Virus record (IMG/VR): IMGVR_UViG_3300002143_000235
Location: 1-64,000 of that record
DNA: 64,000 nucleotides
Direction: 5' to 3' (one strand)
Shown here: positions 1-64,000 of the stretch, piece after piece
Layout: each line of letters begins with the position of its first letter
How positions within the stretch are numbered: the stretch's first letter is position 1
Made by a program: the position numbers and the translations under genes
The notes under the pieces: model-generated
Database searches by the model: none
What the model saw: the letters and a program-made list of their open reading frames with translations, nothing else
What the model was told of the DNA's origin: nothing

Positions 1-992
1 TAAATATCTGAAATGGTTGCTTCTATGATCTCCAAACGACTTGTTACTGAGTTATAATTGATAGTTGCATTTTTAATTGTATCACAGCCTTTAATCACAT
101 CAAATAGTTTACTTTTAAACTTATCCCACATATTTTTTACTGTTGTATAGTCGTCAACTAAATCTACAACAATTTTCATTCCATCTATGTTTGCTAAAAA
201 TTCATCATATGTTTTATAACGTTTTAACCAATTAATATTATCATCAAGATAAGAAGAAAGTCTAAGCATATCTTCTTGAGTAAGTTCGTCTGTAATAGCT
301 GATCGTGTTTGTAAAATAAAATAATCCATGAGTGCAAGAATATCTTCACTCTTGTTATGATAGTCTGCTCCACCAATATAACGAAACTCAAGGTAATTCT
401 TCCATTTTTTTTGAAAATTTACACCGTAATATTTTGTATCATCAGGTAGTGAAAACCCACCCATAATAGAATTTATTGCACCATCCGTATCAGTAAAACC
501 TTCAAAAGGTACAATCCATTTAATTGATCTTGCATAAATATTATTACGACGTGATGGAAATTTCGAATAAATGAAATCTTCATCAAGTGATAATATCATC
601 TTAATAACATTCAAATCTTTGACTTCCATATCTTCTAAAGATATATTGATATGAACAGAACAATGCTCATCTGTATAACCATTTTTCTTAATAAATTCAA
701 GCATTTTAATGATTGTCATTCGTGCATCCATCCATGTCATTGGACCGGTAATTAACTCCACCATTTCAGATCCACCCGAAAAATCTGGTTCAATTTTAAA
801 TGTTTTATCGGTAACCTCAAATGCTGTATGGTAAGCATTAAAACCCCAAACTTCTACAGGTTGTAGAGCAATGTTTAACATCTCAACAGTTTTTACATAG
901 CTGTGATTAGAAAAAAACTCAAACTCTATACCTACCTTGGCTTTCGAAAGTTCTTTCCAAGCATTCATGAAACGACTGTTGAATGTATCCAT
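1..992 (-). CDS. Amidoligase (COOH-NH2 ligase, Amidoligase_2-like), 3' end runs off the window
   Basis: Hand translation from ATG at 992, open to the window edge: MDTFNSRF..KVGIEFEFF..KIEPDFSGGSEMVELITGP..CSVHINIS..KYYGVNF..LEFRYIGG; CATATATAC promoter motif at 997-1005. Missing from the ORF track because it is partial. Confidence 0.75.
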   Translation of the reverse strand, partial: MDTFNSRFMNAWKELSKAKVGIEFEFFSNHSYVKTVEMLNIALQPVEVWGFNAYHTAFEVTDKTFKIEPDFSGGSEMVELITGPMTWMDARMTIIKMLEFIKKNGYTDEHCSVHINISLEDMEVKDLNVIKMILSLDEDFIYSKFPSRRNNIYARSIKWIVPFEGFTDTDGAINSIMGGFSLPDDTKYYGVNFQKKWKNYLEFRYIGGADYHNKSEDILALMDYFILQTRSAITDELTQEDMLRLSSYLDDNINWLKRYKTYDEFLANIDGMKIVVDLVDDYTTVKNMWDKFKSKLFDVIKGCDTIKNATINYNSVTSRLEIIEATISDI

Positions 993-1032
993 ACCTGTAT
1001 ATATGAAAATGGGTAACCTAAGTCACCCATTT

Positions 1033-1278
1033 TTATTTTTTCAAATCTGTAAGCATCATTGCTCGATCTCTAATAGCATCTTTTAGACATGCATTAGCTG
1101 TATCTGAATCGAACTGAACCTTATCTATTGTTAATTTTCTATATAGTCTATTATAAACAAATGTATAATTTTCCTCTGCTGTATTTAAGTACTGTAACAA
1201 ATCTGTCGCAGTAACACCACTTTCAAGGTAATCATCAAGTACATAATTTATGCAGACATAGATTGCATCTGTATTCAT
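1033..1278 (-). CDS. hypothetical protein
   Basis: 81 aa ORF co-directional with neighbours, no motif recognised. Confidence 0.6.
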   Translation of the reverse strand: MNTDAIYVCINYVLDDYLESGVTATDLLQYLNTAEENYTFVYNRLYRKLTIDKVQFDSDTANACLKDAIRDRAMMLTDLKK

Positions 1279-1284
1279 ATAGAA

Positions 1285-1683
1285 TTAAGAAAATTTAGAA
1301 GCTAACATATGAAAAAACAATGCTTTTTCTTGGATTGACATATTTGTTGATTTTTTTTCAGCAAGATCAAAAATATCAACAACTTGTTGTTTAACGTCTT
1401 CTTCAGAATCTTTAGCAATAATTGGTTTTGTTTTAATTTCAACTGACTCAACAACAGCTTCAATATTTTGAATATCATAAGGTAGTTGCATTTTTAATGA
1501 TCCGTGTTGTAAATATGATGATGAATCAATCATATTTTCAAGATCTGACATACAATTATCAACATGATAACCAGCATCACCTTCGCTTGAAGCTTCAACA
1601 GAACCTTCAACAACTACATTAACTGTAAATTTATACGTTCTTAGAGATTCATTCTCATTTACGTGATCTGTAAATTTTTTCAT
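1285..1683 (-). CDS. hypothetical protein with capsid-targeting-like N-terminus (MKKFTDHVNENES)
   Basis: 132 aa ORF; leader resembles T4 CTS ending in VNE. Confidence 0.6.
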   Translation of the reverse strand: MKKFTDHVNENESLRTYKFTVNVVVEGSVEASSEGDAGYHVDNCMSDLENMIDSSSYLQHGSLKMQLPYDIQNIEAVVESVEIKTKPIIAKDSEEDVKQQVVDIFDLAEKKSTNMSIQEKALFFHMLASKFS

Positions 1684-2402
1684 TATTTATCTTCTATCTT
1701 ATTTATTATTTCTTCTAGTACTGATGAAACTTCTGCAGTAAGTTCAATAAAATACTCGTCATTACCATCATTTTTATAGTACATCAATTGTTGAATTTCA
1801 AAATCGACACTACCATCATTTTCTGCAGGATTTTCATTTGTTTCTGGTGATGTTTCCCAAAAATTAGCATGATAATTTGATGTAACAACTAATGATACTT
1901 TTAAATCATCATTTATAAACGATGTCTCTTGTGTTGTTGTTTTATCATTTTCAAGATCTTTTACATATGGAATTTCATTTGCATATACATACCAACCGTC
2001 TCCAAATTCAACTACTTCAAATGTTCTATTAGGAACATTTGAATAGTTTGTTGTACGTTTTGTACGTGGCATTTTATACGCTTTAGCAACAACATTAACA
2101 AATGCTTCAATATCTTTTAAATGTTTAAGAGCTTCTAATTGTGCCTGAGTATTATCATCACTAAATTGCTCAAATGTTTTAATAACATATTCACGCTTTT
2201 CAGAAATAAACTTTGGGCTTGTTTTAATAGCTGTGATAATTTCACCCATGTTATCCTGTATAAATGTTGCAGATAATTCAGCAGGTGTATTTACAGGATC
2301 AACAAAATAGTTTTGTAAGATTTCAATTGCCTCTAGTTTATCAATATTCATTCCTGCCATGTAATCTACATAGAGTTGAATATCATTATATCTTCCGTCC
2401 AT
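1683..2402 (-). CDS. hypothetical protein
   Basis: 239 aa ORF, TAATG overlap with next gene, ATATATAA motif upstream (2424-2433). Confidence 0.7.
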   Translation of the reverse strand: MDGRYNDIQLYVDYMAGMNIDKLEAIEILQNYFVDPVNTPAELSATFIQDNMGEIITAIKTSPKFISEKREYVIKTFEQFSDDNTQAQLEALKHLKDIEAFVNVVAKAYKMPRTKRTTNYSNVPNRTFEVVEFGDGWYVYANEIPYVKDLENDKTTTQETSFINDDLKVSLVVTSNYHANFWETSPETNENPAENDGSVDFEIQQLMYYKNDGNDEYFIELTAEVSSVLEEIINKIEDK

Positions 2403-2446
2403 CTAAGGAATTATTTCATTTTTTTATATATATCAAACAGTTGAAA

Positions 2447-3334
2447 TCATATATCGAATTCACCAAAATCCATATCATCAGTATCTTGCTTGAAAGCCCC
2501 CGTTGTATAAGATATAATTTCTGTTTCCTGTATATTATTTGAAATAATAGAAAATTTAGTCCAACCTTTTGTTTTACCATATACTGGACTATTACCTGTA
2601 TTAATTCGTTTATCTAAGGTTGATAGTGAAATATTAAATTCAACACAAAATATTTTAAGATCTGATCCATTTACTTTATAAATAAATCCATTAGGAGCAA
2701 TAAATATATGATCAATAGATCTACTACTTTTTCTACCTTTATTAGCTATACTAATTTTATTACGCATTTCAGATGAAATTATAGCACCATAACGTGGATT
2801 ATTTTTTCCTTTAACTTTAGCTGAAATTTTTTCTTTACTGTTATTAGTGTGTTGATGTCCTTTAAAATAACCACCAACAGAAACTTGATGTGCTGTACGT
2901 AATTCTTTTTGAATTTTAGCTTGTTCAATACCATAAATTTCTTCGTAAGTTTTACCGCTATGATTAGGTGGACGATTATCTAAACAAAAATTACACAAAG
3001 GTCCACGTTTTACTGTTTCACCATCTATTGTACCAATTGCTTGAATACTTATAGTTTCATTGTTATATGCATCAGTTTCATTATTTGTAAAATAAATCTT
3101 TTCAATTATAGGTTCTAATCCTAATGATTGTATTTTTTCAAATTTATGTTTAAGAATTGAATTTAGTTTTTTGTTATTATTTTTAAAATTTTTAAAATGC
3201 TCTAAATAACGTTTATCTTTTCCTTTACCTAAATAAATAGGTTCAAATAAAAAACACAAATTTATGTTTTCATAAGTATATTTTCCAGGTTTTCTAGGAT
3301 CTAAATAAACATAATTATACCACATATCCATCAA
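2447..3334 (-). CDS. GIY-YIG homing endonuclease with NUMOD3-like repeats, fused in frame to an NrdB C-terminal tail
   Basis: YVYLDPRKPGKY..PIYLGKGKDKRYLEH GIY-YIG variant; HTNNSKEKISAKVKGKNNPRYG NUMOD3-like; ends QETEIISYTTGAFKQDTDDMDFGEFDI. Confidence 0.8.
   Translation of the reverse strand: MMDMWYNYVYLDPRKPGKYTYENINLCFLFEPIYLGKGKDKRYLEHFKNFKNNNKKLNSILKHKFEKIQSLGLEPIIEKIYFTNNETDAYNNETISIQAIGTIDGETVKRGPLCNFCLDNRPPNHSGKTYEEIYGIEQAKIQKELRTAHQVSVGGYFKGHQHTNNSKEKISAKVKGKNNPRYGAIISSEMRNKISIANKGRKSSRSIDHIFIAPNGFIYKVNGSDLKIFCVEFNISLSTLDKRINTGNSPVYGKTKGWTKFSIISNNIQETEIISYTTGAFKQDTDDMDFGEFDI
2471..2520 (-). repeat. direct repeat copy 1 of nrdB 3' end (49/50 identical to 3740-3789)
   Basis: catatcatcagtatcttgcttgaaagcccccgttgtataagatataattt; single mismatch at 2498 vs 3767. 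Confidence 0.97.
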
Positions 3335-3713
3335 TATAATTTATTTGTGTATTTTCAATTTTTATATATCGACCATCTGTATGAATTGATGCAAATTCCG
3401 GTAATTTATAACCATAAATAAATAATTTATTAACAAATACACATGGTGTAATATCAATTATTTTATCATTCTGTAATATTACAGAATGTTGGATAGCTAA
3501 TAATTCAGTATTTTCTTCATTTGTTAATAAATAGTATCCTAAAATTTTTTCACTATCGTGATTATCATAAATATATTTATTAACATTATTATGACAATCA
3601 TTCATTATGTAATTTGAAGTTAATGGTATATCTAAAATTAAACAATTTTCTGGTTTCATCTTTATAATAAAAGATGAAACCAAAGGAACAGATATTTCAG
3701 CTATTTTCCACAT
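3315..3713 (-). CDS. papain/transglutaminase-like protein with Cys40-His76-Asp87 triad, candidate protein glutamine deamidase
   Basis: DCHNNV..ILGYYLL..AIQHSVIL..KIIDITP; starts 2 nt after the nrdB stop. Confidence 0.55.
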   Translation of the reverse strand: MWKIAEISVPLVSSFIIKMKPENCLILDIPLTSNYIMNDCHNNVNKYIYDNHDSEKILGYYLLTNEENTELLAIQHSVILQNDKIIDITPCVFVNKLFIYGYKLPEFASIHTDGRYIKIENTQINYIDGYVV

Positions 3714-3715
3714 TT

Positions 3716-4789
3716 TTAAATATTAAAATCGTCAAAAATCATATCATCAGTATCTTGCTTGAAAGCGCCCGTTGTATAAGATATAATTTGAGTTTGTTGT
3801 GGCGCTTCTTGAACAGCATTTCCACCAATCCAGTTACCAATCCATCCAATAGGATTTGCTACTTTTTCAAAAATTGGTTCCATTTTGATAATCTTCATAC
3901 GCTGATTTGTTAAATACTTCATATACTGAATAAGAATTTCAGCATTTAGACCAATCATTGAACCATCTTTAAACAAATATCTTGCCCAATCCATTTCTTC
4001 TTGAGCAGCGTCGCGGTACATTTGTGCTGTAATATCTTTACATTCAGCAACAACCTCATGAAAACCTTCACTAGCATCTTCAGCCATGATTTTCAAAATA
4101 AGTGATGAAAATCCCATATGCAAGTTCTCGTCACGTGCAATAAGTGATATGATCTTTGCATTACCTTCCATCTTCTTATTCTGTGCAAAAGCAAATGAGC
4201 AAGCGAATGAAACGTAAAAACGAATACCTTCAAGAATGTTGATAGATACAAGTGTTAAATATAATTTCTTTTTTTGATTGTGAATTGTATCATCTGGAAT
4301 TGCATTAATCAATTCATCATAATATTTTGTTACCGACATTGCACGATCAAGTATACGTTGATCAGTAAGAACTGTATCAAGTACTTCAGAAGGATTTGTA
4401 TAAATCTGTTTGATGATGTAGGTATAAGAATACGAGTGAAGAGTTTCCATGAATTCCCATGCTTTAGCAAACGCTTCAACTTCTGGATTTGTACAGTTCT
4501 CAAGTAAATGCGAAATTCCACGTGATTGAATTGTATCAAGCAAAATCTGGTATTTAAGGTTGAGTGTGAATACAACTTGTTGAAATTCAGGAAGTGAATT
4601 AAAGTCCATCTTATCCTTACTCAAGTTAATTTCTTCTGGTCTCCACATGTAAGCAAGTTGTTGCTTGAACATGTTGAAGATCTTTTCATATTTTGGATGA
4701 TCGTATCGTTGAACTCCCAAACCATGTGGGCCAAAGAACATCGGCTGTGAACGTGTGTCCTCAGTGCTTGTATTTATTATCGATTTCAT
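3716..4789 (-). CDS. nrdB: class Ia ribonucleotide reductase beta subunit with atypical APQQTQIISY tail
   Basis: WRPEE (W48), YQILLD (D84), ETLHSYSY (E115/H118/Y122), ILEGIRFYVSFA (E204), RDENLH (D237/E238/H241); tail Tyr356 equivalent present. Confidence 0.96.
   Translation of the reverse strand: MKSIINTSTEDTRSQPMFFGPHGLGVQRYDHPKYEKIFNMFKQQLAYMWRPEEINLSKDKMDFNSLPEFQQVVFTLNLKYQILLDTIQSRGISHLLENCTNPEVEAFAKAWEFMETLHSYSYTYIIKQIYTNPSEVLDTVLTDQRILDRAMSVTKYYDELINAIPDDTIHNQKKKLYLTLVSINILEGIRFYVSFACSFAFAQNKKMEGNAKIISLIARDENLHMGFSSLILKIMAEDASEGFHEVVAECKDITAQMYRDAAQEEMDWARYLFKDGSMIGLNAEILIQYMKYLTNQRMKIIKMEPIFEKVANPIGWIGNWIGGNAVQEAPQQTQIISYTTGAFKQDTDDMIFDDFNI
3740..3789 (-). repeat. direct repeat copy 2 of nrdB 3' end (within nrdB)
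   Basis: catatcatcagtatcttgcttgaaagcgcccgttgtataagatataattt. Confidence 0.97.
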
Positions 4790-4818
4790 ATCTTATTTGT
4801 GTTTTGATTATAGACTAG

Positions 4819-4850
4819 AATGCACTGAAAGTCTGACCTTCCAGTGCATT
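4819..4850. terminator. stem-loop between nrdA and nrdB
   Basis: aatgcactg-aaagtctgaccttc-cagtgcatt inverted repeat. Confidence 0.55.
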
Positions 4851-4858
4851 TATTGGTA

Positions 4859-7141
4859 TTAGATAGAGCAAGCACCTCCTGCGCATGTTTCATCTGTACC
4901 CATATCATCAAGATCATCAGATTTTTTATCATCTGTGTTGGCATAGTAGATTGTCTTCAATCCCCATTTGTAGCTGTTGAAAATGTCAGTCATTACCGTC
5001 TTCAATGAGATTCCCTCAGCTGAGTACTCATAGTAGTGGTTTGCACTAATGGATTGATCAATCCATTTCTGAATGAAACCAACAATTTTTGTATAACCAT
5101 CATTAGATCCCATTTCAAATGCTTTTTGATATTTGTTCTTCAATCGAACAGACTCAGGAGCAACTTGTTTTACAACACCTGTCTTAGAACGCTTTGTAGT
5201 GATGAGTGATCTAATTGGTTCAATACCATTTGTAGCATTTTGAACTACTGCTGATGATTCTGCTGGCATAATAGCTGATAATACAGAATTGCGTAAACCT
5301 GCACCGTATTGTAATTCATATCTTAATGCTTCCCAATCACAAGAATATGGTCGTTTACATAATTCATCAAGATTTTTATTATATCGATCAATTGGTAAAA
5401 CACCTTGTGAATATGTTGTTTTATCATACCATTCACAAGCACCGAATTCTTTTGCTAATTTGTTTGATGCTACTAATAATGAATATTGAATTCGTTCAAA
5501 TAATTCATCAACTTTTTCGAGAGCCTCTGGATCAGTATATTTTAAATCTTGTTTAGCAAGCCAATATGCAAAATTAGTAACACCAACTCCTAAACTACGG
5601 CGTTTTAACATTTTTCTTGATGCATTAACTGGATAATCTTGGTGTTCAATTATAAAATCAAGTAATCGTACACAATATTCAGAACATTTATCTAGTTCTT
5701 CCATTGATTTTATATTTCCTAAATTAAGTGCTGCAAGTACACATAAAGCTATTTCACCTTCAGATAAATGTTCAGTTGATGGATCGTGGTCGATGTCATA
5801 AATTGATGTTAATTCTTTTGTTACTAAACATATTTCTACACATAGATTTGACATACGAACACGTTCAATGAATGGTGAATTAGAATTAACATTATCTATA
5901 TTCATGATATAGATTCTTCCAGTTCCAACACGCTCTTGGGCTATTAAATTCATTAATTCACGTGCCTTAATCGTCTTACGTTTTATTTTTTTATCATTTT
6001 CATATTTTACATACAATTCATCGAATTCAGCATTATCACCAAAAGCATCGTATAAACCTGGAACATCTGCTGGTGAAAATAAAGCAACATCTTCATTTTT
6101 TATAAAACGTTGAAAAATTAATTTTGATAATTGAATACCATAATCCATGTGTCGTACACGATTATCATCAGTTCCTTTGTTGTTCTTCAATATAACGACA
6201 TCTTCAATTTCTTGGTGCCACCAAGGAAAATAAATTGTTGCAGATCCTTTACGAATTCCACCTTGTGAACATGAATGTGTAGAGCTCTGAAATTGTTTAA
6301 AAAATGGAACAACTCCAGTATGTATAATTTCACCTCCACGAATCTCACTTCCAACACCACGAATTCTACCGCCATTAAGTCCAATACCAGCACGCTTAGA
6401 AACATATTTAGTAATTGCAGTATTTATGTGACAAATACTATCCAATGAATCACCAGTTTCTAATAATACACATGAACTATACTGTCTATTTGGTGTACGT
6501 ACACCAGCCATGATCGGTGTAGGTAATGATATTTTTTGCTGTGATATGAGATCATATAACTCTTTTACATGTTTTAATCTTACATCATGATCATAATTCA
6601 TAAATACTGTCATCGCTATAAGCATAAAAGCATATTGTGGCGTTTCGTAAATTGTTTTAGTTTTTCTGTGCTGAACCAAATACTTATCCATCAATTGCTG
6701 TAATCCAGCGTGTGTGAAATCATAATCACGTTTGTGTTTCAGATACAAATTCAATACAGAAACTTCTTCTGTTGTGTATTTCTCAAGAATGATTGGATCA
6801 TATACCTCACGTTTAATATTGTTAACAATCACATTCCATAAATGTGGCATATCTGTTTTTACCTCGAATACTTCTTTACGAAGAAGATAGTTTAAAAGAT
6901 TACCAGCCACATATTGATAATTCGGTGTACGCTCAGATATCATATCAACAGCAGATGTAATAAGTACATTGTGTATTTGACTTGTTTTAATTCCTGGAAA
7001 AAATTGAATTTCAGCATTCATAGCCACATCTGATGCTGAAACACCAGCAAGACCTTCTGTTGCCCATAAGAGCACCTTATTAATTTTTTCCGCATCTAAT
7101 GGTGTTTTTTCACCGTTTCGTTTAGTCACTTTTAACTCCAT
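4859..7141 (-). CDS. nrdA: class Ia ribonucleotide reductase alpha subunit with ATP cone
   Basis: VTKRNG ATP cone, PTPIMAGVRT..SSCVL, SNLCVEI, AIMPAESS, GLKTIYY, C-terminal CAGGACSI. Confidence 0.97.
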   Translation of the reverse strand: MELKVTKRNGEKTPLDAEKINKVLLWATEGLAGVSASDVAMNAEIQFFPGIKTSQIHNVLITSAVDMISERTPNYQYVAGNLLNYLLRKEVFEVKTDMPHLWNVIVNNIKREVYDPIILEKYTTEEVSVLNLYLKHKRDYDFTHAGLQQLMDKYLVQHRKTKTIYETPQYAFMLIAMTVFMNYDHDVRLKHVKELYDLISQQKISLPTPIMAGVRTPNRQYSSCVLLETGDSLDSICHINTAITKYVSKRAGIGLNGGRIRGVGSEIRGGEIIHTGVVPFFKQFQSSTHSCSQGGIRKGSATIYFPWWHQEIEDVVILKNNKGTDDNRVRHMDYGIQLSKLIFQRFIKNEDVALFSPADVPGLYDAFGDNAEFDELYVKYENDKKIKRKTIKARELMNLIAQERVGTGRIYIMNIDNVNSNSPFIERVRMSNLCVEICLVTKELTSIYDIDHDPSTEHLSEGEIALCVLAALNLGNIKSMEELDKCSEYCVRLLDFIIEHQDYPVNASRKMLKRRSLGVGVTNFAYWLAKQDLKYTDPEALEKVDELFERIQYSLLVASNKLAKEFGACEWYDKTTYSQGVLPIDRYNKNLDELCKRPYSCDWEALRYELQYGAGLRNSVLSAIMPAESSAVVQNATNGIEPIRSLITTKRSKTGVVKQVAPESVRLKNKYQKAFEMGSNDGYTKIVGFIQKWIDQSISANHYYEYSAEGISLKTVMTDIFNSYKWGLKTIYYANTDDKKSDDLDDMGTDETCAGGACSI

Positions 7142-7420
7142 AGTTGTTATTATGTTTTAATTATTGTAGTCTTATATATGTGTTGAATTCCTCAAAGTTT
7201 GAGTTCACACCTCTGCATTATGTGGTCAAAAAATATTATTAGTATATTTCAATATCGAAAATTAAAAAGTGTGCCACATATGTAATACATGCATACGTAT
7301 TAGACAAATGCTATGGATTTTGATATATAATAAAAACATTTTAAAAAAATATTTTTCAAAAGCATACCACGGATTAAATATTTTACCTATATTCGTATCG
7401 TTCAATTAATAATTAAGATT

Positions 7421-8500
7421 ATGTCTCAGAAATCACAAGCATTAAATTTTCTCGCTTTTCTTGAAAAAGGAGCACATACTAAAAAAGAAGCAATTCAATT
7501 GTTTGTTAATAGTAATCCTGAAGCAAATGTGAATAACTTCAAGTTCTATATAAACGCTGCAATCAAATCTGGTGAATGGACTCCAAAAGTAGAAGAGGTA
7601 ACTTCATCAATTCTTGGTCTTCCAGCGATTAAAGAATCAAATGTTGTTCCATTTAAAGTTACAACAGTAGATCCAACAATTCTTCGTGATGAAAATTTTA
7701 AAGCATTCAAAACGGGAACAGCAGTCGATCGCATTGCTTCTAAACGTGATGGTGTCATGCCTGGTTGTGTATATGTAGTTCCTGGTGAATCAGGTGCAGG
7801 AAAAACAACAGTTTGTGTAAATATTGCTACTTATCTTAAAAGAAACAATCCTGGATTTACGGCTGGTTTTATTTCAGCTGAAATGGTTCTTGAAGATTGG
7901 ACTGATGAAGTATATGACAATAAGGATCTTGCAGATCTTGAAACAATTTTCATGCTCGATTACCTTGATGCTGATAACTACCTTGATGTACTTGTTCAAG
8001 CATTGAGTACATGGAATTTTATTGTTCTTGATTCGTTTGAAGTTATTCTTGATCAAATTAAAGAGATTAAAGGATGGACAGGAAAAAAAGCTGAAGCATA
8101 TCTCATCAATATTTTACGTCAAGCAGCTGATGAAAGTCGTTGTACAATTTTCGCGATTCAACATTTCACTAAAGGTGGTACTTATGCAGGATCAAGCAAA
8201 TTAAAACATATGCTTACAGGAATGTTGTATGTTCGTTTTGATGAAGGCGGTGAACGTTACATCGAGTTTGCTAAAAATCGCCGCGCTGGACATATGGTTA
8301 ACAAACGTCTATACTTTACAAAATGTAAAGAAACTGGTAAATTATTGTTTGACGGTAACAAATTTGAAATGCATGAAGCACAACGAGAATTTTCTGTGTC
8401 TGAGGTTAGTAAAATCAAAGAAGAAGAAAATGAATTTGATGCATTATTAGAGCAAGTAAAACTTCGCGAAACTGAAACTTCTGTATTAGTTGAAGCATAA
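7421..8500 (+). CDS. RadA/Sms-like RecA-family ATPase (no Zn finger or Lon domain)
   Basis: GESGAGKTT Walker A, IVLDSF Walker B, KGGTYAGSSKLKHML and KNRRAG RadA-like motifs. Confidence 0.75.
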   Translation: MSQKSQALNFLAFLEKGAHTKKEAIQLFVNSNPEANVNNFKFYINAAIKSGEWTPKVEEVTSSILGLPAIKESNVVPFKVTTVDPTILRDENFKAFKTGTAVDRIASKRDGVMPGCVYVVPGESGAGKTTVCVNIATYLKRNNPGFTAGFISAEMVLEDWTDEVYDNKDLADLETIFMLDYLDADNYLDVLVQALSTWNFIVLDSFEVILDQIKEIKGWTGKKAEAYLINILRQAADESRCTIFAIQHFTKGGTYAGSSKLKHMLTGMLYVRFDEGGERYIEFAKNRRAGHMVNKRLYFTKCKETGKLLFDGNKFEMHEAQREFSVSEVSKIKEEENEFDALLEQVKLRETETSVLVEA

Positions 8501-8506
8501 AAAGAA

Positions 8507-8545
8507 AAAAAATCACATCAAATGTTTTGTGTGTGATTTTTTTTT
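8507..8545 (+). terminator. intrinsic terminator
   Basis: aaaaaaaatcaca...tgtgatttttttt after the stop of 7421-8500. Confidence 0.55.
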
Positions 8546-8546
8546 C

Positions 8547-8554
8547 TATATTTG
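8547..8554 (+). promoter_or_regulatory. Bacteroidota-type -7 promoter element TATATTTG (also 12934+, 29677+, 49847-, 53585-, 61352-)
   Basis: matches TAnnTTTG consensus, each intergenic and upstream of a co-oriented gene. Confidence 0.7.
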
Positions 8555-8597
8555 TATTGTAAAACAAACAATTAAACACATTTAACGTATAAAAATT

Positions 8598-9740
8598 ATG
8601 AGAAGACACATTAGCCAACACGTAGAAGCAAAAACAGCAGAACAGTTCTCGACCTTCAAACAAGGAGCCATGAATAGCGGAGTTGTTCGCAAGGTTGTTT
8701 TTCTTAATGAAATTGTTATCGTAAATGAAACCACTATTATGGTTAAGGGTGCTAAATTTGGTATGCACGCTGAAGCATTCAAACAACTCGTAAAATTCAT
8801 TGGACTTGATAGTAAAATTCTTGAGTCTATTGAAAAATCTCTTGGTGAACAAGTTTCACAAAAATTGCTTGATGTTATGAAACATGCAATCATGAGTCGT
8901 GATATTGCAAAACAACAAGTTTGTCTTTTGGTAAATACAAAAACAATTGAAATTGTTGGAATCAAAAAACGTGCTGAGGGAGTTCTTTCAAATAATGCAT
9001 TCTTTGATTTGTTTGAACAAACAATGAACAACCATACAGGAATGCAAATCAAAGATATGTCAGTAACACCCTCTGGCGGAATTACAATCTCTGTAACAAA
9101 CACCAATTGGGAATTTAATGTACCTGGAGTTACTGATGAAGTATTTCAATCAGGTTTGACATTCATCAATATGCACGATAAAACTATTGTTGTTCCATTT
9201 AATGAGCGTTTGACTTGTACAAATGGTATGGTAACAGCAGAAAATGGTTTGGCTATTACATTGACTGATGATAAAGCCGGAAGTCTTGAGGCATTCTTCT
9301 CAGCAGTTACAAAAATTCAACAAAATTCTCAATTTGAGGATGAATTTAAAGCACAAATTCGCAAATTGATGTCTACTCAAGCATCGTATTCTGAAATGCT
9401 TATGTGTCATAAAGCATTGGTTTATAATGTCCAAGATGAAACAAATCTTGAAGTTGCTGAAACAATGGAATCATTCATTCCAGTACGTGAAATGAAACAA
9501 GCTTACCTTGCTAAGAATGTTGATCTCAATACATTAAAAGCATCAACACACAAAACAATTCGTACAATGCTTACAGGTTGGGAACTTGTTAACGCTCTTA
9601 CAGACGTTGCATCTCACCCTCAACGTGAAGGATTGAATTTGAAATACGGAAACTCAATCTTCGAACTTCAAAGAACTGCTGGTAGACTTGCATTCAAATC
9701 ACCGTTAGATCTTGAAAATCGAGTAATTCAACTTTTCTAA
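8598..9740 (+). CDS. DUF932-like protein
   Basis: VVPFNERLTCTNGMV resembles the R(L)xCxNG motif of DUF932. Confidence 0.5.
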   Translation: MRRHISQHVEAKTAEQFSTFKQGAMNSGVVRKVVFLNEIVIVNETTIMVKGAKFGMHAEAFKQLVKFIGLDSKILESIEKSLGEQVSQKLLDVMKHAIMSRDIAKQQVCLLVNTKTIEIVGIKKRAEGVLSNNAFFDLFEQTMNNHTGMQIKDMSVTPSGGITISVTNTNWEFNVPGVTDEVFQSGLTFINMHDKTIVVPFNERLTCTNGMVTAENGLAITLTDDKAGSLEAFFSAVTKIQQNSQFEDEFKAQIRKLMSTQASYSEMLMCHKALVYNVQDETNLEVAETMESFIPVREMKQAYLAKNVDLNTLKASTHKTIRTMLTGWELVNALTDVASHPQREGLNLKYGNSIFELQRTAGRLAFKSPLDLENRVIQLF

Positions 9741-9770
9741 CAATTATTAATTGAACACTTTTAATTGTTA

Positions 9771-9799
9771 AAACCCGGACCAATTGGTCCGGGTTTTTT
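9771..9799. terminator. bidirectional intrinsic terminator
   Basis: aaaacccggac-caattg-gtccgggtttttt. Confidence 0.85.
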
Positions 9800-9800
9800 A

Positions 9801-9810
9801 GTATATAAAA
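9801..9810 (+). promoter_or_regulatory. phage-specific TATATAA promoter motif (also 7322, 11320, 13385, 13622, 18490, 18960, 38600, 41760, 45105, 55304, 56892, 60192, 61942 on +; 997, 2424, 7173, 28237, 35581, 51659, 53545, 54223, 61904 on -)
   Basis: recurrent intergenic (C/G/A)ATATATA(A/C/G), mostly a few tens of nt before start codons, reminiscent of the T4 late TATAAATA. Confidence 0.7.
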
Positions 9811-9829
9811 AGAAACGATACATTTCTGA

Positions 9830-10915
9830 ATGTTTACTAATATACATCATTGGCTTCTTATTGAATCTTTTACACCATCAAAATTACGCAGTCCTGAATC
9901 AGTAGTTGCTCCAGAAAATCTAAAGGATATTGATTGGAAAGATTTACAGATTGTTGAACTTGGTGATGATGGAAATAATATGATCAATCTTGGTATTCAA
10001 TTACCAGGTGAAGACAAACCAAATGATGGTATTGTTCTTGATATTCAAATGATACATGATGAGTTATACCAACCACATATGTTCTTCTCAGCTGAAATGC
10101 AAGGTGGTGGACTCGGTTTCAAAGTCCTTCTTAAATTTATTCATGAGTTTGGACACTTCTATTCTGGTGACGGGCGCCAACAAAATAAGACACAGATTCC
10201 TGTAATTTTTGATAAGTTAAAAGCACAAGGTGATATTGATGCATATCGGTTACCACATGGTCATTTATTTATATTAAAAAGCAATCCTGACCGTAACTAT
10301 TTGGTCAATAAATACGTAAATAAAGAGAAAAAGATGATTACAACAATAGATGAGTTCTGCTCTGTAAATGAATCTAGTTCTGAACCAAGAATGATGTCTT
10401 TTATCATTCCTGAAAAGAAAAACTGGATCGAGCAGGGTGAAAATGTAGGTATACGTTTCATGGGAAAAACATATTGGATTAAAGAATCAGATCGTAAATT
10501 TTTTGAAGACAATATTGGTAACTCTATTGGATTTAAATATTTTCCTAGTGCAATGTATGTTGAGATGCCAACAGTATTGAAACAAAACATTGTAGCAAAG
10601 ACTGAATCATTTATATCTGAGTCTGATCTACGTAACTATTCAACATTAAATAAAGTCCATCATCTTTTAAAAAATGATAAAGTCACTGTTTATTATTTTG
10701 GACCACATGATACTCCTGATACAGCATTAAAATTTGATGCAAAAATTGTTACACCGCCATACATCTCACGTAACAATGTAGAAGCTGTAGTTAGATCCAT
10801 AGATCCAACAGGTGAAAAATACTTAGGTGACGGAGTTGTATGGTATAAACGTGGACGTTGGGTACATGTTGGAAAATGGAATACCCGAAAAGTAAATAAG
10901 AGAATACTACGATGA
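9830..10915 (+). CDS. putative head-internal polyprotein; GNAT-like first module, internal second leader MITTIDEF
   Basis: MFTNIHHWLLIES leader; QGGGLG motif; internal KKMITTIDEFCSVNESS and TESFISES. Confidence 0.6.
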   Translation: MFTNIHHWLLIESFTPSKLRSPESVVAPENLKDIDWKDLQIVELGDDGNNMINLGIQLPGEDKPNDGIVLDIQMIHDELYQPHMFFSAEMQGGGLGFKVLLKFIHEFGHFYSGDGRQQNKTQIPVIFDKLKAQGDIDAYRLPHGHLFILKSNPDRNYLVNKYVNKEKKMITTIDEFCSVNESSSEPRMMSFIIPEKKNWIEQGENVGIRFMGKTYWIKESDRKFFEDNIGNSIGFKYFPSAMYVEMPTVLKQNIVAKTESFISESDLRNYSTLNKVHHLLKNDKVTVYYFGPHDTPDTALKFDAKIVTPPYISRNNVEAVVRSIDPTGEKYLGDGVVWYKRGRWVHVGKWNTRKVNKRILR

Positions 10916-11310
10916 TTACAACAATAAAACAATTCAAACGTATAAATGAAAATCACGATGGTGTTGCTGCAAGCATAATTAGTAGATTTAGTAACATTTC
11001 AACCATTGATGAGGTTCGTGCATTCTTCAAAGCATTAATAGATGAACTCAGTTTATCATTTCACCCAGATGATTCATTTGACGGATATGGAAATCATGTT
11101 AATGGTCAATGGGTTGATTTATTTACACCAGAAGAAGCTACACAACTTGATGCAATTATGCAACAGTGTTGGAAAGTTTGTTACGATAATAATACTGATA
11201 TTTATACAATAGGTATGATACTTATGGGATATGAACCTGAAACTGGTACAGACACAACAATCGACCCTGCTGATATACATATTTACAAAAGTGTATTGGA
11301 CATTCAATAA
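10912..11310 (+). CDS. putative head-internal protein (MITT leader)
   Basis: MITTIKQFKRINEN; ATGA overlap. Confidence 0.7.
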   Translation: MITTIKQFKRINENHDGVAASIISRFSNISTIDEVRAFFKALIDELSLSFHPDDSFDGYGNHVNGQWVDLFTPEEATQLDAIMQQCWKVCYDNNTDIYTIGMILMGYEPETGTDTTIDPADIHIYKSVLDIQ

Positions 11311-11349
11311 TACTCAAACCATATATAAAAAAAAGATATTTTAAACATA

Positions 11350-11745
11350 ATGTTCACATCAATAAATGAATGGAAGTCTCTAAATGAGATGAATCAACAA
11401 GAGATCAAATTATCATTTAATCTCAATACACCATACAAATGGGGACCTGGATGGACAGGAACACCAGAACAACATGAAGAGATGGATGGAATAGCTGCCG
11501 GTATAATTGGTATGTTACAATTACAAGATAAACATAATGAATGGAACGTTCCTGAAGCAACTGGAACTGGTATTGTGCAATATGCATATCTTCACCCAAT
11601 GGAATATGTATTCAGACTCAGTGAAAACGATCGTGTAACAATAGATAGAATTATCGATGTAGTAAAAAAGACTATAAGTATGACAGACTTTGTTAATATT
11701 GAAAGTATCAAACTGAAAACGCCAGAAGGTTATACAACATTATAA
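11350..11745 (+). CDS. putative head-internal protein (leader family)
   Basis: MFTSINEWKSLNEM; ATATATAA upstream. Confidence 0.7.
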   Translation: MFTSINEWKSLNEMNQQEIKLSFNLNTPYKWGPGWTGTPEQHEEMDGIAAGIIGMLQLQDKHNEWNVPEATGTGIVQYAYLHPMEYVFRLSENDRVTIDRIIDVVKKTISMTDFVNIESIKLKTPEGYTTL

Positions 11746-11773
11746 AGAAAGGACAACAATTGTTGTCCTTTTC
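11746..11773. terminator. intrinsic terminator
   Basis: aaggacaa-caattg-ttgtccttt. Confidence 0.8.
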
Positions 11774-11809
11774 TATTAAACAACTTGTGTTTAAATATGT
11801 ATAATCACC

Positions 11810-12916
11810 ATGACAAAATCAAACACATTAGACACAAAATACCTTGATCTGGTACAGGATATCATTTCAAATGGTTATGACAGCGGTGATCGTACTGGAA
11901 CCGGTACACGCAAACTTTTTGGTAAGATGATCAGACATAATATGTCTGAAGGCTTCCCACTCCTCACATCAAAGAAGATGTTCTTTAAAGGTGTATTCCA
12001 TGAACTTATTTGGTTTCTAAAAGGAGACACAAACATCAAATACCTTGTAGACAATAATGTTTACATCTGGGTAGGAGACTGCTACAAAAAATACGCAACA
12101 CTCTGTTCAGCTAACTCAGATGAATTCAATGAATGGATGCGTGATAATGGAGATGGAACACTTTCTATGTTTACCCGTGATGAATTCATTGAAAAGATCA
12201 AGACTGATGATATCTTTGCTGCAAAGTGGGGTGAATTGAATAAGGTTTATGGCGCAGAATGGGTAAACTGGCGCGACCAAGTGAATCAAATTCAGGAACT
12301 TATTGATACACTTAAAAACAATCCTGATTCAAGACGTATGCTAGTTACAGCATGGGATCCGATCAATGTTGCAAAGGCAGTTCTTCCACCATGTCACTAT
12401 GCTTTCCAGGTATTTACACGTGAACTTACCTTAGAAGAACGAAAGAACATTTTCTTTGATACAAAAAATAATTATTACCATCCTCATTATGATAATGATA
12501 CACGTAGTAATTTGAACAGTTATGCGATTGCTGACGGTGATTTATTTTTTGAAGATCTCATGAACGAACCGTCTATCAATGTTCCAAAGCGTTCAATATC
12601 ATTGATTTACAATATGCGTAGCGTTGATATTGGGTTAGGAATTTGTTTTGATGAAGCACTATATGGCTTATTATTACAAATGATTGCACAATGTGTAAAT
12701 ATGATACCAGAAGAACTTGTGTGCTCACTTGGGGATACACATCTTTATAATAATCATATCGAGCCTATCAAAGCCCAATTTAAAGCTGAACACTTTGATC
12801 TTCCTATTGTATCACTAAATCCTGACGTTACGGACATCTTCCAATTCAAGTTTGAAGACATCACTGTTTATAACTATCAATCAAGTCCAGTAATAAAATT
12901 AGAGCTTTCTAATTAA
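11810..12916 (+). CDS. thyA: thymidylate synthase family enzyme with N177D substitution
   Basis: DRTGTGT, FHELIWFLKG, SRRMLVTAWDP, LPPCH, MRSVD, GDTHLYNNH; GICFDEA instead of GLPFNIA. Confidence 0.85.
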   Translation: MTKSNTLDTKYLDLVQDIISNGYDSGDRTGTGTRKLFGKMIRHNMSEGFPLLTSKKMFFKGVFHELIWFLKGDTNIKYLVDNNVYIWVGDCYKKYATLCSANSDEFNEWMRDNGDGTLSMFTRDEFIEKIKTDDIFAAKWGELNKVYGAEWVNWRDQVNQIQELIDTLKNNPDSRRMLVTAWDPINVAKAVLPPCHYAFQVFTRELTLEERKNIFFDTKNNYYHPHYDNDTRSNLNSYAIADGDLFFEDLMNEPSINVPKRSISLIYNMRSVDIGLGICFDEALYGLLLQMIAQCVNMIPEELVCSLGDTHLYNNHIEPIKAQFKAEHFDLPIVSLNPDVTDIFQFKFEDITVYNYQSSPVIKLELSN

Positions 12917-12945
12917 ATTATCAAATAAATTAGTATATTTGTGGT

Positions 12946-13386
12946 ATGTGTGATACAAAACATACCATATATCTTAAAATGTGCATGGAGCTTGCAGAGG
13001 CATCAAAATGTCGCAAGCTCCATGTTGCATCACTTATTGTGCATAAACACAAGATCATTGCAACTGGTGTAAATGGAACTCTTCCAGGACACGAAAACTG
13101 TTGCGATAAATTTGCTCATCTTACAGATGATGAATTTGTAAATGCACATAATGGCTGGTCGAGTAGAAATGAAATTCATGCCGAGATGTCTGCACTTCTT
13201 ACTGCTGCAAAATCATCTACTGAGATCAAAGAAGACAGTATCATGTACTGTACACATGAACCATGTGACAATTGTGCTAAACATATTGCTTATACAGGAA
13301 TCAAAGAAGTATACTTTATTCATAAATATCATAACAATCTATCTGATAATATTTTTGGTTTGACTCTAAAACAACTTTCAATTTGA
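12946..13386 (+). CDS. dCMP deaminase
   Basis: IIATGVNG, HAEMSAL, HEPCDNCAK zinc-deaminase motifs. Confidence 0.92.
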   Translation: MCDTKHTIYLKMCMELAEASKCRKLHVASLIVHKHKIIATGVNGTLPGHENCCDKFAHLTDDEFVNAHNGWSSRNEIHAEMSALLTAAKSSTEIKEDSIMYCTHEPCDNCAKHIAYTGIKEVYFIHKYHNNLSDNIFGLTLKQLSI

Positions 13387-13412
13387 TATATAAGTGAAAG
13401 ATTTTTTTACTA

Positions 13413-13610
13413 ATGTTAACTAATATAAACGAATTTAAATCGGAAGCCCATAAATTTTGGTGGAATAGATTAGGACAATCTACAAAAATTGATATTTGTC
13501 GACGTTCTAGTTCTAAAGTTAGTGGGCTTAGTGGTTGTGGTTTATCAGATTTTAATCCTGATAAACTTTCAGATCATACAATTAAAGCTCTTTATAATTT
13601 GAATCATTAA
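13413..13610 (+). CDS. small leader-family protein
   Basis: MLTNINEFKSEA; GATATATAA upstream. Confidence 0.6.
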   Translation: MLTNINEFKSEAHKFWWNRLGQSTKIDICRRSSSKVSGLSGCGLSDFNPDKLSDHTIKALYNLNH

Positions 13611-13649
13611 ATTTATCAATTAATATATAAGTGAAACCGTCAATTTGAC

Positions 13650-14243
13650 ATGATCACTTCTATTGATAAATTTCGTCAACTTAATGAGAATCAGCAAGCT
13701 GATTTACAGCAGCTTGCATCAGAAATAAAACGTACTTATCCACAGTGTCGATTTAGTATTCGAACATCATACAATACTATTCGTATTGCAATTATTTCTG
13801 CACCTATAGAATTACGTCTTGATTCATCAAGAACAAACGAACCAGTAAATCATTATTACATCAAATCAAATTATGCTGATATGCCTCAAGCACAAGAGTT
13901 GCTTCAAGGTATTGCAGATATTGCTCTTCGTAATAATCGTGAAGTTTCACATGATGGTGATTATGGAAGTATACCCAATTACTATGTAACAATGACTGTT
14001 GGTGAATGGGATAAACCTTTCACTGTGGCTGGATCAACTGTTACACAATTACCTGTTGAATCAACAAATGAAGCAGCAATGAAAGAACATTATGTTCTTT
14101 TTAAAGGTGATGATGTATTAGGTGGTTTTAATACTAAAGAAGAAGCATTAATTGCTTTTGCACAACAACCTAAAACGGTTAATAGATGGAGAGAGCAAGC
14201 ACAGCTTTACAAATTAATCAAAGAAAATAAAATTGTTCGCTGA
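13650..14243 (+). CDS. putative head-internal two-module protein
   Basis: MITSIDKFRQLNEN; internal ESTNEA. Confidence 0.7.
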   Translation: MITSIDKFRQLNENQQADLQQLASEIKRTYPQCRFSIRTSYNTIRIAIISAPIELRLDSSRTNEPVNHYYIKSNYADMPQAQELLQGIADIALRNNREVSHDGDYGSIPNYYVTMTVGEWDKPFTVAGSTVTQLPVESTNEAAMKEHYVLFKGDDVLGGFNTKEEALIAFAQQPKTVNRWREQAQLYKLIKENKIVR

Positions 14244-15430
14244 TGAGAATCATATACACACAACAAGCCATTCCAAATCAGATAAATAAATCTATATTCT
14301 TAGCTGGTCCATCACTTCGTCCTGGACAGGATGGAATATCATGGCGTATAAATGCTTTAGAAATTCTTCGTGTACTTGAATACGATGGTGTTGTGTTTGT
14401 ACCTGAATCTGAAGATGGAAGTTTTGATGATAATTTCAACTGGAAAACACAAGTCATGTGGGAGTCGAAATGTCTACGTATGTCTGACAATATTTTATTT
14501 CACATTAATCGTAATATTGAATCTGGATTATTAGGTCTTACAACAAATGATGAATGGGGATTTTGGAAGGACTCAGGTAAATGTGTACTTTCTATTGAAT
14601 CTGGAGCAGACAAAACAGATTATCAAGAGTGGTGGGCTAAAGAACTTAAAGTTCCGACATTCAATGATTTATTTAGTGCACTTCGTCATATTATAAAGAT
14701 ACAACAAGATGCACCACGTGTTGATGGTGAACGAATGATACCACAAGAAATTTGGTTGCTTGATCAGTTTCAATCTTGGTATAAACAATTAAAAGCAAAT
14801 GGAAACTGGATCAGTGATGCTCGAGTTTTAAATACCTATCGCATTCCTTCAAACAATAAAATATTTGCATTTTCTCTTTGGGTAAACGTTTTTATTCGTA
14901 ATGAAAATCGTTACAAAAATAATGAATTTATATTCTCAAGACCTGATATCAGTTCATGTGTGATGTATTATCCAAATAATAATTTGATGGATACAGAGAT
15001 TGTTCTTGTATCTGAATTCAGATCACCAGTTAATAATACAAAAGGCCTTGTTTATGAAATACCGGGTGGTTCCAGTGTGAAACCTGGTGAAGATCCAATG
15101 GCTGTTGTTATTGAAGAACTCAAAGAAGAAACAGGAATCGGCGGGATGAATCTTGCACGACTTGAATACATTAGTGCACGTCAACTAGCAGCAACAATTC
15201 TTACACATAAATGTCATTTGTATGGTTATACTATGTCTGATGCAGAGTATATAAATGTTAAGAACAATGTAGGTAAGATTTTTGGAAACGAAGCTGACAC
15301 AGAAAGAACAGAACTACATATTTTTACACTGCAAGAGATTATAGATAATGATTATATTGATTGGTCGAATCTTGGTATGGTAATGAATGTATTAAACACA
15401 ACAACTATAAAAAACAGTCCTAATGTATAA
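14243..15430 (+). CDS. nucleoside 2-deoxyribosyltransferase-like plus Nudix hydrolase fusion
   Basis: SIFLAGPS..WR N-terminal domain; YEIPGGS..EELKEETGI Nudix box. Confidence 0.75.
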   Translation: MRIIYTQQAIPNQINKSIFLAGPSLRPGQDGISWRINALEILRVLEYDGVVFVPESEDGSFDDNFNWKTQVMWESKCLRMSDNILFHINRNIESGLLGLTTNDEWGFWKDSGKCVLSIESGADKTDYQEWWAKELKVPTFNDLFSALRHIIKIQQDAPRVDGERMIPQEIWLLDQFQSWYKQLKANGNWISDARVLNTYRIPSNNKIFAFSLWVNVFIRNENRYKNNEFIFSRPDISSCVMYYPNNNLMDTEIVLVSEFRSPVNNTKGLVYEIPGGSSVKPGEDPMAVVIEELKEETGIGGMNLARLEYISARQLAATILTHKCHLYGYTMSDAEYINVKNNVGKIFGNEADTERTELHIFTLQEIIDNDYIDWSNLGMVMNVLNTTTIKNSPNV

Positions 15431-15840
15431 TGTATACAACAATCAATGAATTTCGTACAAATGAAAGATATGACAATCATAATAGAGTAATACCGCGTGA
15501 TTTCTTCAATGAATCTAAATTATTGAAGTGTATGGGACAGCTAGCTTTAAAAATTCTTGATGGTAGAGTTCCTGAAGGAATAACTATTGAGATAGAAGAA
15601 TCTGGTGAAGCTTTCAATATTGCTTTATCTAATGAATATGATTGCTTATATGTTACAAACTATCCAATAACAGTTAATGGTGAAAATGTTTTTTTTGGTA
15701 CAACATATAATTCAAAAGCTTTGTACCCTATGGTATGTTATGATGATGATGTAGAATTTAATGTATTTGATGATCAAGGTAATTTTACAAATAAATTTAT
15801 TGAACAATTTGTAAATCAAACAGAAAATGTTCAGGCATGA
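15430..15840 (+). CDS. putative head-internal protein (leader family)
   Basis: MYTTINEFRTNE. Confidence 0.7.
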   Translation: MYTTINEFRTNERYDNHNRVIPRDFFNESKLLKCMGQLALKILDGRVPEGITIEIEESGEAFNIALSNEYDCLYVTNYPITVNGENVFFGTTYNSKALYPMVCYDDDVEFNVFDDQGNFTNKFIEQFVNQTENVQA

Positions 15841-16829
15841 TAACAACAATCAATGAATTTCGTGCAATTAATGAGATTGGTGAAGGTACGAAATCATATA
15901 ATTATACAATAGAACCATCACCTTTTGGTGGATATTCTGGATTTTTTATTACTGAACGTAATGAAGAATATGAAATTTATATGACACATACGTACACACA
16001 AGATGGTGAAAAAACAAATATTTCATTTGATTTAAAAGGATATGATCATGAAGCAGATAAAGAAACTAATACACATGATCAATATCGTATTATGACAACA
16101 ATTATATTAGTTGTAAAAGATGTATTAAAAAGAGAACCAGGTATTAATATTATTGAATTTGAGGCTAAAGAGAAAAAAATAGGGTCAACAAATCAACGAT
16201 TAATGTTATATCTAGCTTATGCTAAAAAACATCTTGGCCCAGAATGGCAAATATTAAAAGGTGTAAACTCCGCAACAATTATAAAAGGAAAACCAGGTTT
16301 AGAATATACAAAGAGTATTGATTCATTAAATGATGAATCAACTAATGAAAGTCTATCATTTCCAGCAGCACATGGCATCAACCAGGAAGTTGCTGTTGTT
16401 GATATTGATGGTAATCTCCAATACAGTGGAAGGGTGTCAAAGGTATCATTCACTGCACAGAAAGTTTTCTATGATGTAGTAAGTGATTATGACGGTACTA
16501 TTGAATGTGATATTGATTCAGTATTTGTAGAACGTTCTATTGGTATTATTTCTGAAACTGAAATGGAAGAGATGTTTGGTAAAGAAAAAACTGAAGAAAT
16601 TCTTACACGTAAAAATGAATCTAGGGCATCAAATTTACAATCTACAAATCTTACATATAAGAGTGTTGAACGTAATGACATTTTATGGCTTACGGTTATG
16701 CTAAAACCACGTAACTCAGCACCTGGTAACAGAATGGGTGAAATGGGTGTTGTTAAAGTTCGTGTACTTGATACTTTTTATGGTATGGATAAACTTAAAC
16801 ATTTGAAAGCAACAGATAAGATAATGTAA
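15837..16829 (+). CDS. putative head-internal polyprotein (three modules)
   Basis: MITTINEFRAINEI; internal STNES and RKNES. Confidence 0.7.
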   Translation: MITTINEFRAINEIGEGTKSYNYTIEPSPFGGYSGFFITERNEEYEIYMTHTYTQDGEKTNISFDLKGYDHEADKETNTHDQYRIMTTIILVVKDVLKREPGINIIEFEAKEKKIGSTNQRLMLYLAYAKKHLGPEWQILKGVNSATIIKGKPGLEYTKSIDSLNDESTNESLSFPAAHGINQEVAVVDIDGNLQYSGRVSKVSFTAQKVFYDVVSDYDGTIECDIDSVFVERSIGIISETEMEEMFGKEKTEEILTRKNESRASNLQSTNLTYKSVERNDILWLTVMLKPRNSAPGNRMGEMGVVKVRVLDTFYGMDKLKHLKATDKIM

Positions 16830-17689
16830 TGCCAGATCCAATAGTAACTATAGAAGCATACATAACTGAACTTGGTAATAATTTTGCTATAGATGTGGCC
16901 AGTATTGTAAATTTTGTAAATGTTGTGAATTTTGTAAATGATAACAAATATTTTGATAATTTGCATATTGCTGGTCAGTTATTATTTATGAATACATTTT
17001 TGGAAAATTTACCACAAGCAATAATTGATTTTAAGACATCAATTGGTGATATCAAACCAGACGAATTAACTGGATTTGATATCAATAAATTATTATGCGC
17101 ACTTGATTACGCAATTAATAAATTTCCAACTGAATTTGATGCTACATACTATAATGAATTATCGTCGCCAACAATTGGTACAAAATTCCCAGTTAATATA
17201 ATAACTGACCCAAAAACACAAGTTGAATGGATTACACTTGTAAATACTAATACAAGTGATGGTACTGTTGAAAAAATAACTGGTGGTACGGGTTGGAACG
17301 CAAAAGCAAATTTTAAAATACCTACTAATAAACAATTTAAAATAGAATTTAAGTTAGCTGGTGTATATAGCGATTCTTTTGGCGGTGTTACATATGCTGA
17401 TATTAATTCACATTACACTGATATTCAATATGCTATATCTGTTTCTGGTACATCATATTACCTATATTCTAATGGCACGAATTTAACATCATTTGGTGGT
17501 TATGTAGCAGGTGATGTGCAACGTATTGATCGGTTAAATAATGAAATTAAATATTATGTTAATGACGTTTTAAAATACACACTACCTACTTCTGGTGATG
17601 GTCCAAATTCTAATGGTTATATGTTATTTGATTGTTCAATTTATCAAGAAGGCGGACGCATAGAAAATATATTATTAACGTATCTATAA
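16829..17689 (+). CDS. hypothetical protein with C-terminal beta-sandwich (SPRY/ConA-like) domain, possibly structural
   Basis: GWNAKA..YAISVSG..GGYVAGDVQRIDR..IKYYVN beta-rich pattern. Confidence 0.45.
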   Translation: MPDPIVTIEAYITELGNNFAIDVASIVNFVNVVNFVNDNKYFDNLHIAGQLLFMNTFLENLPQAIIDFKTSIGDIKPDELTGFDINKLLCALDYAINKFPTEFDATYYNELSSPTIGTKFPVNIITDPKTQVEWITLVNTNTSDGTVEKITGGTGWNAKANFKIPTNKQFKIEFKLAGVYSDSFGGVTYADINSHYTDIQYAISVSGTSYYLYSNGTNLTSFGGYVAGDVQRIDRLNNEIKYYVNDVLKYTLPTSGDGPNSNGYMLFDCSIYQEGGRIENILLTYL

Positions 17690-17708
17690 ACTTATTCATT
17701 GATATTAT

Positions 17709-18476
17709 TTGATTATGTTAAACAATTGGATATTTTTTTATAAAATGTATATGAATAATACACATAACTTAATTGGTGTCGATCCATCTATTATATCTAC
17801 TGGTGTAGTGATAAATGGCAAAGCATTCAACTACTGCAGAGAATCAGATGCAAAGAATACAAAACTAACAAAGCTCAGCAAGTGGTTTGATTTATGTAAA
17901 GATGTCATTACTTATCGCTATATAAATCTTGATTATGTTGAAGGATACTCAGCTAATGAAATTCAAAAAATGAAATTGTATGATGCAATCACTACAATGA
18001 TTCTTGAAGACATTAAAAAAGAGATTGATTCAACACTCCCAACCAAGATTGCAATAGAGGGATACTCATATTCATCCGCTGCAGGTGATATAATCGACTT
18101 AGTGACGTTTTCTACGCTTCTAAGAAGGAAACTACTTACAATCACGTCAGACATCACCATACTCGCCCCAATGAGCTTAAAACTGGAAACATGCAAGCTT
18201 ACTTACATACCTACTGAAAAAAAAATAGGCGGAAAGAATCCAAGAATTGAATATACATATCGATCAAAGCTTGGAATTGCTGGTGGATCTTTCACTAAAC
18301 CAGACATGTACTTAGCACTCATTGAAAATGATAATCTAAATGATAAGTATTGTTCATTTCTTAAGGAACACAAGATGAGTATCATGTTTTTAAAAACAAT
18401 CAAGAAACCTCTTGAAGATGTCAATGATGCCTATTTGCTTTACTTATTGCTTTTAAACAATCGTGTTGGTGTTTAA
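17709..18476 (+). CDS. RuvC-like Holliday junction resolvase (likely start 17748 or 17754)
   Basis: LIGVDPSIISTG, IAIEGYSY, DVNDAY RNase H-fold acidic motifs. Confidence 0.75.
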   Translation: MIMLNNWIFFYKMYMNNTHNLIGVDPSIISTGVVINGKAFNYCRESDAKNTKLTKLSKWFDLCKDVITYRYINLDYVEGYSANEIQKMKLYDAITTMILEDIKKEIDSTLPTKIAIEGYSYSSAAGDIIDLVTFSTLLRRKLLTITSDITILAPMSLKLETCKLTYIPTEKKIGGKNPRIEYTYRSKLGIAGGSFTKPDMYLALIENDNLNDKYCSFLKEHKMSIMFLKTIKKPLEDVNDAYLLYLLLLNNRVGV

Positions 18477-18550
18477 TTTTATTATTTTTCATATATAAAA
18501 GAAAAATTCACGAACATGTTTATATCAATAAATGAATACCGTAAATCAAA
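18467..18550 (+). repeat. promoter plus leader cassette, copy 1 (copy 2 at 18937-19020)
   Basis: tggtgtttaattttattatttttcatatataaaa...aacatgtttRtatcaataaatgaataccgtaaatcaa duplicated. Confidence 0.92.
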
Positions 18551-18887
18551 TGACAAAAAAACTAGTTTATCATCAGAAAAATATAATATACAAGAATCAG
18601 CTTTTCATGATGAATCTGAATATGCAATAACATTAGCCAATGAAAATGGATTTCAATTTTCTATAGATCAAAAAAATAATGCACAATATGTTTATACATT
18701 ACCTGTTAATATAGGTAATATTTCTACAGTAACATATAAACTGTTACGTATTCCTGGTTCATTTCAACAATGGCGTATTAATTGTGAAGTTGTATTTAAT
18801 GATACAATAAAACAGCCTGGAAAATTAAAAAAATCTTTGTTTTGTATCTCATCTTTATGTGATTTTACAGTTAATATTTCACAATAA
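18516..18887 (+). CDS. leader-family protein, paralog of last module of 18987-19955
   Basis: MFISINEYRKS; LANENGFQF..YVYT..TYKL vs IANSLGFAF..YVWT..EYRL. Confidence 0.6.
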   Translation: MFISINEYRKSNDKKTSLSSEKYNIQESAFHDESEYAITLANENGFQFSIDQKNNAQYVYTLPVNIGNISTVTYKLLRIPGSFQQWRINCEVVFNDTIKQPGKLKKSLFCISSLCDFTVNISQ

Positions 18888-18936
18888 TGTTCACAAAGAT
18901 CTTAGACTGAAAAATATTTGAAGCGAAGACAAATAG

Positions 18937-19020
18937 TGGTGTTTAATTTTATTATTTTTCATATATAAAAAAAAAACCAACACAACATGTTTGTATCAAT
19001 AAATGAATACCGTAAATCAA
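18937..19020 (+). repeat. promoter plus leader cassette, copy 2
   Basis: see 18467-18550. Confidence 0.92.
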
Positions 19021-19955
19021 TCAATGAAACTATTACAAATTCACAAGATTTACTTACAGCATACCAATCATATGGTTTTGAATTAGATCGTAATACAGGT
19101 GGTATTGTTAAAGATTTATCAAATGATTTTTACATTATTATAAGATACGCTGATCCAATGGAAGAAATAAATGATACAACATTAGTTGTATGTAATGATG
19201 ATATTGAAAAATATATTGTTCTTACTGGTGATGATAATATCAAGACATTCCTAGATAATGGATTTAATGATTTTGAAAATGCTATTATTAACGATCCTAA
19301 TAAAGCCGATCAAATTGCACAACAATTTGGATTTGTTAATGAAATAATGGTTAATGAAACAAATCAAACATTAAATGGACACATAGGTGAATTTGATTGG
19401 AATGAAATTAATAATATTACAGCAAAATTACATGTTATTGGATTAAATGATGTTAAATTTTATTATGGAAATACAGATAATTTTCATTATTTGTATCCAG
19501 AATGGAATTTCATCATAAATAATGAAAAATATAAACTTGTAACACAAGATAAAGATTTAATAAATGGTGAATTTGTTATTCGTAAATATATAAATGGATT
19601 TTCGAAAGGATATGTTGTCAATGGATCATTAAATGATTGTATAACATATCTAACATCTATTATAAATGAACTTCATAATGAAGCTGTAAATCCAGTAGAT
19701 TATATGGGCCGTGACCAAGCTATTGAAATAGCAAATTCTTTAGGATTCGCTTTTGATATTTCATCAAAATACCATAGTCATTATGTATGGACTGAAAACA
19801 TTAACAGTTCTGTTATTAGTTCTATTGAATATCGATTATATAAAGTTAGTGGTATTCGATGGAAAATTTCAAGTCGTATAACTTATGCATTAATTAATTC
19901 TGAAAATGTTAGTGAAGTTAACACTATTAGTGATGTTTGTTGGTTTGATATTTAA
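18987..19955 (+). CDS. putative head-internal polyprotein
   Basis: MFVSINEYRKSINET; internal FVNEIMVNE and IINELHNEA. Confidence 0.7.
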   Translation: MFVSINEYRKSINETITNSQDLLTAYQSYGFELDRNTGGIVKDLSNDFYIIIRYADPMEEINDTTLVVCNDDIEKYIVLTGDDNIKTFLDNGFNDFENAIINDPNKADQIAQQFGFVNEIMVNETNQTLNGHIGEFDWNEINNITAKLHVIGLNDVKFYYGNTDNFHYLYPEWNFIINNEKYKLVTQDKDLINGEFVIRKYINGFSKGYVVNGSLNDCITYLTSIINELHNEAVNPVDYMGRDQAIEIANSLGFAFDISSKYHSHYVWTENINSSVISSIEYRLYKVSGIRWKISSRITYALINSENVSEVNTISDVCWFDI

Positions 19956-19958
19956 ATT

Positions 19959-20930
19959 ATGTATACAAAAATTTTAGACTGGAAAATATTTGAAGCAAAG
20001 ACAAAAAAGATGGGAGAATATGATCTTGTCATTGTCGATGTGCAAGAGCCTTTCAAAAAGTTCTTTGGTGATGCTTACTTGGAAGCATTAGAAGATTATT
20101 GTGAAGATTTTAGTCGTGTATTTCAGATCTATGATATAAACGATATTGACGAACCAGATTACCTCTTTCCAAATCAAACACTTACCATTACTAAAGAATA
20201 TGGTGGTGAACTTAATGAAGAAGATGTGGAATACTATTTCACTGAACCAATGCGTGAATCAATTTATCAAAAATTTGAAACAGGATTTCAGGAACGTGAT
20301 ATGTTTGAGACTATTAATGGTGATTATTTTATTTATGTAGATGGTGCACATGAGTGGTTTATATGTACCAGAGAAATGGCAGATCTTTTCAAAGGTTTTA
20401 AAACAAATGGTCGTAAAATTATACTTGTAGGTGGAGCAGCAAATGAATGTCTCAAGGACATCTACGTAACTATGCGAGCTTTTGATGTGAATGTTGAATA
20501 CAATGCACAATATGTGTATTCATCTAAAGGAAGTCAATATCAAAAACCTGTATTAGAACGTATAGAAATTGATAATATTATTAATGCATCAATTGGTACA
20601 AAATTACCTGAGAGTGATATTTATCAGTATGTTCAAAATATACATTCTGATTATGATGGAGGTTTTGTTGATGGTAATCTAGGTGAACGTATTGAAGAAT
20701 ACAACTATTATACTCTTAAGGATGTATCAATAAGTCATATAGATTTGGATGAATTTTACATTGACGATTCAATCGTAGATGAATATGAGGAGCAATTCAA
20801 ACATTCAAATACGTATCCGCCAATTGTTTTGGGTCACGATTTTAGTATAATTGATGGAACACATAGATCTAATGCATTAGCTCAAGCTGGTGTTACAACT
20901 ATTAAAGCATGGGTTGGTAGTTACGAATGA
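19959..20930 (+). CDS. isochorismatase/cysteine-hydrolase-like plus ParB/Srx-like fusion with leader
   Basis: MYTKILDWKIFEA; LVIVDVQEPF, ILVGGAANECLKD; YPPIVL..IIDGTHRSNAL. Confidence 0.6.
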   Translation: MYTKILDWKIFEAKTKKMGEYDLVIVDVQEPFKKFFGDAYLEALEDYCEDFSRVFQIYDINDIDEPDYLFPNQTLTITKEYGGELNEEDVEYYFTEPMRESIYQKFETGFQERDMFETINGDYFIYVDGAHEWFICTREMADLFKGFKTNGRKIILVGGAANECLKDIYVTMRAFDVNVEYNAQYVYSSKGSQYQKPVLERIEIDNIINASIGTKLPESDIYQYVQNIHSDYDGGFVDGNLGERIEEYNYYTLKDVSISHIDLDEFYIDDSIVDEYEEQFKHSNTYPPIVLGHDFSIIDGTHRSNALAQAGVTTIKAWVGSYE

Positions 20931-21559
20931 TCACAACAATAGCACAATATCGTTTCCTGTGTGAGTCTGTAGGTCAGATCAAATTTACAAATTTACACAT
21001 TGATCATGCATACCAGCAAGATGATTTCCGTCTTGAAGCGCATGTTGGCAATCATCTTGTTGCTTACGCTGATTATTCAGAATACCGTGGACAGTATTCA
21101 ATTAAAATGATTGAGGCACTTGTTAAAGGTCATGGGTATGGTAAAGCTATAATGCATGAACTTGCAAAAATGTATGGATATGAAAATATCACACGCGGTA
21201 ATTTCACAGAAGATGGATTCAAATTACGTCAAAAGGTTGATAAAGAATTGGGATTTGATTATGATAAGTGGTTAGAATCAAAAAACAAACATCTTACTAA
21301 AGAAGAAACAATTGATAAAATTGAAAAAAAATATCCAAGTATTGCTAAGTTTATGTCAGATTTGTGTTTGTTTGGTAAAGATGCATGGTTAAAGTTAGAT
21401 CGATCAGTGTCTAATTGTTTAGAAGCTGATACTGATTTAGATATGAATGATATAGCTGATATAGCATCATGGATTAAAAACTCTGCAACAAATGACAATC
21501 CTACTGATGTAGATGTACCATATCCTATACGAGCAGATTTGAAAAAACTTATAGAATAA
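20927..21559 (+). CDS. leader-family protein with GNAT-like domain
   Basis: MITTIAQYRFLCES; IKMIEALVKGHGYGKAIM. Confidence 0.6.
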   Translation: MITTIAQYRFLCESVGQIKFTNLHIDHAYQQDDFRLEAHVGNHLVAYADYSEYRGQYSIKMIEALVKGHGYGKAIMHELAKMYGYENITRGNFTEDGFKLRQKVDKELGFDYDKWLESKNKHLTKEETIDKIEKKYPSIAKFMSDLCLFGKDAWLKLDRSVSNCLEADTDLDMNDIADIASWIKNSATNDNPTDVDVPYPIRADLKKLIE

Positions 21560-21648
21560 TTTCAATATTTCTTTCATAATTACTAAACATTCATCTACCA
21601 TAGTGGTATAATATATGTAAATAGAATTAAAAAGAATTAAAGGAAATT

Positions 21649-22689
21649 ATGGCAACACAAGATGACGTTTTTAACCTGAAGAACAACGAGCAAGCAAGCA
21701 CGTATCTTCAAGAAAAAAAATCTAACAGCGACGGTCTACTTAGACCAAAATTAGAAGAAGGACGCGATGGAAAACGCGAATTAGTAGTTCGATTTTTACC
21801 AAACCTATCTAAACAGGGCAAGATTGGTCCTACAGCAATTGAAAAGCACATTCACTACGCAAATTTTAAAGCAAATCCAGAACTTCAAGGTTACTATGAT
21901 TGTTTAAAAAATGCAAATATTGGAGAAAAATGTCCATTGTGTGATGCATACTGGGCATTGAAAAACTCTAAAAATCCTGCTGAACAAGACAAAGCTGGAC
22001 TTATTAGTCGAACAACTAAATACTATGCTTACGTATTGGTTGTTGAAGACAAACAAGTTCCTGACAACGAAGGCAAAATATTTATCTTCCCATTCGGATA
22101 TAAAATCTTTGCTAAGATGAAAGCGATGGCTGAAGCGACACGTAAACCATGTCAAGTAGAAGACCTTATCCATGGTGCAAATCTTAACTTGGTTATCCAA
22201 GAAGTTGCTGGATTCTACAACTACGACGCATCTATGTTTGAAGCACCAGAGCCTATTGAAATTGATGGAAAAACTTTAAAAGTAGACGCAGACGGAACAA
22301 TTTCTCCAAAAGAACGTCAACGTGTTGTTGATTTCCTTTTATCAAGAGATAAAGAACTTGATGAGTTTATGCCACAACGTTGGACAGAAGAACAACACCA
22401 AAAAGTATCAAGCATTATTGCTATTTTAACAGGTGTACCAGTTAATGGAAGTAACTTCAATAATGCTGCTCCAACAGCTGCTCCCGTTACTTCTGCAGCA
22501 TTCTTTGGAGACGAAGATGACGAAGATGAACAGGAAACTCCTGCCGCAAAACCAGTAAAAGCTACAAAAGCTACAAAAGCACCGGCTGCTGTAGTTGAAG
22601 AAGTTGAGGTTGAGGAAGATATTGCATCTGAAAAATCAGTAGCTGCAGCTCGTAAACGCTCAAGTAAATTCTTTGACGATGAAGATTAA
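21649..22689 (+). CDS. single-stranded DNA-binding protein, T4 gp32-like
   Basis: VVRFLP, CPLC, YYAYVLVVED, GKIFIFPFGYKIF, Ala/Pro linker and acidic tail FFDDED. Confidence 0.85.
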   Translation: MATQDDVFNLKNNEQASTYLQEKKSNSDGLLRPKLEEGRDGKRELVVRFLPNLSKQGKIGPTAIEKHIHYANFKANPELQGYYDCLKNANIGEKCPLCDAYWALKNSKNPAEQDKAGLISRTTKYYAYVLVVEDKQVPDNEGKIFIFPFGYKIFAKMKAMAEATRKPCQVEDLIHGANLNLVIQEVAGFYNYDASMFEAPEPIEIDGKTLKVDADGTISPKERQRVVDFLLSRDKELDEFMPQRWTEEQHQKVSSIIAILTGVPVNGSNFNNAAPTAAPVTSAAFFGDEDDEDEQETPAAKPVKATKATKAPAAVVEEVEVEEDIASEKSVAAARKRSSKFFDDED

Positions 22690-22707
22690 TCATCATTAAA
22701 AAAGATG

Positions 22708-22741
22708 AAAAGACCAATCCAAAGATTGGTCTTTTTTTTTC
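22708..22741 (+). terminator. intrinsic terminator
   Basis: aaaagaccaatc-caaa-gattggtctttttttt. Confidence 0.85.
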
Positions 22742-22776
22742 TTAAGTTAACAATAACAAAAACGATAAATAACATA

Positions 22777-23766
22777 ATGGATTTTTTAAATAAACCATAC
22801 GTGCGCAGAGGTGCACCAGATTCTGATACATTTATACCCATCCAAGTAGACAACGGTTTTGTTGTTTTTGAAAATGGTGCACGATGTAAAGAAGAAACAT
22901 TTAACACAGATTTTGTTGCGGTAGGTACAGTTAATGAATCTGCAAGTCATGTTGATATTATTAACGCTGAAAAAATAGATCCAGATGCATTTTTTATGGG
23001 ATCCAGTGAAGCAACTAAAAAATTGATCATGGGACAAGTAGATAATCCAGGGCAAACAGCTCCACGTATTGTAAATCAACCAGGTGGTGTAGTTAGTATA
23101 GATGGTAATCCATCAGCATTAGCAAATACTATGTATGAAAATCCATATGAACGTGCTAATGTTGATGATACGACTTTAGGATCTACTCCCATGTCTACAA
23201 CACAACAAATTGCTTTAACACCAGCAGAAACAAGATTACCTGAATATGATGTATTTGATCGTGTTAAAAAGTCTGAAACAATTGACATAAATATTACATT
23301 TAAGTTATCTCTTCCTAGACCAGAAAAACTTGATGCTATGAATGATTTATTTGAAACATCATTCACTGCTTATCTTGCCAAACAATACATTAAAGAAAAT
23401 CTAGTAAAAAATCCTATTACTGTTCAAATGGCAATTAAAGACGCTATAGAAGAATGGATGGAAGAACAACTTTATGGTAAAACTAAATCAAAATCACGGG
23501 CTAAAGCTGGCGCAAAGAAAACTACAACACCAGTTAAACCACGTCGAAAACTAGTTACAAAGAAACCAGTAATAACTGATAAATCAACACCAGTTAATGA
23601 TATATTGTCTACGCTAAATCAAGGTGCAATAGTTTATACAATTAACAATGATGAAGAGCTTGCAGAAATGCGTAAAAAACTAGTAGATTTATATGATAAC
23701 AATCCACAATCAGATGATATTGTTGTCATAGAAGACGTAATTAATGCATATACTAATCCAGCATGA
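22777..23766 (+). CDS. hypothetical protein (likely start MDFLNKP)
   Basis: ORF 22705-23766; the first in-frame ATG lies in the terminator. Confidence 0.6.
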   Translation: MDFLNKPYVRRGAPDSDTFIPIQVDNGFVVFENGARCKEETFNTDFVAVGTVNESASHVDIINAEKIDPDAFFMGSSEATKKLIMGQVDNPGQTAPRIVNQPGGVVSIDGNPSALANTMYENPYERANVDDTTLGSTPMSTTQQIALTPAETRLPEYDVFDRVKKSETIDINITFKLSLPRPEKLDAMNDLFETSFTAYLAKQYIKENLVKNPITVQMAIKDAIEEWMEEQLYGKTKSKSRAKAGAKKTTTPVKPRRKLVTKKPVITDKSTPVNDILSTLNQGAIVYTINNDEELAEMRKKLVDLYDNNPQSDDIVVIEDVINAYTNPA

Positions 23767-24140
23767 GAGTAAGAGATTTATATATTACAGAATCAAAACG
23801 TATCATTGATGAATACAACACAGTGATGAGTAAATTAGATCATTATAATGATTTACTTGCTGAACACAAGATCAAAGTTAATGAGATGTTAATCATTCTT
23901 GGAAATATTGAGTTATCAACAGATCTTGATAATGTAAAGGGTGCTAGAATTAATGCACTGATGTCAGACTACGATCGAATCACACTTGACTTGGAGACAC
24001 ATCTCAAACAATACATCAAGGAAATTGAGACTCTAAAAGAAGCAAGTAAAGTTGTTTATCAAAAGATAATGACAGAATATGCTGATGTTCCAGAGACAGT
24101 GTTACAAACACAAATAAAAAAACAGTTAGAAGAACTCTAA
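23763..24140 (+). CDS. coiled-coil hypothetical protein
   Basis: 125 aa, ATGA overlap. Confidence 0.65.
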   Translation: MRVRDLYITESKRIIDEYNTVMSKLDHYNDLLAEHKIKVNEMLIILGNIELSTDLDNVKGARINALMSDYDRITLDLETHLKQYIKEIETLKEASKVVYQKIMTEYADVPETVLQTQIKKQLEEL

Positions 24141-24152
24141 CTGTTTTTTGTT

Positions 24153-27100
24153 TTATAACTGATTATAATCAAAGTTAAAATTATAATCAAATACACTCAA
24201 ATTAACTGGATAGATATTCAGTTGTGGTTGGATAGTAATAGGTAAAGAGTATGATTTAATTGCTTTACGTGTACAACCATATCCTGAATGCCAATAGACC
24301 TCAACCACAAAGTATGGATCCACTAATTCATTAACAGTAAATCCTACTTGGTCAAGAACAGTTTTATAATCACGAATAATTTGAACATTTGGTAATCGAT
24401 CAATTGATGTTTTTTCCCATACTGAACTTAATCCAGGTACTTGTGTATGTTGTGTAATAAGATTACTAACCCATATTGCATTGTTGTAAAAAACGTAGCT
24501 ATCAACAAGATATGAAATGTTTGTCCATTGTTCTAATTGGAATGTACGAATCTTATATTCATACCAATTTTGTGGCGCAGCAGATGTAAATTCAACACGA
24601 ATATCATAATTGTTTGAACCTTCTGTTACTGGCTGTAAATAACCAGACACATCAAAATCAATACTATCAGCATATTCCTCAACTCTGTAATTTTTTGTCA
24701 TATATGTATCATGTTGGATAATGAAATCATTACGCATTTGGTACTTACCATTTATATCAGTAATTTTTGTACCAATTGGTATAATATTCTCAGTCAACCA
24801 ACGCTTAAGACCTAACAATTTTACTTTGACTTCGTCAAGTGAATATGCATCAACAAAATTACCATCCTCATCAGTGATACGATAATTTAATGAAAACAAA
24901 TTTGTTTTTCTATAGCCAGCATTACGAAGTGTTTCATATCCAACATTAGAATACGTATATCCAGCAACATCCTTGTTAAGTAAGTTGAGCAGTTCAAGAT
25001 TAAAAAGTTGACCAAATTTCTTGTTTTCCGGGTCGATGTTTTGAAAATATTCAGTGAATGTCAAATCGTTGTATCCAAAGAAATTGATAGCCTGGATAAC
25101 ACTCTTGTATGAAGAAAGTGAGTTAAACAATTCACCATAGATTTCGATGAGTTCTTTTCTTTTTCTATTAAGTAAAATCCAGTCAACACCTTCTTCTTTG
25201 ATATCAGCCTCACGAAATATAAAGAAATCTTGCATTTTAAGAATATTCAAGTTTCTGTTATCAAGATTAATTCGGTGACGTTCATCTTCATCCTCTGATT
25301 CACCATATACATCAAAATATGACACAACTTTAGGTAATACTGATACAGACACTTCTAAACGTCTATTGAGCATAATTGGATCACCATTGATATCTACAAA
25401 AGGCATAGTATTCTTAGGAACAACACACACACTTGTTTCATTTGTCACATTTACTGTAAAATACAATCTATTTGTTTGAACATCACTAATTGTAAATTTT
25501 AAACCAGCATTCTTTAATATTCCAAGTTGTTGTCCATCGGCATCCATATCTTTTGCTGTAAATACAACATCTTGTCCAGTTCTAAACCCCAGCAAACGTA
25601 AATCAATAGGTATTGATAATGATTGTAATTCAACATAATTTTCATTAAATACCCATAAATCATCAATAAGATTGACATCAGTAAGTAAAGTAAATTTAAT
25701 ATCTTCAACTAATTCTAGGTGAAGACGTGCTTTGTTCCAACCTTCAAACCCTGCACGATATCCAATAAATACTTGCATAGGGTCTGGCTCAATATCTCCA
25801 TCAAATGCTTCATCCGTAAATGGTATTGTATATGATAACGTATCAAATATAGTTTGTTGCACAAGTGGATTACTAATTTGTGTAATATCTGTATTTGGTG
25901 TGAAATTCAATTGCAATTGAATTTCACCATCCAGTCCACAAAGTGGTATCGGACCGTTGTATGCTGGAAAGTATGGAAACGCTGGAACTAATTGTGATCC
26001 AGAGAAGTCATATAAGAAGAAATCATTGATTTGGGTATTGTACCAAGTCCATCTAAATTTAGCGCGTTCAGCGAGGTCTGTGGTACCCATACGTGGATAA
26101 CGTATAAAGTAATCAGATACTATATTTATAGCAAATGCTAGTGCTTGATTCCAGAAAGATCCTTGATATGATAATGAAATACGTTGATCAGTAATAGCAA
26201 CAACATTATATGATCTATTTTGTATATTCATAAACGCACCATTTATACTCAATTTCTGACCAACTGAATAATAAGATGAAAAATCATATAGACCTGGTGC
26301 ACAAATAATTTCATTACCTGCTACTACACCACCGTTGTTCACTGTAGAATAGAGTGTTTCATATACAGCTACATCACCCATCTTTGGAAGGTAACCAAGA
26401 TTATATGATATATCTAAACGTTTTTCTGGATCACGAACATCAATCTGAATGATAGAAGTAGCTGGAACATTTACTACAATAATATTCAATGAATCAAGAA
26501 TTGGACCATGTGTTGTTACCCAGTCAGCAACAGTCTGATCATCATCAGTATTGAATGGTGTTGCATATTGAATACCATCAATTGTAATAATTAATTGTGA
26601 TTTAATATTGTTGATGTTCGTATCCATGTAACGTGTTACACAGTTTGTTGCATCTGTATTAACAAGTGTGATAATTATAGGAACATTCGGATATGCTGCA
26701 GTAATACGAATTGTATCATTTACTATATTTGTTGTTGTATTGAGTATATCAATTCCAATTTTTGATAATTCTACTGTGTAACCTGCAACAAATGCAGCAA
26801 GTGTTGTTGCCACATCAGTAGTGAATGGTGTATAATAATTTCGTCCATTAATAATAATAGCAAGACCACTTGGATCAATAACTGAAAATACGATAGATCG
26901 TTGATAAACTGAACTGTGCTCTGTATATTCATGATAAATATCAAGTGATTCCTTAACACTAATTGGATAAACATCATATGTTTGGGTTGTAACAATAAGT
27001 GGTGTTACGACTTCAGTATTAGATATACTTGAAAAATTTACAACAATATATGAATCTGTAAACTCTGTAGTAATTTCAAGTGTATCAGTATCAACATTAT

Positions 27101-28232
27101 ATGTAAGATCAACACCACCAGCCATCTCAGCTAAAGCATTACTGTATTGTGCGACAATTGTGTCATATGTAAGAGGTAATGAATAAACGTTATTATTATC
27201 CAATACAACTTCTTGATCGATTAAAATATTGTTTCCTGCAAGAAAAATCTGACATGTTACTGTCTCTGTTACAAGAGACGTATTAACAGTTATTGTACTA
27301 GTTGTTCTATCAATGGATTCAACAATATGTGTAGCAAGGTTAGTAAGTGATACTACACCATTATCTAATACTTGAATTTGATCATTAACCTTCAAAAATG
27401 AAGGAATATATGGCATATAAATTGTTTGACCATTAAAATCTGTACTACCATTACTTACCATAATATTAGATGTACGGATCTGAATATTTAACAACACACG
27501 ATCTCCAGCAATTGGTGTGAATGCACCAGGAGCAAGGAAGAATGCATCTTTTTGACGAACATTACAAACTGTATCAACCGTATAGAGTCCGTCTGCATCC
27601 GTATTACCAACTAATGATAATTTTTTATTTGGATAAAGCTTTGCTGTAATACTAGTTTCATTATAAGCTGGTTCACCAACAGTTTTTTGTACAAGTTCAA
27701 TCACGTCAAGCGGTACAATCTGTGCATTCAAGATGTTAAATGTAGGAAGTGCGTTGTCATTTGTTGTTGTCGTGTATACAAGAACACGACCAGTCTCGAC
27801 AGCCAGAATCTTGAATACTTGTGTGTTAATAATATTTGTATCAAAATCATTATTATGAAAACCATTCAAATCCGTAAAATTACACCACATTCCTTTATAA
27901 AAATCTTTCTCTATACCTGCAGCATAGATCCACTTTGTATTATAGTTTGCATCGTTGTTTACAACCTGAATATCAGTAATGGTATAGGCATTCAACGCAC
28001 CGGGTATGGTAGTCATCCCATTCGTGTTGAATGCCTGGAAGCGCTCAAGTGTTGCGCTAAATGTATTGTTGCTACCATCCAATTTTTCGAATGCGTAAAT
28101 GCCTTGTGTCTTGTATGTATCTACAGAATTCTTGTCAAAGAATATAGAAGAAGAGTGAACCAATGTCTCAGCATTGAAATCAGTATTTAACTGGTGTCCC
28201 TCTTTGTTGAAGAAGATCAAATTTTCTGTCAT
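24153..28232 (-). CDS. large virion structural protein (baseplate/tail-associated, tentative)
   Basis: 1359 aa, Thr/Val/Asn-rich beta composition with internal repeated modules (YYTPFTTDV / YATPFNTDD); TATATAA promoter. Confidence 0.55.
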   Translation of the reverse strand: MTENLIFFNKEGHQLNTDFNAETLVHSSSIFFDKNSVDTYKTQGIYAFEKLDGSNNTFSATLERFQAFNTNGMTTIPGALNAYTITDIQVVNNDANYNTKWIYAAGIEKDFYKGMWCNFTDLNGFHNNDFDTNIINTQVFKILAVETGRVLVYTTTTNDNALPTFNILNAQIVPLDVIELVQKTVGEPAYNETSITAKLYPNKKLSLVGNTDADGLYTVDTVCNVRQKDAFFLAPGAFTPIAGDRVLLNIQIRTSNIMVSNGSTDFNGQTIYMPYIPSFLKVNDQIQVLDNGVVSLTNLATHIVESIDRTTSTITVNTSLVTETVTCQIFLAGNNILIDQEVVLDNNNVYSLPLTYDTIVAQYSNALAEMAGGVDLTYNVDTDTLEITTEFTDSYIVVNFSSISNTEVVTPLIVTTQTYDVYPISVKESLDIYHEYTEHSSVYQRSIVFSVIDPSGLAIIINGRNYYTPFTTDVATTLAAFVAGYTVELSKIGIDILNTTTNIVNDTIRITAAYPNVPIIITLVNTDATNCVTRYMDTNINNIKSQLIITIDGIQYATPFNTDDDQTVADWVTTHGPILDSLNIIVVNVPATSIIQIDVRDPEKRLDISYNLGYLPKMGDVAVYETLYSTVNNGGVVAGNEIICAPGLYDFSSYYSVGQKLSINGAFMNIQNRSYNVVAITDQRISLSYQGSFWNQALAFAINIVSDYFIRYPRMGTTDLAERAKFRWTWYNTQINDFFLYDFSGSQLVPAFPYFPAYNGPIPLCGLDGEIQLQLNFTPNTDITQISNPLVQQTIFDTLSYTIPFTDEAFDGDIEPDPMQVFIGYRAGFEGWNKARLHLELVEDIKFTLLTDVNLIDDLWVFNENYVELQSLSIPIDLRLLGFRTGQDVVFTAKDMDADGQQLGILKNAGLKFTISDVQTNRLYFTVNVTNETSVCVVPKNTMPFVDINGDPIMLNRRLEVSVSVLPKVVSYFDVYGESEDEDERHRINLDNRNLNILKMQDFFIFREADIKEEGVDWILLNRKRKELIEIYGELFNSLSSYKSVIQAINFFGYNDLTFTEYFQNIDPENKKFGQLFNLELLNLLNKDVAGYTYSNVGYETLRNAGYRKTNLFSLNYRITDEDGNFVDAYSLDEVKVKLLGLKRWLTENIIPIGTKITDINGKYQMRNDFIIQHDTYMTKNYRVEEYADSIDFDVSGYLQPVTEGSNNYDIRVEFTSAAPQNWYEYKIRTFQLEQWTNISYLVDSYVFYNNAIWVSNLITQHTQVPGLSSVWEKTSIDRLPNVQIIRDYKTVLDQVGFTVNELVDPYFVVEVYWHSGYGCTRKAIKSYSLPITIQPQLNIYPVNLSVFDYNFNFDYNQL

Positions 28233-28304
28233 GAATTATATATTGAAAAGACTTCAATTTGTCTGAATGTTCAAACAATTATAAAACAAGGATGTAAAAG
28301 AAGT

Positions 28305-28856
28305 ATGACAAATTCAAAACAAAATAAACAAACAATACATGTAAATCTGTTTGCAGGACCAGGAACGGGTAAAAGCACAACGGCAGCAGGCGTCTTTTCA
28401 AAATTAAAGCAGCAGGATATTGACTGCGAATTGATATCTGAATACGCAAAACAGTTGGTATGGGAAGAATCATTTCCTAAGATGTCTAATCAAATTTATA
28501 TTTTTGGTAAACAGCACAAAAGACATCATATTCTTGATGGTAAGGTTGATGTTGTTATCACTGATTCACCATTTCCTTTGGGACTTATATATGATGAAGG
28601 TAGAACTGAATTTCTAAAAGAGTTATGTATGTCAGAATATAACAAACTCAACAATATAAGCATCTTCATCAGTCGTAAGAAAAAGTACAATCCTAATGGG
28701 CGCATGCAAACACTTGATCAAGCAATTGAAAAAGACAACGAAGTTCGTTCATTCTTAGAAGAGAATGGTATACACTATATAACACTAGACGGCGACGAAA
28801 CATTGATCGATCAGGTCGTTACATTGGTGAACAATGCCCTTAAAAATAGGAAATAA
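28305..28856 (+). CDS. P-loop kinase/ATPase (AAA_28/NadR-like)
   Basis: NLFAGPGTGKST, ELISEYAK, VITDSP; likely start MTNSK. Confidence 0.75.
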   Translation: MTNSKQNKQTIHVNLFAGPGTGKSTTAAGVFSKLKQQDIDCELISEYAKQLVWEESFPKMSNQIYIFGKQHKRHHILDGKVDVVITDSPFPLGLIYDEGRTEFLKELCMSEYNKLNNISIFISRKKKYNPNGRMQTLDQAIEKDNEVRSFLEENGIHYITLDGDETLIDQVVTLVNNALKNRK

Positions 28857-28861
28857 TCCAC

Positions 28862-29668
28862 ATGACTATAAACACAATAGAAAGCGTTCGTAAAAAACTT
28901 AAGCATTTCGATGACGATAAATTTGTATTCGATCCTGAAGCACACGTTTATACATATGATGGTAAAATTATGTATGGAACAACATCGCTTCTGGATAAAC
29001 GCTTTATAAAACAATTTGATTCAGATTACTGGTCTAAAAAGAAAGCAGCTGAACGCGGTGTTGATCAAAGTGTTGTTCTTGGTGAATGGGACGCAAAACG
29101 TGACCGTTCATGTGATCTTGGTCACATGGTCCATGATTATATTGAAAACTTTTACGAACTCAATTCAACTCAACTTCCACCAGATGAAGAAGCTGTTGAA
29201 CGTATCGAAAAGTGGCATGCAATCTATGAAAGTAGATTGAATCAACTTGAATCAATTGGATCTGAAATCCGTGTCTTCTCAAAGAAATGGAACATTGCAG
29301 GGATGATCGATAAGCTTTATCTTTTTCAGAATGCAATAATCATTGGTGACTGGAAGACAAATAAGCAGATCAAGACTGATAAAGATTTTGCGTTTGATAA
29401 GTTGCTGTCACCATTCGATAAGTATAAAGCAAACGAGATTAACAAGTATTCATTACAACTTTCTATCTATGCACTAATTCTTGAAGAGGCTGACATAAAT
29501 GTTGAATATTTCTTCATCTGTCACATACCATCTAAGGGTGATGCACAGATTTACAAGCTTAAAGATTTCAGATCAGAACTGAGAACTTACTTCAATCACC
29601 AATTGATTGTTGAAAATATTGATTTTGACGTAGCAAAAAATCCAGATAAAATGGACATTATTTGGTAA
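28862..29668 (+). CDS. PD-(D/E)xK exonuclease
   Basis: GHMVH, AGMIDKL, IIGDWKTNK, YSLQLSIY. Confidence 0.8.
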   Translation: MTINTIESVRKKLKHFDDDKFVFDPEAHVYTYDGKIMYGTTSLLDKRFIKQFDSDYWSKKKAAERGVDQSVVLGEWDAKRDRSCDLGHMVHDYIENFYELNSTQLPPDEEAVERIEKWHAIYESRLNQLESIGSEIRVFSKKWNIAGMIDKLYLFQNAIIIGDWKTNKQIKTDKDFAFDKLLSPFDKYKANEINKYSLQLSIYALILEEADINVEYFFICHIPSKGDAQIYKLKDFRSELRTYFNHQLIVENIDFDVAKNPDKMDIIW

Positions 29669-29701
29669 TTATTTCGTATATTTGTATTAAATATCAAAGA
29701 A

Positions 29702-30301
29702 ATGAGTAAAGCAATAATTATTGAAGGCTCACGAAACGTAGGTAAAACACATCTACTCAAATCGTTGGATCTTCCAAATAACACATATAAATTTCCATTT
29801 GCATCGTACTTCAACGATTGCTTTAAGAATGATTTTGAGGGAGACTGGACGACTGTAAATGGACGACCAGAACTTTCATATTTTTCATTAGCATCTGACA
29901 TTGCCGTTCTTGATTTTATTAAACAAGGTCATATCACACACGACATCTTACTAGATCGTAATTTCTTATCTACACTAGTATTTGGAATTCTTACAACACG
30001 AATTACGTATGAACAAGCGTTAAATCAATTACAATGGATAATGAATAACTATGGTGATATTATAAATATCATCTGTATTCGTTCAAATTCTAGTGATAAA
30101 GATTCACGTGATAAAGATTCATGGGAAGTATACAATAAAGAGGAAACAGATCGTTTGTATAACACATTACTTTATGAATGTGATAAATGTAATCATGCAT
30201 CATTTTTTGCAAATGATTATAGCACACAAGCAATGAGTGAAGATTCACTTATTAAATTTAAACAAAAGATTATGTCACTTATGACAGATCTTCCACGATA
30301 A
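29702..30301 (+). CDS. dNMP/thymidylate kinase-like
   Basis: IIIEGSRNVGKT, ILLDRNFLS. Confidence 0.65.
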   Translation: MSKAIIIEGSRNVGKTHLLKSLDLPNNTYKFPFASYFNDCFKNDFEGDWTTVNGRPELSYFSLASDIAVLDFIKQGHITHDILLDRNFLSTLVFGILTTRITYEQALNQLQWIMNNYGDIINIICIRSNSSDKDSRDKDSWEVYNKEETDRLYNTLLYECDKCNHASFFANDYSTQAMSEDSLIKFKQKIMSLMTDLPR

Positions 30302-30310
30302 TTACTAGTT

Positions 30311-30359
30311 GGGCATGTCACAGTGAGTGTTTAGATGGGTTTGAATCCCAGCTTGTCCT
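30311..30359 (+). other. tRNA-like minihelix (acceptor stem plus T arm only)
   Basis: GGGCATG/CTTGTCC stem with one mismatch and G3:U70-like pair; TGGG-TTTGAAT-CCCA T arm. Confidence 0.3.
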
Positions 30360-30422
30360 TAAAGTGTAAAATAGGAAACTTTTTACTGCTAGTATTTTTT
30401 TTAATTAATAAACAGATAAACT

Positions 30423-30962
30423 ATGTCAGCAATTACACAAGATTTTATGTTTGAGACAGACGACTTAAACGATTTTTTACATGTTGCCAAAATGATGTTA
30501 CCAGTTTTATTTCATGCTGGTAATAATGAAAATCTACAATACCATAACATGTATTATGATAAATCTGAAAAACCACGTTATTGGTTTATGTTACCAGATG
30601 CTACAGGTAAAAAAGTACCAAAACGTAAATATGTATTATGTCTTACACATCATTTGTCAAAACCGTCCTCACCAAATGAAAATATTGTACCAATGGTATT
30701 CAAATTGAATGATGATGCAGTTATTCCATGGGATAGAAAATTGAAGTGGAAAAAATCAAGTTATAAACCACTACTTGAAGCAATTCGTGAATCTATTAGT
30801 ATTGATGAATCAAATTTTCGAAAAGAATTTCCAATAAATGGTTGGATTAAAGATGAATGTGAATATGATGGTTCATCAGGAATGAATTATAAAATGGAAT
30901 GGAAAGACTGTACACCTGAATCATTATACATCTCATTAGGTTATACTTATTATAGTAAATAA
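30423..30962 (+). CDS. hypothetical protein
   Basis: 179 aa ORF. Confidence 0.6.
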   Translation: MSAITQDFMFETDDLNDFLHVAKMMLPVLFHAGNNENLQYHNMYYDKSEKPRYWFMLPDATGKKVPKRKYVLCLTHHLSKPSSPNENIVPMVFKLNDDAVIPWDRKLKWKKSSYKPLLEAIRESISIDESNFRKEFPINGWIKDECEYDGSSGMNYKMEWKDCTPESLYISLGYTYYSK

Positions 30963-31192
30963 TGTTAACAAGCAAATTCTTAAAGCAATACATACTTCAA
31001 CATGAAGCATTGAAACTAATGACCAATTTCAAACGTACTCATGGTCTTACTTTACATGATAAAATATTGATGAAGAATGTAAATAGATATTTAAATAAAT
31101 TACAAAATTTAAATACTACACCTGATGTAGGTGACGTTGTAATTGATAAGAAAAATATTGAAATCTACAGACGGCGTTATACGTTAAAATAA
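30962..31192 (+). CDS. hypothetical protein
   Basis: 76 aa ORF, TAATG overlap. Confidence 0.55.
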   Translation: MLTSKFLKQYILQHEALKLMTNFKRTHGLTLHDKILMKNVNRYLNKLQNLNTTPDVGDVVIDKKNIEIYRRRYTLK

Positions 31193-31500
31193 CGGAATCC
31201 TTGAAATCCCTTCATTGGAACTGGAACAATTCTATGTAATTGTCCAGTTCTTTCAATGAATTTTCCTATCCACTGTTGTCCAGTAGTAGAGCATGTGAAA
31301 GTTTTTTCACTCTTTCCTGATACAATGTGGTATCCGATTACATTTCCATTGTAACAAATATAACATTTTGAACCAGTATTAACATCTGGAAAATTTGCTA
31401 CTTTAAAATTAAGTATAGCACCTTGTTCAGCAGCATCTAATTCTTTTTGATACTCTTCCCATTTTATTGATTTAGGAATAGTTATAATAATATCTCTCAT
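31177..31500 (-). CDS. hypothetical protein
   Basis: 107 aa ORF ending the minus-strand leader-family operon. Confidence 0.65.
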   Translation of the reverse strand: MRDIIITIPKSIKWEEYQKELDAAEQGAILNFKVANFPDVNTGSKCYICYNGNVIGYHIVSGKSEKTFTCSTTGQQWIGKFIERTGQLHRIVPVPMKGFQGFRYFNV

Positions 31501-31532
31501 ATTTTTGTATTATAATTTATTAATAAATGATA

Positions 31533-32135
31533 TTAATACCAAGGTTTGTTAGTTTTGACAGCTGAAAAATTATAATTAAAATTATTACCAACATCACCTT
31601 TCTTTATGATGTTAACTACTGCACCTTTTTTGTAATAATTTGGAATATCTTCATTTATATCCATTGTATCAAGTTTAGCAATTATTTCATTTGCACGTTT
31701 CTTAGAAATACGAAGAAATTGAATCATTCTTTCTTTAAACTCATTTACATTTTTATAAGTCTCTTCAAATCCCATTGATTGTCTTGAACCAATTTCTTCA
31801 CTGTGTTTAATAAATATGTAGTACACAGGATCGATATATTTTTCTTTCACTCTTACATGTACCCATTCGTCCACAATATCAACATTAACATCGTATATAG
31901 GCCATTTTAATTTGATCTCTTTAGCTACTTTGTATGCATCATCAATATCTTCTTGACCAGGTGTTTCATCTCCACTGTGTTCACGTGTTGTAAACATAAT
32001 TTCATTGTCATCAGAATTACCATCATTATAATATAATGTGGTACCTATATAGTTTTCCATAAAATCTATAATTTGTTGAAAGTCTGAACTACGTGATTCA
32101 TTTATTTTTTTCCATTCGTTAATTGTTGTTATCAT
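31533..32135 (-). CDS. putative head-internal protein (leader family)
   Basis: MITTINEWKKINES. Confidence 0.75.
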   Translation of the reverse strand: MITTINEWKKINESRSSDFQQIIDFMENYIGTTLYYNDGNSDDNEIMFTTREHSGDETPGQEDIDDAYKVAKEIKLKWPIYDVNVDIVDEWVHVRVKEKYIDPVYYIFIKHSEEIGSRQSMGFEETYKNVNEFKERMIQFLRISKKRANEIIAKLDTMDINEDIPNYYKKGAVVNIIKKGDVGNNFNYNFSAVKTNKPWY

Positions 32136-32755
32136 AGTAGTGGTTTTGAATTGTTTCCTATTTCTGATCCATCTGAAGTTCTTCCAGCGTTGATCTCTTG
32201 AGCTGTCACCAGCTTTATTTTTGAATCTGGTTGATCAAGTAAATCCATAATAATAGCTTGTTTTTCAGGTGTAAATGATACATCATAAATTTCAAAATAC
32301 CTGTAACTTTCTACATTATTGAATACACCCTTATCAAATATAACAGTTTTGTATGTCGCTGTAAAATCAGATACCCCAAGTGCATCAAAGATGTGTTCTT
32401 CTTCAACTAATTCTTCCATCAATTCGCGATCGATACTTGTTTCACGACCTTGTTTCATATTGAACCATTCAAGGTATTCATTAAGATTACTTTCTGGCAT
32501 CCAAAATCTAAGATCTGGTGTCTCCCGTTCGAATTCACAACCTAATCCTTGTAGAAAAGATAATGCTTCCGTATGGTACTCTGTAGCACCACCAAATGGA
32601 GTATAGATAGTATTTCCCTTAGCTGCTGAACTATGATTGACACATAACAAGTATTTACCATCTATGACGATACGAGCCAAAGCAGAACAACTCACTCTGA
32701 TTTTTTGATCAGTTGATTCGTATATTTTACGCCATTGGTTTATTGTTGTTATCAT
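32132..32755 (-). CDS. SMODS-associated NUDIX-like domain with capsid-targeting-like leader
   Basis: MITTINQWRKIYES; IRVSCSALARIVIDGKYLL..YTPFGGA..DLRF..WFN..RETSIDRELMEEL. Confidence 0.65.
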   Translation of the reverse strand: MITTINQWRKIYESTDQKIRVSCSALARIVIDGKYLLCVNHSSAAKGNTIYTPFGGATEYHTEALSFLQGLGCEFERETPDLRFWMPESNLNEYLEWFNMKQGRETSIDRELMEELVEEEHIFDALGVSDFTATYKTVIFDKGVFNNVESYRYFEIYDVSFTPEKQAIIMDLLDQPDSKIKLVTAQEINAGRTSDGSEIGNNSKPLL

Positions 32756-33351
32756 TATTCAAAGTTAACAATTTTATATACATTATTTGGTAAATATGTT
32801 TTAAGATATTCTTGATTACTTTTAGATGTAGTTATTTTAACTATTTTTTTTACAATATTAGTTATATCACCAGATGTTGAGCGAAACTCTTTTTCATGAC
32901 TAAGATTTTCACCGGGCATACTATCATCATATTCATAAATAAGAGGTAAATCTTTAATATCAAACATTAATCTAACATCTATTTCTTGACCATCGTCAAA
33001 TTGTTTAAATACCCATAAGTCACTATCAACAGTAAAAGATATTGCATTATTAAACTGTTTTAATGTATTTGAATTAATAATTTCAATTAAATGTTTTATA
33101 GTAGTAAAATGATAAACGAATTGTATTGCTGATATTTCACCACCAGCCCACTCATATTCCTTCGAATCACCGTCTAAAATCACAAAATAAATTAGATCGT
33201 CTCCATCATTATTAATTTTTGATATTCGTGCATTATGATAATCACCATTCCAATCATGGACATAAACTGGTTGATTGATTGTAAATATTGGTTTTGTTTT
33301 ATATGAAATACTTTCGTTAAATTGTTTCCATTCATTAATTGTTGTTATCAT
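32755..33351 (-). CDS. leader-family protein, C-terminal ADP-ribosyltransferase-like motifs (tentative)
   Basis: MITTINEWKQFNES; YHFTT..ISFT..EKE. Confidence 0.5.
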   Translation of the reverse strand: MITTINEWKQFNESISYKTKPIFTINQPVYVHDWNGDYHNARISKINNDGDDLIYFVILDGDSKEYEWAGGEISAIQFVYHFTTIKHLIEIINSNTLKQFNNAISFTVDSDLWVFKQFDDGQEIDVRLMFDIKDLPLIYEYDDSMPGENLSHEKEFRSTSGDITNIVKKIVKITTSKSNQEYLKTYLPNNVYKIVNFE

Positions 33352-34211
33352 ATCTTGTCAGGTGGGCATTCTATCCATTCATTACCTGTCCATTTAAACC
33401 AACCTGGTTCATTAGGACAGCCAACTTCATTTTCTATTTCTACTGATATTTTATCAGATTGTTTATAATCAATTGCAACAGCGTCTTTCATAAAGTATTC
33501 TAAGTCTTCAGAAAACGGATTTGCATCACCCAAACAAACAAATATTTTTATTTGATCTGGATTATAAAATACATCACCGTATTCACCATTACAAATAATA
33601 GCGATGGCTGTTGCATATCTTTGCAATTTATCATTATCAATAACATCATTTTGAACAGAAACAAAATGTATTGTTTCTGTTACAGATCTATCTGACATTA
33701 AACTTAATGGCTGATCAGTTGGAGAAAAATATCCTAATTGTTTTTCTATTTCAATACGTCCTGAATCTTTATCATTTAAAAAATTAGGACAATATCCGTC
33801 TTCAAGTTCTAAAACACGCTTTTGAACATACGACATTATTGTAATATATTCTTCACCATTATCATGAAGAAAATCATCTTGAGGTACATTTTCAAGGTTT
33901 TCTTCTAAAAGTGTTTTTACATGATTAAGAACCTCATTCCATAAACGAAAACCTTTTTGCATACAAACAAGGGCCATTGTAATACAAAATTGATTATGCC
34001 AAAATTTTGAACCGTGCCATGAATTATCAACATTGTTAAAATAACCTTGAAGTTTATCATTTACAAAATTATCAATAGCTGGTGTTAATTCAGCTCCAAA
34101 AGTATCAGCAATAGAATCATCATAATACTGACTCGGCCAATATGACATTGATCCTTCTTTAATTAAATTATTCTTGTTATGAATGCGCCATTCATTAATT
34201 GTCGTTATCAT
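33348..34211 (-). CDS. putative head-internal protein (leader family)
   Basis: MITTINEWRIHNKNNLIKEG. Confidence 0.7.
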   Translation of the reverse strand: MITTINEWRIHNKNNLIKEGSMSYWPSQYYDDSIADTFGAELTPAIDNFVNDKLQGYFNNVDNSWHGSKFWHNQFCITMALVCMQKGFRLWNEVLNHVKTLLEENLENVPQDDFLHDNGEEYITIMSYVQKRVLELEDGYCPNFLNDKDSGRIEIEKQLGYFSPTDQPLSLMSDRSVTETIHFVSVQNDVIDNDKLQRYATAIAIICNGEYGDVFYNPDQIKIFVCLGDANPFSEDLEYFMKDAVAIDYKQSDKISVEIENEVGCPNEPGWFKWTGNEWIECPPDKI

Positions 34212-34729
34212 AAAGTATAAAGTTTACTTTCTATCTCTGGAAATTCACCAGGAAATAATTCAAAATGACGTTCGTATGACCCATCGATTCTAATGGGTTT
34301 ATCCATTACTAAAAATTTTCCATCACCAAAATCATCACCTATCTGACCTTTGATATATTGATTGTCAGATACTTTATAATAAATAATATCATTTAATTTT
34401 AACGATGATAAATCTGTAACTAATTTATAAGCTGCTTCAACTGGTGCACTATTGTTTAGAACATCTAATGCTTTTTTAATAGCCCCAGGATTAAGAATAT
34501 TTACTTGATTATTTTCATCTTTTACTGCAAGGTACGTACCAGTAGGAATGTGATATCCCATAGGATTGTGTGGAACTTGTACATTAAATTTTTTATATAA
34601 ATCAAGTCGTTCGCCGTAACCCAAAATGGTTACCACACCGCGATTATAGAGATCAAGCTTTTTACCGATAAGCTTATCGTAATGTGCATTTTCATTGTGT
34701 TGCATCCACTCATTAATTGTTGTTATCAT
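34208..34729 (-). CDS. putative head-internal protein (leader family; true start 34729)
   Basis: MITTINEWMQHNEN with ATGA overlap at 34726-34729. Confidence 0.7.
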   Translation of the reverse strand: MITTINEWMQHNENAHYDKLIGKKLDLYNRGVVTILGYGERLDLYKKFNVQVPHNPMGYHIPTGTYLAVKDENNQVNILNPGAIKKALDVLNNSAPVEAAYKLVTDLSSLKLNDIIYYKVSDNQYIKGQIGDDFGDGKFLVMDKPIRIDGSYERHFELFPGEFPEIESKLYTL

Positions 34730-35574
34730 ATCTTTATCATGTACCAATTGAACCAGTAATATACTGGTTTTTTTATATAAATTGTTTTTTCTTTGTAGAT
34801 AGCTTTGATTCTATTTTCATCACTATGAATAACATCAATTGCATCACCCTCTAATATCCTTATGTACTGACCAAGTTCAGTCTGTACAATAATTTCATGT
34901 GCTACAGATCTGTATACACCAGGTTTCACCTTAAACCAATCCTTTATGTGTGACCAGACACGTCCTACAACACGTATTTGAGATTCTTTGTCAAAGCTTT
35001 TCATGTCTGGTGTAACAAACTGTGGTCTATCACCTAGTTCACTATCATTACCAACATTTAAGAATTTACCCCATATTTCATCTTCCATATCGTTTAATTT
35101 GAAACGGATATAGATATTTAAACCAAGTCCATGTGAGCATGGAACCATTTGCATAATACGCAGTCCAGAAATAGTTATTACATCCTGGTCATTCAATGTT
35201 TTCATGTTAAGATAAGCAGCAATACCATTCGGAAACATCTGCTTAATTACCATAGTTGCATTGTGGTAATTTTGTATTGTACTTTTTTTAGAACCTGTTG
35301 GATGAGCACCAAACCGTGCACTCCACGTACTCATTGGATTATTATTAAAATAAATTGCTGCTGGTACTAAACGGTCAGATTTTATATCTGTGTCACCTTG
35401 TTGAATTTTTTTTGATGATTTAGGATTTGGACAAGAATCATCACGCATCCAATCAGGAAGTTCATAATTTGGATCAAAACAAATATCTGTAAAATCAACA
35501 CTATTTGACGTACTACCGTCAAGATAAGGATTAAAATTTTCTAAAACTTGTTTTTTTGTTTGTAAGTACTTCAT
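34726..35574 (-). CDS. hypothetical protein with CTS-like N-terminus
   Basis: MKYLQTKKQVLEN; TGATATATAA upstream. Confidence 0.65.
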   Translation of the reverse strand: MKYLQTKKQVLENFNPYLDGSTSNSVDFTDICFDPNYELPDWMRDDSCPNPKSSKKIQQGDTDIKSDRLVPAAIYFNNNPMSTWSARFGAHPTGSKKSTIQNYHNATMVIKQMFPNGIAAYLNMKTLNDQDVITISGLRIMQMVPCSHGLGLNIYIRFKLNDMEDEIWGKFLNVGNDSELGDRPQFVTPDMKSFDKESQIRVVGRVWSHIKDWFKVKPGVYRSVAHEIIVQTELGQYIRILEGDAIDVIHSDENRIKAIYKEKTIYIKKPVYYWFNWYMIKI

Positions 35575-35645
35575 GTCAATTTATATATCAATTTCAAACA
35601 TTTTGTATTATAATTAATACAATTAAAAAAAAATATATTATCTTT

Positions 35646-35849
35646 ATGGCAACAAAAAGTAAACACCGTAAAAATCATAAAGCAAAGGTTCAATCGCGTA
35701 ATAATCAAAAGTTACAAGAAAAAAAACATCATACACATCGTCTAACTAAAATGTTTGCAGAAATGCTAAAAGAACAACAAGAAAACATTACAAAAGAAGA
35801 TACAAATGTTACTGATGTAATACTACCTGAAACAGTGTCAATTACATAA
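35646..35849 (+). CDS. small basic protein (likely start MATKSKHRK)
   Basis: Lys/His-rich ORF. Confidence 0.6.
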   Translation: MATKSKHRKNHKAKVQSRNNQKLQEKKHHTHRLTKMFAEMLKEQQENITKEDTNVTDVILPETVSIT

Positions 35850-35859
35850 TAACAAACAT

Positions 35860-36531
35860 ATGGAAAATGATTATAAACCACCTGTTTTTAAAAACAGGCA
35901 TAACGAAAAGTACGATACCGTTGATGGTGTTAAATGGGATTCTAGAGCGTGTGCAGTTGTTGCTCACGTATGGTGTCAAGTAATCCACACAAATGACATG
36001 ATCACGAATTATGTTCTTGTAGGCAAACGTGGAACTGGTGGTGACAATCCAGGTTTACTTAATCTTCCGTGTGGATATATTGATTGGGATGAAACATTAG
36101 CAGAAGCTGCTGCACGTGAAGTGTGGGAAGAAACTGGTCTTGATCTTAATTTTTATGCTGACAAAATCAGTGTGATGGCATTGGATGAACCTTGGTACGT
36201 TAATACAAATCCAACTGAAAATCGTCAAAATATATCATTACATACAGCAGTTGTTATCACACTGAACGAGACTGATAAACTTCCTGAATTGTCTCTTGAC
36301 AACATGGAAGAGGATGAAAGTGATGGTGCTTACTGGTTTCCAATTCACGATATCCTTGAATCGGATCCTGAATTGTGGGCTTTTAAACACAAAGAGCGTA
36401 TCATTCATTTTATGAATTACTTAGTTGCTTTTCTTGATGAAAATGTTCCTGATGTTCTTGATGAAAATGTTCCTTACTTAGTTGATTTTCTTGATGAAAA
36501 TGCTCCTGATATTTCTAGTGAACTAGATTAA
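35860..36531 (+). CDS. Nudix hydrolase
   Basis: LPCGYIDWDETLAEAAAREVWEETGL Nudix box; C-terminal LDEN(V/A)P x3 repeat. Confidence 0.9.
   Translation: MENDYKPPVFKNRHNEKYDTVDGVKWDSRACAVVAHVWCQVIHTNDMITNYVLVGKRGTGGDNPGLLNLPCGYIDWDETLAEAAAREVWEETGLDLNFYADKISVMALDEPWYVNTNPTENRQNISLHTAVVITLNETDKLPELSLDNMEEDESDGAYWFPIHDILESDPELWAFKHKERIIHFMNYLVAFLDENVPDVLDENVPYLVDFLDENAPDISSELD
36418..36512 (+). repeat. short tandem repeat TCTTGATGAAAATGYTCCT x3 in coding tail
   Basis: direct reading of sequence. Confidence 0.9.
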
Positions 36532-36540
36532 ATAAATATG

Positions 36541-36570
36541 AGAAGAGGGAGAATTTATTCTCCCTCTTCT
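36541..36570. terminator. bidirectional terminator between convergent genes
   Basis: agaagagggagaat-tt-attctccctcttct. Confidence 0.8.
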
Positions 36571-37265
36571 TCTTCACGTGATATACGTTCTCGTTCTTTT
36601 TGTGCTGCAACAATATCATGAATGTTTTGAGTCAATTCTGCTTGACTTACTATCACACGTTTATCTTCTACATTTTTTGTATCTAATTCAGCTGCAATTT
36701 TTTCTTCTTCATTTTCAAATCCGAATGTAGCTGCATAATTTTTCCAATATGTATCACATTTGTTAAGTAATGTATCTGTAGCATTCATATTGTTACGAAG
36801 TTCTTGCTGTGCTTTGTTTACAGAATCAAACATTTCTTTACTCGGATCCCCACCGTCAATTGTTTCCTGAAGTTGAATGAGGTTTGCTTCACTAATCTCT
36901 TCCATTAATAATAACCGGGCGTATTTACGTGCATCATTTTGTTGTAAATCTTTTACACGTGGTGCTTCAAGTGTTTTTGGATTTTTGACATATGTCTTAA
37001 TAATATTCAATATTACTTGATCAGCATATCTATTATGATTAGTTTTCTTTTCATCATAATCTATATACTTAATATCTGTAGATGTAGGTAAATCAGACTG
37101 ATCTGCAGTAAACGAAGATGTATCAAACTTATGTGGATCAGAATGTAAAATTGCTTCAAGTTCATCAAGACGCTCTTTAGTAGCTGATATTTTTTTAACT
37201 TTTGGTACGACTGGTTTTGCACCACCACTATTGGCTGGATCTAAAATATTATCGATGTCGCTCAT
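36555..37265 (-). CDS. hypothetical helical protein
   Basis: 236 aa ORF. Confidence 0.65.
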   Translation of the reverse strand: MSDIDNILDPANSGGAKPVVPKVKKISATKERLDELEAILHSDPHKFDTSSFTADQSDLPTSTDIKYIDYDEKKTNHNRYADQVILNIIKTYVKNPKTLEAPRVKDLQQNDARKYARLLLMEEISEANLIQLQETIDGGDPSKEMFDSVNKAQQELRNNMNATDTLLNKCDTYWKNYAATFGFENEEEKIAAELDTKNVEDKRVIVSQAELTQNIHDIVAAQKERERISREEEEGE

Positions 37266-38563
37266 AATTTATCTGTTTTCTTTGTTAATTTTTTCTTATC
37301 ATCAGTAGCATTTGTATCACCAAATAATGATCCAATTTCTGGATAGACATATCCTTTTGCATCAGTTTCCCATTTAATATTAGGAAACTTAGACATGTCT
37401 GTAAGTTTGCTATAATTTGATAATTTAGTATTAAAATTGAATAATGACTCAACGCGTACTTGAATCTTGCGTACCAACGTATTGAGATGTTCAAGAGCAA
37501 TTTCATTTATAATACCAATTCCTTGTTTGTGCGGTCGCTGAAATGAAGAAAGTAATATTTTTAACAAGTATTCCAATTTAGAATGCATATTAACATTTTG
37601 AATTGTTGTTTTATCCTGAATCAGAGCTTGATTAATACGAAATTTATCAGTATTAAAAAATGCTGGAACAACAAATTTAAACTGTAGTATGTTGTCTCTA
37701 TTTTTTTCAACATACATATTAAATAATTTTGATATTAAATTAATGTATACTAATTCACGTACTGTACCCTGTATTTCAATTGTATCTAAATCTATGGTCA
37801 ATAACCATTGCATAAAATTAAAAAGTAAAATTGAATACACGTCTGAAAATTCAGAATCTGTTTTTAATATCATTTTTTGATATAATGGATTTAATATCTC
37901 CATTGTAATTTCCTGTTGTTCGTTTGTAAAGCGAATAACAATTTTTTCAAGATTATTCTGATATCCTGATGTTTTTAAATATGATGTTTGTGTAAATGGA
38001 TTTAAAATCTTGTAAAAAAATTCAGCGAAATTTGATTCTTTAAATACTAATGATAAATCTTTTTCTGATGTATTTAAAAAGAAATTGATTGCTGAAAGTT
38101 GTTTATCACTCAATCGTCCTTTATAAATAATAGGGAGTGTTTCAACACCGAGCAAATCAGCATAAGTATTTAGTTCGTTTATATCACGTGAATATATTTT
38201 TCCATATTTACAGATACATGTCAAAATTAGGTGATTCTTTGGAATGCGATCATAGCGAATATTTGCTGGTTGTTCATCAGGAAAATATTCGAAACAAAAA
38301 TACATATTTGCACGAATTAAATCTGTTACTTCATTTGGAAGCGAAAGTAAATAAGCCCAAGCCCATTTGTAATATTTTTGTGTAGCTAAATCAATAATAT
38401 TTACTGGTGTTTGGTTGATATTTTTTGGTCGAATATTCCAATTACCGTTTGCATAGTTACACCATATTTTACTTGCTTGTACATCTTCGTACACAACGAT
38501 CTCTTGGTTGGATAGTTTATTGATGAAGACATCGGACTCCATATTAGTATTTCTTAAAATCAT
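37262..38563 (-). CDS. hypothetical protein with degenerate RNA-ligase-like nucleotidyltransferase motifs
   Basis: VYEDVQASKI, FCFEY, LLGVETLPIIYKG, EKIVIR. Confidence 0.4.
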   Translation of the reverse strand: MILRNTNMESDVFINKLSNQEIVVYEDVQASKIWCNYANGNWNIRPKNINQTPVNIIDLATQKYYKWAWAYLLSLPNEVTDLIRANMYFCFEYFPDEQPANIRYDRIPKNHLILTCICKYGKIYSRDINELNTYADLLGVETLPIIYKGRLSDKQLSAINFFLNTSEKDLSLVFKESNFAEFFYKILNPFTQTSYLKTSGYQNNLEKIVIRFTNEQQEITMEILNPLYQKMILKTDSEFSDVYSILLFNFMQWLLTIDLDTIEIQGTVRELVYINLISKLFNMYVEKNRDNILQFKFVVPAFFNTDKFRINQALIQDKTTIQNVNMHSKLEYLLKILLSSFQRPHKQGIGIINEIALEHLNTLVRKIQVRVESLFNFNTKLSNYSKLTDMSKFPNIKWETDAKGYVYPEIGSLFGDTNATDDKKKLTKKTDKL

Positions 38564-38611
38564 AAAAATAACAATATCTGTTTTTATTGCTTGTAGATTT
38601 ATATATAGACT

Positions 38612-38860
38612 ATGGACTTATCCACACTTCATAATTTTAGCAAAGATGCGTGGTATCGTGGTCACAAACGCATCAAAGTTTTATCAGGAACAGATGAAGT
38701 TCTTTACTTTTCTAATAATGATGTTGTTCAAGTAAAGGGTACTGAACTCTATATAAACAAACAGCTTGTATCAAATATCCCAGACATGACTGCTGAAGAA
38801 GTGATAATACTTTATATAAATTACCTGAAAACAAAGGGATATAAATTTTTGAATATGTAA
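38612..38860 (+). CDS. hypothetical protein
   Basis: 82 aa, TATATAG motif upstream. Confidence 0.6.
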   Translation: MDLSTLHNFSKDAWYRGHKRIKVLSGTDEVLYFSNNDVVQVKGTELYINKQLVSNIPDMTAEEVIILYINYLKTKGYKFLNM

Positions 38861-38861
38861 T

Positions 38862-39410
38862 ATGGATCTAATGAGTTGCACACCACCAACACCAACAAAA
38901 GTGTTATTTGAAACACCTGAAATTAAAGTATTAAAGGTCAATGGACAAACAGTAACACAATCTTCTGATGTAATTGTTTGCCTTCCATATCTTGTAGAAC
39001 GTGCATCTTTACTATTTCGTTACACCCCAGAAAAAGCATTCTCTGTTGTTAATCCAAACATAGATAAATATGTTACAGCTCTTAACATTACAATGGAAGA
39101 AGGCGAAACACCAGCTGAAGCGATTAAAATTGGTCTTAAATACATATATGGTCTCGAATTAAAGAATTTTGAACCTGAGATCCAACCAGCAATGTTTGTT
39201 GCGCCAGGATCAGCTACACGCTATCATGTTTGCATCATGCCATTAATGAATCATAATTTTGAACAAATACAACCAGACGAATCAATGAAACTACAGATGA
39301 TAAATTCGAATGTTATTTTTCAAACTAATGAACTTAATAACCTTATAATTTACGATATCTTGACAAAATATACACTTGATATTTTCAAAGATAAATATCT
39401 TCTTTATTAA
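38862..39410 (+). CDS. degenerate Nudix-fold protein
   Basis: MEEGETPAEAIKIGLKYIYGL lacks the REUXEE glutamates. Confidence 0.5.
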   Translation: MDLMSCTPPTPTKVLFETPEIKVLKVNGQTVTQSSDVIVCLPYLVERASLLFRYTPEKAFSVVNPNIDKYVTALNITMEEGETPAEAIKIGLKYIYGLELKNFEPEIQPAMFVAPGSATRYHVCIMPLMNHNFEQIQPDESMKLQMINSNVIFQTNELNNLIIYDILTKYTLDIFKDKYLLY

Positions 39411-39411
39411 T

Positions 39412-39480
39412 TGCGTCACCGTAGGTGAATGCATTGGCATCGTGAAGCCGTACTCACGCACAGCACCTGGGTGCTGTTTT
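39412..39480. ncRNA. GC-rich multi-hairpin element ending in a terminator
   Basis: TCACC/GGTGA, ATGC/GCAT, CGTGA/TCACG and CAGCAC/GTGCTG stems followed by a T run. Confidence 0.35.
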
Positions 39481-39484
39481 TATT

Positions 39485-41755
39485 TTAAATATTACCATAC
39501 TGTGGTAGTTTAACCTGCGGTGATGCATCATCAACAAGAATTGTAAGATGTGCATCATTTACAAACGATTGGTTTAATACAATATTACGTTTCCCTGTAG
39601 CAATAGGCTGATTGAACACAAATAAATTAGTAATATACCAACGTTTTAAATTACCTTGATTACTCATAGTATCATTTCCTCCTATAAACATATCACTTGT
39701 ATGTGTAAATAGATCTGGTACAATATCAAATATGCGTCCTTTTAACTTAATTAACTTAGAATCAGTATTTAGCATACCGTCTTCAGTTTGACGCTTATAT
39801 ACTACAATATCAAGCTTCTGTTTGATTTGATCCATACTGACTAAAAAACATCTCCATTCACCATTTGTCATAACATCAGCAATCGGTAATGAATACACAG
39901 ACTGATTGAATGTGAACGTAAATAAGCCATCAAACAGATTAACTTTGTAACCCTTGTTTGTGGTATAATCGTAATTACTAAAAATTGTTGTATCATGTGT
40001 CGGATCATACAATTCAGGTTTAAACCAGAACGCTATTGATCTGTTGTCGGCCTTTCCAACAACACCATCTTTGTAATTGTACTCAACAAGTTTAACACCA
40101 GGTGATTTCACCGGCATATCATAATGTTGTTTTGATATAGTAAGCGTTGCATTCCAGATATCTGTAACAATGTGTTTAACTGATGGTGCAACAGCTTTGA
40201 TATGATTCATAACTGTTGTATCTGTAATTTGTTGTGACGGATTAACAACACCAATAGAGTCTTTATCCGGTGCAATCTGTGCTCCGTATTCATCTGTATC
40301 AATATCAAAGAGTCCATCAAGTGTAGTATATTTAACAAGAGAATCTGTAATATCTTTTGCTGTTTGCCCTTGTGTTGTATTTGCATACTGACGATTTGCA
40401 TTTTGATCGTATTTTTTAAGCATAACACGGTAGTATGTCTCAGCCAGCATTAATCCACGTGATGGGAACATCTGTTCGACCTCCCACAATTGATTCATGT
40501 TACAGAAATACAAATAATCCTTTTTACTTGGTCTAAACTCTACACCAAATACACGCTTGAATGTATCCTTCATAATGTGAATTTCAAACGATTGAATAAG
40601 ATCCAGGTTAAATCCAGAAAAAGTAACGTTCTCAGTAGGAAATGCGTTGTCAGGAACAATAATTCGCATATCCTTCATTGCAATGACATTTGTCAATGTG
40701 TGAGTGTGTAAAAAATGATCAGTACCTTTCTTATCTGTATCTGTGAGAAAATACTGAACAGCCCAAGAGTTAGTTGCCTCAACATACTGATTCAATTGAT
40801 TTTGTAGATCAATTTGATTCTGAAATAACGTTGTATCATTCAACTGTTTGAACATACTTGTTGAACATGCATCACCGCAATCAGTAGTCTCATTAAGTCC
40901 TGGTGTTACAATTGCACATGATGAACAGCAAGAGCCATCAACTTTATCAGCACAACCATCAATACATGGGTCCGAAGGTGTTGGTGTTATTGGTTTTGGT
41001 AAACATTGCGATTTTAGACCATACTTTGCAGTTGTCTTGTAATTTGCAGAAATGTTTTGAAAATCACCTAATAGTTCAAGATCTTCAAGTACTACATTAC
41101 CTGTTCCATTATTTGTAAATGAGAATTGAAAGTTGGTAAACTTTAATCTCTCGAATCTACTTTTACGTAGATTATCTTCAGTTAAGAATGTCCAATCAGA
41201 CCAGTGTCGTCCTTGTGTTGCAGTATAACGATACCTGATCGTTATATCACTCTCTGATCCTGTAATAAATGCAATATTGTATCCAGTGATTGCAAAGACT
41301 TTGTACGTATCCTGATTCATGTAGACGCGTGTATCACCAGGCCCAAGGATAATACCATCAGTTGCTTCAATAAACGGTAATCGTGTTCCATTTACGGTCA
41401 TTGACACCAACTGGATAGGTTGAGCATCAGTAATTACCGTAGTAAATTTAAATTCTAACCAAACATCACTATTTGTAGGAAAACTTGGTATTTCATTAAA
41501 ATCAAGAGATAGTGGTTGCCAGTTACTATACAATTGATTATCAAAAGTCCATCTGTATTCGATGTTAAAATAATTTGTTGTACTAAGACCATTAGCAATA
41601 TAAGACCATCCAGTAAATTCATTTACATGTGCAATTCCTGGAAGGTGACGTACTATAAATGATTGTCCATCAGCTATAAAATTACCTTCTTCTATTTCGA
41701 ATGTAATTATTAATGACTGTTCTAATGTGTCGTTAATTGAAAAATGATTGATCAT
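39485..41755 (-). CDS. virion structural protein, T4 gp14 neck-like middle region plus C-terminal LamG-like domain (tentative)
   Basis: FEIHIMKDTF..PSKKDYLYF..LWEV; SIAFWFK..WRCFLV..ITNLFVFN. Confidence 0.5.
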   Translation of the reverse strand: MINHFSINDTLEQSLIITFEIEEGNFIADGQSFIVRHLPGIAHVNEFTGWSYIANGLSTTNYFNIEYRWTFDNQLYSNWQPLSLDFNEIPSFPTNSDVWLEFKFTTVITDAQPIQLVSMTVNGTRLPFIEATDGIILGPGDTRVYMNQDTYKVFAITGYNIAFITGSESDITIRYRYTATQGRHWSDWTFLTEDNLRKSRFERLKFTNFQFSFTNNGTGNVVLEDLELLGDFQNISANYKTTAKYGLKSQCLPKPITPTPSDPCIDGCADKVDGSCCSSCAIVTPGLNETTDCGDACSTSMFKQLNDTTLFQNQIDLQNQLNQYVEATNSWAVQYFLTDTDKKGTDHFLHTHTLTNVIAMKDMRIIVPDNAFPTENVTFSGFNLDLIQSFEIHIMKDTFKRVFGVEFRPSKKDYLYFCNMNQLWEVEQMFPSRGLMLAETYYRVMLKKYDQNANRQYANTTQGQTAKDITDSLVKYTTLDGLFDIDTDEYGAQIAPDKDSIGVVNPSQQITDTTVMNHIKAVAPSVKHIVTDIWNATLTISKQHYDMPVKSPGVKLVEYNYKDGVVGKADNRSIAFWFKPELYDPTHDTTIFSNYDYTTNKGYKVNLFDGLFTFTFNQSVYSLPIADVMTNGEWRCFLVSMDQIKQKLDIVVYKRQTEDGMLNTDSKLIKLKGRIFDIVPDLFTHTSDMFIGGNDTMSNQGNLKRWYITNLFVFNQPIATGKRNIVLNQSFVNDAHLTILVDDASPQVKLPQYGNI

Positions 41756-41788
41756 ATCTTATATATAAAAGAAATAGAAGATCAAGCA

Positions 41789-43150
41789 ATGACTGTATTT
41801 AGTAACAGCATCTTACCATCATCTGGTAAAGTAATCAAGGTGTATAATAGTAAATTTGTTGCTGTTAATGGTGCAAATACGCTTAATTCATTACCATTAT
41901 GTGATGTGAAGATCCCGTTTCAAAACTATCAACGATTAAATATTACAATTGCAAAAGCACAGACAGATTTTATTCTTGCTTTTAATACACTTGGTATCAA
42001 ACCGACATTTCTTGCAATCACTGTAAAATACTGTGGTACAACGTCTTCTCTTAATTACCTTAAATGGAAATTTCAAAACAGTTCTGATATAAAGCGATCA
42101 TTAACATCTATGATGGTACTTACTGCAACTACGTCAAATCCTATTGAACCAATCTTAATTGATAATCCAAATCCTGATTGTCCTGTAACACTTGAAATTC
42201 TTGTTGCAACTACATCAAATGATTATTTAGGAGATACTTCAGCATTTATTTATCTTAATGAACTTACATTTGATAAGGTTCATACATTCCAAGAAATAGC
42301 ATCTGAAATATTTGCATTTCTTAATTCAACTGAAACACTTGTAGGTACCGTTAATGTGTCTGATATTACAAATGCTTATTACGTATCAGCAAACAATCGT
42401 ATTGTACTTGATGTTGCAAGCAACAACGATATTGTACTTGATTTTATTGATGAATACAATGCACTCCAAGCTTTATCTGCTATTAGTTGGGTAATGGCAG
42501 ATCCTATAAATAGAGCTCTTCCAAAAACGGCTGATATTATTGCACCAGTAATTATTTATACTGGACAAGTAATTACTGGTGAAGCCAATGTGGATCTTCA
42601 AGATTACACTGCAACTACATATACAAAACTTGATTTTATAACACAATGTATTGCTACTGTTACAGATAACATAGATGGAGCTATTACACCGTCTGCTGCA
42701 GATATAACATTTACTTCGCAGACCACAGTTGTCAATTCTATTGTTGAATCTGGAACATATACGGTATCTATAAATATCAGCGATATTGCTGGTAATGTAA
42801 TAACCGATGAAATAATGCTTATTGTTACTGGTGTTGCATCAGATAATATTCCACCTGTTATCAATTACACAAATATTGTTACTGGTGTTACAATCACACC
42901 TATGTCGCTTGCATCAGCTGGTGGTGTGATATCAAAAAACGATATCAAAATTGCTACTATTCTTTCTGTAACGGATAATGCTGATGGGAACATTCCATTG
43001 AGTAGTGTTGCTGTATCTATTATTGATGATGGAACATTAATGGCCGTAACATCTATTACTGCTACTGGATCCTATTCAATAACATTTACTGTTCAGGATG
43101 CTGTCGGAAATATAAAATCTGAAACATTAGGATTAATAGTCAACGCATAA
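41789..43150 (+). CDS. Ig-like repeat structural protein (likely start MTVFSNS)
   Basis: DIIAPVI, VTDNIDG, DIAGNV, DNIPPVI, VTDNADG, DAVGN; ATATATAA at 41761. Confidence 0.6.
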   Translation: MTVFSNSILPSSGKVIKVYNSKFVAVNGANTLNSLPLCDVKIPFQNYQRLNITIAKAQTDFILAFNTLGIKPTFLAITVKYCGTTSSLNYLKWKFQNSSDIKRSLTSMMVLTATTSNPIEPILIDNPNPDCPVTLEILVATTSNDYLGDTSAFIYLNELTFDKVHTFQEIASEIFAFLNSTETLVGTVNVSDITNAYYVSANNRIVLDVASNNDIVLDFIDEYNALQALSAISWVMADPINRALPKTADIIAPVIIYTGQVITGEANVDLQDYTATTYTKLDFITQCIATVTDNIDGAITPSAADITFTSQTTVVNSIVESGTYTVSINISDIAGNVITDEIMLIVTGVASDNIPPVINYTNIVTGVTITPMSLASAGGVISKNDIKIATILSVTDNADGNIPLSSVAVSIIDDGTLMAVTSITATGSYSITFTVQDAVGNIKSETLGLIVNA

Positions 43151-43158
43151 GGCTATTT

Positions 43159-44826
43159 TTAAGTTCGCTGAATAGTTGTCATATTTGAGAATGTTGTCTT
43201 ATTGACAGCAATGATTTTATCAAAAAACCATTCCTTCAATTCTGTGTGGTGTACAAGAAAGATATTAATTTTTCGTTCGTGTGCAAATGCTTTCAACAAA
43301 ATTAATATGTCATCAATACCCTCTAAATCAATAGTTGTAAATACTTCATCAAGAATAAGAATATTCATATCCTTACGTTGTCTCAATATTTTGATATAGG
43401 CAAGCATAATAATCAAATTAATACGTTTTGATTCACCGGACGATAATGTCTCTGGATCGATCTCATTATTGAATTCATAAATATGTGCATCAAAATTATT
43501 ATCTAATTCAACTTTGAAATACATTCTTAAATGTTCAAGATCTTCTTTGATATATGCATTGATAGGATCTAATACAGAATTGATAAAATCACGTTTAACA
43601 CCATTCTCACCCCATATTGGAAGCAATGTATCATATACAAATTTCATCTTTTGTAACTCAAGATATTCTGATGATTTTTCTTGAAGTTTATCTTCATTTG
43701 ATTTGATATTAATTTCAAACTCATCCAGATCATCCGTTTTCTGACTTTTAAGGAGCTTTCGCTCGCTTTTGAGTGCTGATGCATCAGATAAAATAGTTTG
43801 TAGCTCCTGTGTGATTAAATTGAATTGTATTCGAAAATCTGAAAGTTCTTTCTTTGCCTCTGTAATTTTTGTTTTTACCGATTCATCAACATTTGTCAAA
43901 GCTAAAAGTTTATCTTCTAACTCAGGAATAATATCAAGTTCAGCACTTAAATCTGAATGACATGTAGGACACTTACCACTTTTATACAAAGTTATCTTTT
44001 GCTCAGTCGAACGATAATCGCGTGAGATATTACTTCTTTTTGTATCCAGCTTTGAAATTCCGTTTTGAAATTCGATAATAAGTTCATCAAGTTCTTTTTT
44101 TTGATCTTCAACTGTAATGAATTGTAATTCATAATCAGCAAGCAATTCAGCTATCTCAGCAAGACGATCATCGTTGTTTGTTTTTTTCTTTTCTGTAAGA
44201 CGAACAACTGACTCACGAAGTTCTTCAATGTTATCATGATAAATCTGTAATTCACGACTGAGCCCTGAAACATTAATGTCGTTATTCTTTTGAAGTTGTT
44301 TTAAAATTTTGTTGAGGTCATTGATCTCCTCAAGTGTAAACAATTTATCAAGGAGCATGCGTTTCTCCTCTGGTGTCATTGAAATAAAATTACGAAAATT
44401 ATTTACATTCATTGAAATAATCGATTTGAAAGTATTATAATCAAGTCCAATCTTTTCAACTATTTTTTGATCTATTTTTCCAGCTTTCGTATAGGGTATG
44501 TTATCAATAGATAAATTTGTCTTAATGGCTGATGAAGTAGATTCCATAGATCGTTTAATCTGTAACTGTTCATCTGTATCTAAAATAACACCTACTTCCA
44601 TACCAGAATTAGTACGATTTGGAAAGTTTATCTTGGGAAGTTTTTTTCCACGTTTGTTATGTTCTTCACCAAATACAGCAAGATCTAAAGCTGTTAACGC
44701 ACTCGATTTTCCTGATCCGTTTTTTCCTACTAATAATACTAATTCACCTTCATCTCCAAGTGTTATTGAATGTTTTACATTTCCGTATGATTTGTAGTTT
44801 TTCCACCACCAACTTCTAATTTTCAT
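43159..44826 (-). CDS. SbcC/Rad50/T4 gp46-like recombination ATPase (likely start MKIRSWWWKN)
   Basis: GKNGSGKSS, CPTC zinc hook, LSSGE signature, ILILDE, H switch. Confidence 0.92.
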   Translation of the reverse strand: MKIRSWWWKNYKSYGNVKHSITLGDEGELVLLVGKNGSGKSSALTALDLAVFGEEHNKRGKKLPKINFPNRTNSGMEVGVILDTDEQLQIKRSMESTSSAIKTNLSIDNIPYTKAGKIDQKIVEKIGLDYNTFKSIISMNVNNFRNFISMTPEEKRMLLDKLFTLEEINDLNKILKQLQKNNDINVSGLSRELQIYHDNIEELRESVVRLTEKKKTNNDDRLAEIAELLADYELQFITVEDQKKELDELIIEFQNGISKLDTKRSNISRDYRSTEQKITLYKSGKCPTCHSDLSAELDIIPELEDKLLALTNVDESVKTKITEAKKELSDFRIQFNLITQELQTILSDASALKSERKLLKSQKTDDLDEFEINIKSNEDKLQEKSSEYLELQKMKFVYDTLLPIWGENGVKRDFINSVLDPINAYIKEDLEHLRMYFKVELDNNFDAHIYEFNNEIDPETLSSGESKRINLIIMLAYIKILRQRKDMNILILDEVFTTIDLEGIDDILILLKAFAHERKINIFLVHHTELKEWFFDKIIAVNKTTFSNMTTIQRT

Positions 44827-45071
44827 ATAACTTTTAGTAATTCTATTAATGTGTATTTGTTGAGTATCCATGTAAGAATGATATCACAATTAAGTTCATT
44901 ATCGTCTTCATGTAGTGTAATAAATGGCGGCAGATGTTCATGAACAAACATGATACATTCACATGTACAAACATCTGTAATTATATTGAATATGAGAGCC
45001 TTACCAAGTGTAGTCTCAGTTTTTACTGCACCTAGTAGTGAAGCAAACTCAATATCTATAATATTCTCCAT
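44823..45071 (-). CDS. hypothetical protein
   Basis: 82 aa, ATGA overlap with gp46-like start. Confidence 0.55.
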   Translation of the reverse strand: MENIIDIEFASLLGAVKTETTLGKALIFNIITDVCTCECIMFVHEHLPPFITLHEDDNELNCDIILTWILNKYTLIELLKVI

Positions 45072-45117
45072 CGTGAGTTATACGTAAAATTTCAACAGTT
45101 GTTTGATATATAATTAT

Positions 45118-45471
45118 ATGAAAAAATTCATTTCCAAAATTTTAAGTAAAATCGCGGCATCATCTATTCAAGGTAATACTACATCAACACCACGTGTACA
45201 GTCATATATTATTCTAGTACCGATTCTTTTGATGTCTACTATTTTTATAGGTTTTGAAGTGAGTCATCTTATTTATTGCCTTTATTATACAAAAGACTAT
45301 GTAATATCATCTGAAATTATTATCATATTTGGAATGCTTTTATCACATCACTTAGCACTCATTTTCTCTCGTAGAAAATCACAATCTATTGAAGATATAA
45401 AAGGATCAAAAAAAGAAGAGGTCAGCAAATTGCCAACCTCTGAAATGAATAATGATAATTCAATTAATTAA
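45118..45471 (+). CDS. two-TM membrane protein, holin-like (tentative)
   Basis: two hydrophobic segments, charged tail; promoter motif at 45105. Confidence 0.45.
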   Translation: MKKFISKILSKIAASSIQGNTTSTPRVQSYIILVPILLMSTIFIGFEVSHLIYCLYYTKDYVISSEIIIIFGMLLSHHLALIFSRRKSQSIEDIKGSKKEEVSKLPTSEMNNDNSIN

Positions 45472-45950
45472 CAAATTCTATTAATTATTTTTTTTACTTG
45501 TCCACTTCGAACACATTGCCAATCTTGGACAGTCACTGTTTGAAGATTTTCAATATTTATTTTGAATAATTCATGTAATGTATCAAGATTTGTAATTCCA
45601 ATATTAAATGCTGGATCATTACTCTGGTAATTTGTAGGAACTTTTCTCAAAAATGTACGAACATTGTCAAGTAACAATTGTTTGTTCATATGTAAACGCT
45701 TTTCAAATTCAAAGCTTTTATTTTCAATAAGCTCTTTAACATACTGTTTGAATTTATAAGCAATATCATTAGTATAGATTACACCTGTTAATCCAATAAC
45801 AAATGCATCCTCCTCTTTCATAATAAATTCTTCATCCTGTTGAACTATTTCTACAATAGTTGCTTTAGGTACACCATGTAAACAGAAGTGTACGTATTTG
45901 TCCCATACAAAACGCTCGATAAGATCTGATGGTTTGATTGTAATTGTCAT
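45468..45950 (-). CDS. hypothetical protein
   Basis: 160 aa ORF. Confidence 0.6.
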   Translation of the reverse strand: MTITIKPSDLIERFVWDKYVHFCLHGVPKATIVEIVQQDEEFIMKEEDAFVIGLTGVIYTNDIAYKFKQYVKELIENKSFEFEKRLHMNKQLLLDNVRTFLRKVPTNYQSNDPAFNIGITNLDTLHELFKINIENLQTVTVQDWQCVRSGQVKKIINRIC

Positions 45951-45968
45951 ATTTTTATCTTCTTTGTT

Positions 45969-46295
45969 TTAGTATATTGAAAAGTTATTCTTCTTTAAAA
46001 TAACTCTAGCTAGTGTTTCGTATAATGTACAATATTCAATAAATAATATTTCATTTAATGCTATATGTTCCATCCACTCACCACCAATATTAAATGTTTT
46101 TAAATTTTTCTTTAATATAGCTTCAATTCTATATGCGACAGCACGATCATCTACTTCATAAAGCGCATTAATGCCTATGATATTCGGATTTGCTGTCTTC
46201 AGTTCTTTAAGACGCTTCTCTGGATGCCTAGACAATCCAACTTTCCATTGAACAAGACCCTCAATATTTGCACTTATAAGGTAAATGTTATACAT
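45969..46295 (-). CDS. GIY-YIG / T5orf172-like protein
   Basis: IYLI..WKVGLSRHPEKRLKELKTANP..GGEW. Confidence 0.75.
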   Translation of the reverse strand: MYNIYLISANIEGLVQWKVGLSRHPEKRLKELKTANPNIIGINALYEVDDRAVAYRIEAILKKNLKTFNIGGEWMEHIALNEILFIEYCTLYETLARVILKKNNFSIY

Positions 46296-46551
46296 TTGTT
46301 CTTAATTTATTTGGAGTGAAGTTACCTTGTTCATCAATAATGTTCCACATAGAATTCACCCAGCGTATATATAATCGTTGTGAAATTGTAGATTCTTCGG
46401 CTTTTCGATATCCACTACACCAGTTTTTGTACTTCATCACTAAAACATGTACTTTTGCATCATGGTATGGATTATCTGAAAAATGCACACCCTGACTGAA
46501 AGCTTGAAATCCCTCTGCCTCACCACCATGTAACTGTAAATAATAACTCAT
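46288..46551 (-). CDS. hypothetical protein
   Basis: 87 aa ORF. Confidence 0.55.
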   Translation of the reverse strand: MSYYLQLHGGEAEGFQAFSQGVHFSDNPYHDAKVHVLVMKYKNWCSGYRKAEESTISQRLYIRWVNSMWNIIDEQGNFTPNKLRTNV

Positions 46552-47153
46552 CCTTTTAATTGTGTTAGTTCAGCATAGCGTTGTTCTTTAACAGCATCCC
46601 ATTTTGCCTGCATAGAAGCCATGTAAAATTTCATATTATCGTAGAACTTAAACTGTTCATCAATAAAAGGTGATAGCTGTTTTCCAAACTCTATTCTAAG
46701 TCCCTGGAAAAGTTTAACAATACTCAAATCCTGGATGAGGTATCCCATATCAGCATCACGAATAATTTTTGCACCGACTGTCAAATTTTCTTCAGATGTA
46801 GTATAAGGGAATTCTGTAACTTTGATTAAATATTCGACCTCTTTAACATTGAACGATGCACCATTTAATATCACATATGTTCTAAGCCCAATAATAGCAT
46901 TATTAATATTTTCACTGTCTTTTAGTTTACCACCACTATGTGCATAATCATGAAATAAAGCTGCAACATAAAGTTCTAATTCATTTACTTTATGTTGTGT
47001 TTCAGACTCATTATTGTAAATCATGTTTGCTGTTTCAAATACAACAAACAAATGATCAATTCCATGATATGGTAGATTATTGGATGGATTATTTAGATTT
47101 ATGTATCTGATGATTTTTATCAATTCTGGATACCGTTCGTAAATTTGAATCAT
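46548..47153 (-). CDS. HD-domain phosphohydrolase
   Basis: PYHGIDH, ALFHDYAH, IIRDAD. Confidence 0.8.
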   Translation of the reverse strand: MIQIYERYPELIKIIRYINLNNPSNNLPYHGIDHLFVVFETANMIYNNESETQHKVNELELYVAALFHDYAHSGGKLKDSENINNAIIGLRTYVILNGASFNVKEVEYLIKVTEFPYTTSEENLTVGAKIIRDADMGYLIQDLSIVKLFQGLRIEFGKQLSPFIDEQFKFYDNMKFYMASMQAKWDAVKEQRYAELTQLKG

Positions 47154-47183
47154 GTCAATTATACGAACAATATATGAAAATGT

Positions 47184-47645
47184 TTAAGATTCTCTACGTC
47201 TTTCTCGTTCTAAGTCTTTTTCTTTTAAACTAGCTCTTTTATCGTATAATTTTTTACCTGTAACGACAGCTATCTCAAGTTTCCACTTACCATCTTGATT
47301 ATAAAAAAGTTTTGATGGAACAACTGTATGACCTTTAATTTCCAAGCGCTCACGGATTTTGTTAAGTTCTTTTTTGTTCAGTAGTAATCGTCTATTCTGC
47401 GCTTCTTTATCTGTTACATTTTTATTCTGAACCATATGATTTTTCATTGGTGTGATTTTAGAATTATGTAAAACAAAATCATTATCTATAAAAATACAAT
47501 AAGCAGCATCTAGTATACATCCATTAGTTTTTAAGGATGCAACCTCCCATCCTTCTAACATAACACCAGCAGTAAATTTATCGTGTACTGTATAAAGAAA
47601 ATTTAATTTTTTAAATGTATAACTGCGCTGTTTCATATAATTCAT
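47184..47645 (-). CDS. smpB: SsrA-binding protein SmpB
   Basis: AGVMLEGWEVASLK, RRLLLNKKEL, GHTVVPSKLFY, KLEIAVVTGKKLYDKR. Confidence 0.9.
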   Translation of the reverse strand: MNYMKQRSYTFKKLNFLYTVHDKFTAGVMLEGWEVASLKTNGCILDAAYCIFIDNDFVLHNSKITPMKNHMVQNKNVTDKEAQNRRLLLNKKELNKIRERLEIKGHTVVPSKLFYNQDGKWKLEIAVVTGKKLYDKRASLKEKDLERERRRES

Positions 47646-48477
47646 ATTTTTTTAATAATTCAACAAGTTTTGGTTGATTCAAATCAATTGAAATAACATC
47701 ATTTTTTACTGGATTTATTCCACGTGTAACAATTTTTATGAGATTTGGTTTCCACCAATCTGGAAGAAATTTAGGTTTTCCATATTTAATAAAATGTAAC
47801 TTCCAAATAACAATCATATTTTCTACACCCAAATAATTTATAACTTGTTCTATTGGATCAGGAAAAAGTATAGATTCCATTCCACGTTGTAGTTCAGCAT
47901 CAGTAAAATTCCATCTATCACGAATACCATCAATTCTCATTTGCATATAAACTTGTATCGATGGTGGAATTTGATGTTTATGATTTATTAAAGCATTTAC
48001 ATATTTAGTAATTTCTCTCCACTCTCGATACTTATCACTATTACGTCGAAAATCAAAATCAGCATAAAGAATATGTTTAAATAATGTTGCATGTTGCTCG
48101 TAATCATTATGCGCTTCACGTGTAAGCAATAATAAATCCATTGAATTTTTATCCTTGTACGCATTAGGAAACAATTTTCTAAATTGTGTAGGAACAACAT
48201 GATGTTTAGTTAAATTATTTGACTCACCTGTTATAACACAAATATTTTCTCTATTACCAAGTATTACATTTGGATCACCATATCCACGTGGTTCAAATGT
48301 CAATCCAAACGATTTAGGACCGATTTGTTCAGCTAAACCACGTTGTAAATACCAATTTGCACGTTTAGCTGAACAGAAACACATAAGTGTACCATCAGGA
48401 TGAAAAAGACTATAATTTTCATATGGTGCTGATTCAAGGCAATGCATAGAATTTGAATTTATTGTTGTTGTTTTCAT
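47611..48477 (-). CDS. HNH-like protein resembling the EXD2 C-terminal domain
   Basis: CSAKRANWYL..FEPRG..ENICVITG..LTKHHVVP..FRKLFP. Confidence 0.55.
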   Translation of the reverse strand: MKTTTINSNSMHCLESAPYENYSLFHPDGTLMCFCSAKRANWYLQRGLAEQIGPKSFGLTFEPRGYGDPNVILGNRENICVITGESNNLTKHHVVPTQFRKLFPNAYKDKNSMDLLLLTREAHNDYEQHATLFKHILYADFDFRRNSDKYREWREITKYVNALINHKHQIPPSIQVYMQMRIDGIRDRWNFTDAELQRGMESILFPDPIEQVINYLGVENMIVIWKLHFIKYGKPKFLPDWWKPNLIKIVTRGINPVKNDVISIDLNQPKLVELLKKYELYETAQLYI

Positions 48478-48538
48478 GTTTACAATTCAATATTTATTGT
48501 AAATAATTTATTATTGTATGTGTACCCGGTCGCTTTGT

Positions 48539-49093
48539 TTAAAAACGATCAATGTACTTGCGGAAGATCTTTGCAATATTAATAGCATCATCAATTCCCC
48601 TGTGTGGTGTTCCATCAAATGTTAACTTTTCAAACATGATTGCGCCACCAAGACCCATTCCTTTTTTAAGCTTATTCCACTCAGCATGAAGATGTTTCAA
48701 ACTACGATGATTATCCTCTGTGATGAAGTCCACATCCATTTTGTTCAATTTTAAATCATCACGCAATTGATTACGATCGTAATGACCCCAACTCACAAAC
48801 ATAGCATCGCCTGCCCATTCAAAGAAATCATTTAAAACCTCTTCAGCTGGTTCTGCATTGTCTACATCTGACTGTACTATTGTCGTCAGACTTGTACAGA
48901 AATTGGAGATGTGTTTGAATTTCTTTGGTTTCAGAAAGTGTGAGAACACATCGATCTGATTTCCGTCCTGGTCAAGTTTTACAGCGCCAATTTCGATGAT
49001 TTCGTTCTGAAATCCTACTGGTTTTTTTTCACTTGTATTTTCTCGATCATAGCATGTAGCTTCTAAATCGACTATCACGTATATTTTTTGCAT
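48539..49093 (-). CDS. DEDDh 3'-5' exonuclease (ERI1/KapD-like)
   Basis: VIVDLEATC, EIIEIGAV, SWGHYD, HRGIDDA. Confidence 0.9.
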   Translation of the reverse strand: MQKIYVIVDLEATCYDRENTSEKKPVGFQNEIIEIGAVKLDQDGNQIDVFSHFLKPKKFKHISNFCTSLTTIVQSDVDNAEPAEEVLNDFFEWAGDAMFVSWGHYDRNQLRDDLKLNKMDVDFITEDNHRSLKHLHAEWNKLKKGMGLGGAIMFEKLTFDGTPHRGIDDAINIAKIFRKYIDRF

Positions 49094-49230
49094 AATTCTT
49101 CGTATTTATTAAATTTTCTAGTTAAATAAGTCTCACTATCATTGTAAAGATAGCACAATATTTTAAATGCATTGTTGTTAGAGAAAGATACTATAAATGT
49201 CTTTGTTTTCATATTTTTAATTTTATAAAA

Positions 49231-49258
49231 AAACCGGAGTCTTTTAAACTCCGGTCTC
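49231..49258. terminator. intrinsic terminator
   Basis: accggagt-ctttta-aactccggt flanked by A run. Confidence 0.7.
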
Positions 49259-49274
49259 TTCGTGTTTTTATTTG

Positions 49275-49820
49275 TTATTCAAAAGCGTTCTCATAAGTAT
49301 CCACACCTGTTCGCATGGTCTCTTTCGTTTGTGCGGTAGAGGTAACTTCGTATTTCAACTCACTGTTATTTGATAGAAACATACGTGACCAGAATTTGGT
49401 ACGCAATTGATCGTGTTGATTCTTAACATCGGCTAAACGTTTCTGCACATTTGCATAGTCTTTACGTAAAGCTTCTACTCGCTGCATCAAATCGGTATAC
49501 ATTTTATCACTAAAATTTGGATTATCCTCTTTAATGAATGTCATCAAAGCACCTTCGTTTGAGTTACGACCAGTAACAACTGTTGCATACAAGTCTTTAA
49601 TTGTTCCTTCGTATGATTTTTTCAAACCTCCAAAATCTTTCATCGTGTTCTTGAACGCGTCAAACTGACCTTCACGATTTGCTAGTTCCGCTGTAAATGT
49701 TGCGCGAAGTTCTGCATCACGATCGTAAACCGATGTGTACTGTGAAAATGTTACCAATCCCATGATTGCGATAAATGCTACTATCACTAGTGCAATTGCT
49801 TTTCCTTTTGTAATTTTCAT
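49275..49820 (-). CDS. membrane-anchored coiled-coil protein (LemA-like, tentative)
   Basis: N-terminal TM segment then helical domain. Confidence 0.5.
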   Translation of the reverse strand: MKITKGKAIALVIVAFIAIMGLVTFSQYTSVYDRDAELRATFTAELANREGQFDAFKNTMKDFGGLKKSYEGTIKDLYATVVTGRNSNEGALMTFIKEDNPNFSDKMYTDLMQRVEALRKDYANVQKRLADVKNQHDQLRTKFWSRMFLSNNSELKYEVTSTAQTKETMRTGVDTYENAFE

Positions 49821-49872
49821 ATTTGTTTATTTGAATTTGTATGACACAAATATACTAAAAAAATATTACGAA

Positions 49873-50412
49873 TTACGAAATAGGAATATTTTTTTCAGTT
49901 GGCAACTGAATCGTCACACTCAGCACACCATTTGCATAGACAGAACTTTCTACTGTTGCACCAATTTCCACCGATGCTTTCAATAAAAAACTAGAATTAT
50001 CTGCAGTTAAATTATCATGATATAATGTAAGGTGTTGTTTACTATGATTAAGAATTAACTCACCCTTTGGAATACCTGGTACAAAAAATTTGATATCATA
50101 ACGATTATTTTTGACTGGTGTTGTATTGATCACAAACGGATTTGGTTGTTCTAAATTAGATTCATCACTTACTGTTACAGAACTTGATTCTGGTTTACAC
50201 ACATCTTTATCATGTAAAACATCCTTAAAAAATTTATCAATGATCTTTTCTATTTGTAATATCATGATATCATTCAAAACAGTATTGTTTGTATTTACCA
50301 TGAATTTACTTTTTACCTTATCAAGAATTGTATTCAATGACGAATTAGGTTTCTTCAATTCTTCACGAATAAAATTTGTAATTTGTTCAATTAATTTGCT
50401 ATCTATTAACAT
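49873..50412 (-). CDS. protein with C-terminal HSP20/alpha-crystallin-like domain
   Basis: YDIKFFVPGIPKGEL..SSVYANGVLSVTIQLP. Confidence 0.55.
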   Translation of the reverse strand: MLIDSKLIEQITNFIREELKKPNSSLNTILDKVKSKFMVNTNNTVLNDIMILQIEKIIDKFFKDVLHDKDVCKPESSSVTVSDESNLEQPNPFVINTTPVKNNRYDIKFFVPGIPKGELILNHSKQHLTLYHDNLTADNSSFLLKASVEIGATVESSVYANGVLSVTIQLPTEKNIPIS

Positions 50413-50459
50413 AATATCTTTTTTACAAATATGCTAATCATATGTCAACCGAAGAAATA

Positions 50460-50675
50460 TCAACTCATATAATTAGCATGGTTGCTCACAGTAAAACACA
50501 ATTCCAATGCATATATAAATTTTCTTATAACATTATCTTTATTTGCATCACTTACAATTGGTCCACCTTTTCCTTTTTCTGTAAACGACATTGTATAGGA
50601 TCTTCCGTCAAAAGCAATAGTAGCATGTTTAACCATCTCCACTCCATCCTTCAACCCAAAAAAGAAATTGGTCAA
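50460..50675 (-). CDS. hypothetical protein
   Basis: 71 aa ORF co-directional with neighbours. Confidence 0.5.
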   Translation of the reverse strand: MTNFFFGLKDGVEMVKHATIAFDGRSYTMSFTEKGKGGPIVSDANKDNVIRKFIYALELCFTVSNHANYMS

Positions 50676-50713
50676 GCACCAAGCCGTTGAAGTAGTAGAT
50701 TATGTCTATAGTT

Positions 50714-51649
50714 TCAAATGTGTTCGTGTTTATTCATATTTTTTCTTTTAAAGCATTTGTTTTCATAAAATTCAGGCATAAAACGTTTCATCCAACCATT
50801 AACTTTTTGATATGGTTTTTCAATCAATTTAGCAACACTTTGTACCCAACCAGTTTTAGAAAAATCAATATTGCTATTAATAATTTTTTCAATTTTTATT
50901 TTTTCAATTTGATTATATATTTCAGTAACTGCTTTATTATAATCATAGCGTTTACCATATTTAGCTTTTGACTTTTTTATTTCTGTATAAAAATATAATC
51001 GATCATCATAATTTTTCATCTTAGATGTACCTATAAAATCTAAAAATTCAGCAATTTTTAGATTTATATCATCATCATAGCGAATTCTAAAAATTCGCCA
51101 ACCTTGTTCTGTTAAATACAAATCACGTTTTATATCATGTTCTACTCTTTTATTACCATTAATAAAATGACATTTACCGTCTAACTCAACTGCGACTTTT
51201 TCATTTATAAATGCAAAATCAATAAAATATGGAAATACACAATATTCAGATACAACATCATATTTTTTAAATATATCAATAGCTGTAGCCTTATCAAAAA
51301 AAGATGATTCTAAAAAAGACATTTGTCCTAAACTTCTTCTTTCCCAAGCTGTTTTACCAGTACGTTTTTTTAAATAATCAACTCGTTTAATTCGCATTTT
51401 TTCGCGTGTTTCATCGGTAATAATTATTTGTGATCTAAGTTTTTTATAACAATTATTATCACCACATGTTTTATTAAAACTAATTCCACCACGATGTGAA
51501 CATAATTTATTACATATTGTACATTTTGGAATCACAAAATTTTCATATTGCTGATAATATTCCAAAACTGAAATATCATATCTTTTTAAATATTGTGTTA
51601 AAGCTTTAATACTAATTAATTCTTTATTATCTATTTTACAAAATACCAT
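50714..51649 (-). CDS. DUF559/Vsr-like putative homing endonuclease with Zn-finger N-terminus
   Basis: CTIC..TCG..C; YFIDFAF..VAVELDGKCH..HDIKRD..GWRIFRI; adjacent to tRNA cluster. Confidence 0.75.
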   Translation of the reverse strand: MVFCKIDNKELISIKALTQYLKRYDISVLEYYQQYENFVIPKCTICNKLCSHRGGISFNKTCGDNNCYKKLRSQIIITDETREKMRIKRVDYLKKRTGKTAWERRSLGQMSFLESSFFDKATAIDIFKKYDVVSEYCVFPYFIDFAFINEKVAVELDGKCHFINGNKRVEHDIKRDLYLTEQGWRIFRIRYDDDINLKIAEFLDFIGTSKMKNYDDRLYFYTEIKKSKAKYGKRYDYNKAVTEIYNQIEKIKIEKIINSNIDFSKTGWVQSVAKLIEKPYQKVNGWMKRFMPEFYENKCFKRKNMNKHEHI

Positions 51650-51700
51650 GTTTTACTTTTATATATCAAACTTTAATTATCAGTCAATGCCATGATTTTG

Positions 51701-51787
51701 TTATCCAGGTAGGGCTCGAACCTACAGTGGGATTACTCCTCTCTTCCGATTCAAAGTCGGACGTGTTGCCAATTACACCACTGGATA
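51701..51787 (-). tRNA. tRNA-Gln(UUG) with long variable arm
   Basis: TATCCAG/CTGGATA acceptor (U1-A72), TCCGA-CTTTGAA-TCGGA, 19-nt variable region, GTAGG-TTCGAGC-CCTAC. Confidence 0.88.
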
Positions 51788-51840
51788 ATTTAATATTTTT
51801 TATTGTAACACCACGTGATGCCATTTCACTAATCAACAAT

Positions 51841-51870
51841 AAAAAAAGCCGTTCAATTTTGAACGGCTTT
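51841..51870 (-). terminator. attenuator terminator upstream of tRNA-Gln
   Basis: AAAGCCGTTCAA-AA-TTGAACGGCTTTTTTT on minus strand. Confidence 0.85.
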
Positions 51871-51897
51871 AGTAAACTTTAAAGAATACAATACCAT

Positions 51898-51951
51898 TCA
51901 ATCCGAAAATTGTTGCTGTTGAAGTTGTTGGTATGTGCTCATTAATGTCAT
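51898..51951 (-). promoter_or_regulatory. Gln-rich leader peptide MTLMSTYQQLQQQQFSD*
   Basis: 6 Gln codons (5 CAA, 1 CAG) in 7 positions; TTGAATGGT across the stop is complementary to terminator arm GCCGTTCAA. Confidence 0.8.
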
Positions 51952-51961
51952 AATCGTTCTT

Positions 51962-52357
51962 TTAAAAATTATTCTTGTTATTAAATAGCTGATAGTCATA
52001 TGACAAGAATGCATATGTCTTTGCTTTATTATAAATACTAATCCTAGTATCATTTACTTCTTCAATTGTTGGTGATTCTGATAACAGATATCTACTTACC
52101 CAATCTGCTATTGGAATTGCCTGAATATTAAATTGTGCCACACTCCATTCCTGTCTTGTGTAAACTATAGGTGCATCATCCAATCTTCCTTCAAAAAGCA
52201 TGAAAAACTGTCGGTAATCGAAAGAATTATCATACGATGCTGGAAGCGGTGGATTTGAACTAATTTCAGGATAAAAAGTTTTTGAAGTCAAAATCTTTAT
52301 AATCTGTTGTTTATCAGCCAATGTTGCGCCGGTAATTTTAAAATATCTACTAGCCAT
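51962..52357 (-). CDS. hypothetical protein
   Basis: 131 aa ORF. Confidence 0.55.
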   Translation of the reverse strand: MASRYFKITGATLADKQQIIKILTSKTFYPEISSNPPLPASYDNSFDYRQFFMLFEGRLDDAPIVYTRQEWSVAQFNIQAIPIADWVSRYLLSESPTIEEVNDTRISIYNKAKTYAFLSYDYQLFNNKNNF

Positions 52358-52404
52358 CTGTGTTTTTTATTTATTGTTATATATTCATCGTCACAAATGA
52401 TTAA

Positions 52405-52797
52405 TTAAACACTATTACGTTTATCAAATAATTTCTGATTGTGTATTCGTTTTTTCTTATCAATTCTGTTTTGAAAATCTAGTAACAATGGTTCAGGAAT
52501 CTTGATGTTACGTGTAGTAAACTCTTTCAAGATTTCCTCTTCAGTAAAAGACCAATCTGCAATCCCGTCACTCCATTCATTTACCCATAAACCCCAACTC
52601 TTTTTTCCTGTCAATACACCTGTTAAGATATTTGAGTGTCTTGTAACAGGAATCTTTCCAAGTTGGTATTCACCATTTTCAATTTTTCTAAAACAAAATT
52701 TTCCGTCGTCCTCGTTTGGATCGAACTCTATCTTGACAGCAGAACCACAGAATGTACAAATACCTGATCTGTATATTTGAAGAAAGAAAGTGAACAT
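52405..52797 (-). CDS. hypothetical protein
   Basis: 130 aa ORF. Confidence 0.55.
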   Translation of the reverse strand: MFTFFLQIYRSGICTFCGSAVKIEFDPNEDDGKFCFRKIENGEYQLGKIPVTRHSNILTGVLTGKKSWGLWVNEWSDGIADWSFTEEEILKEFTTRNIKIPEPLLLDFQNRIDKKKRIHNQKLFDKRNSV

Positions 52798-52897
52798 CTC
52801 ATTGAAACCATCACTGTATTTCTTTAACTTCCTGTGTGTCCTACTGTCGTTTATGCGTCCAGCCTTTTCATCTCTATCATTTTATTTTTAATTTTTG

Positions 52898-52970
52898 TGG
52901 ATGTAAGGTGATTCGAACACCTATCAACATGACCAATACAGCGGTTATTTTACTATTAAAACTATACACC
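52898..52970 (-). pseudogene. tRNA-like gene with distorted anticodon arm (isotype undetermined)
   Basis: GGGTGTA/TACATCC acceptor, AGGTG-TTCGAAT-CACCT T arm, no canonical 5-bp/7-nt anticodon arm. Confidence 0.6.
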
Positions 52971-52981
52971 CATTTATAATG

Positions 52982-53055
52982 TGGAGAAGATGAGAATCGA
53001 ACTCACCACAAAAATCTTGCAAGGATTCTTCGCCAGCCTTGGTACATGCTTCCCC
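52982..53055 (-). tRNA. tRNA-Ala(UGC)
   Basis: GGGGAAG/CTTCTCC with G3:U70, GAATC-CTTGCAA-GATTT, A73. Confidence 0.85.
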
Positions 53056-53093
53056 AATTTCGGTTTTATTTCACAGACCGAAAACTGTCTCAG

Positions 53094-53167
53094 TGCGAGA
53101 AGTGGGACTCAAACCCACAACTCCTGACTTGGAAGGCCAGTACTCTAATCAATTGAGCTATTCTCGC
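53094..53167 (-). tRNA. tRNA-Gly(UCC)
   Basis: GCGAGAA/TTCTCGC, CTGGC-CTTCCAA-GTCAG, GTGGG-TTTGAGT-CCCAC. Confidence 0.9.
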
Positions 53168-53238
53168 AATTTCAATAAACCTCTTTTTGTCTCAATAAAC
53201 TTTAACACTTTATCGTTACAATTTTTACTTTATTGTTG

Positions 53239-53311
53239 TACACCCTGCAGGATTCGAACCTGCGACATCTTCCATGTAAAAGAAGCGCTCTACCAACTGA
53301 GCTAAGGATGC
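53239..53311 (-). tRNA. tRNA-Val(UAC)
   Basis: GCATCCT/AGGGTGT, CTTCT-TTTACAT-GGAAG, GCAGG-TTCGAAT-CCTGC. Confidence 0.92.
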
Positions 53312-53321
53312 ATATCTTTTG

Positions 53322-53392
53322 TACTCTTTGAAGGAATCGAACCTTCTCCCTTAGCATGTCGAGCTAGTATTCTACCGTTAAACCAAAAGAGC
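53322..53392 (-). tRNA. tRNA-Val(GAC), atypical C33
   Basis: GCTCTTT/AAAGAGT, TAGC-TCGACAT-GCTA, GAAGG-TTCGATT-CCTTC. Confidence 0.75.
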
Positions 53393-53400
53393 ATAAAATG

Positions 53401-53428
53401 AAAAAGTCCGGCGGGTTGGCCAGACTTT
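53401..53428 (-). terminator. attenuator terminator upstream of tRNA array
   Basis: AAAGTCTGGC-CAACCC-GCCGGACTTTTT on minus strand, 8 nt before tRNA-Val. Confidence 0.75.
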
Positions 53429-53448
53429 CAAATGTTATTATTTAAATT

Positions 53449-53532
53449 TTAACATAGAATGATCTGGCTGGGAAGTCTCCCGGCTTGGCCTTGCACCGCT
53501 TGTGCTACTACTATGTTAAAAATTGTTTTCAT
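53449..53532 (-). promoter_or_regulatory. leader peptide MKTIFNIVVAQAVQGQAGRLPSQIILC*
   Basis: 11 consecutive codons are all Val/Ala/Gln/Gly; GCCAGAT can pair with terminator arm GTCTGGC; promoter TATATTTG at 53585. Confidence 0.7.
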
Positions 53533-53642
53533 GTTTATTATATTGTATATATCAAGAAAGTTTGTTCCTTCTATCAATTTTTTACAAATATACGTCTTAT
53601 TTTTTAATTAACGAAATATATTTGCATTTTTTTATTAATTAA

Positions 53643-54200
53643 TCATGATACGACCCATGCATTTCCATATGTCTTGCATATAGCTCGGCATCGTTCTAAA
53701 AATTCATTAAACTCCTCATCAGAATTAAATTCTTCAGAATTATCAAAAGCATCAGAAAAATGTCGTGACAATACGTTATTGGCCCAATCGTAATCTTTAC
53801 CTTCAGCAATGTGCATATCTATATCAATTACACCATCATATTGAAGTGCCACCACTTTAGCCAACAATAGACTTAATTCATAGGCATCTGTTACTAATCC
53901 TGTCTGTGCTGATTTTGCAGGTGACATAACTTTAAAAGATTCATTCATCCATTTTTCTTTTGGATTTTTGATATCAAGTTTATCAAGTTCTTTTTCAGTT
54001 ACAACTTTGTAATTTTTATCACCATCGAAATCTTTTAATGCATCTTTTGCATCATTTTTAAATTCCCATCCTGATTCAACTTTCTTTTTAGAAATATTAA
54101 CTACAAAGAATTTATAAGCTTCAACGTCTTTCTTGTATTGTTTATCAGCCTTCTTTCCTTCATTTATGAATTGCTTAAACTGATTAAATTCTGTTATCAT
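53643..54200 (-). CDS. putative head-internal two-module protein (true start 54200)
   Basis: MITEFNQFKQFINEG; internal WMNES; TATATAA at 54223. Confidence 0.7.
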   Translation of the reverse strand: MITEFNQFKQFINEGKKADKQYKKDVEAYKFFVVNISKKKVESGWEFKNDAKDALKDFDGDKNYKVVTEKELDKLDIKNPKEKWMNESFKVMSPAKSAQTGLVTDAYELSLLLAKVVALQYDGVIDIDMHIAEGKDYDWANNVLSRHFSDAFDNSEEFNSDEEFNEFLERCRAICKTYGNAWVVS

Positions 54201-54237
54201 ATAGTTTATTGGTATCTTTTTTATTATATAGTATTTA

Positions 54238-55242
54238 TCAGAAATAAGTACGTGGTTCGATGATGATTCCAAGCTTTGGAATAGATTTTGTCTTCTCCTT
54301 GCTGTAGAAATTGAATTTAACAATCGGTCCCATGAAATGAAATTCTGCACCGTCTTCAAGATTAAATGCATCAATCAATTGTTTGTACTCTTCATTCGCG
54401 ATCTTTGGTGAAATAATAAATCTATCACCTGGTTTAAGTTCCATTGGTTTTAATGTATTTTCAAACTCAAGACTGAATTTTCTTGAACTTCCTTTTTCAT
54501 CAATAACAAGACGACGAATTTTCTTTTTCTTTGGACCTTCAGGATAGTTAACCAAAATCTCCATACCATCATAAATCACAAATTCTTTATTCGGTACAAG
54601 TTTCTTTAATTCCATTGGAATAGCTGTTGGTGAATATATAGCAGCTTTTGGTTGATTTTTGTTTTCTTCAGCATTTAATTCTTTTTCTGCTGGTGTTAAC
54701 ATTGTGTCTGGATTATTCTTAAGATTAACAGCAGGGTAAAGTTTTGCAAACTCAATATCAGTAATATCTAAATCAATAATTGTATTCTTACGTTTACGAT
54801 CATCAAATGATAAAACATTCATATCAATATCACGAAGCTGCTTGAGTTCCTTTGCATCATGCGCAAGTATTTTATTATAAATATCTCGGTTACTAAATGA
54901 AAAAGGATAAAGTAATAATGTTACCACTGTCTGATTCACAACAAGTGCAACATAAACATTACCAACACTCTTATCAATTTGAATTTCTGCTTGAATTAAT
55001 CTACCACCTTGACGAAAATAAAGATTTCCAAATGTTATAGCTATCGGTGAAATGGCTGTTGCTGTCTTATCTAATATATTCAATCCATAATGATACATTG
55101 CCTTACGGAAACGGTACTCAGCTTTTTGTGGATCATCCAACTTATTTAAAATTACTGCGTTACGTATTCTAAGACTAAAACGGTTATCACTATCATATGC
55201 ATAATGCTTAGAGAAGAAGAATTCGTTAATGGATGTAATCAT
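54238..55242 (-). CDS. leader-family protein (likely start 55242)
   Basis: MITSINEFFFS. Confidence 0.65.
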   Translation of the reverse strand: MITSINEFFFSKHYAYDSDNRFSLRIRNAVILNKLDDPQKAEYRFRKAMYHYGLNILDKTATAISPIAITFGNLYFRQGGRLIQAEIQIDKSVGNVYVALVVNQTVVTLLLYPFSFSNRDIYNKILAHDAKELKQLRDIDMNVLSFDDRKRKNTIIDLDITDIEFAKLYPAVNLKNNPDTMLTPAEKELNAEENKNQPKAAIYSPTAIPMELKKLVPNKEFVIYDGMEILVNYPEGPKKKKIRRLVIDEKGSSRKFSLEFENTLKPMELKPGDRFIISPKIANEEYKQLIDAFNLEDGAEFHFMGPIVKFNFYSKEKTKSIPKLGIIIEPRTYF

Positions 55243-55316
55243 TTCTTTATTTTGATACAAATTTGTATAATTGCTAACAAGGGTTCGTTAAAACTCTGCA
55301 CAGTTATATATAGATT

Positions 55317-55604
55317 ATGGATAATAAATTAATAGAAGCATTTGATGCTTTCATGAGACAACAGGCTAAACGTGTAGAACGATTTGACAATGACAATGCA
55401 ATTATCTACAATATCTACAAATCGTTATTTAAAAACGACACGGACGATGAACAAAAATTACTTAATATTACTGAGGAGTTTGTTGAATTAGATATAATTG
55501 TTCATATTCCAGCAATGATTCTTACAGAAGACGGTACATATTACCCTGGTGAAGATAATTATGATCCAAATATTGAATTCTTTTCTGTCATGATTTCAAA
55601 ATAA
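55317..55604 (+). CDS. hypothetical acidic protein
   Basis: 95 aa; promoter motif at 55304. Confidence 0.6.
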   Translation: MDNKLIEAFDAFMRQQAKRVERFDNDNAIIYNIYKSLFKNDTDDEQKLLNITEEFVELDIIVHIPAMILTEDGTYYPGEDNYDPNIEFFSVMISK

Positions 55605-56817
55605 GACGTTCAAGACAATTATCAAATATTTGTTTGACTTCATTATAATACTTCTCTTGAACAATAACACTATCATGTACAGTAATAAATTTTACATGTG
55701 GTAGTTTAAACATTAATTCAGGTACAACAGTTCGGTACATAAATTCCGACTCTAATCTTTGGAGTTGTTGGGCAATTACTTTGTAGTTGCCCTGTTCTCG
55801 TTTAAAATCACTTATCCATTTATAAACATTTGGATAAAGTGAATTAAATAATTGATTCCAGTAACCTTTATTCATATTTCTACCAAATAATACTGAATAA
55901 GTATTTACCTTTACTTCTTTGCGTGTGAATTCATTATTTGCTGCATCTTTCAATCGCTCATAAATTTTACCACTAAGTACATCTTTATCAAATGAATCAA
56001 AATCAGTAAATTTATGCTGTTGCATAAGTAAATACAGAAAAAATGGTTGCGAATTACTGATGTCAATCTCCTTAAGTGGTTCTCCATCAATTGATAAAAA
56101 TCGTGATCGAATTTCGCGTTTCAACACTGTATAATTTGTATGAAATCTTCCATAGATATCAAAACTATGATAGATGTCCTTTGATGTAATTTTAGCACAA
56201 GTAGTTGAATTAACAAACATTGCCCGCTGATCTGTTTTCATGTTTTCACGCAACCAGTTTATTGCACCAGTATGATCAAGCTCAACAGTATACAAATCAG
56301 ATACAAGTTTGTTTTTTACACGCTCATCTACCTGATCGAATGTTGATCTAATATTTTCCATTTTAGATACAATCTGATTTGCTATCTCAACACCAGTTGT
56401 CATATATTCTAAATCCTTTGCTATCTCAGTTAGTTTATATGTTTTACTTCTATTACCAGCACTATAATTTTTAGACATGTAAATAAATCCACCTTCCATC
56501 AAATATTCAATATAACGCAAATAATAACCGCCATACAACCACTTCATTATTTTTGAACTGAGCTTCATAGAGTCCTTGTTAAACATCACATATTTTGAGA
56601 TAAACATGTCAATGATATTTATCAGATGAGCTGTTTTGAGTCGATTACCACGAAAGACAATTGTCTTTGCAGTATAGAGCTCATCAAACATGGGGCTTAT
56701 GTACTTTATTTGTCGCATTCTGCTATTCATACTGAATGCTGACAAGTTTGTTTGAAAGGGTTGAAGAAAAAACTGTACATTTTTGTGCCACATATGTATT
56801 ATAAGCACATAGTGCAT
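55588..56817 (-). CDS. family-A polymerase-like palm protein without exonuclease (start uncertain)
   Basis: GRFHT, motif A EIDISNSQP, motif B RKEVK..VLFG, LQRLES, motif C TVHDS. Confidence 0.6.
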   Translation of the reverse strand: MHYVLIIHMWHKNVQFFLQPFQTNLSAFSMNSRMRQIKYISPMFDELYTAKTIVFRGNRLKTAHLINIIDMFISKYVMFNKDSMKLSSKIMKWLYGGYYLRYIEYLMEGGFIYMSKNYSAGNRSKTYKLTEIAKDLEYMTTGVEIANQIVSKMENIRSTFDQVDERVKNKLVSDLYTVELDHTGAINWLRENMKTDQRAMFVNSTTCAKITSKDIYHSFDIYGRFHTNYTVLKREIRSRFLSIDGEPLKEIDISNSQPFFLYLLMQQHKFTDFDSFDKDVLSGKIYERLKDAANNEFTRKEVKVNTYSVLFGRNMNKGYWNQLFNSLYPNVYKWISDFKREQGNYKVIAQQLQRLESEFMYRTVVPELMFKLPHVKFITVHDSVIVQEKYYNEVKQIFDNCLERLILKS

Positions 56818-56930
56818 ATGTGTGTATGTGTGTAAATAATTTTACAATAAATATTTTTATTAAACATTTTAATTTTTTGCAAATAAAAGAACATATATAA
56901 GCATGAAAAATTTATCGGCAATCAACTAAA

Positions 56931-59900
56931 ATGGCAAAGGAAAAAAGCATTGAAGATGTTTACAAAAAACTCTCACAGGAAGAACACGTATTAGTAAGAC
57001 CTGATACCTATGTAGGTTCAGTAATACCACAAGAAAAAATGATGTGGTGCTACGAAAACGATGCAATTATAAAAAGAAACGTGCGGTATATTCCAGCATT
57101 TTTAAAATTATTTGATGAGATTCTTACAAATGCTTCTGACCATGTACAACGTGGTGGAAAAGTAAAAAATATTAAGGTAAACATTACAGATGATTGGAAA
57201 ATCACCGTATGGAATGATGGAACGGGTATTCCTGTTGTTTTACATAAAGAACACAATGTCTATATTCCTGAATTAATTTTTGGTCACTTATTAACTGGAT
57301 CTAATTATGATGATGATGATGAGCGTTTTGGTGCGGGTCGTAATGGTCTTGGATCTAAACTTGTATCAATATTCTCAAAAGAATTTGTTATTGATTGTGC
57401 AGACGGAAAGAAACATTACTTTCAAACATTTAGTAACAACCTTGCTATCAAATCTGTGCCTGAAATAAAAGCAAGTAAACAATCATATACATCTATTTCA
57501 TATCTAACTGATTTTGATCGTTTACCAATCAAGGGATTGGAACGTGACACACTTGCACTTTGTATGAAACGTATGCTTGATATTGCTGTATACAATCCTA
57601 CAGTTAATGTGTATTTCAATGATGAATTGATTAAAATTAATAATCTTGCAGACTGGTGTCAGATGCACATCGATAATGATGACGAATTGTTTTTAGAGAC
57701 TGTAAATGATAGATGGTCAATTGGTCTTGCTCAATCTAAATCAGATGTGTTTGATCACTGTTCTATTGTTAATGGTAACACGACATGGCAAGGGGGAACA
57801 CATGTTGATGCTATTATGAATCAAGTTGTAAAGAAACTTGTTGAAGACCTTACAAAAGGAAATAAAGGTATCAAGATTAAACCAGTTGATGTAAAAAATA
57901 AGTTTCATTTATTTTTGGTTTGTAAAGTAGCAAACCCAACTTTTGATACACAAACAAAAGAAAACTTAACTATCAAGATTCAGGATAAATTTGAACTTTC
58001 TGAGAAGTTGTACAAACAACTCATGAAGTCAGAAATTATTAAATCTATTATTGAGTGGGTTCAATTACGTGAACAGGCTGAATTAAACAAACTGAATAAA
58101 AAATCTGCTGGTAAGACAGTACGTATTGAAAAACTTGTTGATGCACACAAAGCAGGAACAAATGAAGGTCACAAATGTTCAATTATTTTAGCTGAAGGTG
58201 ACTCAGCTCTTCAATCTGTACTTTCAGGTTTATCTGTTGTTGGTCGTGATTATTTTGGTGTCTTTCCACTCAAGGGTAAAGTATTGAATGTTCGTGATGT
58301 TAAAATAAGTCGTATAACAGACAACGAAGAAATTAGAAAGATCTTACAATTTATTGGACTTGTTCCAGGTAAAAAATATGAATCACTAAGTGAACTTCGT
58401 TATGGACGTGTTATATTCATGACGGATGCCGATGTCGATGGAACTTCAATTAAAGGACTACTTATCAACTTCATTCATAATTTTTGGCCGGAGCTTCTTG
58501 AGCTTGGATTCTGTTTTGAGTTCATTACACCGATCGTGGTTGCACGAAAAGCAAAACTAGTAAAAGAATACTACAACTTATCAAACTATCACACAGACAA
58601 AGAAAATGGTAAACTGAACGGCTACACGATTAAATATTATAAAGGTCTTGGAACAATTAAAGGTGAAGAGATTAAAATCATGTTCAAGGATTTGAACAAA
58701 CACCTTATTCCGTTTGAATACAATGCAATTCGTGACAATGATAAAATTGACATGGTATTTAGAAAAGATCGTGCAAACGATCGTCGTGAATGGTTGCTTG
58801 GTTACAAAGGTGAGATCATTCCAGACAAGTTTGGAAAATCAAATCGCATTGATGAATTTATCGATACAGAATTCATTCAGTTCTCGAATGCTGATAACAT
58901 TCGTTCTATTCCAGGAATGATTGATGGATTTAAACCATCACAACGTAAGATCATGTTTGCAGCTTTTAAGAAGCTTGGACATACAGAGCGAGATGAAATC
59001 AAGGTAGCACAATTTGGTGCTTACACAGCTGAGGTGAGTAGTTACCATCACGGTGAGGTATCATTGATGCAAGCAATTGTTGGAATGGCACAGGATTTTG
59101 TAGGAGCAAACAATCTTTCACTATTAATGCCATCTGGTCAATTTGGAACAAGAACAAATCCAAGTGCAAGTGCAAGTCCTCGTTATATTTTTACATACTT
59201 GAATCCGTTAACACGTTACATATTCAGAAAAGAAGATGATTCAATCTTGAATTACCTCAATGAAGATGGTCAGAATATTGAACCAGAATTTTATCTTCCT
59301 ATTATTCCAATGCTTTTGGTTAATGGTGCAGCAGGGATTGGTACAGGGTGGTCAACAGACATTCCAAAATACGATCCAATGGATCTCATCGAAATTGTAA
59401 AACGTAAACTTGTTAAGGAAAACTTAAAATATCAAGTTAGTCCATCATATAAAGGTTGGAAAGGTGAATTAGATTGGAATGAAGAAAAAAATAGTTATAC
59501 ATCAAAAGGAATATTTAAAACATCTAAGAAAGGTGTAATTGTTACAGAATTACCGATTGATATATCAACTGACAAATTCATCGCAACACTTGACAAATTA
59601 GTTGATGAAAAAAAGATTAAATCATATATTGATAACTCTACAGATACAACAGTTAATGTCGAGGTTGTTTTAAATGGTGTGAGCAAAGATGTTGCAGGGT
59701 TGCTAAAATTAAGTAACAGTATCTCAATGAATAACATGAACACTTTCTTGGATAACAAGATTGTGAAGTGGACAACAACTGAAGACATGATTAACACATG
59801 GATTGATATCAGACTTAGTTGGTACGAAAAGCGTAAGATTCAATGGATGAGTGTTTTGGAACAACAGTTTGATCGTTACGATAATTTGCTTGGATTTATC

Positions 59901-60179
59901 AAGGGTGTAATTGATGGTGAAATTTTAATCAATAATCGAAAGAAAGACGTGATTATAAAAGATCTTGAAACAATGGACTTTATGAAAATTAATGATAGTT
60001 ATGATTACCTCTTGAACATCCCAGTTTATCACTTTACGACTGAAAAGTTTGATGAATACAAAAAGATGGCAAAAAATATGCGATTAGAACTTAAAGAATA
60101 CAAATTGATGAATCCTGCTGATATATGGCAGAAAGATTTAAAGGAACTTGAAGAACAACTGATTAAGGCTGGTTATTAA
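56931..60179 (+). CDS. type IIA DNA topoisomerase, single-chain (B+A fused)
   Basis: RPDTYVGS, GRNGLG, AEGDSA, PLKGK, MTDADVDG, YYKGLGT, DGFKPSQRK, YHHGE, catalytic SPRYIFT. Confidence 0.96.
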   Translation: MAKEKSIEDVYKKLSQEEHVLVRPDTYVGSVIPQEKMMWCYENDAIIKRNVRYIPAFLKLFDEILTNASDHVQRGGKVKNIKVNITDDWKITVWNDGTGIPVVLHKEHNVYIPELIFGHLLTGSNYDDDDERFGAGRNGLGSKLVSIFSKEFVIDCADGKKHYFQTFSNNLAIKSVPEIKASKQSYTSISYLTDFDRLPIKGLERDTLALCMKRMLDIAVYNPTVNVYFNDELIKINNLADWCQMHIDNDDELFLETVNDRWSIGLAQSKSDVFDHCSIVNGNTTWQGGTHVDAIMNQVVKKLVEDLTKGNKGIKIKPVDVKNKFHLFLVCKVANPTFDTQTKENLTIKIQDKFELSEKLYKQLMKSEIIKSIIEWVQLREQAELNKLNKKSAGKTVRIEKLVDAHKAGTNEGHKCSIILAEGDSALQSVLSGLSVVGRDYFGVFPLKGKVLNVRDVKISRITDNEEIRKILQFIGLVPGKKYESLSELRYGRVIFMTDADVDGTSIKGLLINFIHNFWPELLELGFCFEFITPIVVARKAKLVKEYYNLSNYHTDKENGKLNGYTIKYYKGLGTIKGEEIKIMFKDLNKHLIPFEYNAIRDNDKIDMVFRKDRANDRREWLLGYKGEIIPDKFGKSNRIDEFIDTEFIQFSNADNIRSIPGMIDGFKPSQRKIMFAAFKKLGHTERDEIKVAQFGAYTAEVSSYHHGEVSLMQAIVGMAQDFVGANNLSLLMPSGQFGTRTNPSASASPRYIFTYLNPLTRYIFRKEDDSILNYLNEDGQNIEPEFYLPIIPMLLVNGAAGIGTGWSTDIPKYDPMDLIEIVKRKLVKENLKYQVSPSYKGWKGELDWNEEKNSYTSKGIFKTSKKGVIVTELPIDISTDKFIATLDKLVDEKKIKSYIDNSTDTTVNVEVVLNGVSKDVAGLLKLSNSISMNNMNTFLDNKIVKWTTTEDMINTWIDIRLSWYEKRKIQWMSVLEQQFDRYDNLLGFIKGVIDGEILINNRKKDVIIKDLETMDFMKINDSYDYLLNIPVYHFTTEKFDEYKKMAKNMRLELKEYKLMNPADIWQKDLKELEEQLIKAGY

Positions 60180-60203
60180 ACCGGCTTTTGTCATATATAC
60201 AGT

Positions 60204-60713
60204 ATGATAACAACGATTAATGAATGGCGCATATTTAATGAATCACAAGAACGTGTGACGATCTTGATGCGTGGTATTCCAGGATCTGGAAAATCTACAC
60301 GTGCCAAACAATTAGTAGGTAATGGTGTTATTCATTCTACAGATGATCTGATAGAAGCACAGGGCGATTATAATGATTTTTTTGCTAAAATGATTGAAGC
60401 AAAAGATTTTACACCACTCATCGAGTTACATGGGAAAAATCTAGCCAATGCAATTGAATCTATGAAATCTGAAATATCACCAGTCATCATAGATAACACA
60501 AATCTCAAAATGGTGGATGTTAAGCCGTATGTCGTAGCTGCACAAGAATTAGGATATGTTATTGTGATAGAAGATATTGGAACAGGTGGATTAACAGCTG
60601 AAGAATTAGCTGCTCGAAATACACATGCTGTACCATTGAATGTTATCGAGAATATGATCAAAACACATCAAGCTGAAAGTCCTTTTACAGTTGAAAGAAT
60701 TCTAAACGCTTGA
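60204..60713 (+). CDS. AAA_33/N4BP2-like polynucleotide-kinase-fold protein with leader
   Basis: MITTINEWRIFNES; MRGIPGSGKST, IIDNTN, RNTHAVP. Confidence 0.8.
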   Translation: MITTINEWRIFNESQERVTILMRGIPGSGKSTRAKQLVGNGVIHSTDDLIEAQGDYNDFFAKMIEAKDFTPLIELHGKNLANAIESMKSEISPVIIDNTNLKMVDVKPYVVAAQELGYVIVIEDIGTGGLTAEELAARNTHAVPLNVIENMIKTHQAESPFTVERILNA

Positions 60714-61337
60714 TTATTTGAAATCGTTTGGTCCTACTGGTTGAAAGTTTTGAATATTTTCAGCAATCTGAAAAGCTGAATTAATTATAGGTACAAGATC
60801 ACTTGTGATGATATCTGTTGTAAGTCTGTGTCCGAAATGTGCATAATGTACATTACCTGGAAATTGTTTTTCACACAGTTTTGAGCAATTTACTATATCG
60901 TCTTGTGTTCCAATAAGGACATGTGTACTTTTTCGATCTTCCCAACTCATATTATTGAACTGAGTAGATTGAAGTCTATACAATTCTGTCATCTGAGCTT
61001 CTGTAAATATTACATCAGTTTCATTGTTTACACGTCTATTGTGAAATATGTGCCCACCAGGATAGATTACTTTTGTAGGTATTTCGAAAGCTGGATTTAC
61101 AAGTATTTTATTTGTGCCGTGTAGTAAATTTGCGTAGAATCCACCCAATGATGTACCAATGATCAGATCAGGCTTTTCAGACGATACCAAAGCATGAAGC
61201 ATAGTTATAGCTTCAGTAGGATCTACTGGTATATCTGGAGTGATAAATGTAGAATTAGGAAATGCACGTTGAAGAAAATTCGACGTGGTGGAGATGCCAG
61301 CAGATAACCAGCCATGTATGTAGAGTATTTTTTTCAT
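60714..61337 (-). CDS. YqiA/YcfP-like alpha/beta hydrolase
   Basis: LYIHGWLS, GTSLGG, LVNPA, QDD, FGH. Confidence 0.85.
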   Translation of the reverse strand: MKKILYIHGWLSAGISTTSNFLQRAFPNSTFITPDIPVDPTEAITMLHALVSSEKPDLIIGTSLGGFYANLLHGTNKILVNPAFEIPTKVIYPGGHIFHNRRVNNETDVIFTEAQMTELYRLQSTQFNNMSWEDRKSTHVLIGTQDDIVNCSKLCEKQFPGNVHYAHFGHRLTTDIITSDLVPIINSAFQIAENIQNFQPVGPNDFK

Positions 61338-61372
61338 ATTGTTTTACATTACAAATATAACAACATTTTTTG

Positions 61373-61900
61373 TTATATAATATTTCCAATAAGCATTTTT
61401 TCTATTTCTTTTCCAGCTATAAGACGTGTATAATGAAATCCATCCGGATTTAAATTCAATAATTCTTTGTTAAGTATCTCACCAACAAGTGTATTAGGTA
61501 CAGGTAATCCACCCATTTTTAACATTTTATTTTCAAGAGCACCACTAACTTCAGCCCATGCATTACGATCAATCATACGCAAATCTTCTTCAAGAATATG
61601 AAATAACCATTGTTTTCCCAACATGGAACCATCGCTTCCACCTCCAACTAGTTTACGTCCTCGAAGATTTTTATATACTGCAACAGCAACAACTTTACCG
61701 CCCTTTTTAACAAGTTTCCAAAGCCATGACTCTGCTATTAATGATTCTACATCAGGTGCTGATAAAAATCCACCAATAGGAGCATAACTCATCTGTAGAA
61801 TATCCCAAACTTCATTAGCATATTTACGCATGTCGTCTTGAAATAAGTTCACAAATCCTTCGTGTATATGATCCCTGTAATCATTATATAATGTTATCAT
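61373..61900 (-). CDS. leader-family protein
   Basis: MITLYNDYRDHIHEG; TATATAA upstream. Confidence 0.65.
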   Translation of the reverse strand: MITLYNDYRDHIHEGFVNLFQDDMRKYANEVWDILQMSYAPIGGFLSAPDVESLIAESWLWKLVKKGGKVVAVAVYKNLRGRKLVGGGSDGSMLGKQWLFHILEEDLRMIDRNAWAEVSGALENKMLKMGGLPVPNTLVGEILNKELLNLNPDGFHYTRLIAGKEIEKMLIGNII

Positions 61901-61968
61901 ACATTATATAGATAAAATTGACAATCTATTTTCAATGTTTTGATATATAAAAAAAATGTTTCAAATAG

Positions 61969-63051
61969 ATGATAACAATATTTAATGAATTCAAACAATC
62001 ATTGGTGAAACCAACATCTCAAATTAATGAGAGTTCTGAAAATACATATGCAAAAGGTTTAAGTGATATAAATGAACCGCGTCCATCAAGGATGAAAGCA
62101 CCAAGTAGTGAATATCCACATGAATTCCCACTTTTTAATAGTAGAAATCCGCGTGGTGGATTATATATTCAAGATCAAATGAATGACATGTTTATTGATA
62201 AATATGGTGAAGAACGTGGAAATGCAATGTTCCAGGGTATTTTAAATGCACCTAAACATGGGGCATTTTTTCAATTAGGAGATAAGATTGCACGTGAAAA
62301 ATCAACAATGATTAATGATCTTGGAATTGCATATGGTCCAGGTACAGATTTTAATGGTGATTATTTTATGTATTCATATTTTTCGCTTTGGAAGGCTTGG
62401 ATGGATAAGAATGGCTACAAATATGTCATTCCAACTCCGGAGGAAACAGAAGCAAAGAAAGCAATGAAAATTGCAGCTGAAGAACTTGCTAAAGAACAAG
62501 AACGTCAAGCAGAAGTAACAAGACGTAATGAGGGCAATAAAAAAATATTTGATAGTAAAATGCAAGCATTAAGACAACGTTTTGGAAAACTACTTGACAT
62601 TAAACCTGATGCAAAAGATTTAGATCGCCTTAAAAATATAACTACAAAAAGTCCTTGGTCAATGGAAACTTTTGTTCAGAAGATGTCTAACTCTATTAAA
62701 GATGCTACAAAAGCAGCAAGACGTGGAACAGCTATTATTTCATTAATTGGAACAAATGTATCAAAATATAATGCACTTGATCTTGCTGAAATATTTTTTA
62801 AAAGAGCATTACAATTAGGAGCTGTAACAGAAGGATTAGTATATGAAGCTATCATGCAATCAACCGATGAATATGATGTAAAAACTATCAATCTTAATAC
62901 ACATACCTACATGTATGGTAATTCTAAAATACAAAGAAAAATTGATTCTTATGTCAAAGCCAACAACTTAACACGTTTTGATAATGAATGGCAATATGGT
63001 GCACATCTTGATGGAACATTTAATGTTAATTTCAAAGTTTTAAAACAATGA
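61969..63051 (+). CDS. putative head-internal polyprotein
   Basis: MITIFNEFKQ..QINES; internal LVYEA. Confidence 0.7.
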   Translation: MITIFNEFKQSLVKPTSQINESSENTYAKGLSDINEPRPSRMKAPSSEYPHEFPLFNSRNPRGGLYIQDQMNDMFIDKYGEERGNAMFQGILNAPKHGAFFQLGDKIAREKSTMINDLGIAYGPGTDFNGDYFMYSYFSLWKAWMDKNGYKYVIPTPEETEAKKAMKIAAEELAKEQERQAEVTRRNEGNKKIFDSKMQALRQRFGKLLDIKPDAKDLDRLKNITTKSPWSMETFVQKMSNSIKDATKAARRGTAIISLIGTNVSKYNALDLAEIFFKRALQLGAVTEGLVYEAIMQSTDEYDVKTINLNTHTYMYGNSKIQRKIDSYVKANNLTRFDNEWQYGAHLDGTFNVNFKVLKQ

Positions 63052-63332
63052 TAACCTCAATCAACGAATGGCAAAAGATAAATGAGGAATTTCCACCGAG
63101 TAATTTTGATGATGTTGAATCAATATCTGACACAAAGTGTAGTGAATTTACCCCAGAAGAATTGGATCAAGCCTTAGGTTTCTTGGTTAATTATGGAATG
63201 GATTATATTGAGAATGAAGGAAGTGTTTATGAATTTATTCAAAATAGAGATGAAGATAATCTAAATGATGAAAGTGTCAAAAAGATGCTTGACTTATTAA
63301 TACGAATTAGAGCCAAATATGAAGGATCTTAA
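63048..63332 (+). CDS. putative head-internal protein (leader family)
   Basis: MITSINEWQKINEE. Confidence 0.7.
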   Translation: MITSINEWQKINEEFPPSNFDDVESISDTKCSEFTPEELDQALGFLVNYGMDYIENEGSVYEFIQNRDEDNLNDESVKKMLDLLIRIRAKYEGS

Positions 63333-63337
63333 ATAGA

Positions 63338-63364
63338 AAAGGAGAGCAATTGCTCTCCTTTTTC
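63338..63364. terminator. bidirectional terminator
   Basis: aaaaggagag-caattg-ctctcctttttt. Confidence 0.85.
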
Positions 63365-63365
63365 A

Positions 63366-63743
63366 TTATAGTTTGTCTTTAGTAACATAGACAGTGATTG
63401 TCTTCTCTTTCGGAAAGACTTCAGGACCAATTGTATCAGCAGCTATACCATTATATGATGTGTAATATCCAGAAATTCTGATGAAAACATCGTGACGCTC
63501 AAAATAAAAAACCCCCCACCAATCTTCATTTTCATGAGATCCACTTGAATCCACTTCTTTGAATGGACCAAAGTCTTCAAGTTTTACTGCATTTTCGTCT
63601 TGTTCATCATCATCATCGTCATCAAAACTATGACGATCATCGTAATCTTCATCAGCAATTTCGTTTGCATCGATATCCGAGTTCCATAACAGCTCAAGGA
63701 TTTGATCCCCGGTAAGTTTTCCTTCTGGAATTTTTGTTGACAT
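63366..63743 (-). CDS. acidic hypothetical protein, paralog of upstream partial ORF
   Basis: YFERHDVFIRISGYYTSYNG..EVFPKEKTITVY. Confidence 0.7.
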   Translation of the reverse strand: MSTKIPEGKLTGDQILELLWNSDIDANEIADEDYDDRHSFDDDDDDEQDENAVKLEDFGPFKEVDSSGSHENEDWWGVFYFERHDVFIRISGYYTSYNGIAADTIGPEVFPKEKTITVYVTKDKL

Positions 63744-63765
63744 TGTATTGTTTATTAATTGTTAC

Positions 63766-64000
63766 TTATTCATAAACTGTAATCATTACTTTTTTAGGAC
63801 GAACTTCTTCACCGTATCCATTTTCAAATTCTGCCCCTTCGTATGATGTATAATATCCAGTAGTTTTGATGTAAACATCGTGATCTTCAAAATATTTTAC
63901 AGAGTACCAGTCATCACCTTGACCTTCACCACCATACTGATCAACTTCTTCCCAAAGTCCAAGACCTTCCAGATTTTTGTTGAAATCACACCCTGCAAAT
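63766..64000 (-). CDS. hypothetical protein, 5' end off window, paralog of 63366-63743
   Basis: hand translation ..YFEDHDVYIKTTGYYTSYEG..EVRPKKVMITVYE*. Confidence 0.7.
   Translation of the reverse strand, partial: FAGCDFNKNLEGLGLWEEVDQYGGEGQGDDWYSVKYFEDHDVYIKTTGYYTSYEGAEFENGYGEEVRPKKVMITVYE

What the first reader, a model, noticed from the sequence alone, without database searches (positions are those of the whole stretch)
9830..63332. More than 20 unrelated proteins share a capsid-targeting-like leader M(I/F/Y)T(T/S)I(N/D)E(W/F)...(I/L/F)xE
Seen at 9830, 10912, 11350, 13413, 13650, 15430, 15837, 18516, 18987, 19959, 20927, 32135, 32755, 33351, 34211, 34729, 54200, 55242, 60204, 61900, 61969 and 63048, with looser versions at 1683 and 35574. 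The first 24 nt are nearly identical in several (atgataacaacaattaatgaatgg), while downstream sequences are unrelated; most sit behind TATATAA promoters. Known: T4 internal proteins use a 10-aa CTS (MKTYQEFIAE) removed by gp21 after (I/L)xE. Inference: a large modular arsenal of proteins packaged in the head and injected with the DNA.
Basis: partly seen in the sequence, partly recalled or inferred. Interest (0 to 1): 0.78.

Follow-up and report, generated by a model that had tools for sequence, protein, structure and literature searches.

The report
Capsid-address leader on 28 phage proteins
An uncultured jumbo phage puts the same 13-residue leader, built like phage T4's capsid-targeting peptide, on 28 otherwise unrelated proteins, so it probably packs a large kit of enzymes into its head and injects them with its DNA.

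Summary
The window is the first 64 kb of a 313.7-kb uncultured phage record (32% GC). A position matrix finds 28 clean leader-bearing ORFs in the genome, 23 of them in the window. All sit at the N-terminus, and the score gap to the next ORF is wide. The consensus is M-I-T-[TS]-I-N-E-[WFY]-[KR]-x-phi-x-E (phi = hydrophobic). The mature parts are unrelated: 26 blastp clusters, with Pfam hits to Sa_NUDIX, ART-PolyVal, LPD29 and an AAA_33 kinase.

- The core T-phi-x-E-aromatic plus a closing phi-x-E matches T4's MKTYQEFIAE.
- The phage has a T4-type head module: gp23-like capsid protein, gp20-like portal and a gp21-like protease.
- Its own head-core proteins start the same way.
- The predicted capsid-protein cut (VNE|N) fits the same motif.
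- The leader lies outside the folded domains, and one homologue in a relative lacks it.
- Leader genes share the TATATAA motif with structural genes.

Relatives carry the same leader (21 genes in a complete 391-kb genome). The 642-kb huge phage LR756502 has about 91-118 genes with a different dialect (MKHLKxYKIFES). No virion proteomics exist. I rate this a new large-scale variant of the T4 capsid-targeting system, confidence about 0.7.

The parts
9830..10915 (+). 361-aa ORF. It has a weak leader at its start (MFTNIHHWLLIES, score 0.1) and a strong in-frame internal leader at 10334 (MITTIDEFCSVNES, score 27.5). It looks like two leader-tagged modules fused.
   Evidence: TATATAA lies 28 nt upstream of 9830.
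10912..11310 (+). Leader gene, 132 aa, MITTIKQFKRINEN.
   Evidence: Score 25.7. Overlaps the upstream gene by ATGA. No Pfam hit.
11350..11745 (+). Leader gene, 131 aa, MFTSINEWKSLNEM.
   Evidence: Score 31.2. TATATAA at -28.
13413..13610 (+). Leader gene, 65 aa, MLTNINEFKSEAHK. It has no second phi-x-E.
   Evidence: Score 19.2. TATATAA at -26.
13650..14243 (+). Leader gene, 197 aa, MITSIDKFRQLNEN. Cargo is an LPD29 domain (large polyvalent-protein-associated domain 29).
   Evidence: Score 26.6. PF18847 at 1.4e-6, domain starts at residue 21. TATATAA at -26.
15430..15840 (+). Leader gene, 136 aa, MYTTINEFRTNERY.
   Evidence: Score 24.1. A relative with the same cargo motif (YHRVIPRDFFNE) also carries a leader (L040).
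15837..16829 (+). Leader gene, 330 aa, MITTINEFRAINEI. Its two halves match two separate leader genes of the 391-kb relative G002.
   Evidence: Score 32.1. blastp to G002 86950-87411 and 86245-86640.
18516..18887 (+). Leader gene, 123 aa, MFISINEYRKSNDK. Tandem duplicate (promoter plus leader) of the next gene.
   Evidence: Score 22.2. Upstream 40 nt nearly identical to those of 18987. Mature-part blastp 4.7e-9.
18987..19955 (+). Leader gene, 322 aa, MFVSINEYRKSINE.
   Evidence: Score 22.4. TATATAA at -25.
19959..20930 (+). Leader gene, 323 aa, MYTKILDWKIFEAK. Residues 21-190 form a confidently modelled domain with only weak Foldseek matches to isochorismatase/nicotinamidase-like hydrolases. 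Homologues of its C-terminal third carry Pfam PF02195 (ParB-like nuclease).
   Evidence: Score 15.8. Homologues carry the leader. AF2 model: helix 5-16 at low pLDDT, domain pLDDT above 90. Foldseek best E 0.01.
20927..21559 (+). Leader gene, 210 aa, MITTIAQYRFLCES.
   Evidence: Score 24.8. ATGA overlap with the upstream leader gene.
31533..32135 (-). Leader gene, 200 aa, MITTINEWKKINES. Last gene of a five-gene leader operon.
   Evidence: Score 35.2. 1 mismatch to the 24-nt string.
32132..32755 (-). Leader gene, 207 aa, MITTINQWRKIYES. Cargo is a SMODS-associated NUDIX domain.
   Evidence: Score 31.9. PF18167 at 5.5e-28, domain starts at residue 18. TATATAA at -25.
32755..33351 (-). Leader gene, 198 aa, MITTINEWKQFNES. 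Best match to the consensus.
   Evidence: Score 36.7. Exact 24-nt string. The ESM Atlas gave no confident lead.
33348..34211 (-). Leader gene, 287 aa, MITTINEWRIHNKN. It has no second phi-x-E.
   Evidence: Score 32.7.
34208..34729 (-). Leader gene, 173 aa from the ATG at 34729, MITTINEWMQHNEN. First gene of the five-gene operon.
   Evidence: Score 35.7. TATATAA at -50.
53643..54200 (-). Leader gene, 185 aa from the ATG at 54200, MITEFNQFKQFINE.
   Evidence: Score 23.0. A TATATAA motif lies in the 40 nt upstream of 54200. Next to the tRNA cluster.
54238..55242 (-). Leader gene, 334 aa from the ATG at 55242, MITSINEFFFSKHY.
   Evidence: Score 24.6. Its orthologue in another viral contig keeps the leader (L024).
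60204..60713 (+). Leader gene, 169 aa, MITTINEWRIFNES. Cargo is a P-loop kinase (AAA_33).
   Evidence: Score 35.5. PF13671 at 1.6e-11 from residue 20. The G002 homologue 308440-308865 lacks the leader; the alignment starts at residue 15.
61373..61900 (-). Leader gene, 175 aa, MITLYNDYRDHIHE. Divergently transcribed from 61969.
   Evidence: Score 18.8. TATATAA in the shared 68-bp intergenic region.
61969..63051 (+). Leader gene, 360 aa, MITIFNEFKQSLVK.
   Evidence: Score 20.5. TATATAA at -25.
63048..63332 (+). Leader gene, 94 aa, MITSINEWQKINEE.
   Evidence: Score 32.3. ATGA overlap with the upstream leader gene.

Best explanation
The 13-14-residue leader is a capsid-targeting propeptide of the T4 kind.

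**Proposed mechanism (inferred).**
1. Leader genes are transcribed with the structural genes from TATATAA promoters.
2. The N-terminal amphipathic helix carries the conserved I2, I5 and aromatic 8. This matches the T-phi-x-E-aromatic core that holds T4's targeting residues 4 and 7. The helix docks the protein onto the prohead scaffold core while the shell assembles around it.
3. The gp21-like prohead protease is the N-terminal domain of the 789-aa protease-scaffold ORF at genome 94971-97340. It cuts after the closing phi-x-E, usually E13 with N or S following, and possibly also after I-N-E7.
4. The freed mature protein stays in the head with the DNA and enters the host cell at infection. It is therefore present before any phage gene is expressed.

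**Cargo.** It is a variable, mostly unknown set of small proteins. It includes a NUDIX enzyme, an ADP-ribosyltransferase, a kinase, a ParB-like nuclease fusion and a polyvalent-protein domain. These are most plausibly host-takeover and counter-defence tools.

**Shown versus inferred.** Shown here: the shared leader, its add-on nature, its T4-like layout, the T4-type head module and protease, and the spread among relatives. Inferred: docking, cleavage, packaging and injection.
For: **The leader is real, N-terminal and sits on unrelated proteins.**
- 28 ORFs score at least 15.8 bits; the next best scores 7.0.
- The mature parts form 26 blastp clusters.
- Pfam finds Sa_NUDIX, LPD29, AAA_33 and ART-PolyVal.

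**Selection acts on the peptide.**
- Asn, Glu, Thr and Phe codons vary roughly as in the genome at large.
- W/F/Y, K/R and T/S replacements are conservative.

**The layout equals T4's CTS.**
- T4 ipII/ipIII start MKTYQEFIAE|A and ipI starts MKTFKEF. The roles of residues 4, 7, 8 and 10 and the L/I-x-E rule come from PMC9026906.
- Here the core is T-I-N-E-[FWY]. A phi-x-E ends at residues 10-15 in 72% of 101 unique leaders, against 17% of controls. The next residue is mostly N or S.

**The head module is T4-type.**
- PF07068 capsid protein and phrog_213 portal.
- phrog_207 protease at 1.6e-25. It aligns to T4 gp21 at E 4e-5 with NRNKRxY, GE(L/F)xHP and VSSR in register.
- The protease N-terminus LIVE|R parallels T4's LIE-9.

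**Bona fide head-module proteins carry the same kind of N-terminus.**
- G000 112150-112854 starts MYTTVNQFIAE|RKNARLNE|N and has a weak gp22 match.
- G002 has MKITHKEFLAE and MKITLKEFLKE.
- A conserved 161-aa head-module family has 172 representatives. [IVL]-x-E sits immediately before the conserved domain, with phi in 70% and E in 75% of members.

**The predicted capsid-protein cut is conserved as phi-x-E|N in three lineages**.

**The leader is an add-on.**
- Pfam domains start at residues 18-21.
- A leaderless kinase homologue exists in G002.
- The AF2 helix 5-16 has low confidence and lies outside a domain with pLDDT above 90.

**The leader follows the phage lineage, not the cargo.** The same 'VIVDVQ' cargo carries MYTKILDWKIFE in G000, MITTINEFRKILE in G002 and MKYIKTYEN in LR756502.

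**Promoter.**
- TATATAA precedes the capsid protein, the large terminase, the tail sheath and a baseplate wedge protein.
- It is enriched before leader genes: 12 of 28 against 48 of 415, p 7e-5.
Against: - There is no direct evidence. The phage and all relatives that carry the leader are uncultured, and no virion proteome or N-terminal data exist.
- About 28% of leaders lack a phi-x-E at residues 10-15 (for example 34211, 55242, 13413). They would have to be cut at I-N-E7 or stay uncut.
- The leader proteins are mostly acidic (median pI 5.1). By my recollection T4 IPII/IPIII are basic.
- The leader genes lie among replication and nucleotide-metabolism genes, not in the head module. T4's ip genes do the same.
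- TATATAA also precedes some non-structural genes (NrdA, topoisomerase II). 'Late' timing is therefore an inference.
- The Pfam S77 match of the protease is just below the curated cut-off (24.9 against 27 bits).
- Ile codons at positions 2 and 5 are biased to ATA (14/21 and 13/24, against 23% genome-wide). Some nucleotide-level pressure therefore exists as well.
Confidence: 0.7

Rival explanations
1. The leader is an address or handling tag for another fate than the capsid. Examples are recognition by a phage chaperone, timed degradation (a degron read by a phage or host protease), or sorting to another intracellular structure. The resemblance to the T4 CTS would then be superficial.
For: - Peptide-level conservation on unrelated proteins fits any peptide tag.
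- The cargo includes ordinary cytoplasmic enzymes such as an AAA_33 kinase, whose homologue works without the tag in G002.
- The proteins are acidic.
- The genes lie among replication genes.
Against: - It does not explain why head-module core proteins carry the same N-terminal motif.
- It does not explain why the leader ends in the same phi-x-E as the predicted capsid-protein and core-protein maturation sites.
- It does not explain why the layout matches T4's mapped targeting and processing residues.
- The leader has no hydrophobic or twin-arginine features of export signals (read directly from the sequences).
Confidence: 0.15
2. The conserved start is mainly a nucleic-acid feature. It would be an A-rich, unstructured translation-initiation region for a host without Shine-Dalgarno pairing. 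Alternatively it would be a short homology block (ATGATAACAACAATTAATGAATGG, with the built-in TGA/TAA stop overlap) that lets gene cassettes recombine in and out. The peptide would be a by-product.
For: - No Shine-Dalgarno-like sequence is visible upstream.
- ATA is over-used for Ile at positions 2 and 5.
- Eight leader genes overlap the upstream gene's stop by ATGA.
- The 24-nt string recurs nearly unchanged, while the sequence just upstream and downstream of it differs between copies.
- The cargo set differs greatly between relatives: only 5 of 28 have a G002 homologue.
Against: - Synonymous variation is otherwise at genomic proportions, while the amino acids are kept or conservatively replaced (W/F/Y, K/R, T/S).
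- A relative at 23% GC keeps the peptide.
- Other lineages keep the physico-chemical pattern with different letters (MKHLKxYKIFES).
- The capsid protein, large terminase and tail sheath genes lack the leader.
- Cassette exchange may well be a side benefit, but it cannot explain the closing phi-x-E.
Confidence: 0.08
3. The genes are one fast-evolving paralogous family. The shared N-terminus would simply be the only part that still looks alike.
For: - One tandem pair (18516/18987) is a real duplicate.
- In LR756502 one blastp cluster of 11 leader proteins exists.
Against: - The mature parts belong to different Pfam families and folds (NUDIX, ADP-ribosyltransferase, P-loop kinase, LPD29, SET, HNH, GNAT).
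- They form 26 clusters of 28 in G000 and 21 of 21 in G002.
- The kinase has a leaderless homologue.
Confidence: 0.02

Closest known systems
Capsid targeting sequence (CTS) of phage T4 internal proteins IPI, IPII and IPIII (Mullaney and Black, as reviewed in PMC9026906 and PMC3012670)
   Same: - A short N-terminal peptide shared by otherwise unrelated, non-essential proteins.
- The core T-phi-x-E-aromatic (T4 T-Y-Q-E-F; here T-I-N-E-W/F), followed by a phi-x-E site of a gp21-family protease.
- A T4-type head module.
- Genes scattered among early-region genes and next to a tRNA cluster.
- T-even internal proteins are described as diverse defence proteins that share only the CTS.
   Different: - 28 genes per genome, and about 91-118 in a 642-kb relative, against three in T4.
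- The leader is 13-14 aa, not 10, with one extra residue before the core and two between the aromatic and the cut site.
- The cargo is mostly acidic enzymes of 65-361 aa rather than small basic proteins (the T4 side of this contrast is from my own knowledge).
- The protease is fused to a long coiled-coil scaffold.
- Nothing has been tested experimentally.
Inner-body and ejection proteins of phiKZ-like giant phages (phiKZ, 201phi2-1, SPN3US)
   Same: - Giant phages that pack many proteins in the head.
- These proteins are processed by a gp21-related protease after Glu.
- Their N-terminal propeptides are thought to target them to the prohead (PMC5694885).
   Different: - Those propeptides are mostly over 100 aa, and their cut motif is S/A-x-E.
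- They are not one shared short tag, although two SPN3US paralogues do have identical 15-residue N-termini.
- Here one short tag sits on unrelated proteins, with I/L/V/F at the P3 position.
Polyvalent proteins of phages and conjugative elements (source of the Pfam names ART-PolyVal and LPD29; Iyer et al. 2017, from my own knowledge)
   Same: The domains match: ART-PolyVal at 1.8e-13 and LPD29 at 1.4e-6. Relatives add ParB-like nuclease, SprT-like and HNH domains. The proposed role, proteins delivered with the DNA to fight host defences, is also the same.
   Different: Polyvalent proteins are single giant multi-domain chains. Here the domains are separate small proteins, each with its own address tag.
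Encapsulin cargo-loading peptides (analogy only, from my own knowledge)
   Same: A short terminal peptide directs unrelated enzymes into an HK97-fold shell.
   Different: Those peptides are usually C-terminal, bind the shell protein itself, are not removed by a protease, and the cargo is not injected.

Membership tests
T4-type capsid targeting sequence (CTS) propeptide | One short N-terminal peptide shared by otherwise unrelated proteins of the same phage | tested here: met
   28 ORFs score at least 15.8 bits and the next best scores 7.0. 26 of the 28 start at the first Met of their ORF. The mature parts form 26 blastp clusters and belong to different Pfam families.
T4-type capsid targeting sequence (CTS) propeptide | Targeting determinants: a hydrophobic or aromatic pair three residues apart (T4 residues 4 and 7) in the motif T-phi-x-E-aromatic | tested here: met
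   T4 has T-Y-Q-E-F and T-F-K-E-F, with residue roles from PMC9026906. Among 101 unique leaders here, position 3 is T in 98, position 5 is I in 91, position 7 is E in 81, and position 8 is always F, Y or W.
T4-type capsid targeting sequence (CTS) propeptide | The peptide ends in the prohead-protease site (L/I)-x-E | tested here: met
   A phi-x-E ends at residues 10-15 in 72% of leaders against 17% of control N-termini, and the next residue is mostly N or S. The other 28% have only I-N-E at residues 5-7. Actual cleavage was not testable.
T4-type capsid targeting sequence (CTS) propeptide | The phage encodes a gp21-family (S77) prohead protease | tested here: met
   phrog_207 head maturation protease at 1.6e-25. 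BLASTP to T4 gp21 gives E 4e-5 with NRNKRxY, GE(L/F)xHP and VSSR aligned. Pfam PF03420 scores 24.9 bits, just under its 27-bit cut-off.
T4-type capsid targeting sequence (CTS) propeptide | A T4-type prohead: gp23-like capsid protein with an N-terminal propeptide, gp20-like portal, and core or scaffold proteins processed at phi-x-E | tested here: met
   PF07068 at 51 bits and phrog_213 portal. The propeptide motif WKPIVE parallels T4's WKPLLE. The predicted cut is VNE|N, VKE|N or INE|N in three lineages. Core-like proteins begin MYTTVNQFIAE or MKITHKEFLAE.
T4-type capsid targeting sequence (CTS) propeptide | The peptide is a separable add-on, not part of the cargo fold | tested here: met
   Pfam domains start at residues 18-21. 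The G002 kinase homologue lacks the leader. In the AF2 model residues 1-19 have low pLDDT and the domain from residue 21 exceeds 90.
T4-type capsid targeting sequence (CTS) propeptide | The proteins are made when proheads assemble (late or continuous expression) | tested here: inconclusive
   TATATAA lies 24-33 nt before the ATG of the capsid protein, large terminase and tail sheath genes and of 12 of 28 leader genes (Fisher p 7e-5). It also precedes NrdA and topoisomerase II. No expression data exist.
T4-type capsid targeting sequence (CTS) propeptide | The proteins are present in virions with the leader removed, and are injected | not testable with these tools
   The phage is uncultured, no sequencing run was listed, and no cultured relative carries the leader.
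T4-type capsid targeting sequence (CTS) propeptide | The leader alone suffices to package a foreign protein | not testable with these tools
   This needs a bench experiment.
Polyvalent proteins | One very large polypeptide that strings together many effector domains | tested here: not met
   The leader proteins are 65-361 aa with one or two domains. They share only domain families (ART-PolyVal, LPD29).
phiKZ-type inner-body/ejection protein propeptides | Long (mostly over 100 aa) propeptides cut at S/A-x-E | tested here: not met
   The leader is 13-14 aa with I/L/V/F at the P3 position. The definition is taken from PMC5694885 and PMC9026906.

The most novel reading that the evidence does not exclude
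Huge phages of the Mahaphage lineage devote roughly 5-10% of their genes to a capsid-addressed proteome that is released by the prohead protease and injected: 21-28 proteins here and in a 391-kb relative, and about 91-118 in the 642-kb phage LR756502. Each sub-lineage uses its own dialect of a T4-like address peptide. This would be by far the largest set of co-injected phage proteins known. It would be a 'disassembled' alternative to polyvalent proteins. It would also give a sequence tag that flags early-acting effectors and counter-defence proteins in uncultured phages, and internal leaders (as at 10334) would act as polyprotein cut sites.
Probability: 0.45. Interest if true: 0.85.

Novelty: new variant of a known kind. 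Interest (0 to 1): 0.72.

Why it matters
- **Predicting the injected proteome.** If the leader is a capsid address, the injected proteome of uncultured jumbo and huge phages can be read from sequence alone. That would be dozens to about a hundred proteins per phage. Nearly all are of unknown function, and they are the prime candidates for immediate host takeover and anti-defence activities.
- **Genome size.** It would help explain what part of the extra coding capacity of huge phages is for.
- **Conservation of the principle.** It would show that T4's three-protein CTS system is the small end of a widely conserved and greatly expandable principle.
- **Portable tags.** It would offer new packaging tags with a matching protease for protein delivery by phage capsids.
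- **Link to polyvalent proteins.** It also connects the domain world of polyvalent proteins (ART-PolyVal, LPD29, ParB-like, SprT-like) to a second delivery format.

Tried and rejected
1. megablast of 20 kb of the window against GenBank phages found nothing.
2. The exact leader pattern is absent from the huge phages LR756502, LR756501 and LR756500, from Lak-A1 and from Tenacibaculum phage pT24. The type-A leader is therefore not shared by all relatives. De novo word counting then found a different dialect in LR756502 and only three MK[GTS]ILEY proteins in pT24.
3. phmmer of the capsid protein against PDB sequences found nothing. For the protease ORF it found only a designed coiled coil, which reflects the scaffold part.
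4. The ESM Atlas look-up of the best leader protein (32755-33351) gave no confident lead.
5. The Foldseek search of the AF2 model of the 19959 protein gave only weak isochorismatase/nicotinamidase-like matches (best E 0.01). I treat that function as a lead only.
6. Pfam on 115 leader proteins of three genomes named only about ten of them.
7. No public sequencing run was listed for the five-gene leader operon. I therefore could not place reads or look for expression.
8. Literature searches for the leader strings, and for links between capsid targeting and huge phages, found nothing. One search term ('ittine') was badly chosen and returned only noise.
I removed those rows and did not send them elsewhere.
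10. A first count for LR756502 wrongly concatenated four foreign loci. I corrected it.

Full report
**What the window is.** The 64-kb window is the start of a single 313,708-bp IMG/VR virus record with 32% GC. It is classed as linear, and CheckV estimates it about 80% complete.

Its closest relatives in GenBank, by portal protein, are the uncultured huge phages:
- LR756502 (642 kb, 40% identity), LR756504, LR745206 and LR756501 (735 kb);
- then the Lak phages (31%);
- then Tenacibaculum phages pT24 and PTm1 (25%).

The four record lengths equal the 634, 636, 642 and 735-kb genomes of Al-Shayeb et al. 2020. That paper places them, together with the Lak phages, in the 'Mahaphage' clade and predicts Bacteroidetes hosts (PMC7162821). 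No Shine-Dalgarno-like sequence is visible before the genes, which agrees with such a host. That last step is an inference from general knowledge.

- The 24-nt string occurs 7 times at up to 3 mismatches, against none in 100 shuffles.
- A 13-position matrix scored all 3,043 Met-started ORFs of at least 40 aa in six frames. It separates 28 ORFs (15.8-36.7 bits) from everything else; the next best scores 7.0.
- 23 of the 28 are in the window. The others start at 81824, 148353, 165095, 267952, 280317 and 312832.
- 26 of the 28 begin at the first Met of the ORF.
Position 9830 is weak, but its ORF holds a strong internal leader at 10334.
- The 'looser' ones at 1683 and 35574 do not fit.
- Information content is high at positions 1-9, dips at 10-11, rises again at 12-14, and is at background from 15 on.
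- The consensus is M-I-T-[TS]-I-N-E-[FWY]-[KR]-x-phi-x-E-[SN].

**The proteins are unrelated behind the leader.**
- blastp on the mature parts links only 18516 with 18987.
- Pfam names four different families: LPD29 (13650), Sa_NUDIX (32755), AAA_33 kinase (60204) and ART-PolyVal (165095).
- In each case the domain starts at residue 18-21.

**Selection is on the peptide.**
- Asn, Glu, Thr and Phe codons vary roughly in genomic proportions.
- Replacements are conservative (W/F/Y, K/R, T/S).
- A relative with 23% GC keeps the same peptide.
- One nucleotide-level signal exists. ATA is over-used for Ile at positions 2 and 5. It may relate to the ATGATAA overlap, which supplies TGA and TAA stops to the upstream gene.

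**Comparison with T4, from sequences fetched here.**
- T4 ipII and ipIII start MKTYQEFIAE|A and ipI starts MKTFKEF...ITE|A.
- According to PMC9026906, the first 10 residues of IPIII suffice for packaging. Residues 4 and 7 matter for targeting and residues 8 and 10 for processing. Gp21 cuts after L/I-x-E.
- The leader here contains the same core with one extra residue in front (T4 T-Y-Q-E-F; here T-I-N-E-F/W). Its best-conserved hydrophobic positions (I5, aromatic 8) correspond to T4's residues 4 and 7.
- A phi-x-E ends at residues 10-15 in 72% of 101 unique leaders from this genome and its relatives, against 17% of ordinary N-termini. The following residue is mostly N or S.

**The head module is T4-like, and its own proteins use the same motifs.**
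- The genome encodes a gp23-family capsid protein and a gp20-like portal.
- It also encodes a 789-aa ORF whose first 200 residues are a gp21-family protease. The support is phrog_207 at 1.6e-25, and E 4e-5 to T4 gp21 with NRNKRxY, GE(L/F)xHP and VSSR aligned.
- The rest of that ORF is a coiled-coil, repeat-rich scaffold.
- The capsid protein shares T4's propeptide motif (WKPIVE against WKPLLE). It has a conserved boundary GGVNE|NAMYANG, which reads GMVKE|NVMYANG in G002 and QINE|NAYVNA in LR756502.
- In the head module, the acidic 234-aa protein at 112150-112854 starts MYTTVNQFIAE|RKNARLNE|N. It weakly matches T4 gp22.
- The corresponding G002 proteins start MKITHKEFLAE and MKITLKEFLKE.
- The neighbouring 161-aa protein starts MLKTKEQILVE...INE|S; compare T4 gp22, MLKEQLIAE. 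It belongs to a family with 172 representative clusters.
- In that family the conserved domain is preceded directly by [IVL]-x-E, with phi in 70% and E in 75% of 106 members aligned on an anchor.
- These are the signatures expected of gp21-type maturation sites.

**The leader is an add-on that follows the phage, not the cargo.**
- The kinase of G000 (60204) has a homologue in the complete 391-kb relative G002 that lacks the leader. The alignment starts at residue 15.
- The 'VIVDVQ' cargo (19959) has homologues in many contigs, almost all with the leader plus phi-x-E.
- In LR756502 the same cargo starts MKYIKTYEN, which is that phage's own dialect.
- AlphaFold2 models residues 5-16 as a low-confidence helix outside a domain with pLDDT above 90.
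- G000 15837 combines two modules that are separate leader genes in G002.

**Distribution.**
- The leader pattern hits 50 stretches in IMG/VR.
- Several matches fall in the same contig. With a slightly looser pattern, whole-record scans find about 13 in G002 (391,061 bp, terminal repeats, complete), 12 in a 56-kb fragment and 11 in a 78-kb fragment. A 24-kb fragment has 9 leader genes by ORF reading. The reversed-pattern control gives none.
- The matrix finds 21 leader genes in G002, all in different blastp clusters.
- In LR756502, 91 ORFs start M-[KR]-[HY]-[LI]-[KR], against 0.84 expected from composition. The matrix finds about 118.
- 81% of those have a phi-x-E ending at residues 8-14 (YNE|S or IFE|S). 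The mature parts fall into 73 clusters.
- That dialect has hydrophobic residue 4 and aromatic residue 7, exactly as in T4.
- pT24 has three MK[GTS]ILEY proteins.
- The number of tagged genes runs 3 in T4, 3 in pT24, 21-28 here and in G002, and about 91-118 in LR756502. It is thus larger in the larger genomes.

**Expression signal.**
- TATATAA is ten-fold enriched in the 60 nt before genes: 60 observed against about 6 expected.
- It lies 24-33 nt before the ATG of the capsid protein, large terminase and tail sheath genes.
- It precedes 12 of 28 leader genes, against 48 of 415 others (p 7e-5).
- Most remaining leader genes overlap an upstream leader gene by ATGA.
- It also precedes NrdA and topoisomerase II, so calling it 'late' is an inference.

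**Verdict.** The best explanation is a T4-type capsid-targeting propeptide on a large and variable set of proteins, packed into the head and delivered with the DNA (confidence about 0.7).
- The rivals are a tag for another fate (0.15), a mainly nucleic-acid feature (0.08) and a hidden paralogous family (0.02).
- The principle is known from T-even phages, whose internal proteins are described as diverse defence proteins sharing only the CTS (PMC3012670).
- What is new here is the scale, the lineage (relatives of the huge Mahaphages), the longer leader with lineage-specific dialects, and the enzyme cargo that overlaps the domain set of polyvalent proteins.
- No paper in the searchable library contains these leader strings or links capsid targeting to huge phages. 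That library misses most subscription journals.
- Packaging, cleavage and injection remain to be shown.

Noticed in passing
LR756502.1 (loci L100-L119 and L124-L136), densest at 10-95 kb: This 642-kb huge phage has 91 ORFs starting M-[KR]-[HY]-[LI]-[KR] (0.84 expected), typically MKHLKxYKIFES or MKHLKRYNES. They sit behind TAATATATA motifs. 81% have phi-x-E ending at residues 8-14, and the mature parts fall into 73 blastp clusters. This is a second dialect of the same kind of leader, on about a hundred genes.
   Followed up: partly
G000 genome 94971-97340 (-), locus L003:2971-5340: The prohead protease is fused to a roughly 590-aa coiled-coil, acidic tail. The tail holds a tandem repeat of the type EF[AS]EY[IV]ANE, with many phi-x-E sites. 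It looks like a protease-scaffold fusion, and its N-terminus (LIVE|R) resembles T4 gp21's LIE-9.
   Followed up: partly
window 9830-10915 and 15837-16829: Two leader ORFs look like fusions of modules. ORF 9830 carries a second, internal leader at 10334. ORF 15837 matches two separate leader genes of G002. If the protease cuts internal phi-x-E sites, such fusions would behave as small polyproteins.
   Followed up: partly
window 51700-53392 (-): A cluster of five tRNA genes (Rfam; ARAGORN calls four: Gln, Gly and two Val) lies directly beside the leader genes 54200 and 55242. In T4 the ipI gene also lies next to the tRNA cluster.
   Followed up: no
window 18476-19020: Genes 18516 and 18987 share a nearly identical 40-nt upstream stretch (including TATATAA) and their first 11 codons. 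This is a tandem duplication of promoter plus leader, with diverged cargo.
   Followed up: partly
window, all leader starts: Ile codons at leader positions 2 and 5 are ATA in 14/21 and 13/24 cases, against 23% genome-wide. ATGATAA also supplies TGA and TAA stops to the overlapping upstream gene. This points to some nucleotide-level pressure, or to gene conversion, on top of peptide selection.
   Followed up: partly
window 4859-7141, 11810-13386, 14243-15430, 21649-22689, 56931-60179: The leader genes are interleaved with these genes:
- ribonucleotide reductase (NrdA);
- thymidylate synthase;
- dCMP deaminase;
- a deoxyribosyltransferase-like/NUDIX fusion;
- T4-type gp32;
- a fused type II topoisomerase.
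   Followed up: yes
G000 genome 108272-109192 (-), 166782-167243 (-), 253655-254248 (+): These are twilight leaders (scores 5-7): MITDFLEFKKYQLIRE on an endolysin/peptidase-like protein (phrog_7, 2.2e-35), MITDFNQFINENS and MYTKISDFKKSQLNES. They may be further tagged proteins, including a possible cell-wall hydrolase.
   Followed up: no
proteins P0021-P0033: The ParB-like C-terminal domain of the 19959 protein occurs elsewhere, fused to HNH, ankyrin, SprT-like or ART-PolyVal domains. It sits behind yet other N-terminal dialects (MGRIKSYDDFLIEG, MNKIKSYNNFINEG, MKYIDLFEN).
   Followed up: no
Tenacibaculum phage pT24 LC168164.1: 81877-82257 (-), 148875-149450 (+), 179862-180485 (+): Three proteins of this cultured jumbo phage start MK[GTS]ILEY[FV], close to T4's MKTYQEF. 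This is a possible cultured system for testing CTS-like leaders in a phage of Bacteroidetes.
   Followed up: no

What the first reader, a model, noticed from the sequence alone, without database searches (positions are those of the whole stretch)
11810..13386. ThyA homolog with Asp at Asn177 next to dCMP deaminase: possible dCMP methylase route
Seen: MRSVDIGLGICFDEALY, with GAT at 12650-12652 where thymidylate synthases have the invariant N (GLPFNIA); the catalytic PCH is intact. Known: N177D switches E. coli TS to dCMP, and T4 dCMP hydroxymethylase has Asp there. Inference: the enzyme makes 5-methyl- or 5-hydroxymethyl-dCMP, either for a modified genome or for dTMP via the adjacent deaminase, bypassing dUMP.
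Basis: partly seen in the sequence, partly recalled or inferred. Interest (0 to 1): 0.65.

Follow-up and report, generated by a model that had tools for sequence, protein, structure and literature searches.

The report
Phage dCMP methylase and deaminase module
A large uncultured freshwater phage carries a thymidylate-synthase relative whose base-reading residue is switched to suit cytosine, next to a cytosine deaminase. This is a recently described phage way of making 5-methylcytosine DNA, and thymine from it, so it is a new example of a known system.

Summary
ORF 11810-12916 is a complete ThyA-family enzyme. It has Asp281 (GAT 12650-12652) where E. coli ThyA has Asn177, and the catalytic Cys195 is intact.

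The Asp is not an error. A second assembly from another sample has it, and so do 39 of 41 members of a well-supported clade of big-phage ThyA proteins.

The enzyme keeps the features published as marking methyl transfer rather than hydroxymethyl or hydroxyl transfer:
- Leu three residues before the Cys (Ec L143)
- Val at Ec V93
- a full-length C-terminal tail

The 314-kb record encodes a DHFR. It has no second ThyA, ThyX, dUTPase or C5 DNA methylase.

The dCMP-family deaminase (12946-13386) lies 29 bp downstream. No such deaminase was found within 10 kb of about 35 Asn-type relatives.

ThyA(Asp177) next to a deaminase was described for Xp12 and for metaviromes (Yang et al. 2021; 2024 preprint). 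There, tested ThyA homologs make 5mdCMP and the deaminases prefer 5mC nucleotides, giving thymidine nucleotides without dUMP.

What is new is modest: an independent Asn-to-Asp lineage in jumbo phages, with a different set of partner genes. Product and DNA modification remain untested.

The parts
11810..12916 (+). ThyA-family enzyme, 368 aa, with Asp at the Ec-Asn177 position. Predicted dCMP C5-methyltransferase (5-methyl-dCMP synthase).
   Evidence: Pfam PF00303 E 2.8e-81. Alignments. AF2 model pLDDT 89.8, closest to E. faecalis and L. casei TS with TM 0.85-0.9.
12650..12652 (+). GAT codon for Asp281, equivalent to E. coli Asn177 / L. casei Asn229, the pyrimidine-specificity residue.
   Evidence: Conserved as Asp in 39 of 41 clade members.
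12383..12394 (+). Codons Leu192-Pro-Pro-Cys195. Cys195 is the catalytic nucleophile. Leu192 is equivalent to Ec Leu143, which is Asp/Glu in hydroxymethylases and 5-hydroxylases.
   Evidence: ctt cca cca tgt. Rule taken from PMC6400193 and PMC13326640.
12946..13386 (+). dCMP-deaminase-family zinc deaminase, 146 aa, 29 bp downstream on the same strand. Predicted to deaminate 5-methyl-dC nucleotides to thymidine nucleotides.
   Evidence: PF00383 E 2.9e-22, phrog_174 E 3e-41. T4 Cd E 4.5e-22. The only PF00383 gene in the 314-kb record.
11748..11805 (+). Hairpin (11748-11771) after the upstream gene, then a promoter-like TAAACA-17-TATAAT (11777-11805) just before the ThyA start. No terminator-like site lies between ThyA and the deaminase.
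   Evidence: These are consensus matches only.
14243..15430 (+). Fusion protein, 395 aa: N-terminal nucleoside 2-deoxyribosyltransferase-like domain plus C-terminal Nudix of the ADP-ribose-pyrophosphatase type. It is linked to ThyA(Asp) in most relatives examined (L006, L007, L016, L017, L055, L057; not in L054 or L056). Its role in the pathway is unproven.
   Evidence: PF15891 E 1.6e-7, PF00293 E 1.8e-4. 516 homologs. AF2 pLDDT 90.9. Foldseek finds NudF/NUDT5 at E 1e-10. Co-occurrence.
28194..28856 (+). P-loop kinase-like protein (AAA_28; PHROG 'thymidylate kinase'). Candidate dNMP kinase for 5mdCMP/dTMP. In relatives it sits directly after the deaminase.
   Evidence: PF13521 E 1.7e-5. phrog_2107 E 2.3e-14. 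Deaminase-AAA_28-PDDEXK block in L007, L017, L055.
3716..7141 (-). Ribonucleotide reductase small (3716-4789) and large (4859-7141) subunits. They supply deoxycytidine nucleotides upstream of the module.
   Evidence: Pfam families listed (PF00268; PF03477, PF00317, PF02867).

Best explanation
The gene at 11810-12916 encodes a folate-dependent dCMP C5-methyltransferase. It has the thymidylate-synthase scaffold and chemistry: Cys195 attacks C6, the one-carbon unit comes from CH2-THF, and hydride transfer gives DHF. Asp281 in place of Asn makes it read cytosine instead of uracil.

Its product, 5-methyl-dCMP, would then take two routes. Part is phosphorylated (candidate kinase 28194-28856) and built into phage DNA as 5-methylcytosine. 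Part is deaminated, as a mono- or triphosphate, by the co-transcribed deaminase (12946-13386) to thymidine nucleotide. The phage would then need no dUMP-specific thymidylate synthase. The phage DHFR (G000 276645-277136) recycles the DHF.

Shown here: the residues, the fold, the gene order, the clade-wide conservation and the gene inventory. Inferred: the substrate, the product, the deaminase's substrate, and the presence of 5mC in virion DNA.
For: - Asp at Ec-N177, with all catalytic and phosphate-binding residues kept.
- Published methyl signature met: Leu192 at Ec L143, Val146 at Ec V93, and a C-terminal tail of the same length as E. coli's (rules in PMC6400193 and PMC13326640).
- The genome encodes DHFR but has only this one ThyA and no ThyX. 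The DHFR's obvious phage partner is therefore this enzyme.
- No dUTPase, MazG, PRA-PH or C5 DNA methylase in 314 kb.
- Asp is fixed in a 41-member clade with SH-aLRT 100.
- A deaminase lies within 10 kb in 5 of 8 Asp-type loci examined, and in none of about 35 Asn-type loci outside the clade.
- Literature: Asp177 ThyA homologs are the top marker of cytosine-modified metavirome contigs (PMC8670742). In 10.1101/2024.12.05.627091, 5 of 7 deaminase-linked Asp177 ThyA homologs, plus Xp12 ThyA, made 5mdC in E. coli, and many linked deaminases prefer 5mC.
- The Xp12 and PaMx74 modules likewise hold ThyA(Asp), a deaminase and DHFR.
Against: - There is no biochemical or DNA-chemistry evidence for this phage.
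- The enzyme is only about 29% identical to Xp12 ThyA and keeps His at Ec H147, the second residue that separated modified from unmodified contigs in MetaGPA. Function is therefore read from signatures, not from orthology.
- Two of the seven Asp177 homologs tested in the preprint did not give 5mdC.
- The deaminase is closest to T4 Cd, a canonical dCMP deaminase. 5mC preference is polyphyletic and cannot be predicted from sequence.
- No clear dCTP-removing enzyme was identified. The linked Nudix looks like an ADP-ribose pyrophosphatase.
- Three Asp-type relatives have no deaminase within 10 kb.
- The record is about 80% complete, so a second TS could lie in the missing part.
Confidence: 0.62

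Rival explanations
1. The pathway is purely metabolic. dCMP is methylated and all of it is deaminated to dTMP/dTTP, so the virion DNA carries ordinary cytosine. The module is only a dUMP-free route to thymidylate.
For: The genome is about 31% GC, so most of the methylated flux would have to end as T anyway. No recognisable dCTPase (MazG, PRA-PH, dUTPase family) was found to exclude dCTP. No dUTPase is present, which fits a route that avoids dU nucleotides.
Against: In the studied cases (Xp12, PaMx74, MetaGPA contigs), Asp177 ThyA goes with DNA in which C is replaced. Five Nudix-type proteins could serve as a dCTPase. A kinase-like gene travels with the deaminase in relatives.
Confidence: 0.15
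2. The enzyme is a dCMP hydroxymethylase (T4 gp42-like) or a 5-hydroxy-dCMP synthase (RB69 gp48-like), feeding a hypermodified cytosine.
For: It shares Asp at Ec-N177 with those enzymes.
Against: It has Leu, not Asp/Glu, three residues before the catalytic Cys. It has Val, not Ser/Thr, at Ec V93. It has a full C-terminal tail, whereas gp42 lacks one. A DHFR is present though hydroxymethylation yields THF. It is only 24% identical to gp42 and lies far from it in the tree. I did not search the genome for glycosyl- or carbamoyltransferases.
Confidence: 0.08
3. It is still, or also, an ordinary thymidylate synthase acting on dUMP made by a canonical dCMP deaminase. On this reading Asp281 is tolerated or gives dual specificity.
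For: The protein is 41% identical to E. coli ThyA and keeps H147, D205 and the tail. Two members inside the clade (P0010, P0063) carry Asn, so the scaffold works either way. P0010 also has an adjacent deaminase (L016). The deaminase is most like T4 Cd.
Against: N177D and N229D mutants of E. coli and L. casei TS switch preference to dCMP (cited in PMC8670742; structure 1njc appears). Asp is fixed in 39 of 41 clade members together with co-varying active-site changes: D81V, Q97E, R99 to hydrophobic. This points to selection for a different substrate.
Confidence: 0.12
4. Artefact: the Asp is a sequencing or assembly error, or the gene is decaying.
For: None found.
Against: The protein is identical in two assemblies from two samples. 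Asp is present in dozens of relatives. The frame is open and full length, and the predicted fold is confident.
Confidence: 0.01

Closest known systems
Xanthomonas phage Xp12 / Pamexvirus (PaMx74, AXL1) module: pyrophosphohydrolase - ThyA(Asp) - dCMP deaminase - DHFR
   Same: A ThyA homolog with Asp at Ec-N177 lies directly next to a dCMP-family deaminase, with DHFR in the genome and no second TS. The published model is dCMP to 5mdCMP, then DNA 5mC plus thymidine nucleotides by deamination.
   Different: The ThyA proteins are only about 29-31% identical, and the window's clade arose separately inside Asn-type big-phage ThyA. Xp12 ThyA has Pro at Ec H147 and His at Ec D205, whereas the window keeps His and Asp. 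The deaminases are barely related (phmmer E 6e-5 to PaMx74, no hit to Xp12). There is no MazG/HAD pyrophosphohydrolase, and DHFR lies 264 kb away. The host phage is a jumbo phage of over 300 kb and 31% GC, not a 60-kb siphovirus of 67% GC.
Metavirome ThyA(Asp177) + mSCD deaminase pairs (Yang et al. eLife 2021; Yang, Lee et al. bioRxiv 2024, mSCD-B5)
   Same: The same two-gene signature, within 3 kb. Those authors mined IMG/VR for exactly PF00383 + PF00303 with Asp177. The window's contig is an IMG/VR record and fits those criteria.
   Different: mSCD-B5 acts on triphosphates and its neighbourhood resembles Xp12's. I could not tell whether the window's pair was among those tested. The window's deaminase is nearest to T4 Cd and cyanophage S-TIM5 deaminase.
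T4 gp42 dCMP hydroxymethylase with T4 Cd deaminase
   Same: Asp at the specificity position. The phage also encodes a dCMP-family deaminase, RNR and DHFR.
   Different: gp42 has Asp145 (Ec L143) and Ser94 and lacks the C-terminal tail. The window protein has Leu, Val and the tail. T4 also has its own canonical TS (td), which the window's genome lacks.
Engineered E. coli N177D / L. casei N229D thymidylate synthases (dCMP methylases; PDB 1njc)
   Same: A canonical TS scaffold with a single Asn-to-Asp switch. The window protein is structurally closest to L. casei / E. faecalis-type TS, including the small-domain insert.
   Different: The natural enzyme has further co-varying changes around the active site (Ec D81V, Q97E, R99V, F171G, P175C, I178E, S180L). 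It also has a roughly 57-residue insert after the catalytic strand, which is shared with Asn-type big-phage relatives.

Membership tests
Thymidylate synthase ThyA superfamily (PF00303) | Profile match over the curated cut-off, and the TS fold | tested here: met
   273 bits against a cut-off of 24.3. AF2 model pLDDT 89.8, TM 0.85-0.92 to solved TS.
Thymidylate synthase ThyA superfamily (PF00303) | Catalytic Cys146, E58, Y94, R126/R127, R166, S167, D169, H207, Y209 (E. coli numbering) | tested here: met
   All are invariant in alignment A2. The Cys195 codon was read directly.
Canonical dUMP-specific thymidylate synthase | Asn at position 177 | tested here: not met
   Asp281, GAT 12650-12652.
dCMP-directed ThyA homologs | Asp at Ec-177 | tested here: met
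   Shared with Xp12, PaMx74 and T4 gp42.
dCMP C5-methyltransferase (5mdCMP synthase, Xp12 type of function) | Bulky hydrophobic residue at Ec L143 (three residues before the Cys) | tested here: met
   Leu192, ctt 12383-12385. Rule from PMC13326640.
dCMP C5-methyltransferase (5mdCMP synthase, Xp12 type of function) | C-terminal tail that seals the folate site for hydride transfer | tested here: met
   The tail ...PVIKLELSN has the same length as E. coli's ...PGIKAPVAI.
dCMP C5-methyltransferase (5mdCMP synthase, Xp12 type of function) | DHFR available to recycle DHF | tested here: met
   G000 276645-277136, PF00186 E 3.4e-42.
dCMP C5-methyltransferase (5mdCMP synthase, Xp12 type of function) | Orthology to Xp12/PaMx74 ThyA | tested here: not met
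   29-31% identity. Separate lineages in the tree. It works like the Xp12 enzyme but is not a member of that lineage.
dCMP C5-methyltransferase (5mdCMP synthase, Xp12 type of function) | Product is 5-methyl-dCMP, and virion DNA has 5mC | not testable with these tools
   Needs an enzyme assay, or LC-MS or bisulfite treatment of phage DNA.
dCMP hydroxymethylase (T4 gp42) | Asp/Glu at Ec L143, Ser/Thr at Ec V93, no C-terminal tail | tested here: not met
   Leu192, Val146, tail present.
5-hydroxy-dCMP synthase (RB69 gp48 / DLP3 gp80) | N177D together with L143E | tested here: not met
   Leu at that position.
dCMP/cytidine deaminase family (PF00383) | Profile match, and the H-A-E and P-C-x-x-C zinc motifs | tested here: met
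   78.9 bits against a cut-off of 25. Motifs visible in the alignments.
5mC-selective deaminases linked to ThyA(Asp177) (mSCD) | Gene within 3 kb of a ThyA homolog with Asp177 | tested here: met
   29-bp spacer, same strand.
5mC-selective deaminases linked to ThyA(Asp177) (mSCD) | Preference for 5-methyl-dC nucleotides over dC nucleotides | not testable with these tools
   The trait is polyphyletic and no sequence rule has been published.

The most novel reading that the evidence does not exclude
This jumbo-phage clade is an independently evolved dCMP methylase system, still only one residue class away from an ordinary TS (two in-clade members carry Asn). Its partner genes differ from the Xp12 type. 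The deaminase is T4-Cd-like and may work on 5mdCMP rather than 5mdCTP. The deaminase pairs with a kinase. A conserved fusion of a deoxyribosyltransferase-like domain and an ADP-ribose-pyrophosphatase-like Nudix stands where Xp12-type phages have a MazG/HAD dCTPase. If the fusion proved to be the enzyme that clears or reshapes the canonical dC pool, or if the route served only to make thymidylate without dUMP, that would be a new variant of pyrimidine rewiring.
Probability: 0.15. Interest if true: 0.6.

Novelty: new member of a known kind. Interest (0 to 1): 0.35.

Why it matters
Phages that replace cytosine with 5-methylcytosine escape many restriction enzymes. They are also the source of 5mC-selective deaminases now being developed for methylome sequencing.

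This locus adds a jumbo-phage lineage in which the Asn-to-Asp switch arose separately from Xp12 and T4. The lineage has natural Asn members that could serve as built-in controls, and a deaminase from a different branch of the family.

It is a reasonable candidate for enzyme mining, and for studying how few changes turn a thymidylate synthase into a dCMP methylase. It does not open a new question.

Tried and rejected
- **Read-level check of the Asp codon.** Contigs from four riverine, wastewater and other metagenome runs covered parts of 11810-12440 and 12845-13386 at 85-99% likeness. None covered 12650, so this gave no extra support.
- **Megablast of 9000-16000 against phage records.** No match.
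- **Palindrome and dinucleotide statistics of the 314-kb record, as an indirect sign of protected cytosines.** C-containing 4-mer palindromes have a median observed/expected ratio of 0.96 and AT-only ones 0.97. CpG is at 0.79 and TpG/CpA at 1.31. This is inconclusive.
- **The idea that the linked Nudix fusion is the dCTPase of the pathway.** Its fold is closest to ADP-ribose / NDP-sugar pyrophosphatases, so I do not claim that role.
- **Searches for the usual partner genes.** PRA-PH, MazG, dUTPase, ThyX and C5 DNA methylase are all absent from the record.
- **IMG/VR scan for relatives.** It gave only 39 loci, most of them Asn-type. Context statistics for the Asp clade therefore rest on eight loci.
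- **Not used.** I did not run the large representative protein search or complex prediction, because the family scans and the word search settled the identity.
- **Not searched.** I did not look for glycosyl- or carbamoyltransferases in the genome.

Full report
**What is there**

The window is the first 64 kb of a 313,708-bp IMG/VR virus record, about 80% complete and about 31% GC. ORF 11810-12916 (+) encodes a 368-aa protein that matches Pfam Thymidylat_synt (E 2.8e-81), TIGR03284 and phrog_160.

HMMER alignments to solved thymidylate synthases place 'RSVDIGLGICFDEALY' over 'RSADVFLGVPFNIASY'. In an alignment with E. coli ThyA, GAT at 12650-12652 encodes Asp281, the counterpart of Asn177. The nucleophile Cys195 (TGT 12392-12394) is kept. 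So are E58, W80, Y94, R126, R127, R166, S167, D169, H207 and Y209.

An AlphaFold model (pLDDT 89.8) is closest to the E. faecalis and L. casei type of TS, with TM 0.85-0.92. The roughly 57-residue insert after the catalytic strand is shared with Asn-type relatives, so it has nothing to do with specificity.

The next gene, 12946-13386, follows after 29 bp on the same strand with no terminator-like site between them. It is a dCMP-family zinc deaminase. It matches PF00383 at E 2.9e-22 and phrog_174 at E 3e-41. Its best solved relative is T4 Cd at E 4.5e-22, and the HAE and PCxxC motifs are present.

**Is the Asp real and meaningful?**

An independent 33-kb assembly from a second sample encodes the identical protein. 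Among the 120 best database hits, 39 have Asp and 81 have Asn.

In a maximum-likelihood tree of 80 sequences, the Asp proteins form one clade of 41 rows (SH-aLRT 100). The clade holds two Asn members, P0010 and P0063. It sits inside an Asn-type clade of big-phage ThyA proteins, including huge phages LR756502 and LR745206 and Flavobacterium phage immuto. Xp12/PaMx74 ThyA and T4 gp42 lie far outside. The tree used the quick method, which places long branches less reliably.

Asp comes with other clade-wide changes near the active site. IWDGDAY becomes IWVGDCY, YGKQWR becomes YGxEW followed by a hydrophobic residue, and the loop after Ec W101 is lost. This looks like selection for a different substrate rather than drift. 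The lineage made the Asn-to-Asp switch independently of Xp12 and T4.

**Which product?**

Two papers give sequence rules. Park et al. 2019 (PMC6400193) show three marks of hydroxymethylases:
- an Asp or Glu three residues before the catalytic Cys (Ec L143), which activates the water
- a Ser or Thr at Ec V93
- no C-terminal tail, the tail being what seals the folate site for hydride transfer in TS

Lee et al. 2026 (PMC13326640) use N177D plus a hydrophobic L143 as the mark of 5mdCMP synthases. They use N177D plus L143D/E for 5hm- or 5-hydroxy-dCMP synthases.

The window protein has Leu192, Val146 and a tail of exactly the E. coli length. The genome also encodes a DHFR at G000 276645-277136. It contains only this one ThyA homolog and no ThyX. 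DHFR is needed only if the one-carbon transfer is reductive. All of this points to a dCMP methyltransferase that makes 5-methyl-dCMP and DHF.

**The deaminase and the rest of the pathway**

The record has a single PF00383 gene. It has no dUTPase, MazG, PRA-PH or C5 DNA methylase.

In relatives the linkage is looser but still specific.
- The 79%-identical relative has the same ThyA-deaminase-fusion order (L006).
- Three jumbo-phage contigs carry the deaminase 5-8 kb away, in a block deaminase / AAA_28 kinase-like / PD-(D/E)XK nuclease (L007, L017, L055).
- Three Asp-type loci show no deaminase within 10 kb (L054, L056, L057).
- About 35 Asn-type loci outside the clade gave no phmmer hit to the window deaminase within 10 kb. 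The in-clade Asn member P0010 does have one next to it.

The window holds the kinase-like gene at 28194-28856 (AAA_28; phrog_2107 'thymidylate kinase', E 2.3e-14). This is a candidate for phosphorylating 5mdCMP or dTMP. RNR subunits lie just upstream at 3716-7141.

**Comparison with what is known**

MetaGPA (PMC8670742) found ThyA homologs with Asp177 to be the domain most strongly associated with cytosine-modified metavirome contigs.

The 2024 preprint (10.1101/2024.12.05.627091) reports the following:
- 70% of dCMP-deaminase genes on modified contigs lie within 3 kb of a ThyA gene, against 6% on unmodified contigs.
- Five of seven such ThyA homologs, and Xp12 ThyA, make 5mdC in E. coli.
- Many linked deaminases prefer 5mC.
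- mSCD-B5 acts on 5mdCTP and 5hmdCTP but not on monophosphates.

Those authors mined IMG/VR for exactly this gene pair. Xp12 and PaMx74 carry pyrophosphohydrolase / ThyA(Asp) / deaminase / DHFR side by side.

The window differs in several ways. Its ThyA lineage is separate (29-31% identity). It keeps His at Ec H147 and Asp at Ec D205. Its deaminase comes from a different branch of the family. It lacks a MazG/HAD enzyme, and its DHFR is distant. It is therefore a new member of a known kind, not a member of the Xp12 lineage.

**The third conserved gene**

ORF 14243-15430 is a fusion of a nucleoside 2-deoxyribosyltransferase-like domain (PF15891) and a Nudix domain. It has 516 homologs, and several of them lie on contigs whose lengths match those carrying ThyA(Asp) hits. 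It appears in most of the related loci examined.

Its model (pLDDT 90.9) shows that the C-terminal 210 residues resemble ADP-ribose / NDP-sugar pyrophosphatases such as NudF and NUDT5 (E 1e-10). I therefore do not assign it the dCTPase role. It may instead be a counter-defence or nucleotide-salvage enzyme that simply travels with the module.

**Limits**

Nothing here measures a product or a DNA base. The contigs laid on the region did not cover the Asp codon. Composition statistics were inconclusive. The genome is incomplete.

My confidence is about 0.6 for the full model: a methylase, deamination of 5mC nucleotides to T, and 5mC in the DNA. It is higher, about 0.75, for the narrower claim that the enzyme is dCMP-directed and transfers a methyl group.

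I named no other genetic code for the window. For the related locus L054 I only read TAG as X and tabulated what aligns to it.

Noticed in passing
window ORF starts 10912, 11350, 13413, 13650, 15430, 15837, 60204, 63048 (+); ORFs 31533-32135, 32132-32755, 32755-33351, 33348-34211, 34208-34747, 54238-55260 (-); internal at aa 169 of 9830-10915; further copies elsewhere in G000: About 20 otherwise unrelated ORFs begin with the same leader, M-I-T-T-I-N-E-W/F-x-x-I/F-N-E. One of them is the SMODS-associated Nudix at 32132-32755. The leader contains I-x-E twice. From memory, it resembles the T4 capsid-targeting sequence (MKTYQEFIAE), which the prohead protease cuts after L/I-x-E. These may be proteins packaged into the head and injected. 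G000 has a weak match to the T4-type prohead protease family at 96912-97241 (PF03420, E 1.9e-6, below the cut-off).
   Followed up: partly
L054:10001-11065 and neighbouring ORFs (GCA_902730665.1, contig CACVGB010000001.1, 292 kb): The ThyA(Asp) gene of this related huge phage has five in-frame TAG codons, and each aligns with a Trp in its relatives. Across the 21-kb locus, 7 of the 10 TAG sites with an aligned homolog face Trp. The database translated these as Gln. TAG may be read as Trp in that phage. No suppressor tRNA lies in the 21 kb held.
   Followed up: partly
window 14243-15430: A conserved fusion of a nucleoside 2-deoxyribosyltransferase-like domain with an ADP-ribose-pyrophosphatase-like Nudix. 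It has 516 homologs, mostly on large phage contigs, and is usually near ThyA(Asp). Its function is unknown.
   Followed up: partly
L016 (IMGVR_UViG_3300018410_000011) 8625-10164; P0010 and P0063: Two members inside the Asp clade carry Asn at the specificity site (PFNIASY / PFNITSY). P0010 is the window protein's nearest outgroup and still has an adjacent, more divergent deaminase. They may be natural reversions to dUMP use and would make useful controls.
   Followed up: partly
L056:10001-12011 (ENA ERZ19025893 scaffold_45): In this T4-like relative the ThyA(Asp) gene is followed by a GIY-YIG homing-endonuclease gene and then a 54-aa ORF that again hits Thymidylat_synt. This suggests the gene is split or invaded by a mobile endonuclease. 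L055 also has a GIY-YIG gene right after ThyA.
   Followed up: no
window 24153-28232 (-): A 1,359-aa ORF conserved in related jumbo phages (L007, L017) has no Pfam match and only a weak PHROG hit of unknown function.
   Followed up: no
window 32132-32755 (-), 35860-36531 (+), 46548-47153 (-); G000 65414-65788 (-), 74107-74298 (-): The genome has an unusually rich set of nucleotide hydrolases: one SMODS-associated Nudix, three further Nudix proteins besides the fusion, and an HD phosphohydrolase. Any of them could be the missing dCTPase or an anti-signalling enzyme.
   Followed up: no

What the first reader, a model, noticed from the sequence alone, without database searches (positions are those of the whole stretch)
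32132..32755. CBASS-type (SMODS-associated) NUDIX domain on a packaging leader: anti-defence candidate
Seen: motifs IRVS..RIVIDGKYLL, PFGG, DLRF, RE..RELMEEL, which I recognise as resembling SMODS-associated NUDIX domains. Known: that domain accompanies cyclic-oligonucleotide signalling systems. Inference: an injected enzyme that degrades nucleotide immune signals before phage gene expression.
Basis: partly seen in the sequence, partly recalled or inferred. Interest (0 to 1): 0.62.

Follow-up and report, generated by a model that had tools for sequence, protein, structure and literature searches.

The report
Phage Nudix enzyme with packaging leader
A giant uncultured phage encodes the soluble half of a bacterial CBASS immune effector (a Nudix-type nucleotide domain). 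Its membrane anchor is replaced by a short tag that about 26 phage genes share, so it is probably loaded into the virus head and delivered with the DNA as a counter-immunity tool, though no activity has been measured.

Summary
ORF 32132-32755 (-), 207 aa, matches Pfam Sa_NUDIX (PF18167) at E 5.5e-28 over the whole domain and folds as a Nudix domain (pLDDT 92.9). The generic NUDIX model does not match.

It matches only the cytoplasmic part of CBASS "2TM effector" models (Cap16 type). It has no membrane segment, and the 314-kb phage record holds no CD-NTase.

In place of the anchor sits a 14-residue leader, found on 26 ORFs of this phage, 18 of them in the window. Five lie in a tandem cassette around this gene. 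A close relative swaps that cassette's content for ADP-ribosyltransferase and GNAT genes.

The leader ends in hydrophobic-x-Glu motifs. The same motif is most enriched in the phage's protease-scaffold protein, as expected for a T4-like capsid-targeting propeptide.

More than 130 stand-alone homologue clusters exist, mostly on large phage contigs, with or without a leader. The Nudix-box residues are invariant and dN/dS is 0.10.

Packaging and anti-defence function are inferred, not shown. Nudix chemistry cuts diphosphate bonds, not the phosphodiesters of cyclic oligonucleotides. The likelier mechanisms are therefore binding of the signal or hydrolysis of diphosphate-containing signals.

I call it a new variant of known kinds.

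The parts
32132..32755 (-). Complete ORF, 207 aa: leader plus stand-alone Sa_NUDIX domain
   Evidence: ORF list. Pfam PF18167 E 5.5e-28. AF2 pLDDT 92.9. dN/dS 0.10 against the 83%-identical orthologue in L003.
32714..32755 (-). N-terminal leader, residues 1-14. This copy has Gln instead of Glu at position 7 and Tyr instead of Asn at position 12.
   Evidence: Leader consensus from 26 ORFs. Codons vary synonymously between copies. In the model it is a separate, lower-confidence helix at residues 5-15. Many homologues lack it.
32153..32704 (-). Sa_NUDIX domain, residues 18-201
   Evidence: PADLOC CBASS '2TM effector' models match only their C-terminal parts, e.g. PDLC00667 positions 72-264 of 299. 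Every listed structural match is a Nudix-fold protein, best Z 10.0 to 3oga.
32396..32446 (-). Nudix-box helix region, residues 104-120, with R104, E105, R110, E111, E114, E115
   Evidence: Invariant in 13 phage homologues. Also invariant when two genuine CBASS effectors and a bacterial stand-alone homologue are added. Helix 109-119 in the model.
32579..32599 (-). PFGG..E segment, residues 53-59 (first half of a split Nudix box)
   Evidence: P53, G55, G56 and E59 are invariant in the phage clade. E59 is Lys in the two CBASS effectors.
31533..34729 (-). Tandem cassette of five leader-bearing genes (173, 287, 198, 207 and 200 aa) joined by 1- or 4-base start/stop overlaps
   Evidence: The five proteins share only the first 14-20 residues.
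34726..35574 (-). Conserved first gene of the operon (282 aa, no leader, no family)
   Evidence: 90% identical to its counterpart in the relative L003, while the cassette between the flanks differs.
31177..31500 (-). Conserved last gene of the operon (107 aa, no leader)
   Evidence: 89% identical to its counterpart in L003.

Best explanation
The gene encodes a soluble, probably catalytically competent Sa_NUDIX domain. It is the same domain that forms the cytoplasmic part of CBASS 2TM-NUDIX (Cap16-type) effectors. It sits in a jumbo phage related to the Mahaphage, Lak and PTm1 group, whose hosts are probably Bacteroidota. The membrane anchor is replaced by a 14-residue leader of the form M-I-T-[TS]-I-N-E-[FW]-[KR]-x-x-N-E-[SN]. 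Inferred: the leader works like the T4 capsid-targeting sequence. It docks the protein on the scaffolding core of the prohead, the prohead protease trims it after a Glu, and the mature enzyme travels in the head and enters the cell with the DNA. Inferred: once inside, it removes a nucleotide-derived immune signal before any phage gene is expressed. It would do so either by Mg-dependent hydrolysis of a diphosphate-containing signal or precursor, or by binding the ligand that Cap16-type effectors sense. Shown: domain identity, fold, conserved metal-binding residues, absence of a TM segment, absence of a CD-NTase, the shared leader, the hypervariable cassette, and purifying selection. Not shown: packaging, cleavage, substrate, and any effect on defence.
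For: Domain.
Soluble version of a CBASS effector: the two plasmid CBASS operons carry the same domain behind TM segments next to CD-NTases. The phage protein has no TM-grade segment: KD19 maximum 1.39, against 2.05 and 2.07 in the effectors. The phage record shows no SMODS or DncV-like NTase.
Catalytic residues R110, E111, E114, E115 and R104, E105 are invariant. dN/dS is 0.10.
Leader: found on 26 ORFs, reversed-pattern control 0. Synonymous codon variation points to selection on the peptide. The same leader sits on 43 further ORFs of related IMG/VR contigs, including two ART-PolyVal and one GNAT. The relative's cassette carries ART-PolyVal and GNAT genes next to the Nudix gene. One leader gene carries a polyvalent-protein domain, LPD29.
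Cleavage motif: every leader has hydrophobic-x-Glu. [AVILFMY]-N-E is more enriched in the protease-scaffold fusion than in any other of 427 ORFs (11 found, about 2 expected, p about 1e-5). The capsid protein has one at residues 57-59.
Head module: portal, then S77-like protease fused to scaffold, then Gp23-like capsid protein.
Literature: T4 CTS biology (PMC3012670, PMC9026906). Prediction that Nudix, ART and Macro proteins are packaged in myovirus heads (PMC9503650).
Against: There is no virion proteomics and no cultured relative. No sequencing run was listed.
The protease match is below Pfam's cut-off (24.9 bits against 27).
This copy's leader deviates at both putative cleavage positions (Gln7, Tyr12), so processing may differ.
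The largest group of homologues has no leader at all, so packaging is not needed for the domain's function.
Cyclic oligonucleotides lack the diphosphate bond that Nudix enzymes cut.
A bacterial stand-alone homologue sits in an ordinary chromosomal context with no CD-NTase nearby, so the soluble form need not be immune-related.
A review reports that mutating Cap16's NUDIX domain does not abolish toxicity (PMC10419184). The domain's role even within CBASS is therefore unclear.
Confidence: 0.45

Rival explanations
1. Non-catalytic decoy. The soluble domain acts as a sponge for the cyclic nucleotide that Cap16-type effectors sense, or it co-assembles with the host effector's cytoplasmic domain and blocks its oligomerisation (dominant negative). 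Hydrolysis plays no part.
For: The protein matches exactly the ligand-facing part of the CBASS 2TM effectors. Cyclic oligonucleotides are not Nudix substrates (established Nudix chemistry). Cap16 toxicity is reported not to need the NUDIX catalytic residues (PMC10419184). Non-enzymatic Nudix-fold sensors such as NrtR are among the structural matches. Phage sponges are an established strategy (Acb2, Tad1/2, Acb4; papers listed).
Against: The phage clade keeps R110, E111, E114, E115 and several further invariant Glu residues (E59, E76, E119, E155). E59 is Lys in the two CBASS effectors. That pattern looks like a metal-dependent enzyme rather than a nucleotide-binding sponge.
Confidence: 0.25
2. 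A nucleotide-housekeeping or host-takeover Nudix. The enzyme processes ADP-ribose, NAD or NAD-capped RNA, dinucleoside polyphosphates or alarmones. It may partner the ADP-ribosyltransferases of the same cassette. It has no specific link to immune signalling.
For: The best structural matches are NTP and ADP-ribose pyrophosphatases. An ART-PolyVal gene lies directly upstream in the relative. A leaderless homologue lies beside T4-type RNA ligase 1 and an HD hydrolase. A bacterial homologue sits in a non-defence context. Phage Nudix proteins such as T4 NudE act on ADPR, FAD and Ap3A (PMC9503650).
Against: The window already holds two ordinary NUDIX genes, at 35860-36531 and 14243-15430. The sequence belongs specifically to the defence-associated Sa_NUDIX clade, and no generic Nudix model matches. 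It sits in a hypervariable, fast-evolving cassette.
Confidence: 0.2
3. The leader is not a packaging signal. It could be a shared tag for another purpose (localisation, turnover, translation initiation in a host without Shine-Dalgarno use) or simply a recombination handle for cassette shuffling. The Nudix protein would then act only after being made in the infected cell.
For: Leader genes lie among replication and nucleotide-metabolism genes rather than beside the head module. The upstream ATATATA element is shared with both capsid and replication genes, so it gives no timing information. Twenty-six cargo proteins is a large number. The protease-substrate fold test gave no answer (not evidence either way).
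Against: Aromatic, basic and N-E positions are conserved through different codons. The terminal Glu motif recurs in the scaffold and the capsid protein. The cargo includes ART, GNAT and LPD29, which are typical of injected proteins (PMC5512222). In T4 the IP and alt genes are likewise scattered.
Confidence: 0.3

Closest known systems
Cap16-type CBASS effector (2TM + Sa_NUDIX), e.g. the effectors in L024 (E. faecalis plasmid) and L025 (Hymenobacter plasmid)
   Same: The same Pfam domain over its full length, 27-30% identity. R20, D81, R83, R104, E105, R110, E111, E114 and E115 are all shared. PADLOC 2TM-effector models match.
   Different: No transmembrane segment and no adjacent CD-NTase. It is phage-encoded and carries a 14-residue leader instead. 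E59 is Lys in the effectors. It belongs to a separate, large clade of stand-alone proteins of about 190-205 aa found on phage contigs.
T4 internal proteins IPI-III and Alt, carrying the capsid-targeting sequence
   Same: A short N-terminal propeptide shared by otherwise unrelated proteins. A hydrophobic-x-Glu ending that fits a T4-type prohead protease. A hypervariable locus between conserved flanks. ADP-ribosyltransferase among the cargo (PMC3012670, PMC9026906).
   Different: The leader sequence is different. The scale is much larger (26 ORFs against a handful). The phage lineage is distant and has a protease-scaffold fusion. Packaging and cleavage are unproven here.
Virion-packaged phage Nudix proteins predicted by Iyer et al. 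2022 (T4 NudE-like and NadM-like clades)
   Same: The idea that myoviruses load Nudix, ART and Macro enzymes into heads to counter NAD/ADPr-derived signals (PMC9503650).
   Different: That work infers packaging from fusions to MuF, portal or protease, or from late-operon position, and names the NudE and NadM clades. Here the domain belongs to the Sa_NUDIX clade and the inferred route is a detachable leader.
Anti-CBASS and anti-Thoeris proteins Acb1 (2H phosphodiesterase), Acb2/Acb4 and Tad1/Tad2 (sponges)
   Same: The proposed role: removing a nucleotide immune signal.
   Different: A different protein family, judged by the Pfam match alone; I did not compare it directly with any Acb or Tad sequence. 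Those proteins are made after infection. This one would be derived from the effector's own ligand-facing domain and delivered ready-made.
Polyvalent proteins of phages and conjugative elements
   Same: The same toolbox (ART-PolyVal, GNAT, LPD29, nucleotide-processing enzymes) delivered with the DNA (PMC5512222).
   Different: Here the domains are separate small proteins, each with its own leader, rather than one giant polypeptide. A few occur as two leader-headed modules in one ORF (P0008, P0057; ORF 9830-10915).

Membership tests
Pfam PF18167 Sa_NUDIX | Profile match above the curated cut-off across the domain | tested here: met
   98.7 bits against a cut-off of 25, E 5.5e-28, profile positions 1-193 of 199. 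98.3 bits in the six-frame search.
Pfam PF18167 Sa_NUDIX | Nudix fold with a conserved R-E-x-x-E-E helix | tested here: met
   AF2 pLDDT 92.9 with helix 109-119. Every listed PDB match is a Nudix-fold protein, Z up to 10.0. R110, E111, E114 and E115 are invariant.
Pfam PF18167 Sa_NUDIX | Genomic association with a SMODS/CD-NTase (the 'SMODS-associated' in the name) | tested here: not met
   No PF18144 or PF21654 match in the 313,708-bp record. The record is about 80% complete, and the PF21654 search had no positive control. The neighbouring genes are leader-tagged proteins of unknown function.
Cap16-type CBASS 2TM-NUDIX effector | N-terminal transmembrane helices | tested here: not met
   Maximum 19-residue Kyte-Doolittle mean is 1.39 and no window exceeds 1.6. 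The two plasmid effectors reach 2.05-2.07 in their N-terminal 60-80 residues. PADLOC profiles match only from position 39-78 onward.
Cap16-type CBASS 2TM-NUDIX effector | Activation by a cyclic nucleotide and membrane disruption | not testable with these tools
   Needs biochemistry. The primary paper (Duncan-Lowey 2021) was not held.
T4-type capsid-targeted (CTS) internal/ejected proteins | A short N-terminal propeptide shared by otherwise unrelated proteins | tested here: met
   26 ORFs against 0 for the reversed pattern. Cassette proteins align only over residues 1-20. 43 more ORFs on related contigs have a mean column identity of 9% beyond the leader.
T4-type capsid-targeted (CTS) internal/ejected proteins | A propeptide ending in a Glu motif that matches the prohead protease's sites in scaffold and capsid proteins | tested here: inconclusive
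   All 26 leaders have hydrophobic-x-Glu and 19 have h-N-E at positions 5-7. h-N-E is most enriched in the protease-scaffold protein (p about 1e-5) and occurs at capsid-protein residues 57-59. No cleavage data exist. The Nudix copy has I-N-Q and I-Y-E.
T4-type capsid-targeted (CTS) internal/ejected proteins | A T4 gp21-like (S77) prohead protease encoded in the head module | tested here: inconclusive
   Peptidase_S77 at E 1.9e-6 but 24.9 bits, below the cut-off of 27. The match lies in a 789-aa ORF between the portal and the Gp23-like capsid protein. No PDB sequence match to the protease part.
T4-type capsid-targeted (CTS) internal/ejected proteins | Presence of the mature protein in virions and delivery into the host | not testable with these tools
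   Uncultured phage. No sequencing run was listed.
Generic housekeeping NUDIX (PF00293) | Match to the general Nudix profile with an unsplit G-x5-E-x7-R-E-U-x-E-E-x-G-U box | tested here: not met
   PF00293 is not reported at E <= 1 for this protein, yet it matches the neighbouring gene 35860-36531 at 3.8e-15. The box is split by an insertion of about 45 residues (helix 62-70, strand 83-87, helix 88-100).

The most novel reading that the evidence does not exclude
A clade of giant Bacteroidota-type phages uses one universal 14-residue leader to load two dozen or more unrelated cargo proteins into the capsid as a ready-made arsenal. One cargo is a captured ligand-facing domain of a CBASS pore effector. 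It acts as a pre-emptive sink for the immune signal from the moment of DNA entry. This would be a new anti-CBASS family with a new delivery logic, and the leader would serve as a sequence key for listing injected effectors in uncultured phages.
Probability: 0.3. Interest if true: 0.8.

Novelty: new variant of a known kind. Interest (0 to 1): 0.6.

Why it matters
If the reading holds, it adds a counter-defence family built from the host effector's own sensor domain. The family is widespread: more than 130 clusters, mostly on phage contigs of 20-650 kb, and absent from PHROGs and from cultured phages in the collection searched. It would show that such a tool can be delivered ready-made. The leader also gives a simple, testable rule for predicting which proteins of uncultured jumbo phages are capsid cargo. 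Most of that cargo has no known family. Finally, the T4 capsid-targeting idea would extend to a distant lineage and a larger scale.

Tried and rejected
- Protease domain (residues 1-205) plus the Nudix protein in complex prediction: no answer, score 0.00. Not evidence either way.
- The look-up of sequencing runs on 31000-36000: none was listed.
- PHROGs: no family for this protein or its cassette neighbours.
- PDB sequence search: no match.
- ATATATA upstream element as a late promoter: rejected. 66 of 126 occurrences lie 5-60 nt upstream of ORFs, but these include the ribonucleotide reductase and topoisomerase genes as well as the capsid genes, so the element says nothing about timing.
- A strict pattern for the different leader of the LR745206 homologue found only that one gene in the 635-kb record. 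Leaders on other lineages' contigs (L022, L023) look similar in style but are too loose to call.
- Genome-contig scan: only MAG contigs of DPANN archaea, Elusimicrobia and Chloroflexota turned up. My guess is that they are mis-binned phage. None was a Cap16-type gene.
- The primary papers on Cap16 (Duncan-Lowey 2021) and on the original SMODS-NUDIX definition (Burroughs 2015) were not held. Statements about them rest on reviews (PMC10419184, PMC9226505) and on my own knowledge.

Full report
**The object.** Pfam places residues 18-201 in Sa_NUDIX (PF18167): E 5.5e-28, 98.7 bits against a cut-off of 25, profile positions 1-193 of 199. No other family matches at E <= 1, not even generic NUDIX, which does match the neighbouring gene 35860-36531. 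An AlphaFold2 model built on 13 homologues has mean pLDDT 92.9. Every listed PDB match is a Nudix-fold protein, the best being Z 10.0 to YfaO/NudI and 9.5 to the NadM ADP-ribose pyrophosphatase domain.

**The genome.** The window is the first 64 kb of a 313,708-bp IMG/VR virus record with 32% GC, estimated about 80% complete. Its head module runs portal, then an S77-like protease fused to a repetitive scaffold (789 aa), then a Gp23-like capsid protein. The capsid protein's nearest relatives are uncultured 460-735-kb phages (up to 38% identity), followed by Tenacibaculum PTm1, Sphingomonas PAU and Prevotella Lak phages. From this I infer a host in Bacteroidota.

**Relation to CBASS.**
- PADLOC's CBASS "2TM effector" models and the reverse-transcriptase-associated NUDIX model all match, but only over their C-terminal parts.
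- Two genuine CBASS operons were recovered from plasmids. In E. faecalis a DncV-like CD-NTase precedes a 307-aa effector. In Hymenobacter (Bacteroidota) a SMODS cyclase and two accessory genes precede a 269-aa effector.
- Both effectors carry Sa_NUDIX (252 and 218 bits) behind hydrophobic N-termini.
- The phage protein is 27-30% identical to them and shares R20, D81, R83, R104, E105, R110, E111, E114 and E115. It has no TM-grade segment.
- The phage record contains no CD-NTase.
- The protein is therefore the soluble half of a Cap16-type effector. It is a member of the Pfam family but not of the effector architecture or of a CBASS operon.

**The wider family.** A profile search found 136 clusters, nearly all stand-alone proteins of 175-240 aa. 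Many lie on contigs of 20-650 kb, and one is annotated as being from an uncultured marine phage. The largest group starts directly at the domain. Others carry short N-terminal extensions in several lineage-specific styles that end in a similar aromatic-x-Glu-Ser pattern. Two proteins carry two leader copies. A leaderless member lies in a T4-like contig beside RNA ligase 1, and a bacterial member lies in an ordinary chromosomal setting. Against the 83%-identical orthologue, dN/dS is 0.10. PHROGs has no family for it. Among deposited phage genomes only one uncultured 635-kb record has a close homologue.

**The leader.**
- A loose pattern finds 26 leader ORFs in the record, 18 of them in the window. 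The reversed pattern finds none.
- The consensus is M-I-T-[TS]-I-N-E-[FW]-[KR]-x-x-N-E-[SN]. Codons differ between copies while the residues stay the same, so selection acts on the peptide.
- Five leader genes, including this one, form a tandem cassette with 1- or 4-base start/stop overlaps. They share nothing beyond residues 1-20.
- In a closely related phage the flanking genes are 89-94% identical but the cassette differs. It holds a GNAT, an ART-PolyVal ADP-ribosyltransferase, the Nudix gene and two others.
- The exact leader coding pattern occurs in 31 stretches of IMG/VR, often several times per contig. The 43 further ORFs it heads include two ART-PolyVal, a DUF3990 and a GNAT. Most have no family.
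- Other leader genes in the window carry LPD29, a polyvalent-protein domain, and an AAA_33 kinase domain.

**Why a packaging propeptide is the best reading.** T4 internal proteins and Alt carry 10-19-residue capsid-targeting propeptides. These dock on the scaffolding core, and gp21 removes them after a Glu. The T4 cargo is a diverse, fast-changing set of anti-restriction and host-modifying proteins (PMC3012670, PMC9026906). Here every leader contains hydrophobic-x-Glu. The narrower motif [AVILFMY]-N-E is more enriched in the protease-scaffold protein than in any other of 427 ORFs (11 found, about 2 expected, p about 1e-5, including five tandem repeats). The capsid protein has one at residues 57-59, about where T4 gp23 is cut (my recollection of the T4 site, roughly residue 65). 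This is consistent but indirect. The Nudix copy itself deviates (I-N-Q and I-Y-E), which in T4 terms might alter processing without preventing targeting.

**Mechanism.** The idea that myoviruses package Nudix, ART and Macro enzymes to pre-empt NAD/ADPr-based immunity has been proposed, for the NudE and NadM clades (PMC9503650). The Nudix box here is intact, and the phage clade conserves additional acidic residues, including E59, which is Lys in the two CBASS effectors. I therefore favour an active metal-dependent enzyme. Nudix enzymes cleave diphosphate linkages, which 3'-5' cyclic oligonucleotides lack. Direct degradation of classical CBASS signals is therefore unlikely. The concrete alternatives are hydrolysis of diphosphate-containing signals or precursors, sequestration of the Cap16 ligand, or interference with Cap16 assembly. 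A housekeeping role is less likely because the window already has two ordinary NUDIX genes.

**Verdict.** The domain call is certain. The leader is real and probably a capsid-targeting propeptide (about 0.65). The anti-signal role is plausible (about 0.45), with the chemistry unresolved. This is a new architectural variant combining two known ideas. It is not a new kind of system.

Noticed in passing
window 10334-10915, 10912-11310, 11350-11745, 13413-13610, 13650-14243, 15430-15840, 15837-16829, 18516-18887, 18987-19955, 54238-55242(-), 60204-60713, 61969-63051, 63048-63332; also G000:C1 81824, 109192(-), 112854(-), 148353, 167243(-), 267952, 280317, 312832(-): Besides the five-gene cassette, 21 further ORFs start with the same leader. 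Most have no Pfam family. Exceptions are LPD29 (13650-14243) and an AAA_33 P-loop kinase (60204-60713), which also matches a CARF-associated AAA model in PADLOC.
   Followed up: partly
window 9830-10915 (+); proteins P0008 and P0057: Some ORFs carry a second, internal leader copy (here at 10334). This suggests two leader-headed modules in one polypeptide that a protease could separate, like a small polyprotein.
   Followed up: no
G000:C1:94971-97340 (-), outside the window: The prohead protease appears fused to the scaffold in one 789-aa ORF. It contains five tandem repeats of about 14 residues, each with a [VI]-A-N-E motif, followed by an acidic low-complexity stretch.
   Followed up: partly
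genome-wide, e.g. upstream of window 35574(-), 60204(+), 7141(-), 56931(+): The heptamer ATATATA occurs 126 times counting both strands, and 66 ORFs have a copy 5-60 nt upstream of their start. It is a candidate phage promoter element shared by capsid and replication genes.
   Followed up: partly
window 35860-36531 (+) and 14243-15430 (+): Two further Nudix genes: a MutT/NudE-like one (phrog_1198), and a fusion of a nucleoside 2-deoxyribosyltransferase-like domain with NUDIX. The phage therefore carries three distinct Nudix proteins within 22 kb.
   Followed up: no
window 56931-60179 (+): A single 1082-aa ORF combines GyrB-like ATPase/Toprim domains and a GyrA/topo IV subunit A domain, making a fused type II topoisomerase.
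   Followed up: no
window 24153-28232 (-) and 39485-41755 (-): Large ORFs of 1359 and 756 aa with no Pfam family. Both are conserved in the relative L003.
   Followed up: no
L003:8701-10004 (relative phage contig): In the relative, a leader-tagged GNAT acetyltransferase and an ART-PolyVal ADP-ribosyltransferase (with a weak C-terminal GNAT signal) occupy the cassette positions held by unrelated genes in the window.
   Followed up: partly
L032 and L046 (IMGVR_UViG_3300002138_000145 and _000147): These IMG/VR contigs carry leader ORFs whose first 22 residues are identical to those of window genes. They may be other assemblies of the same phage population.
   Followed up: no
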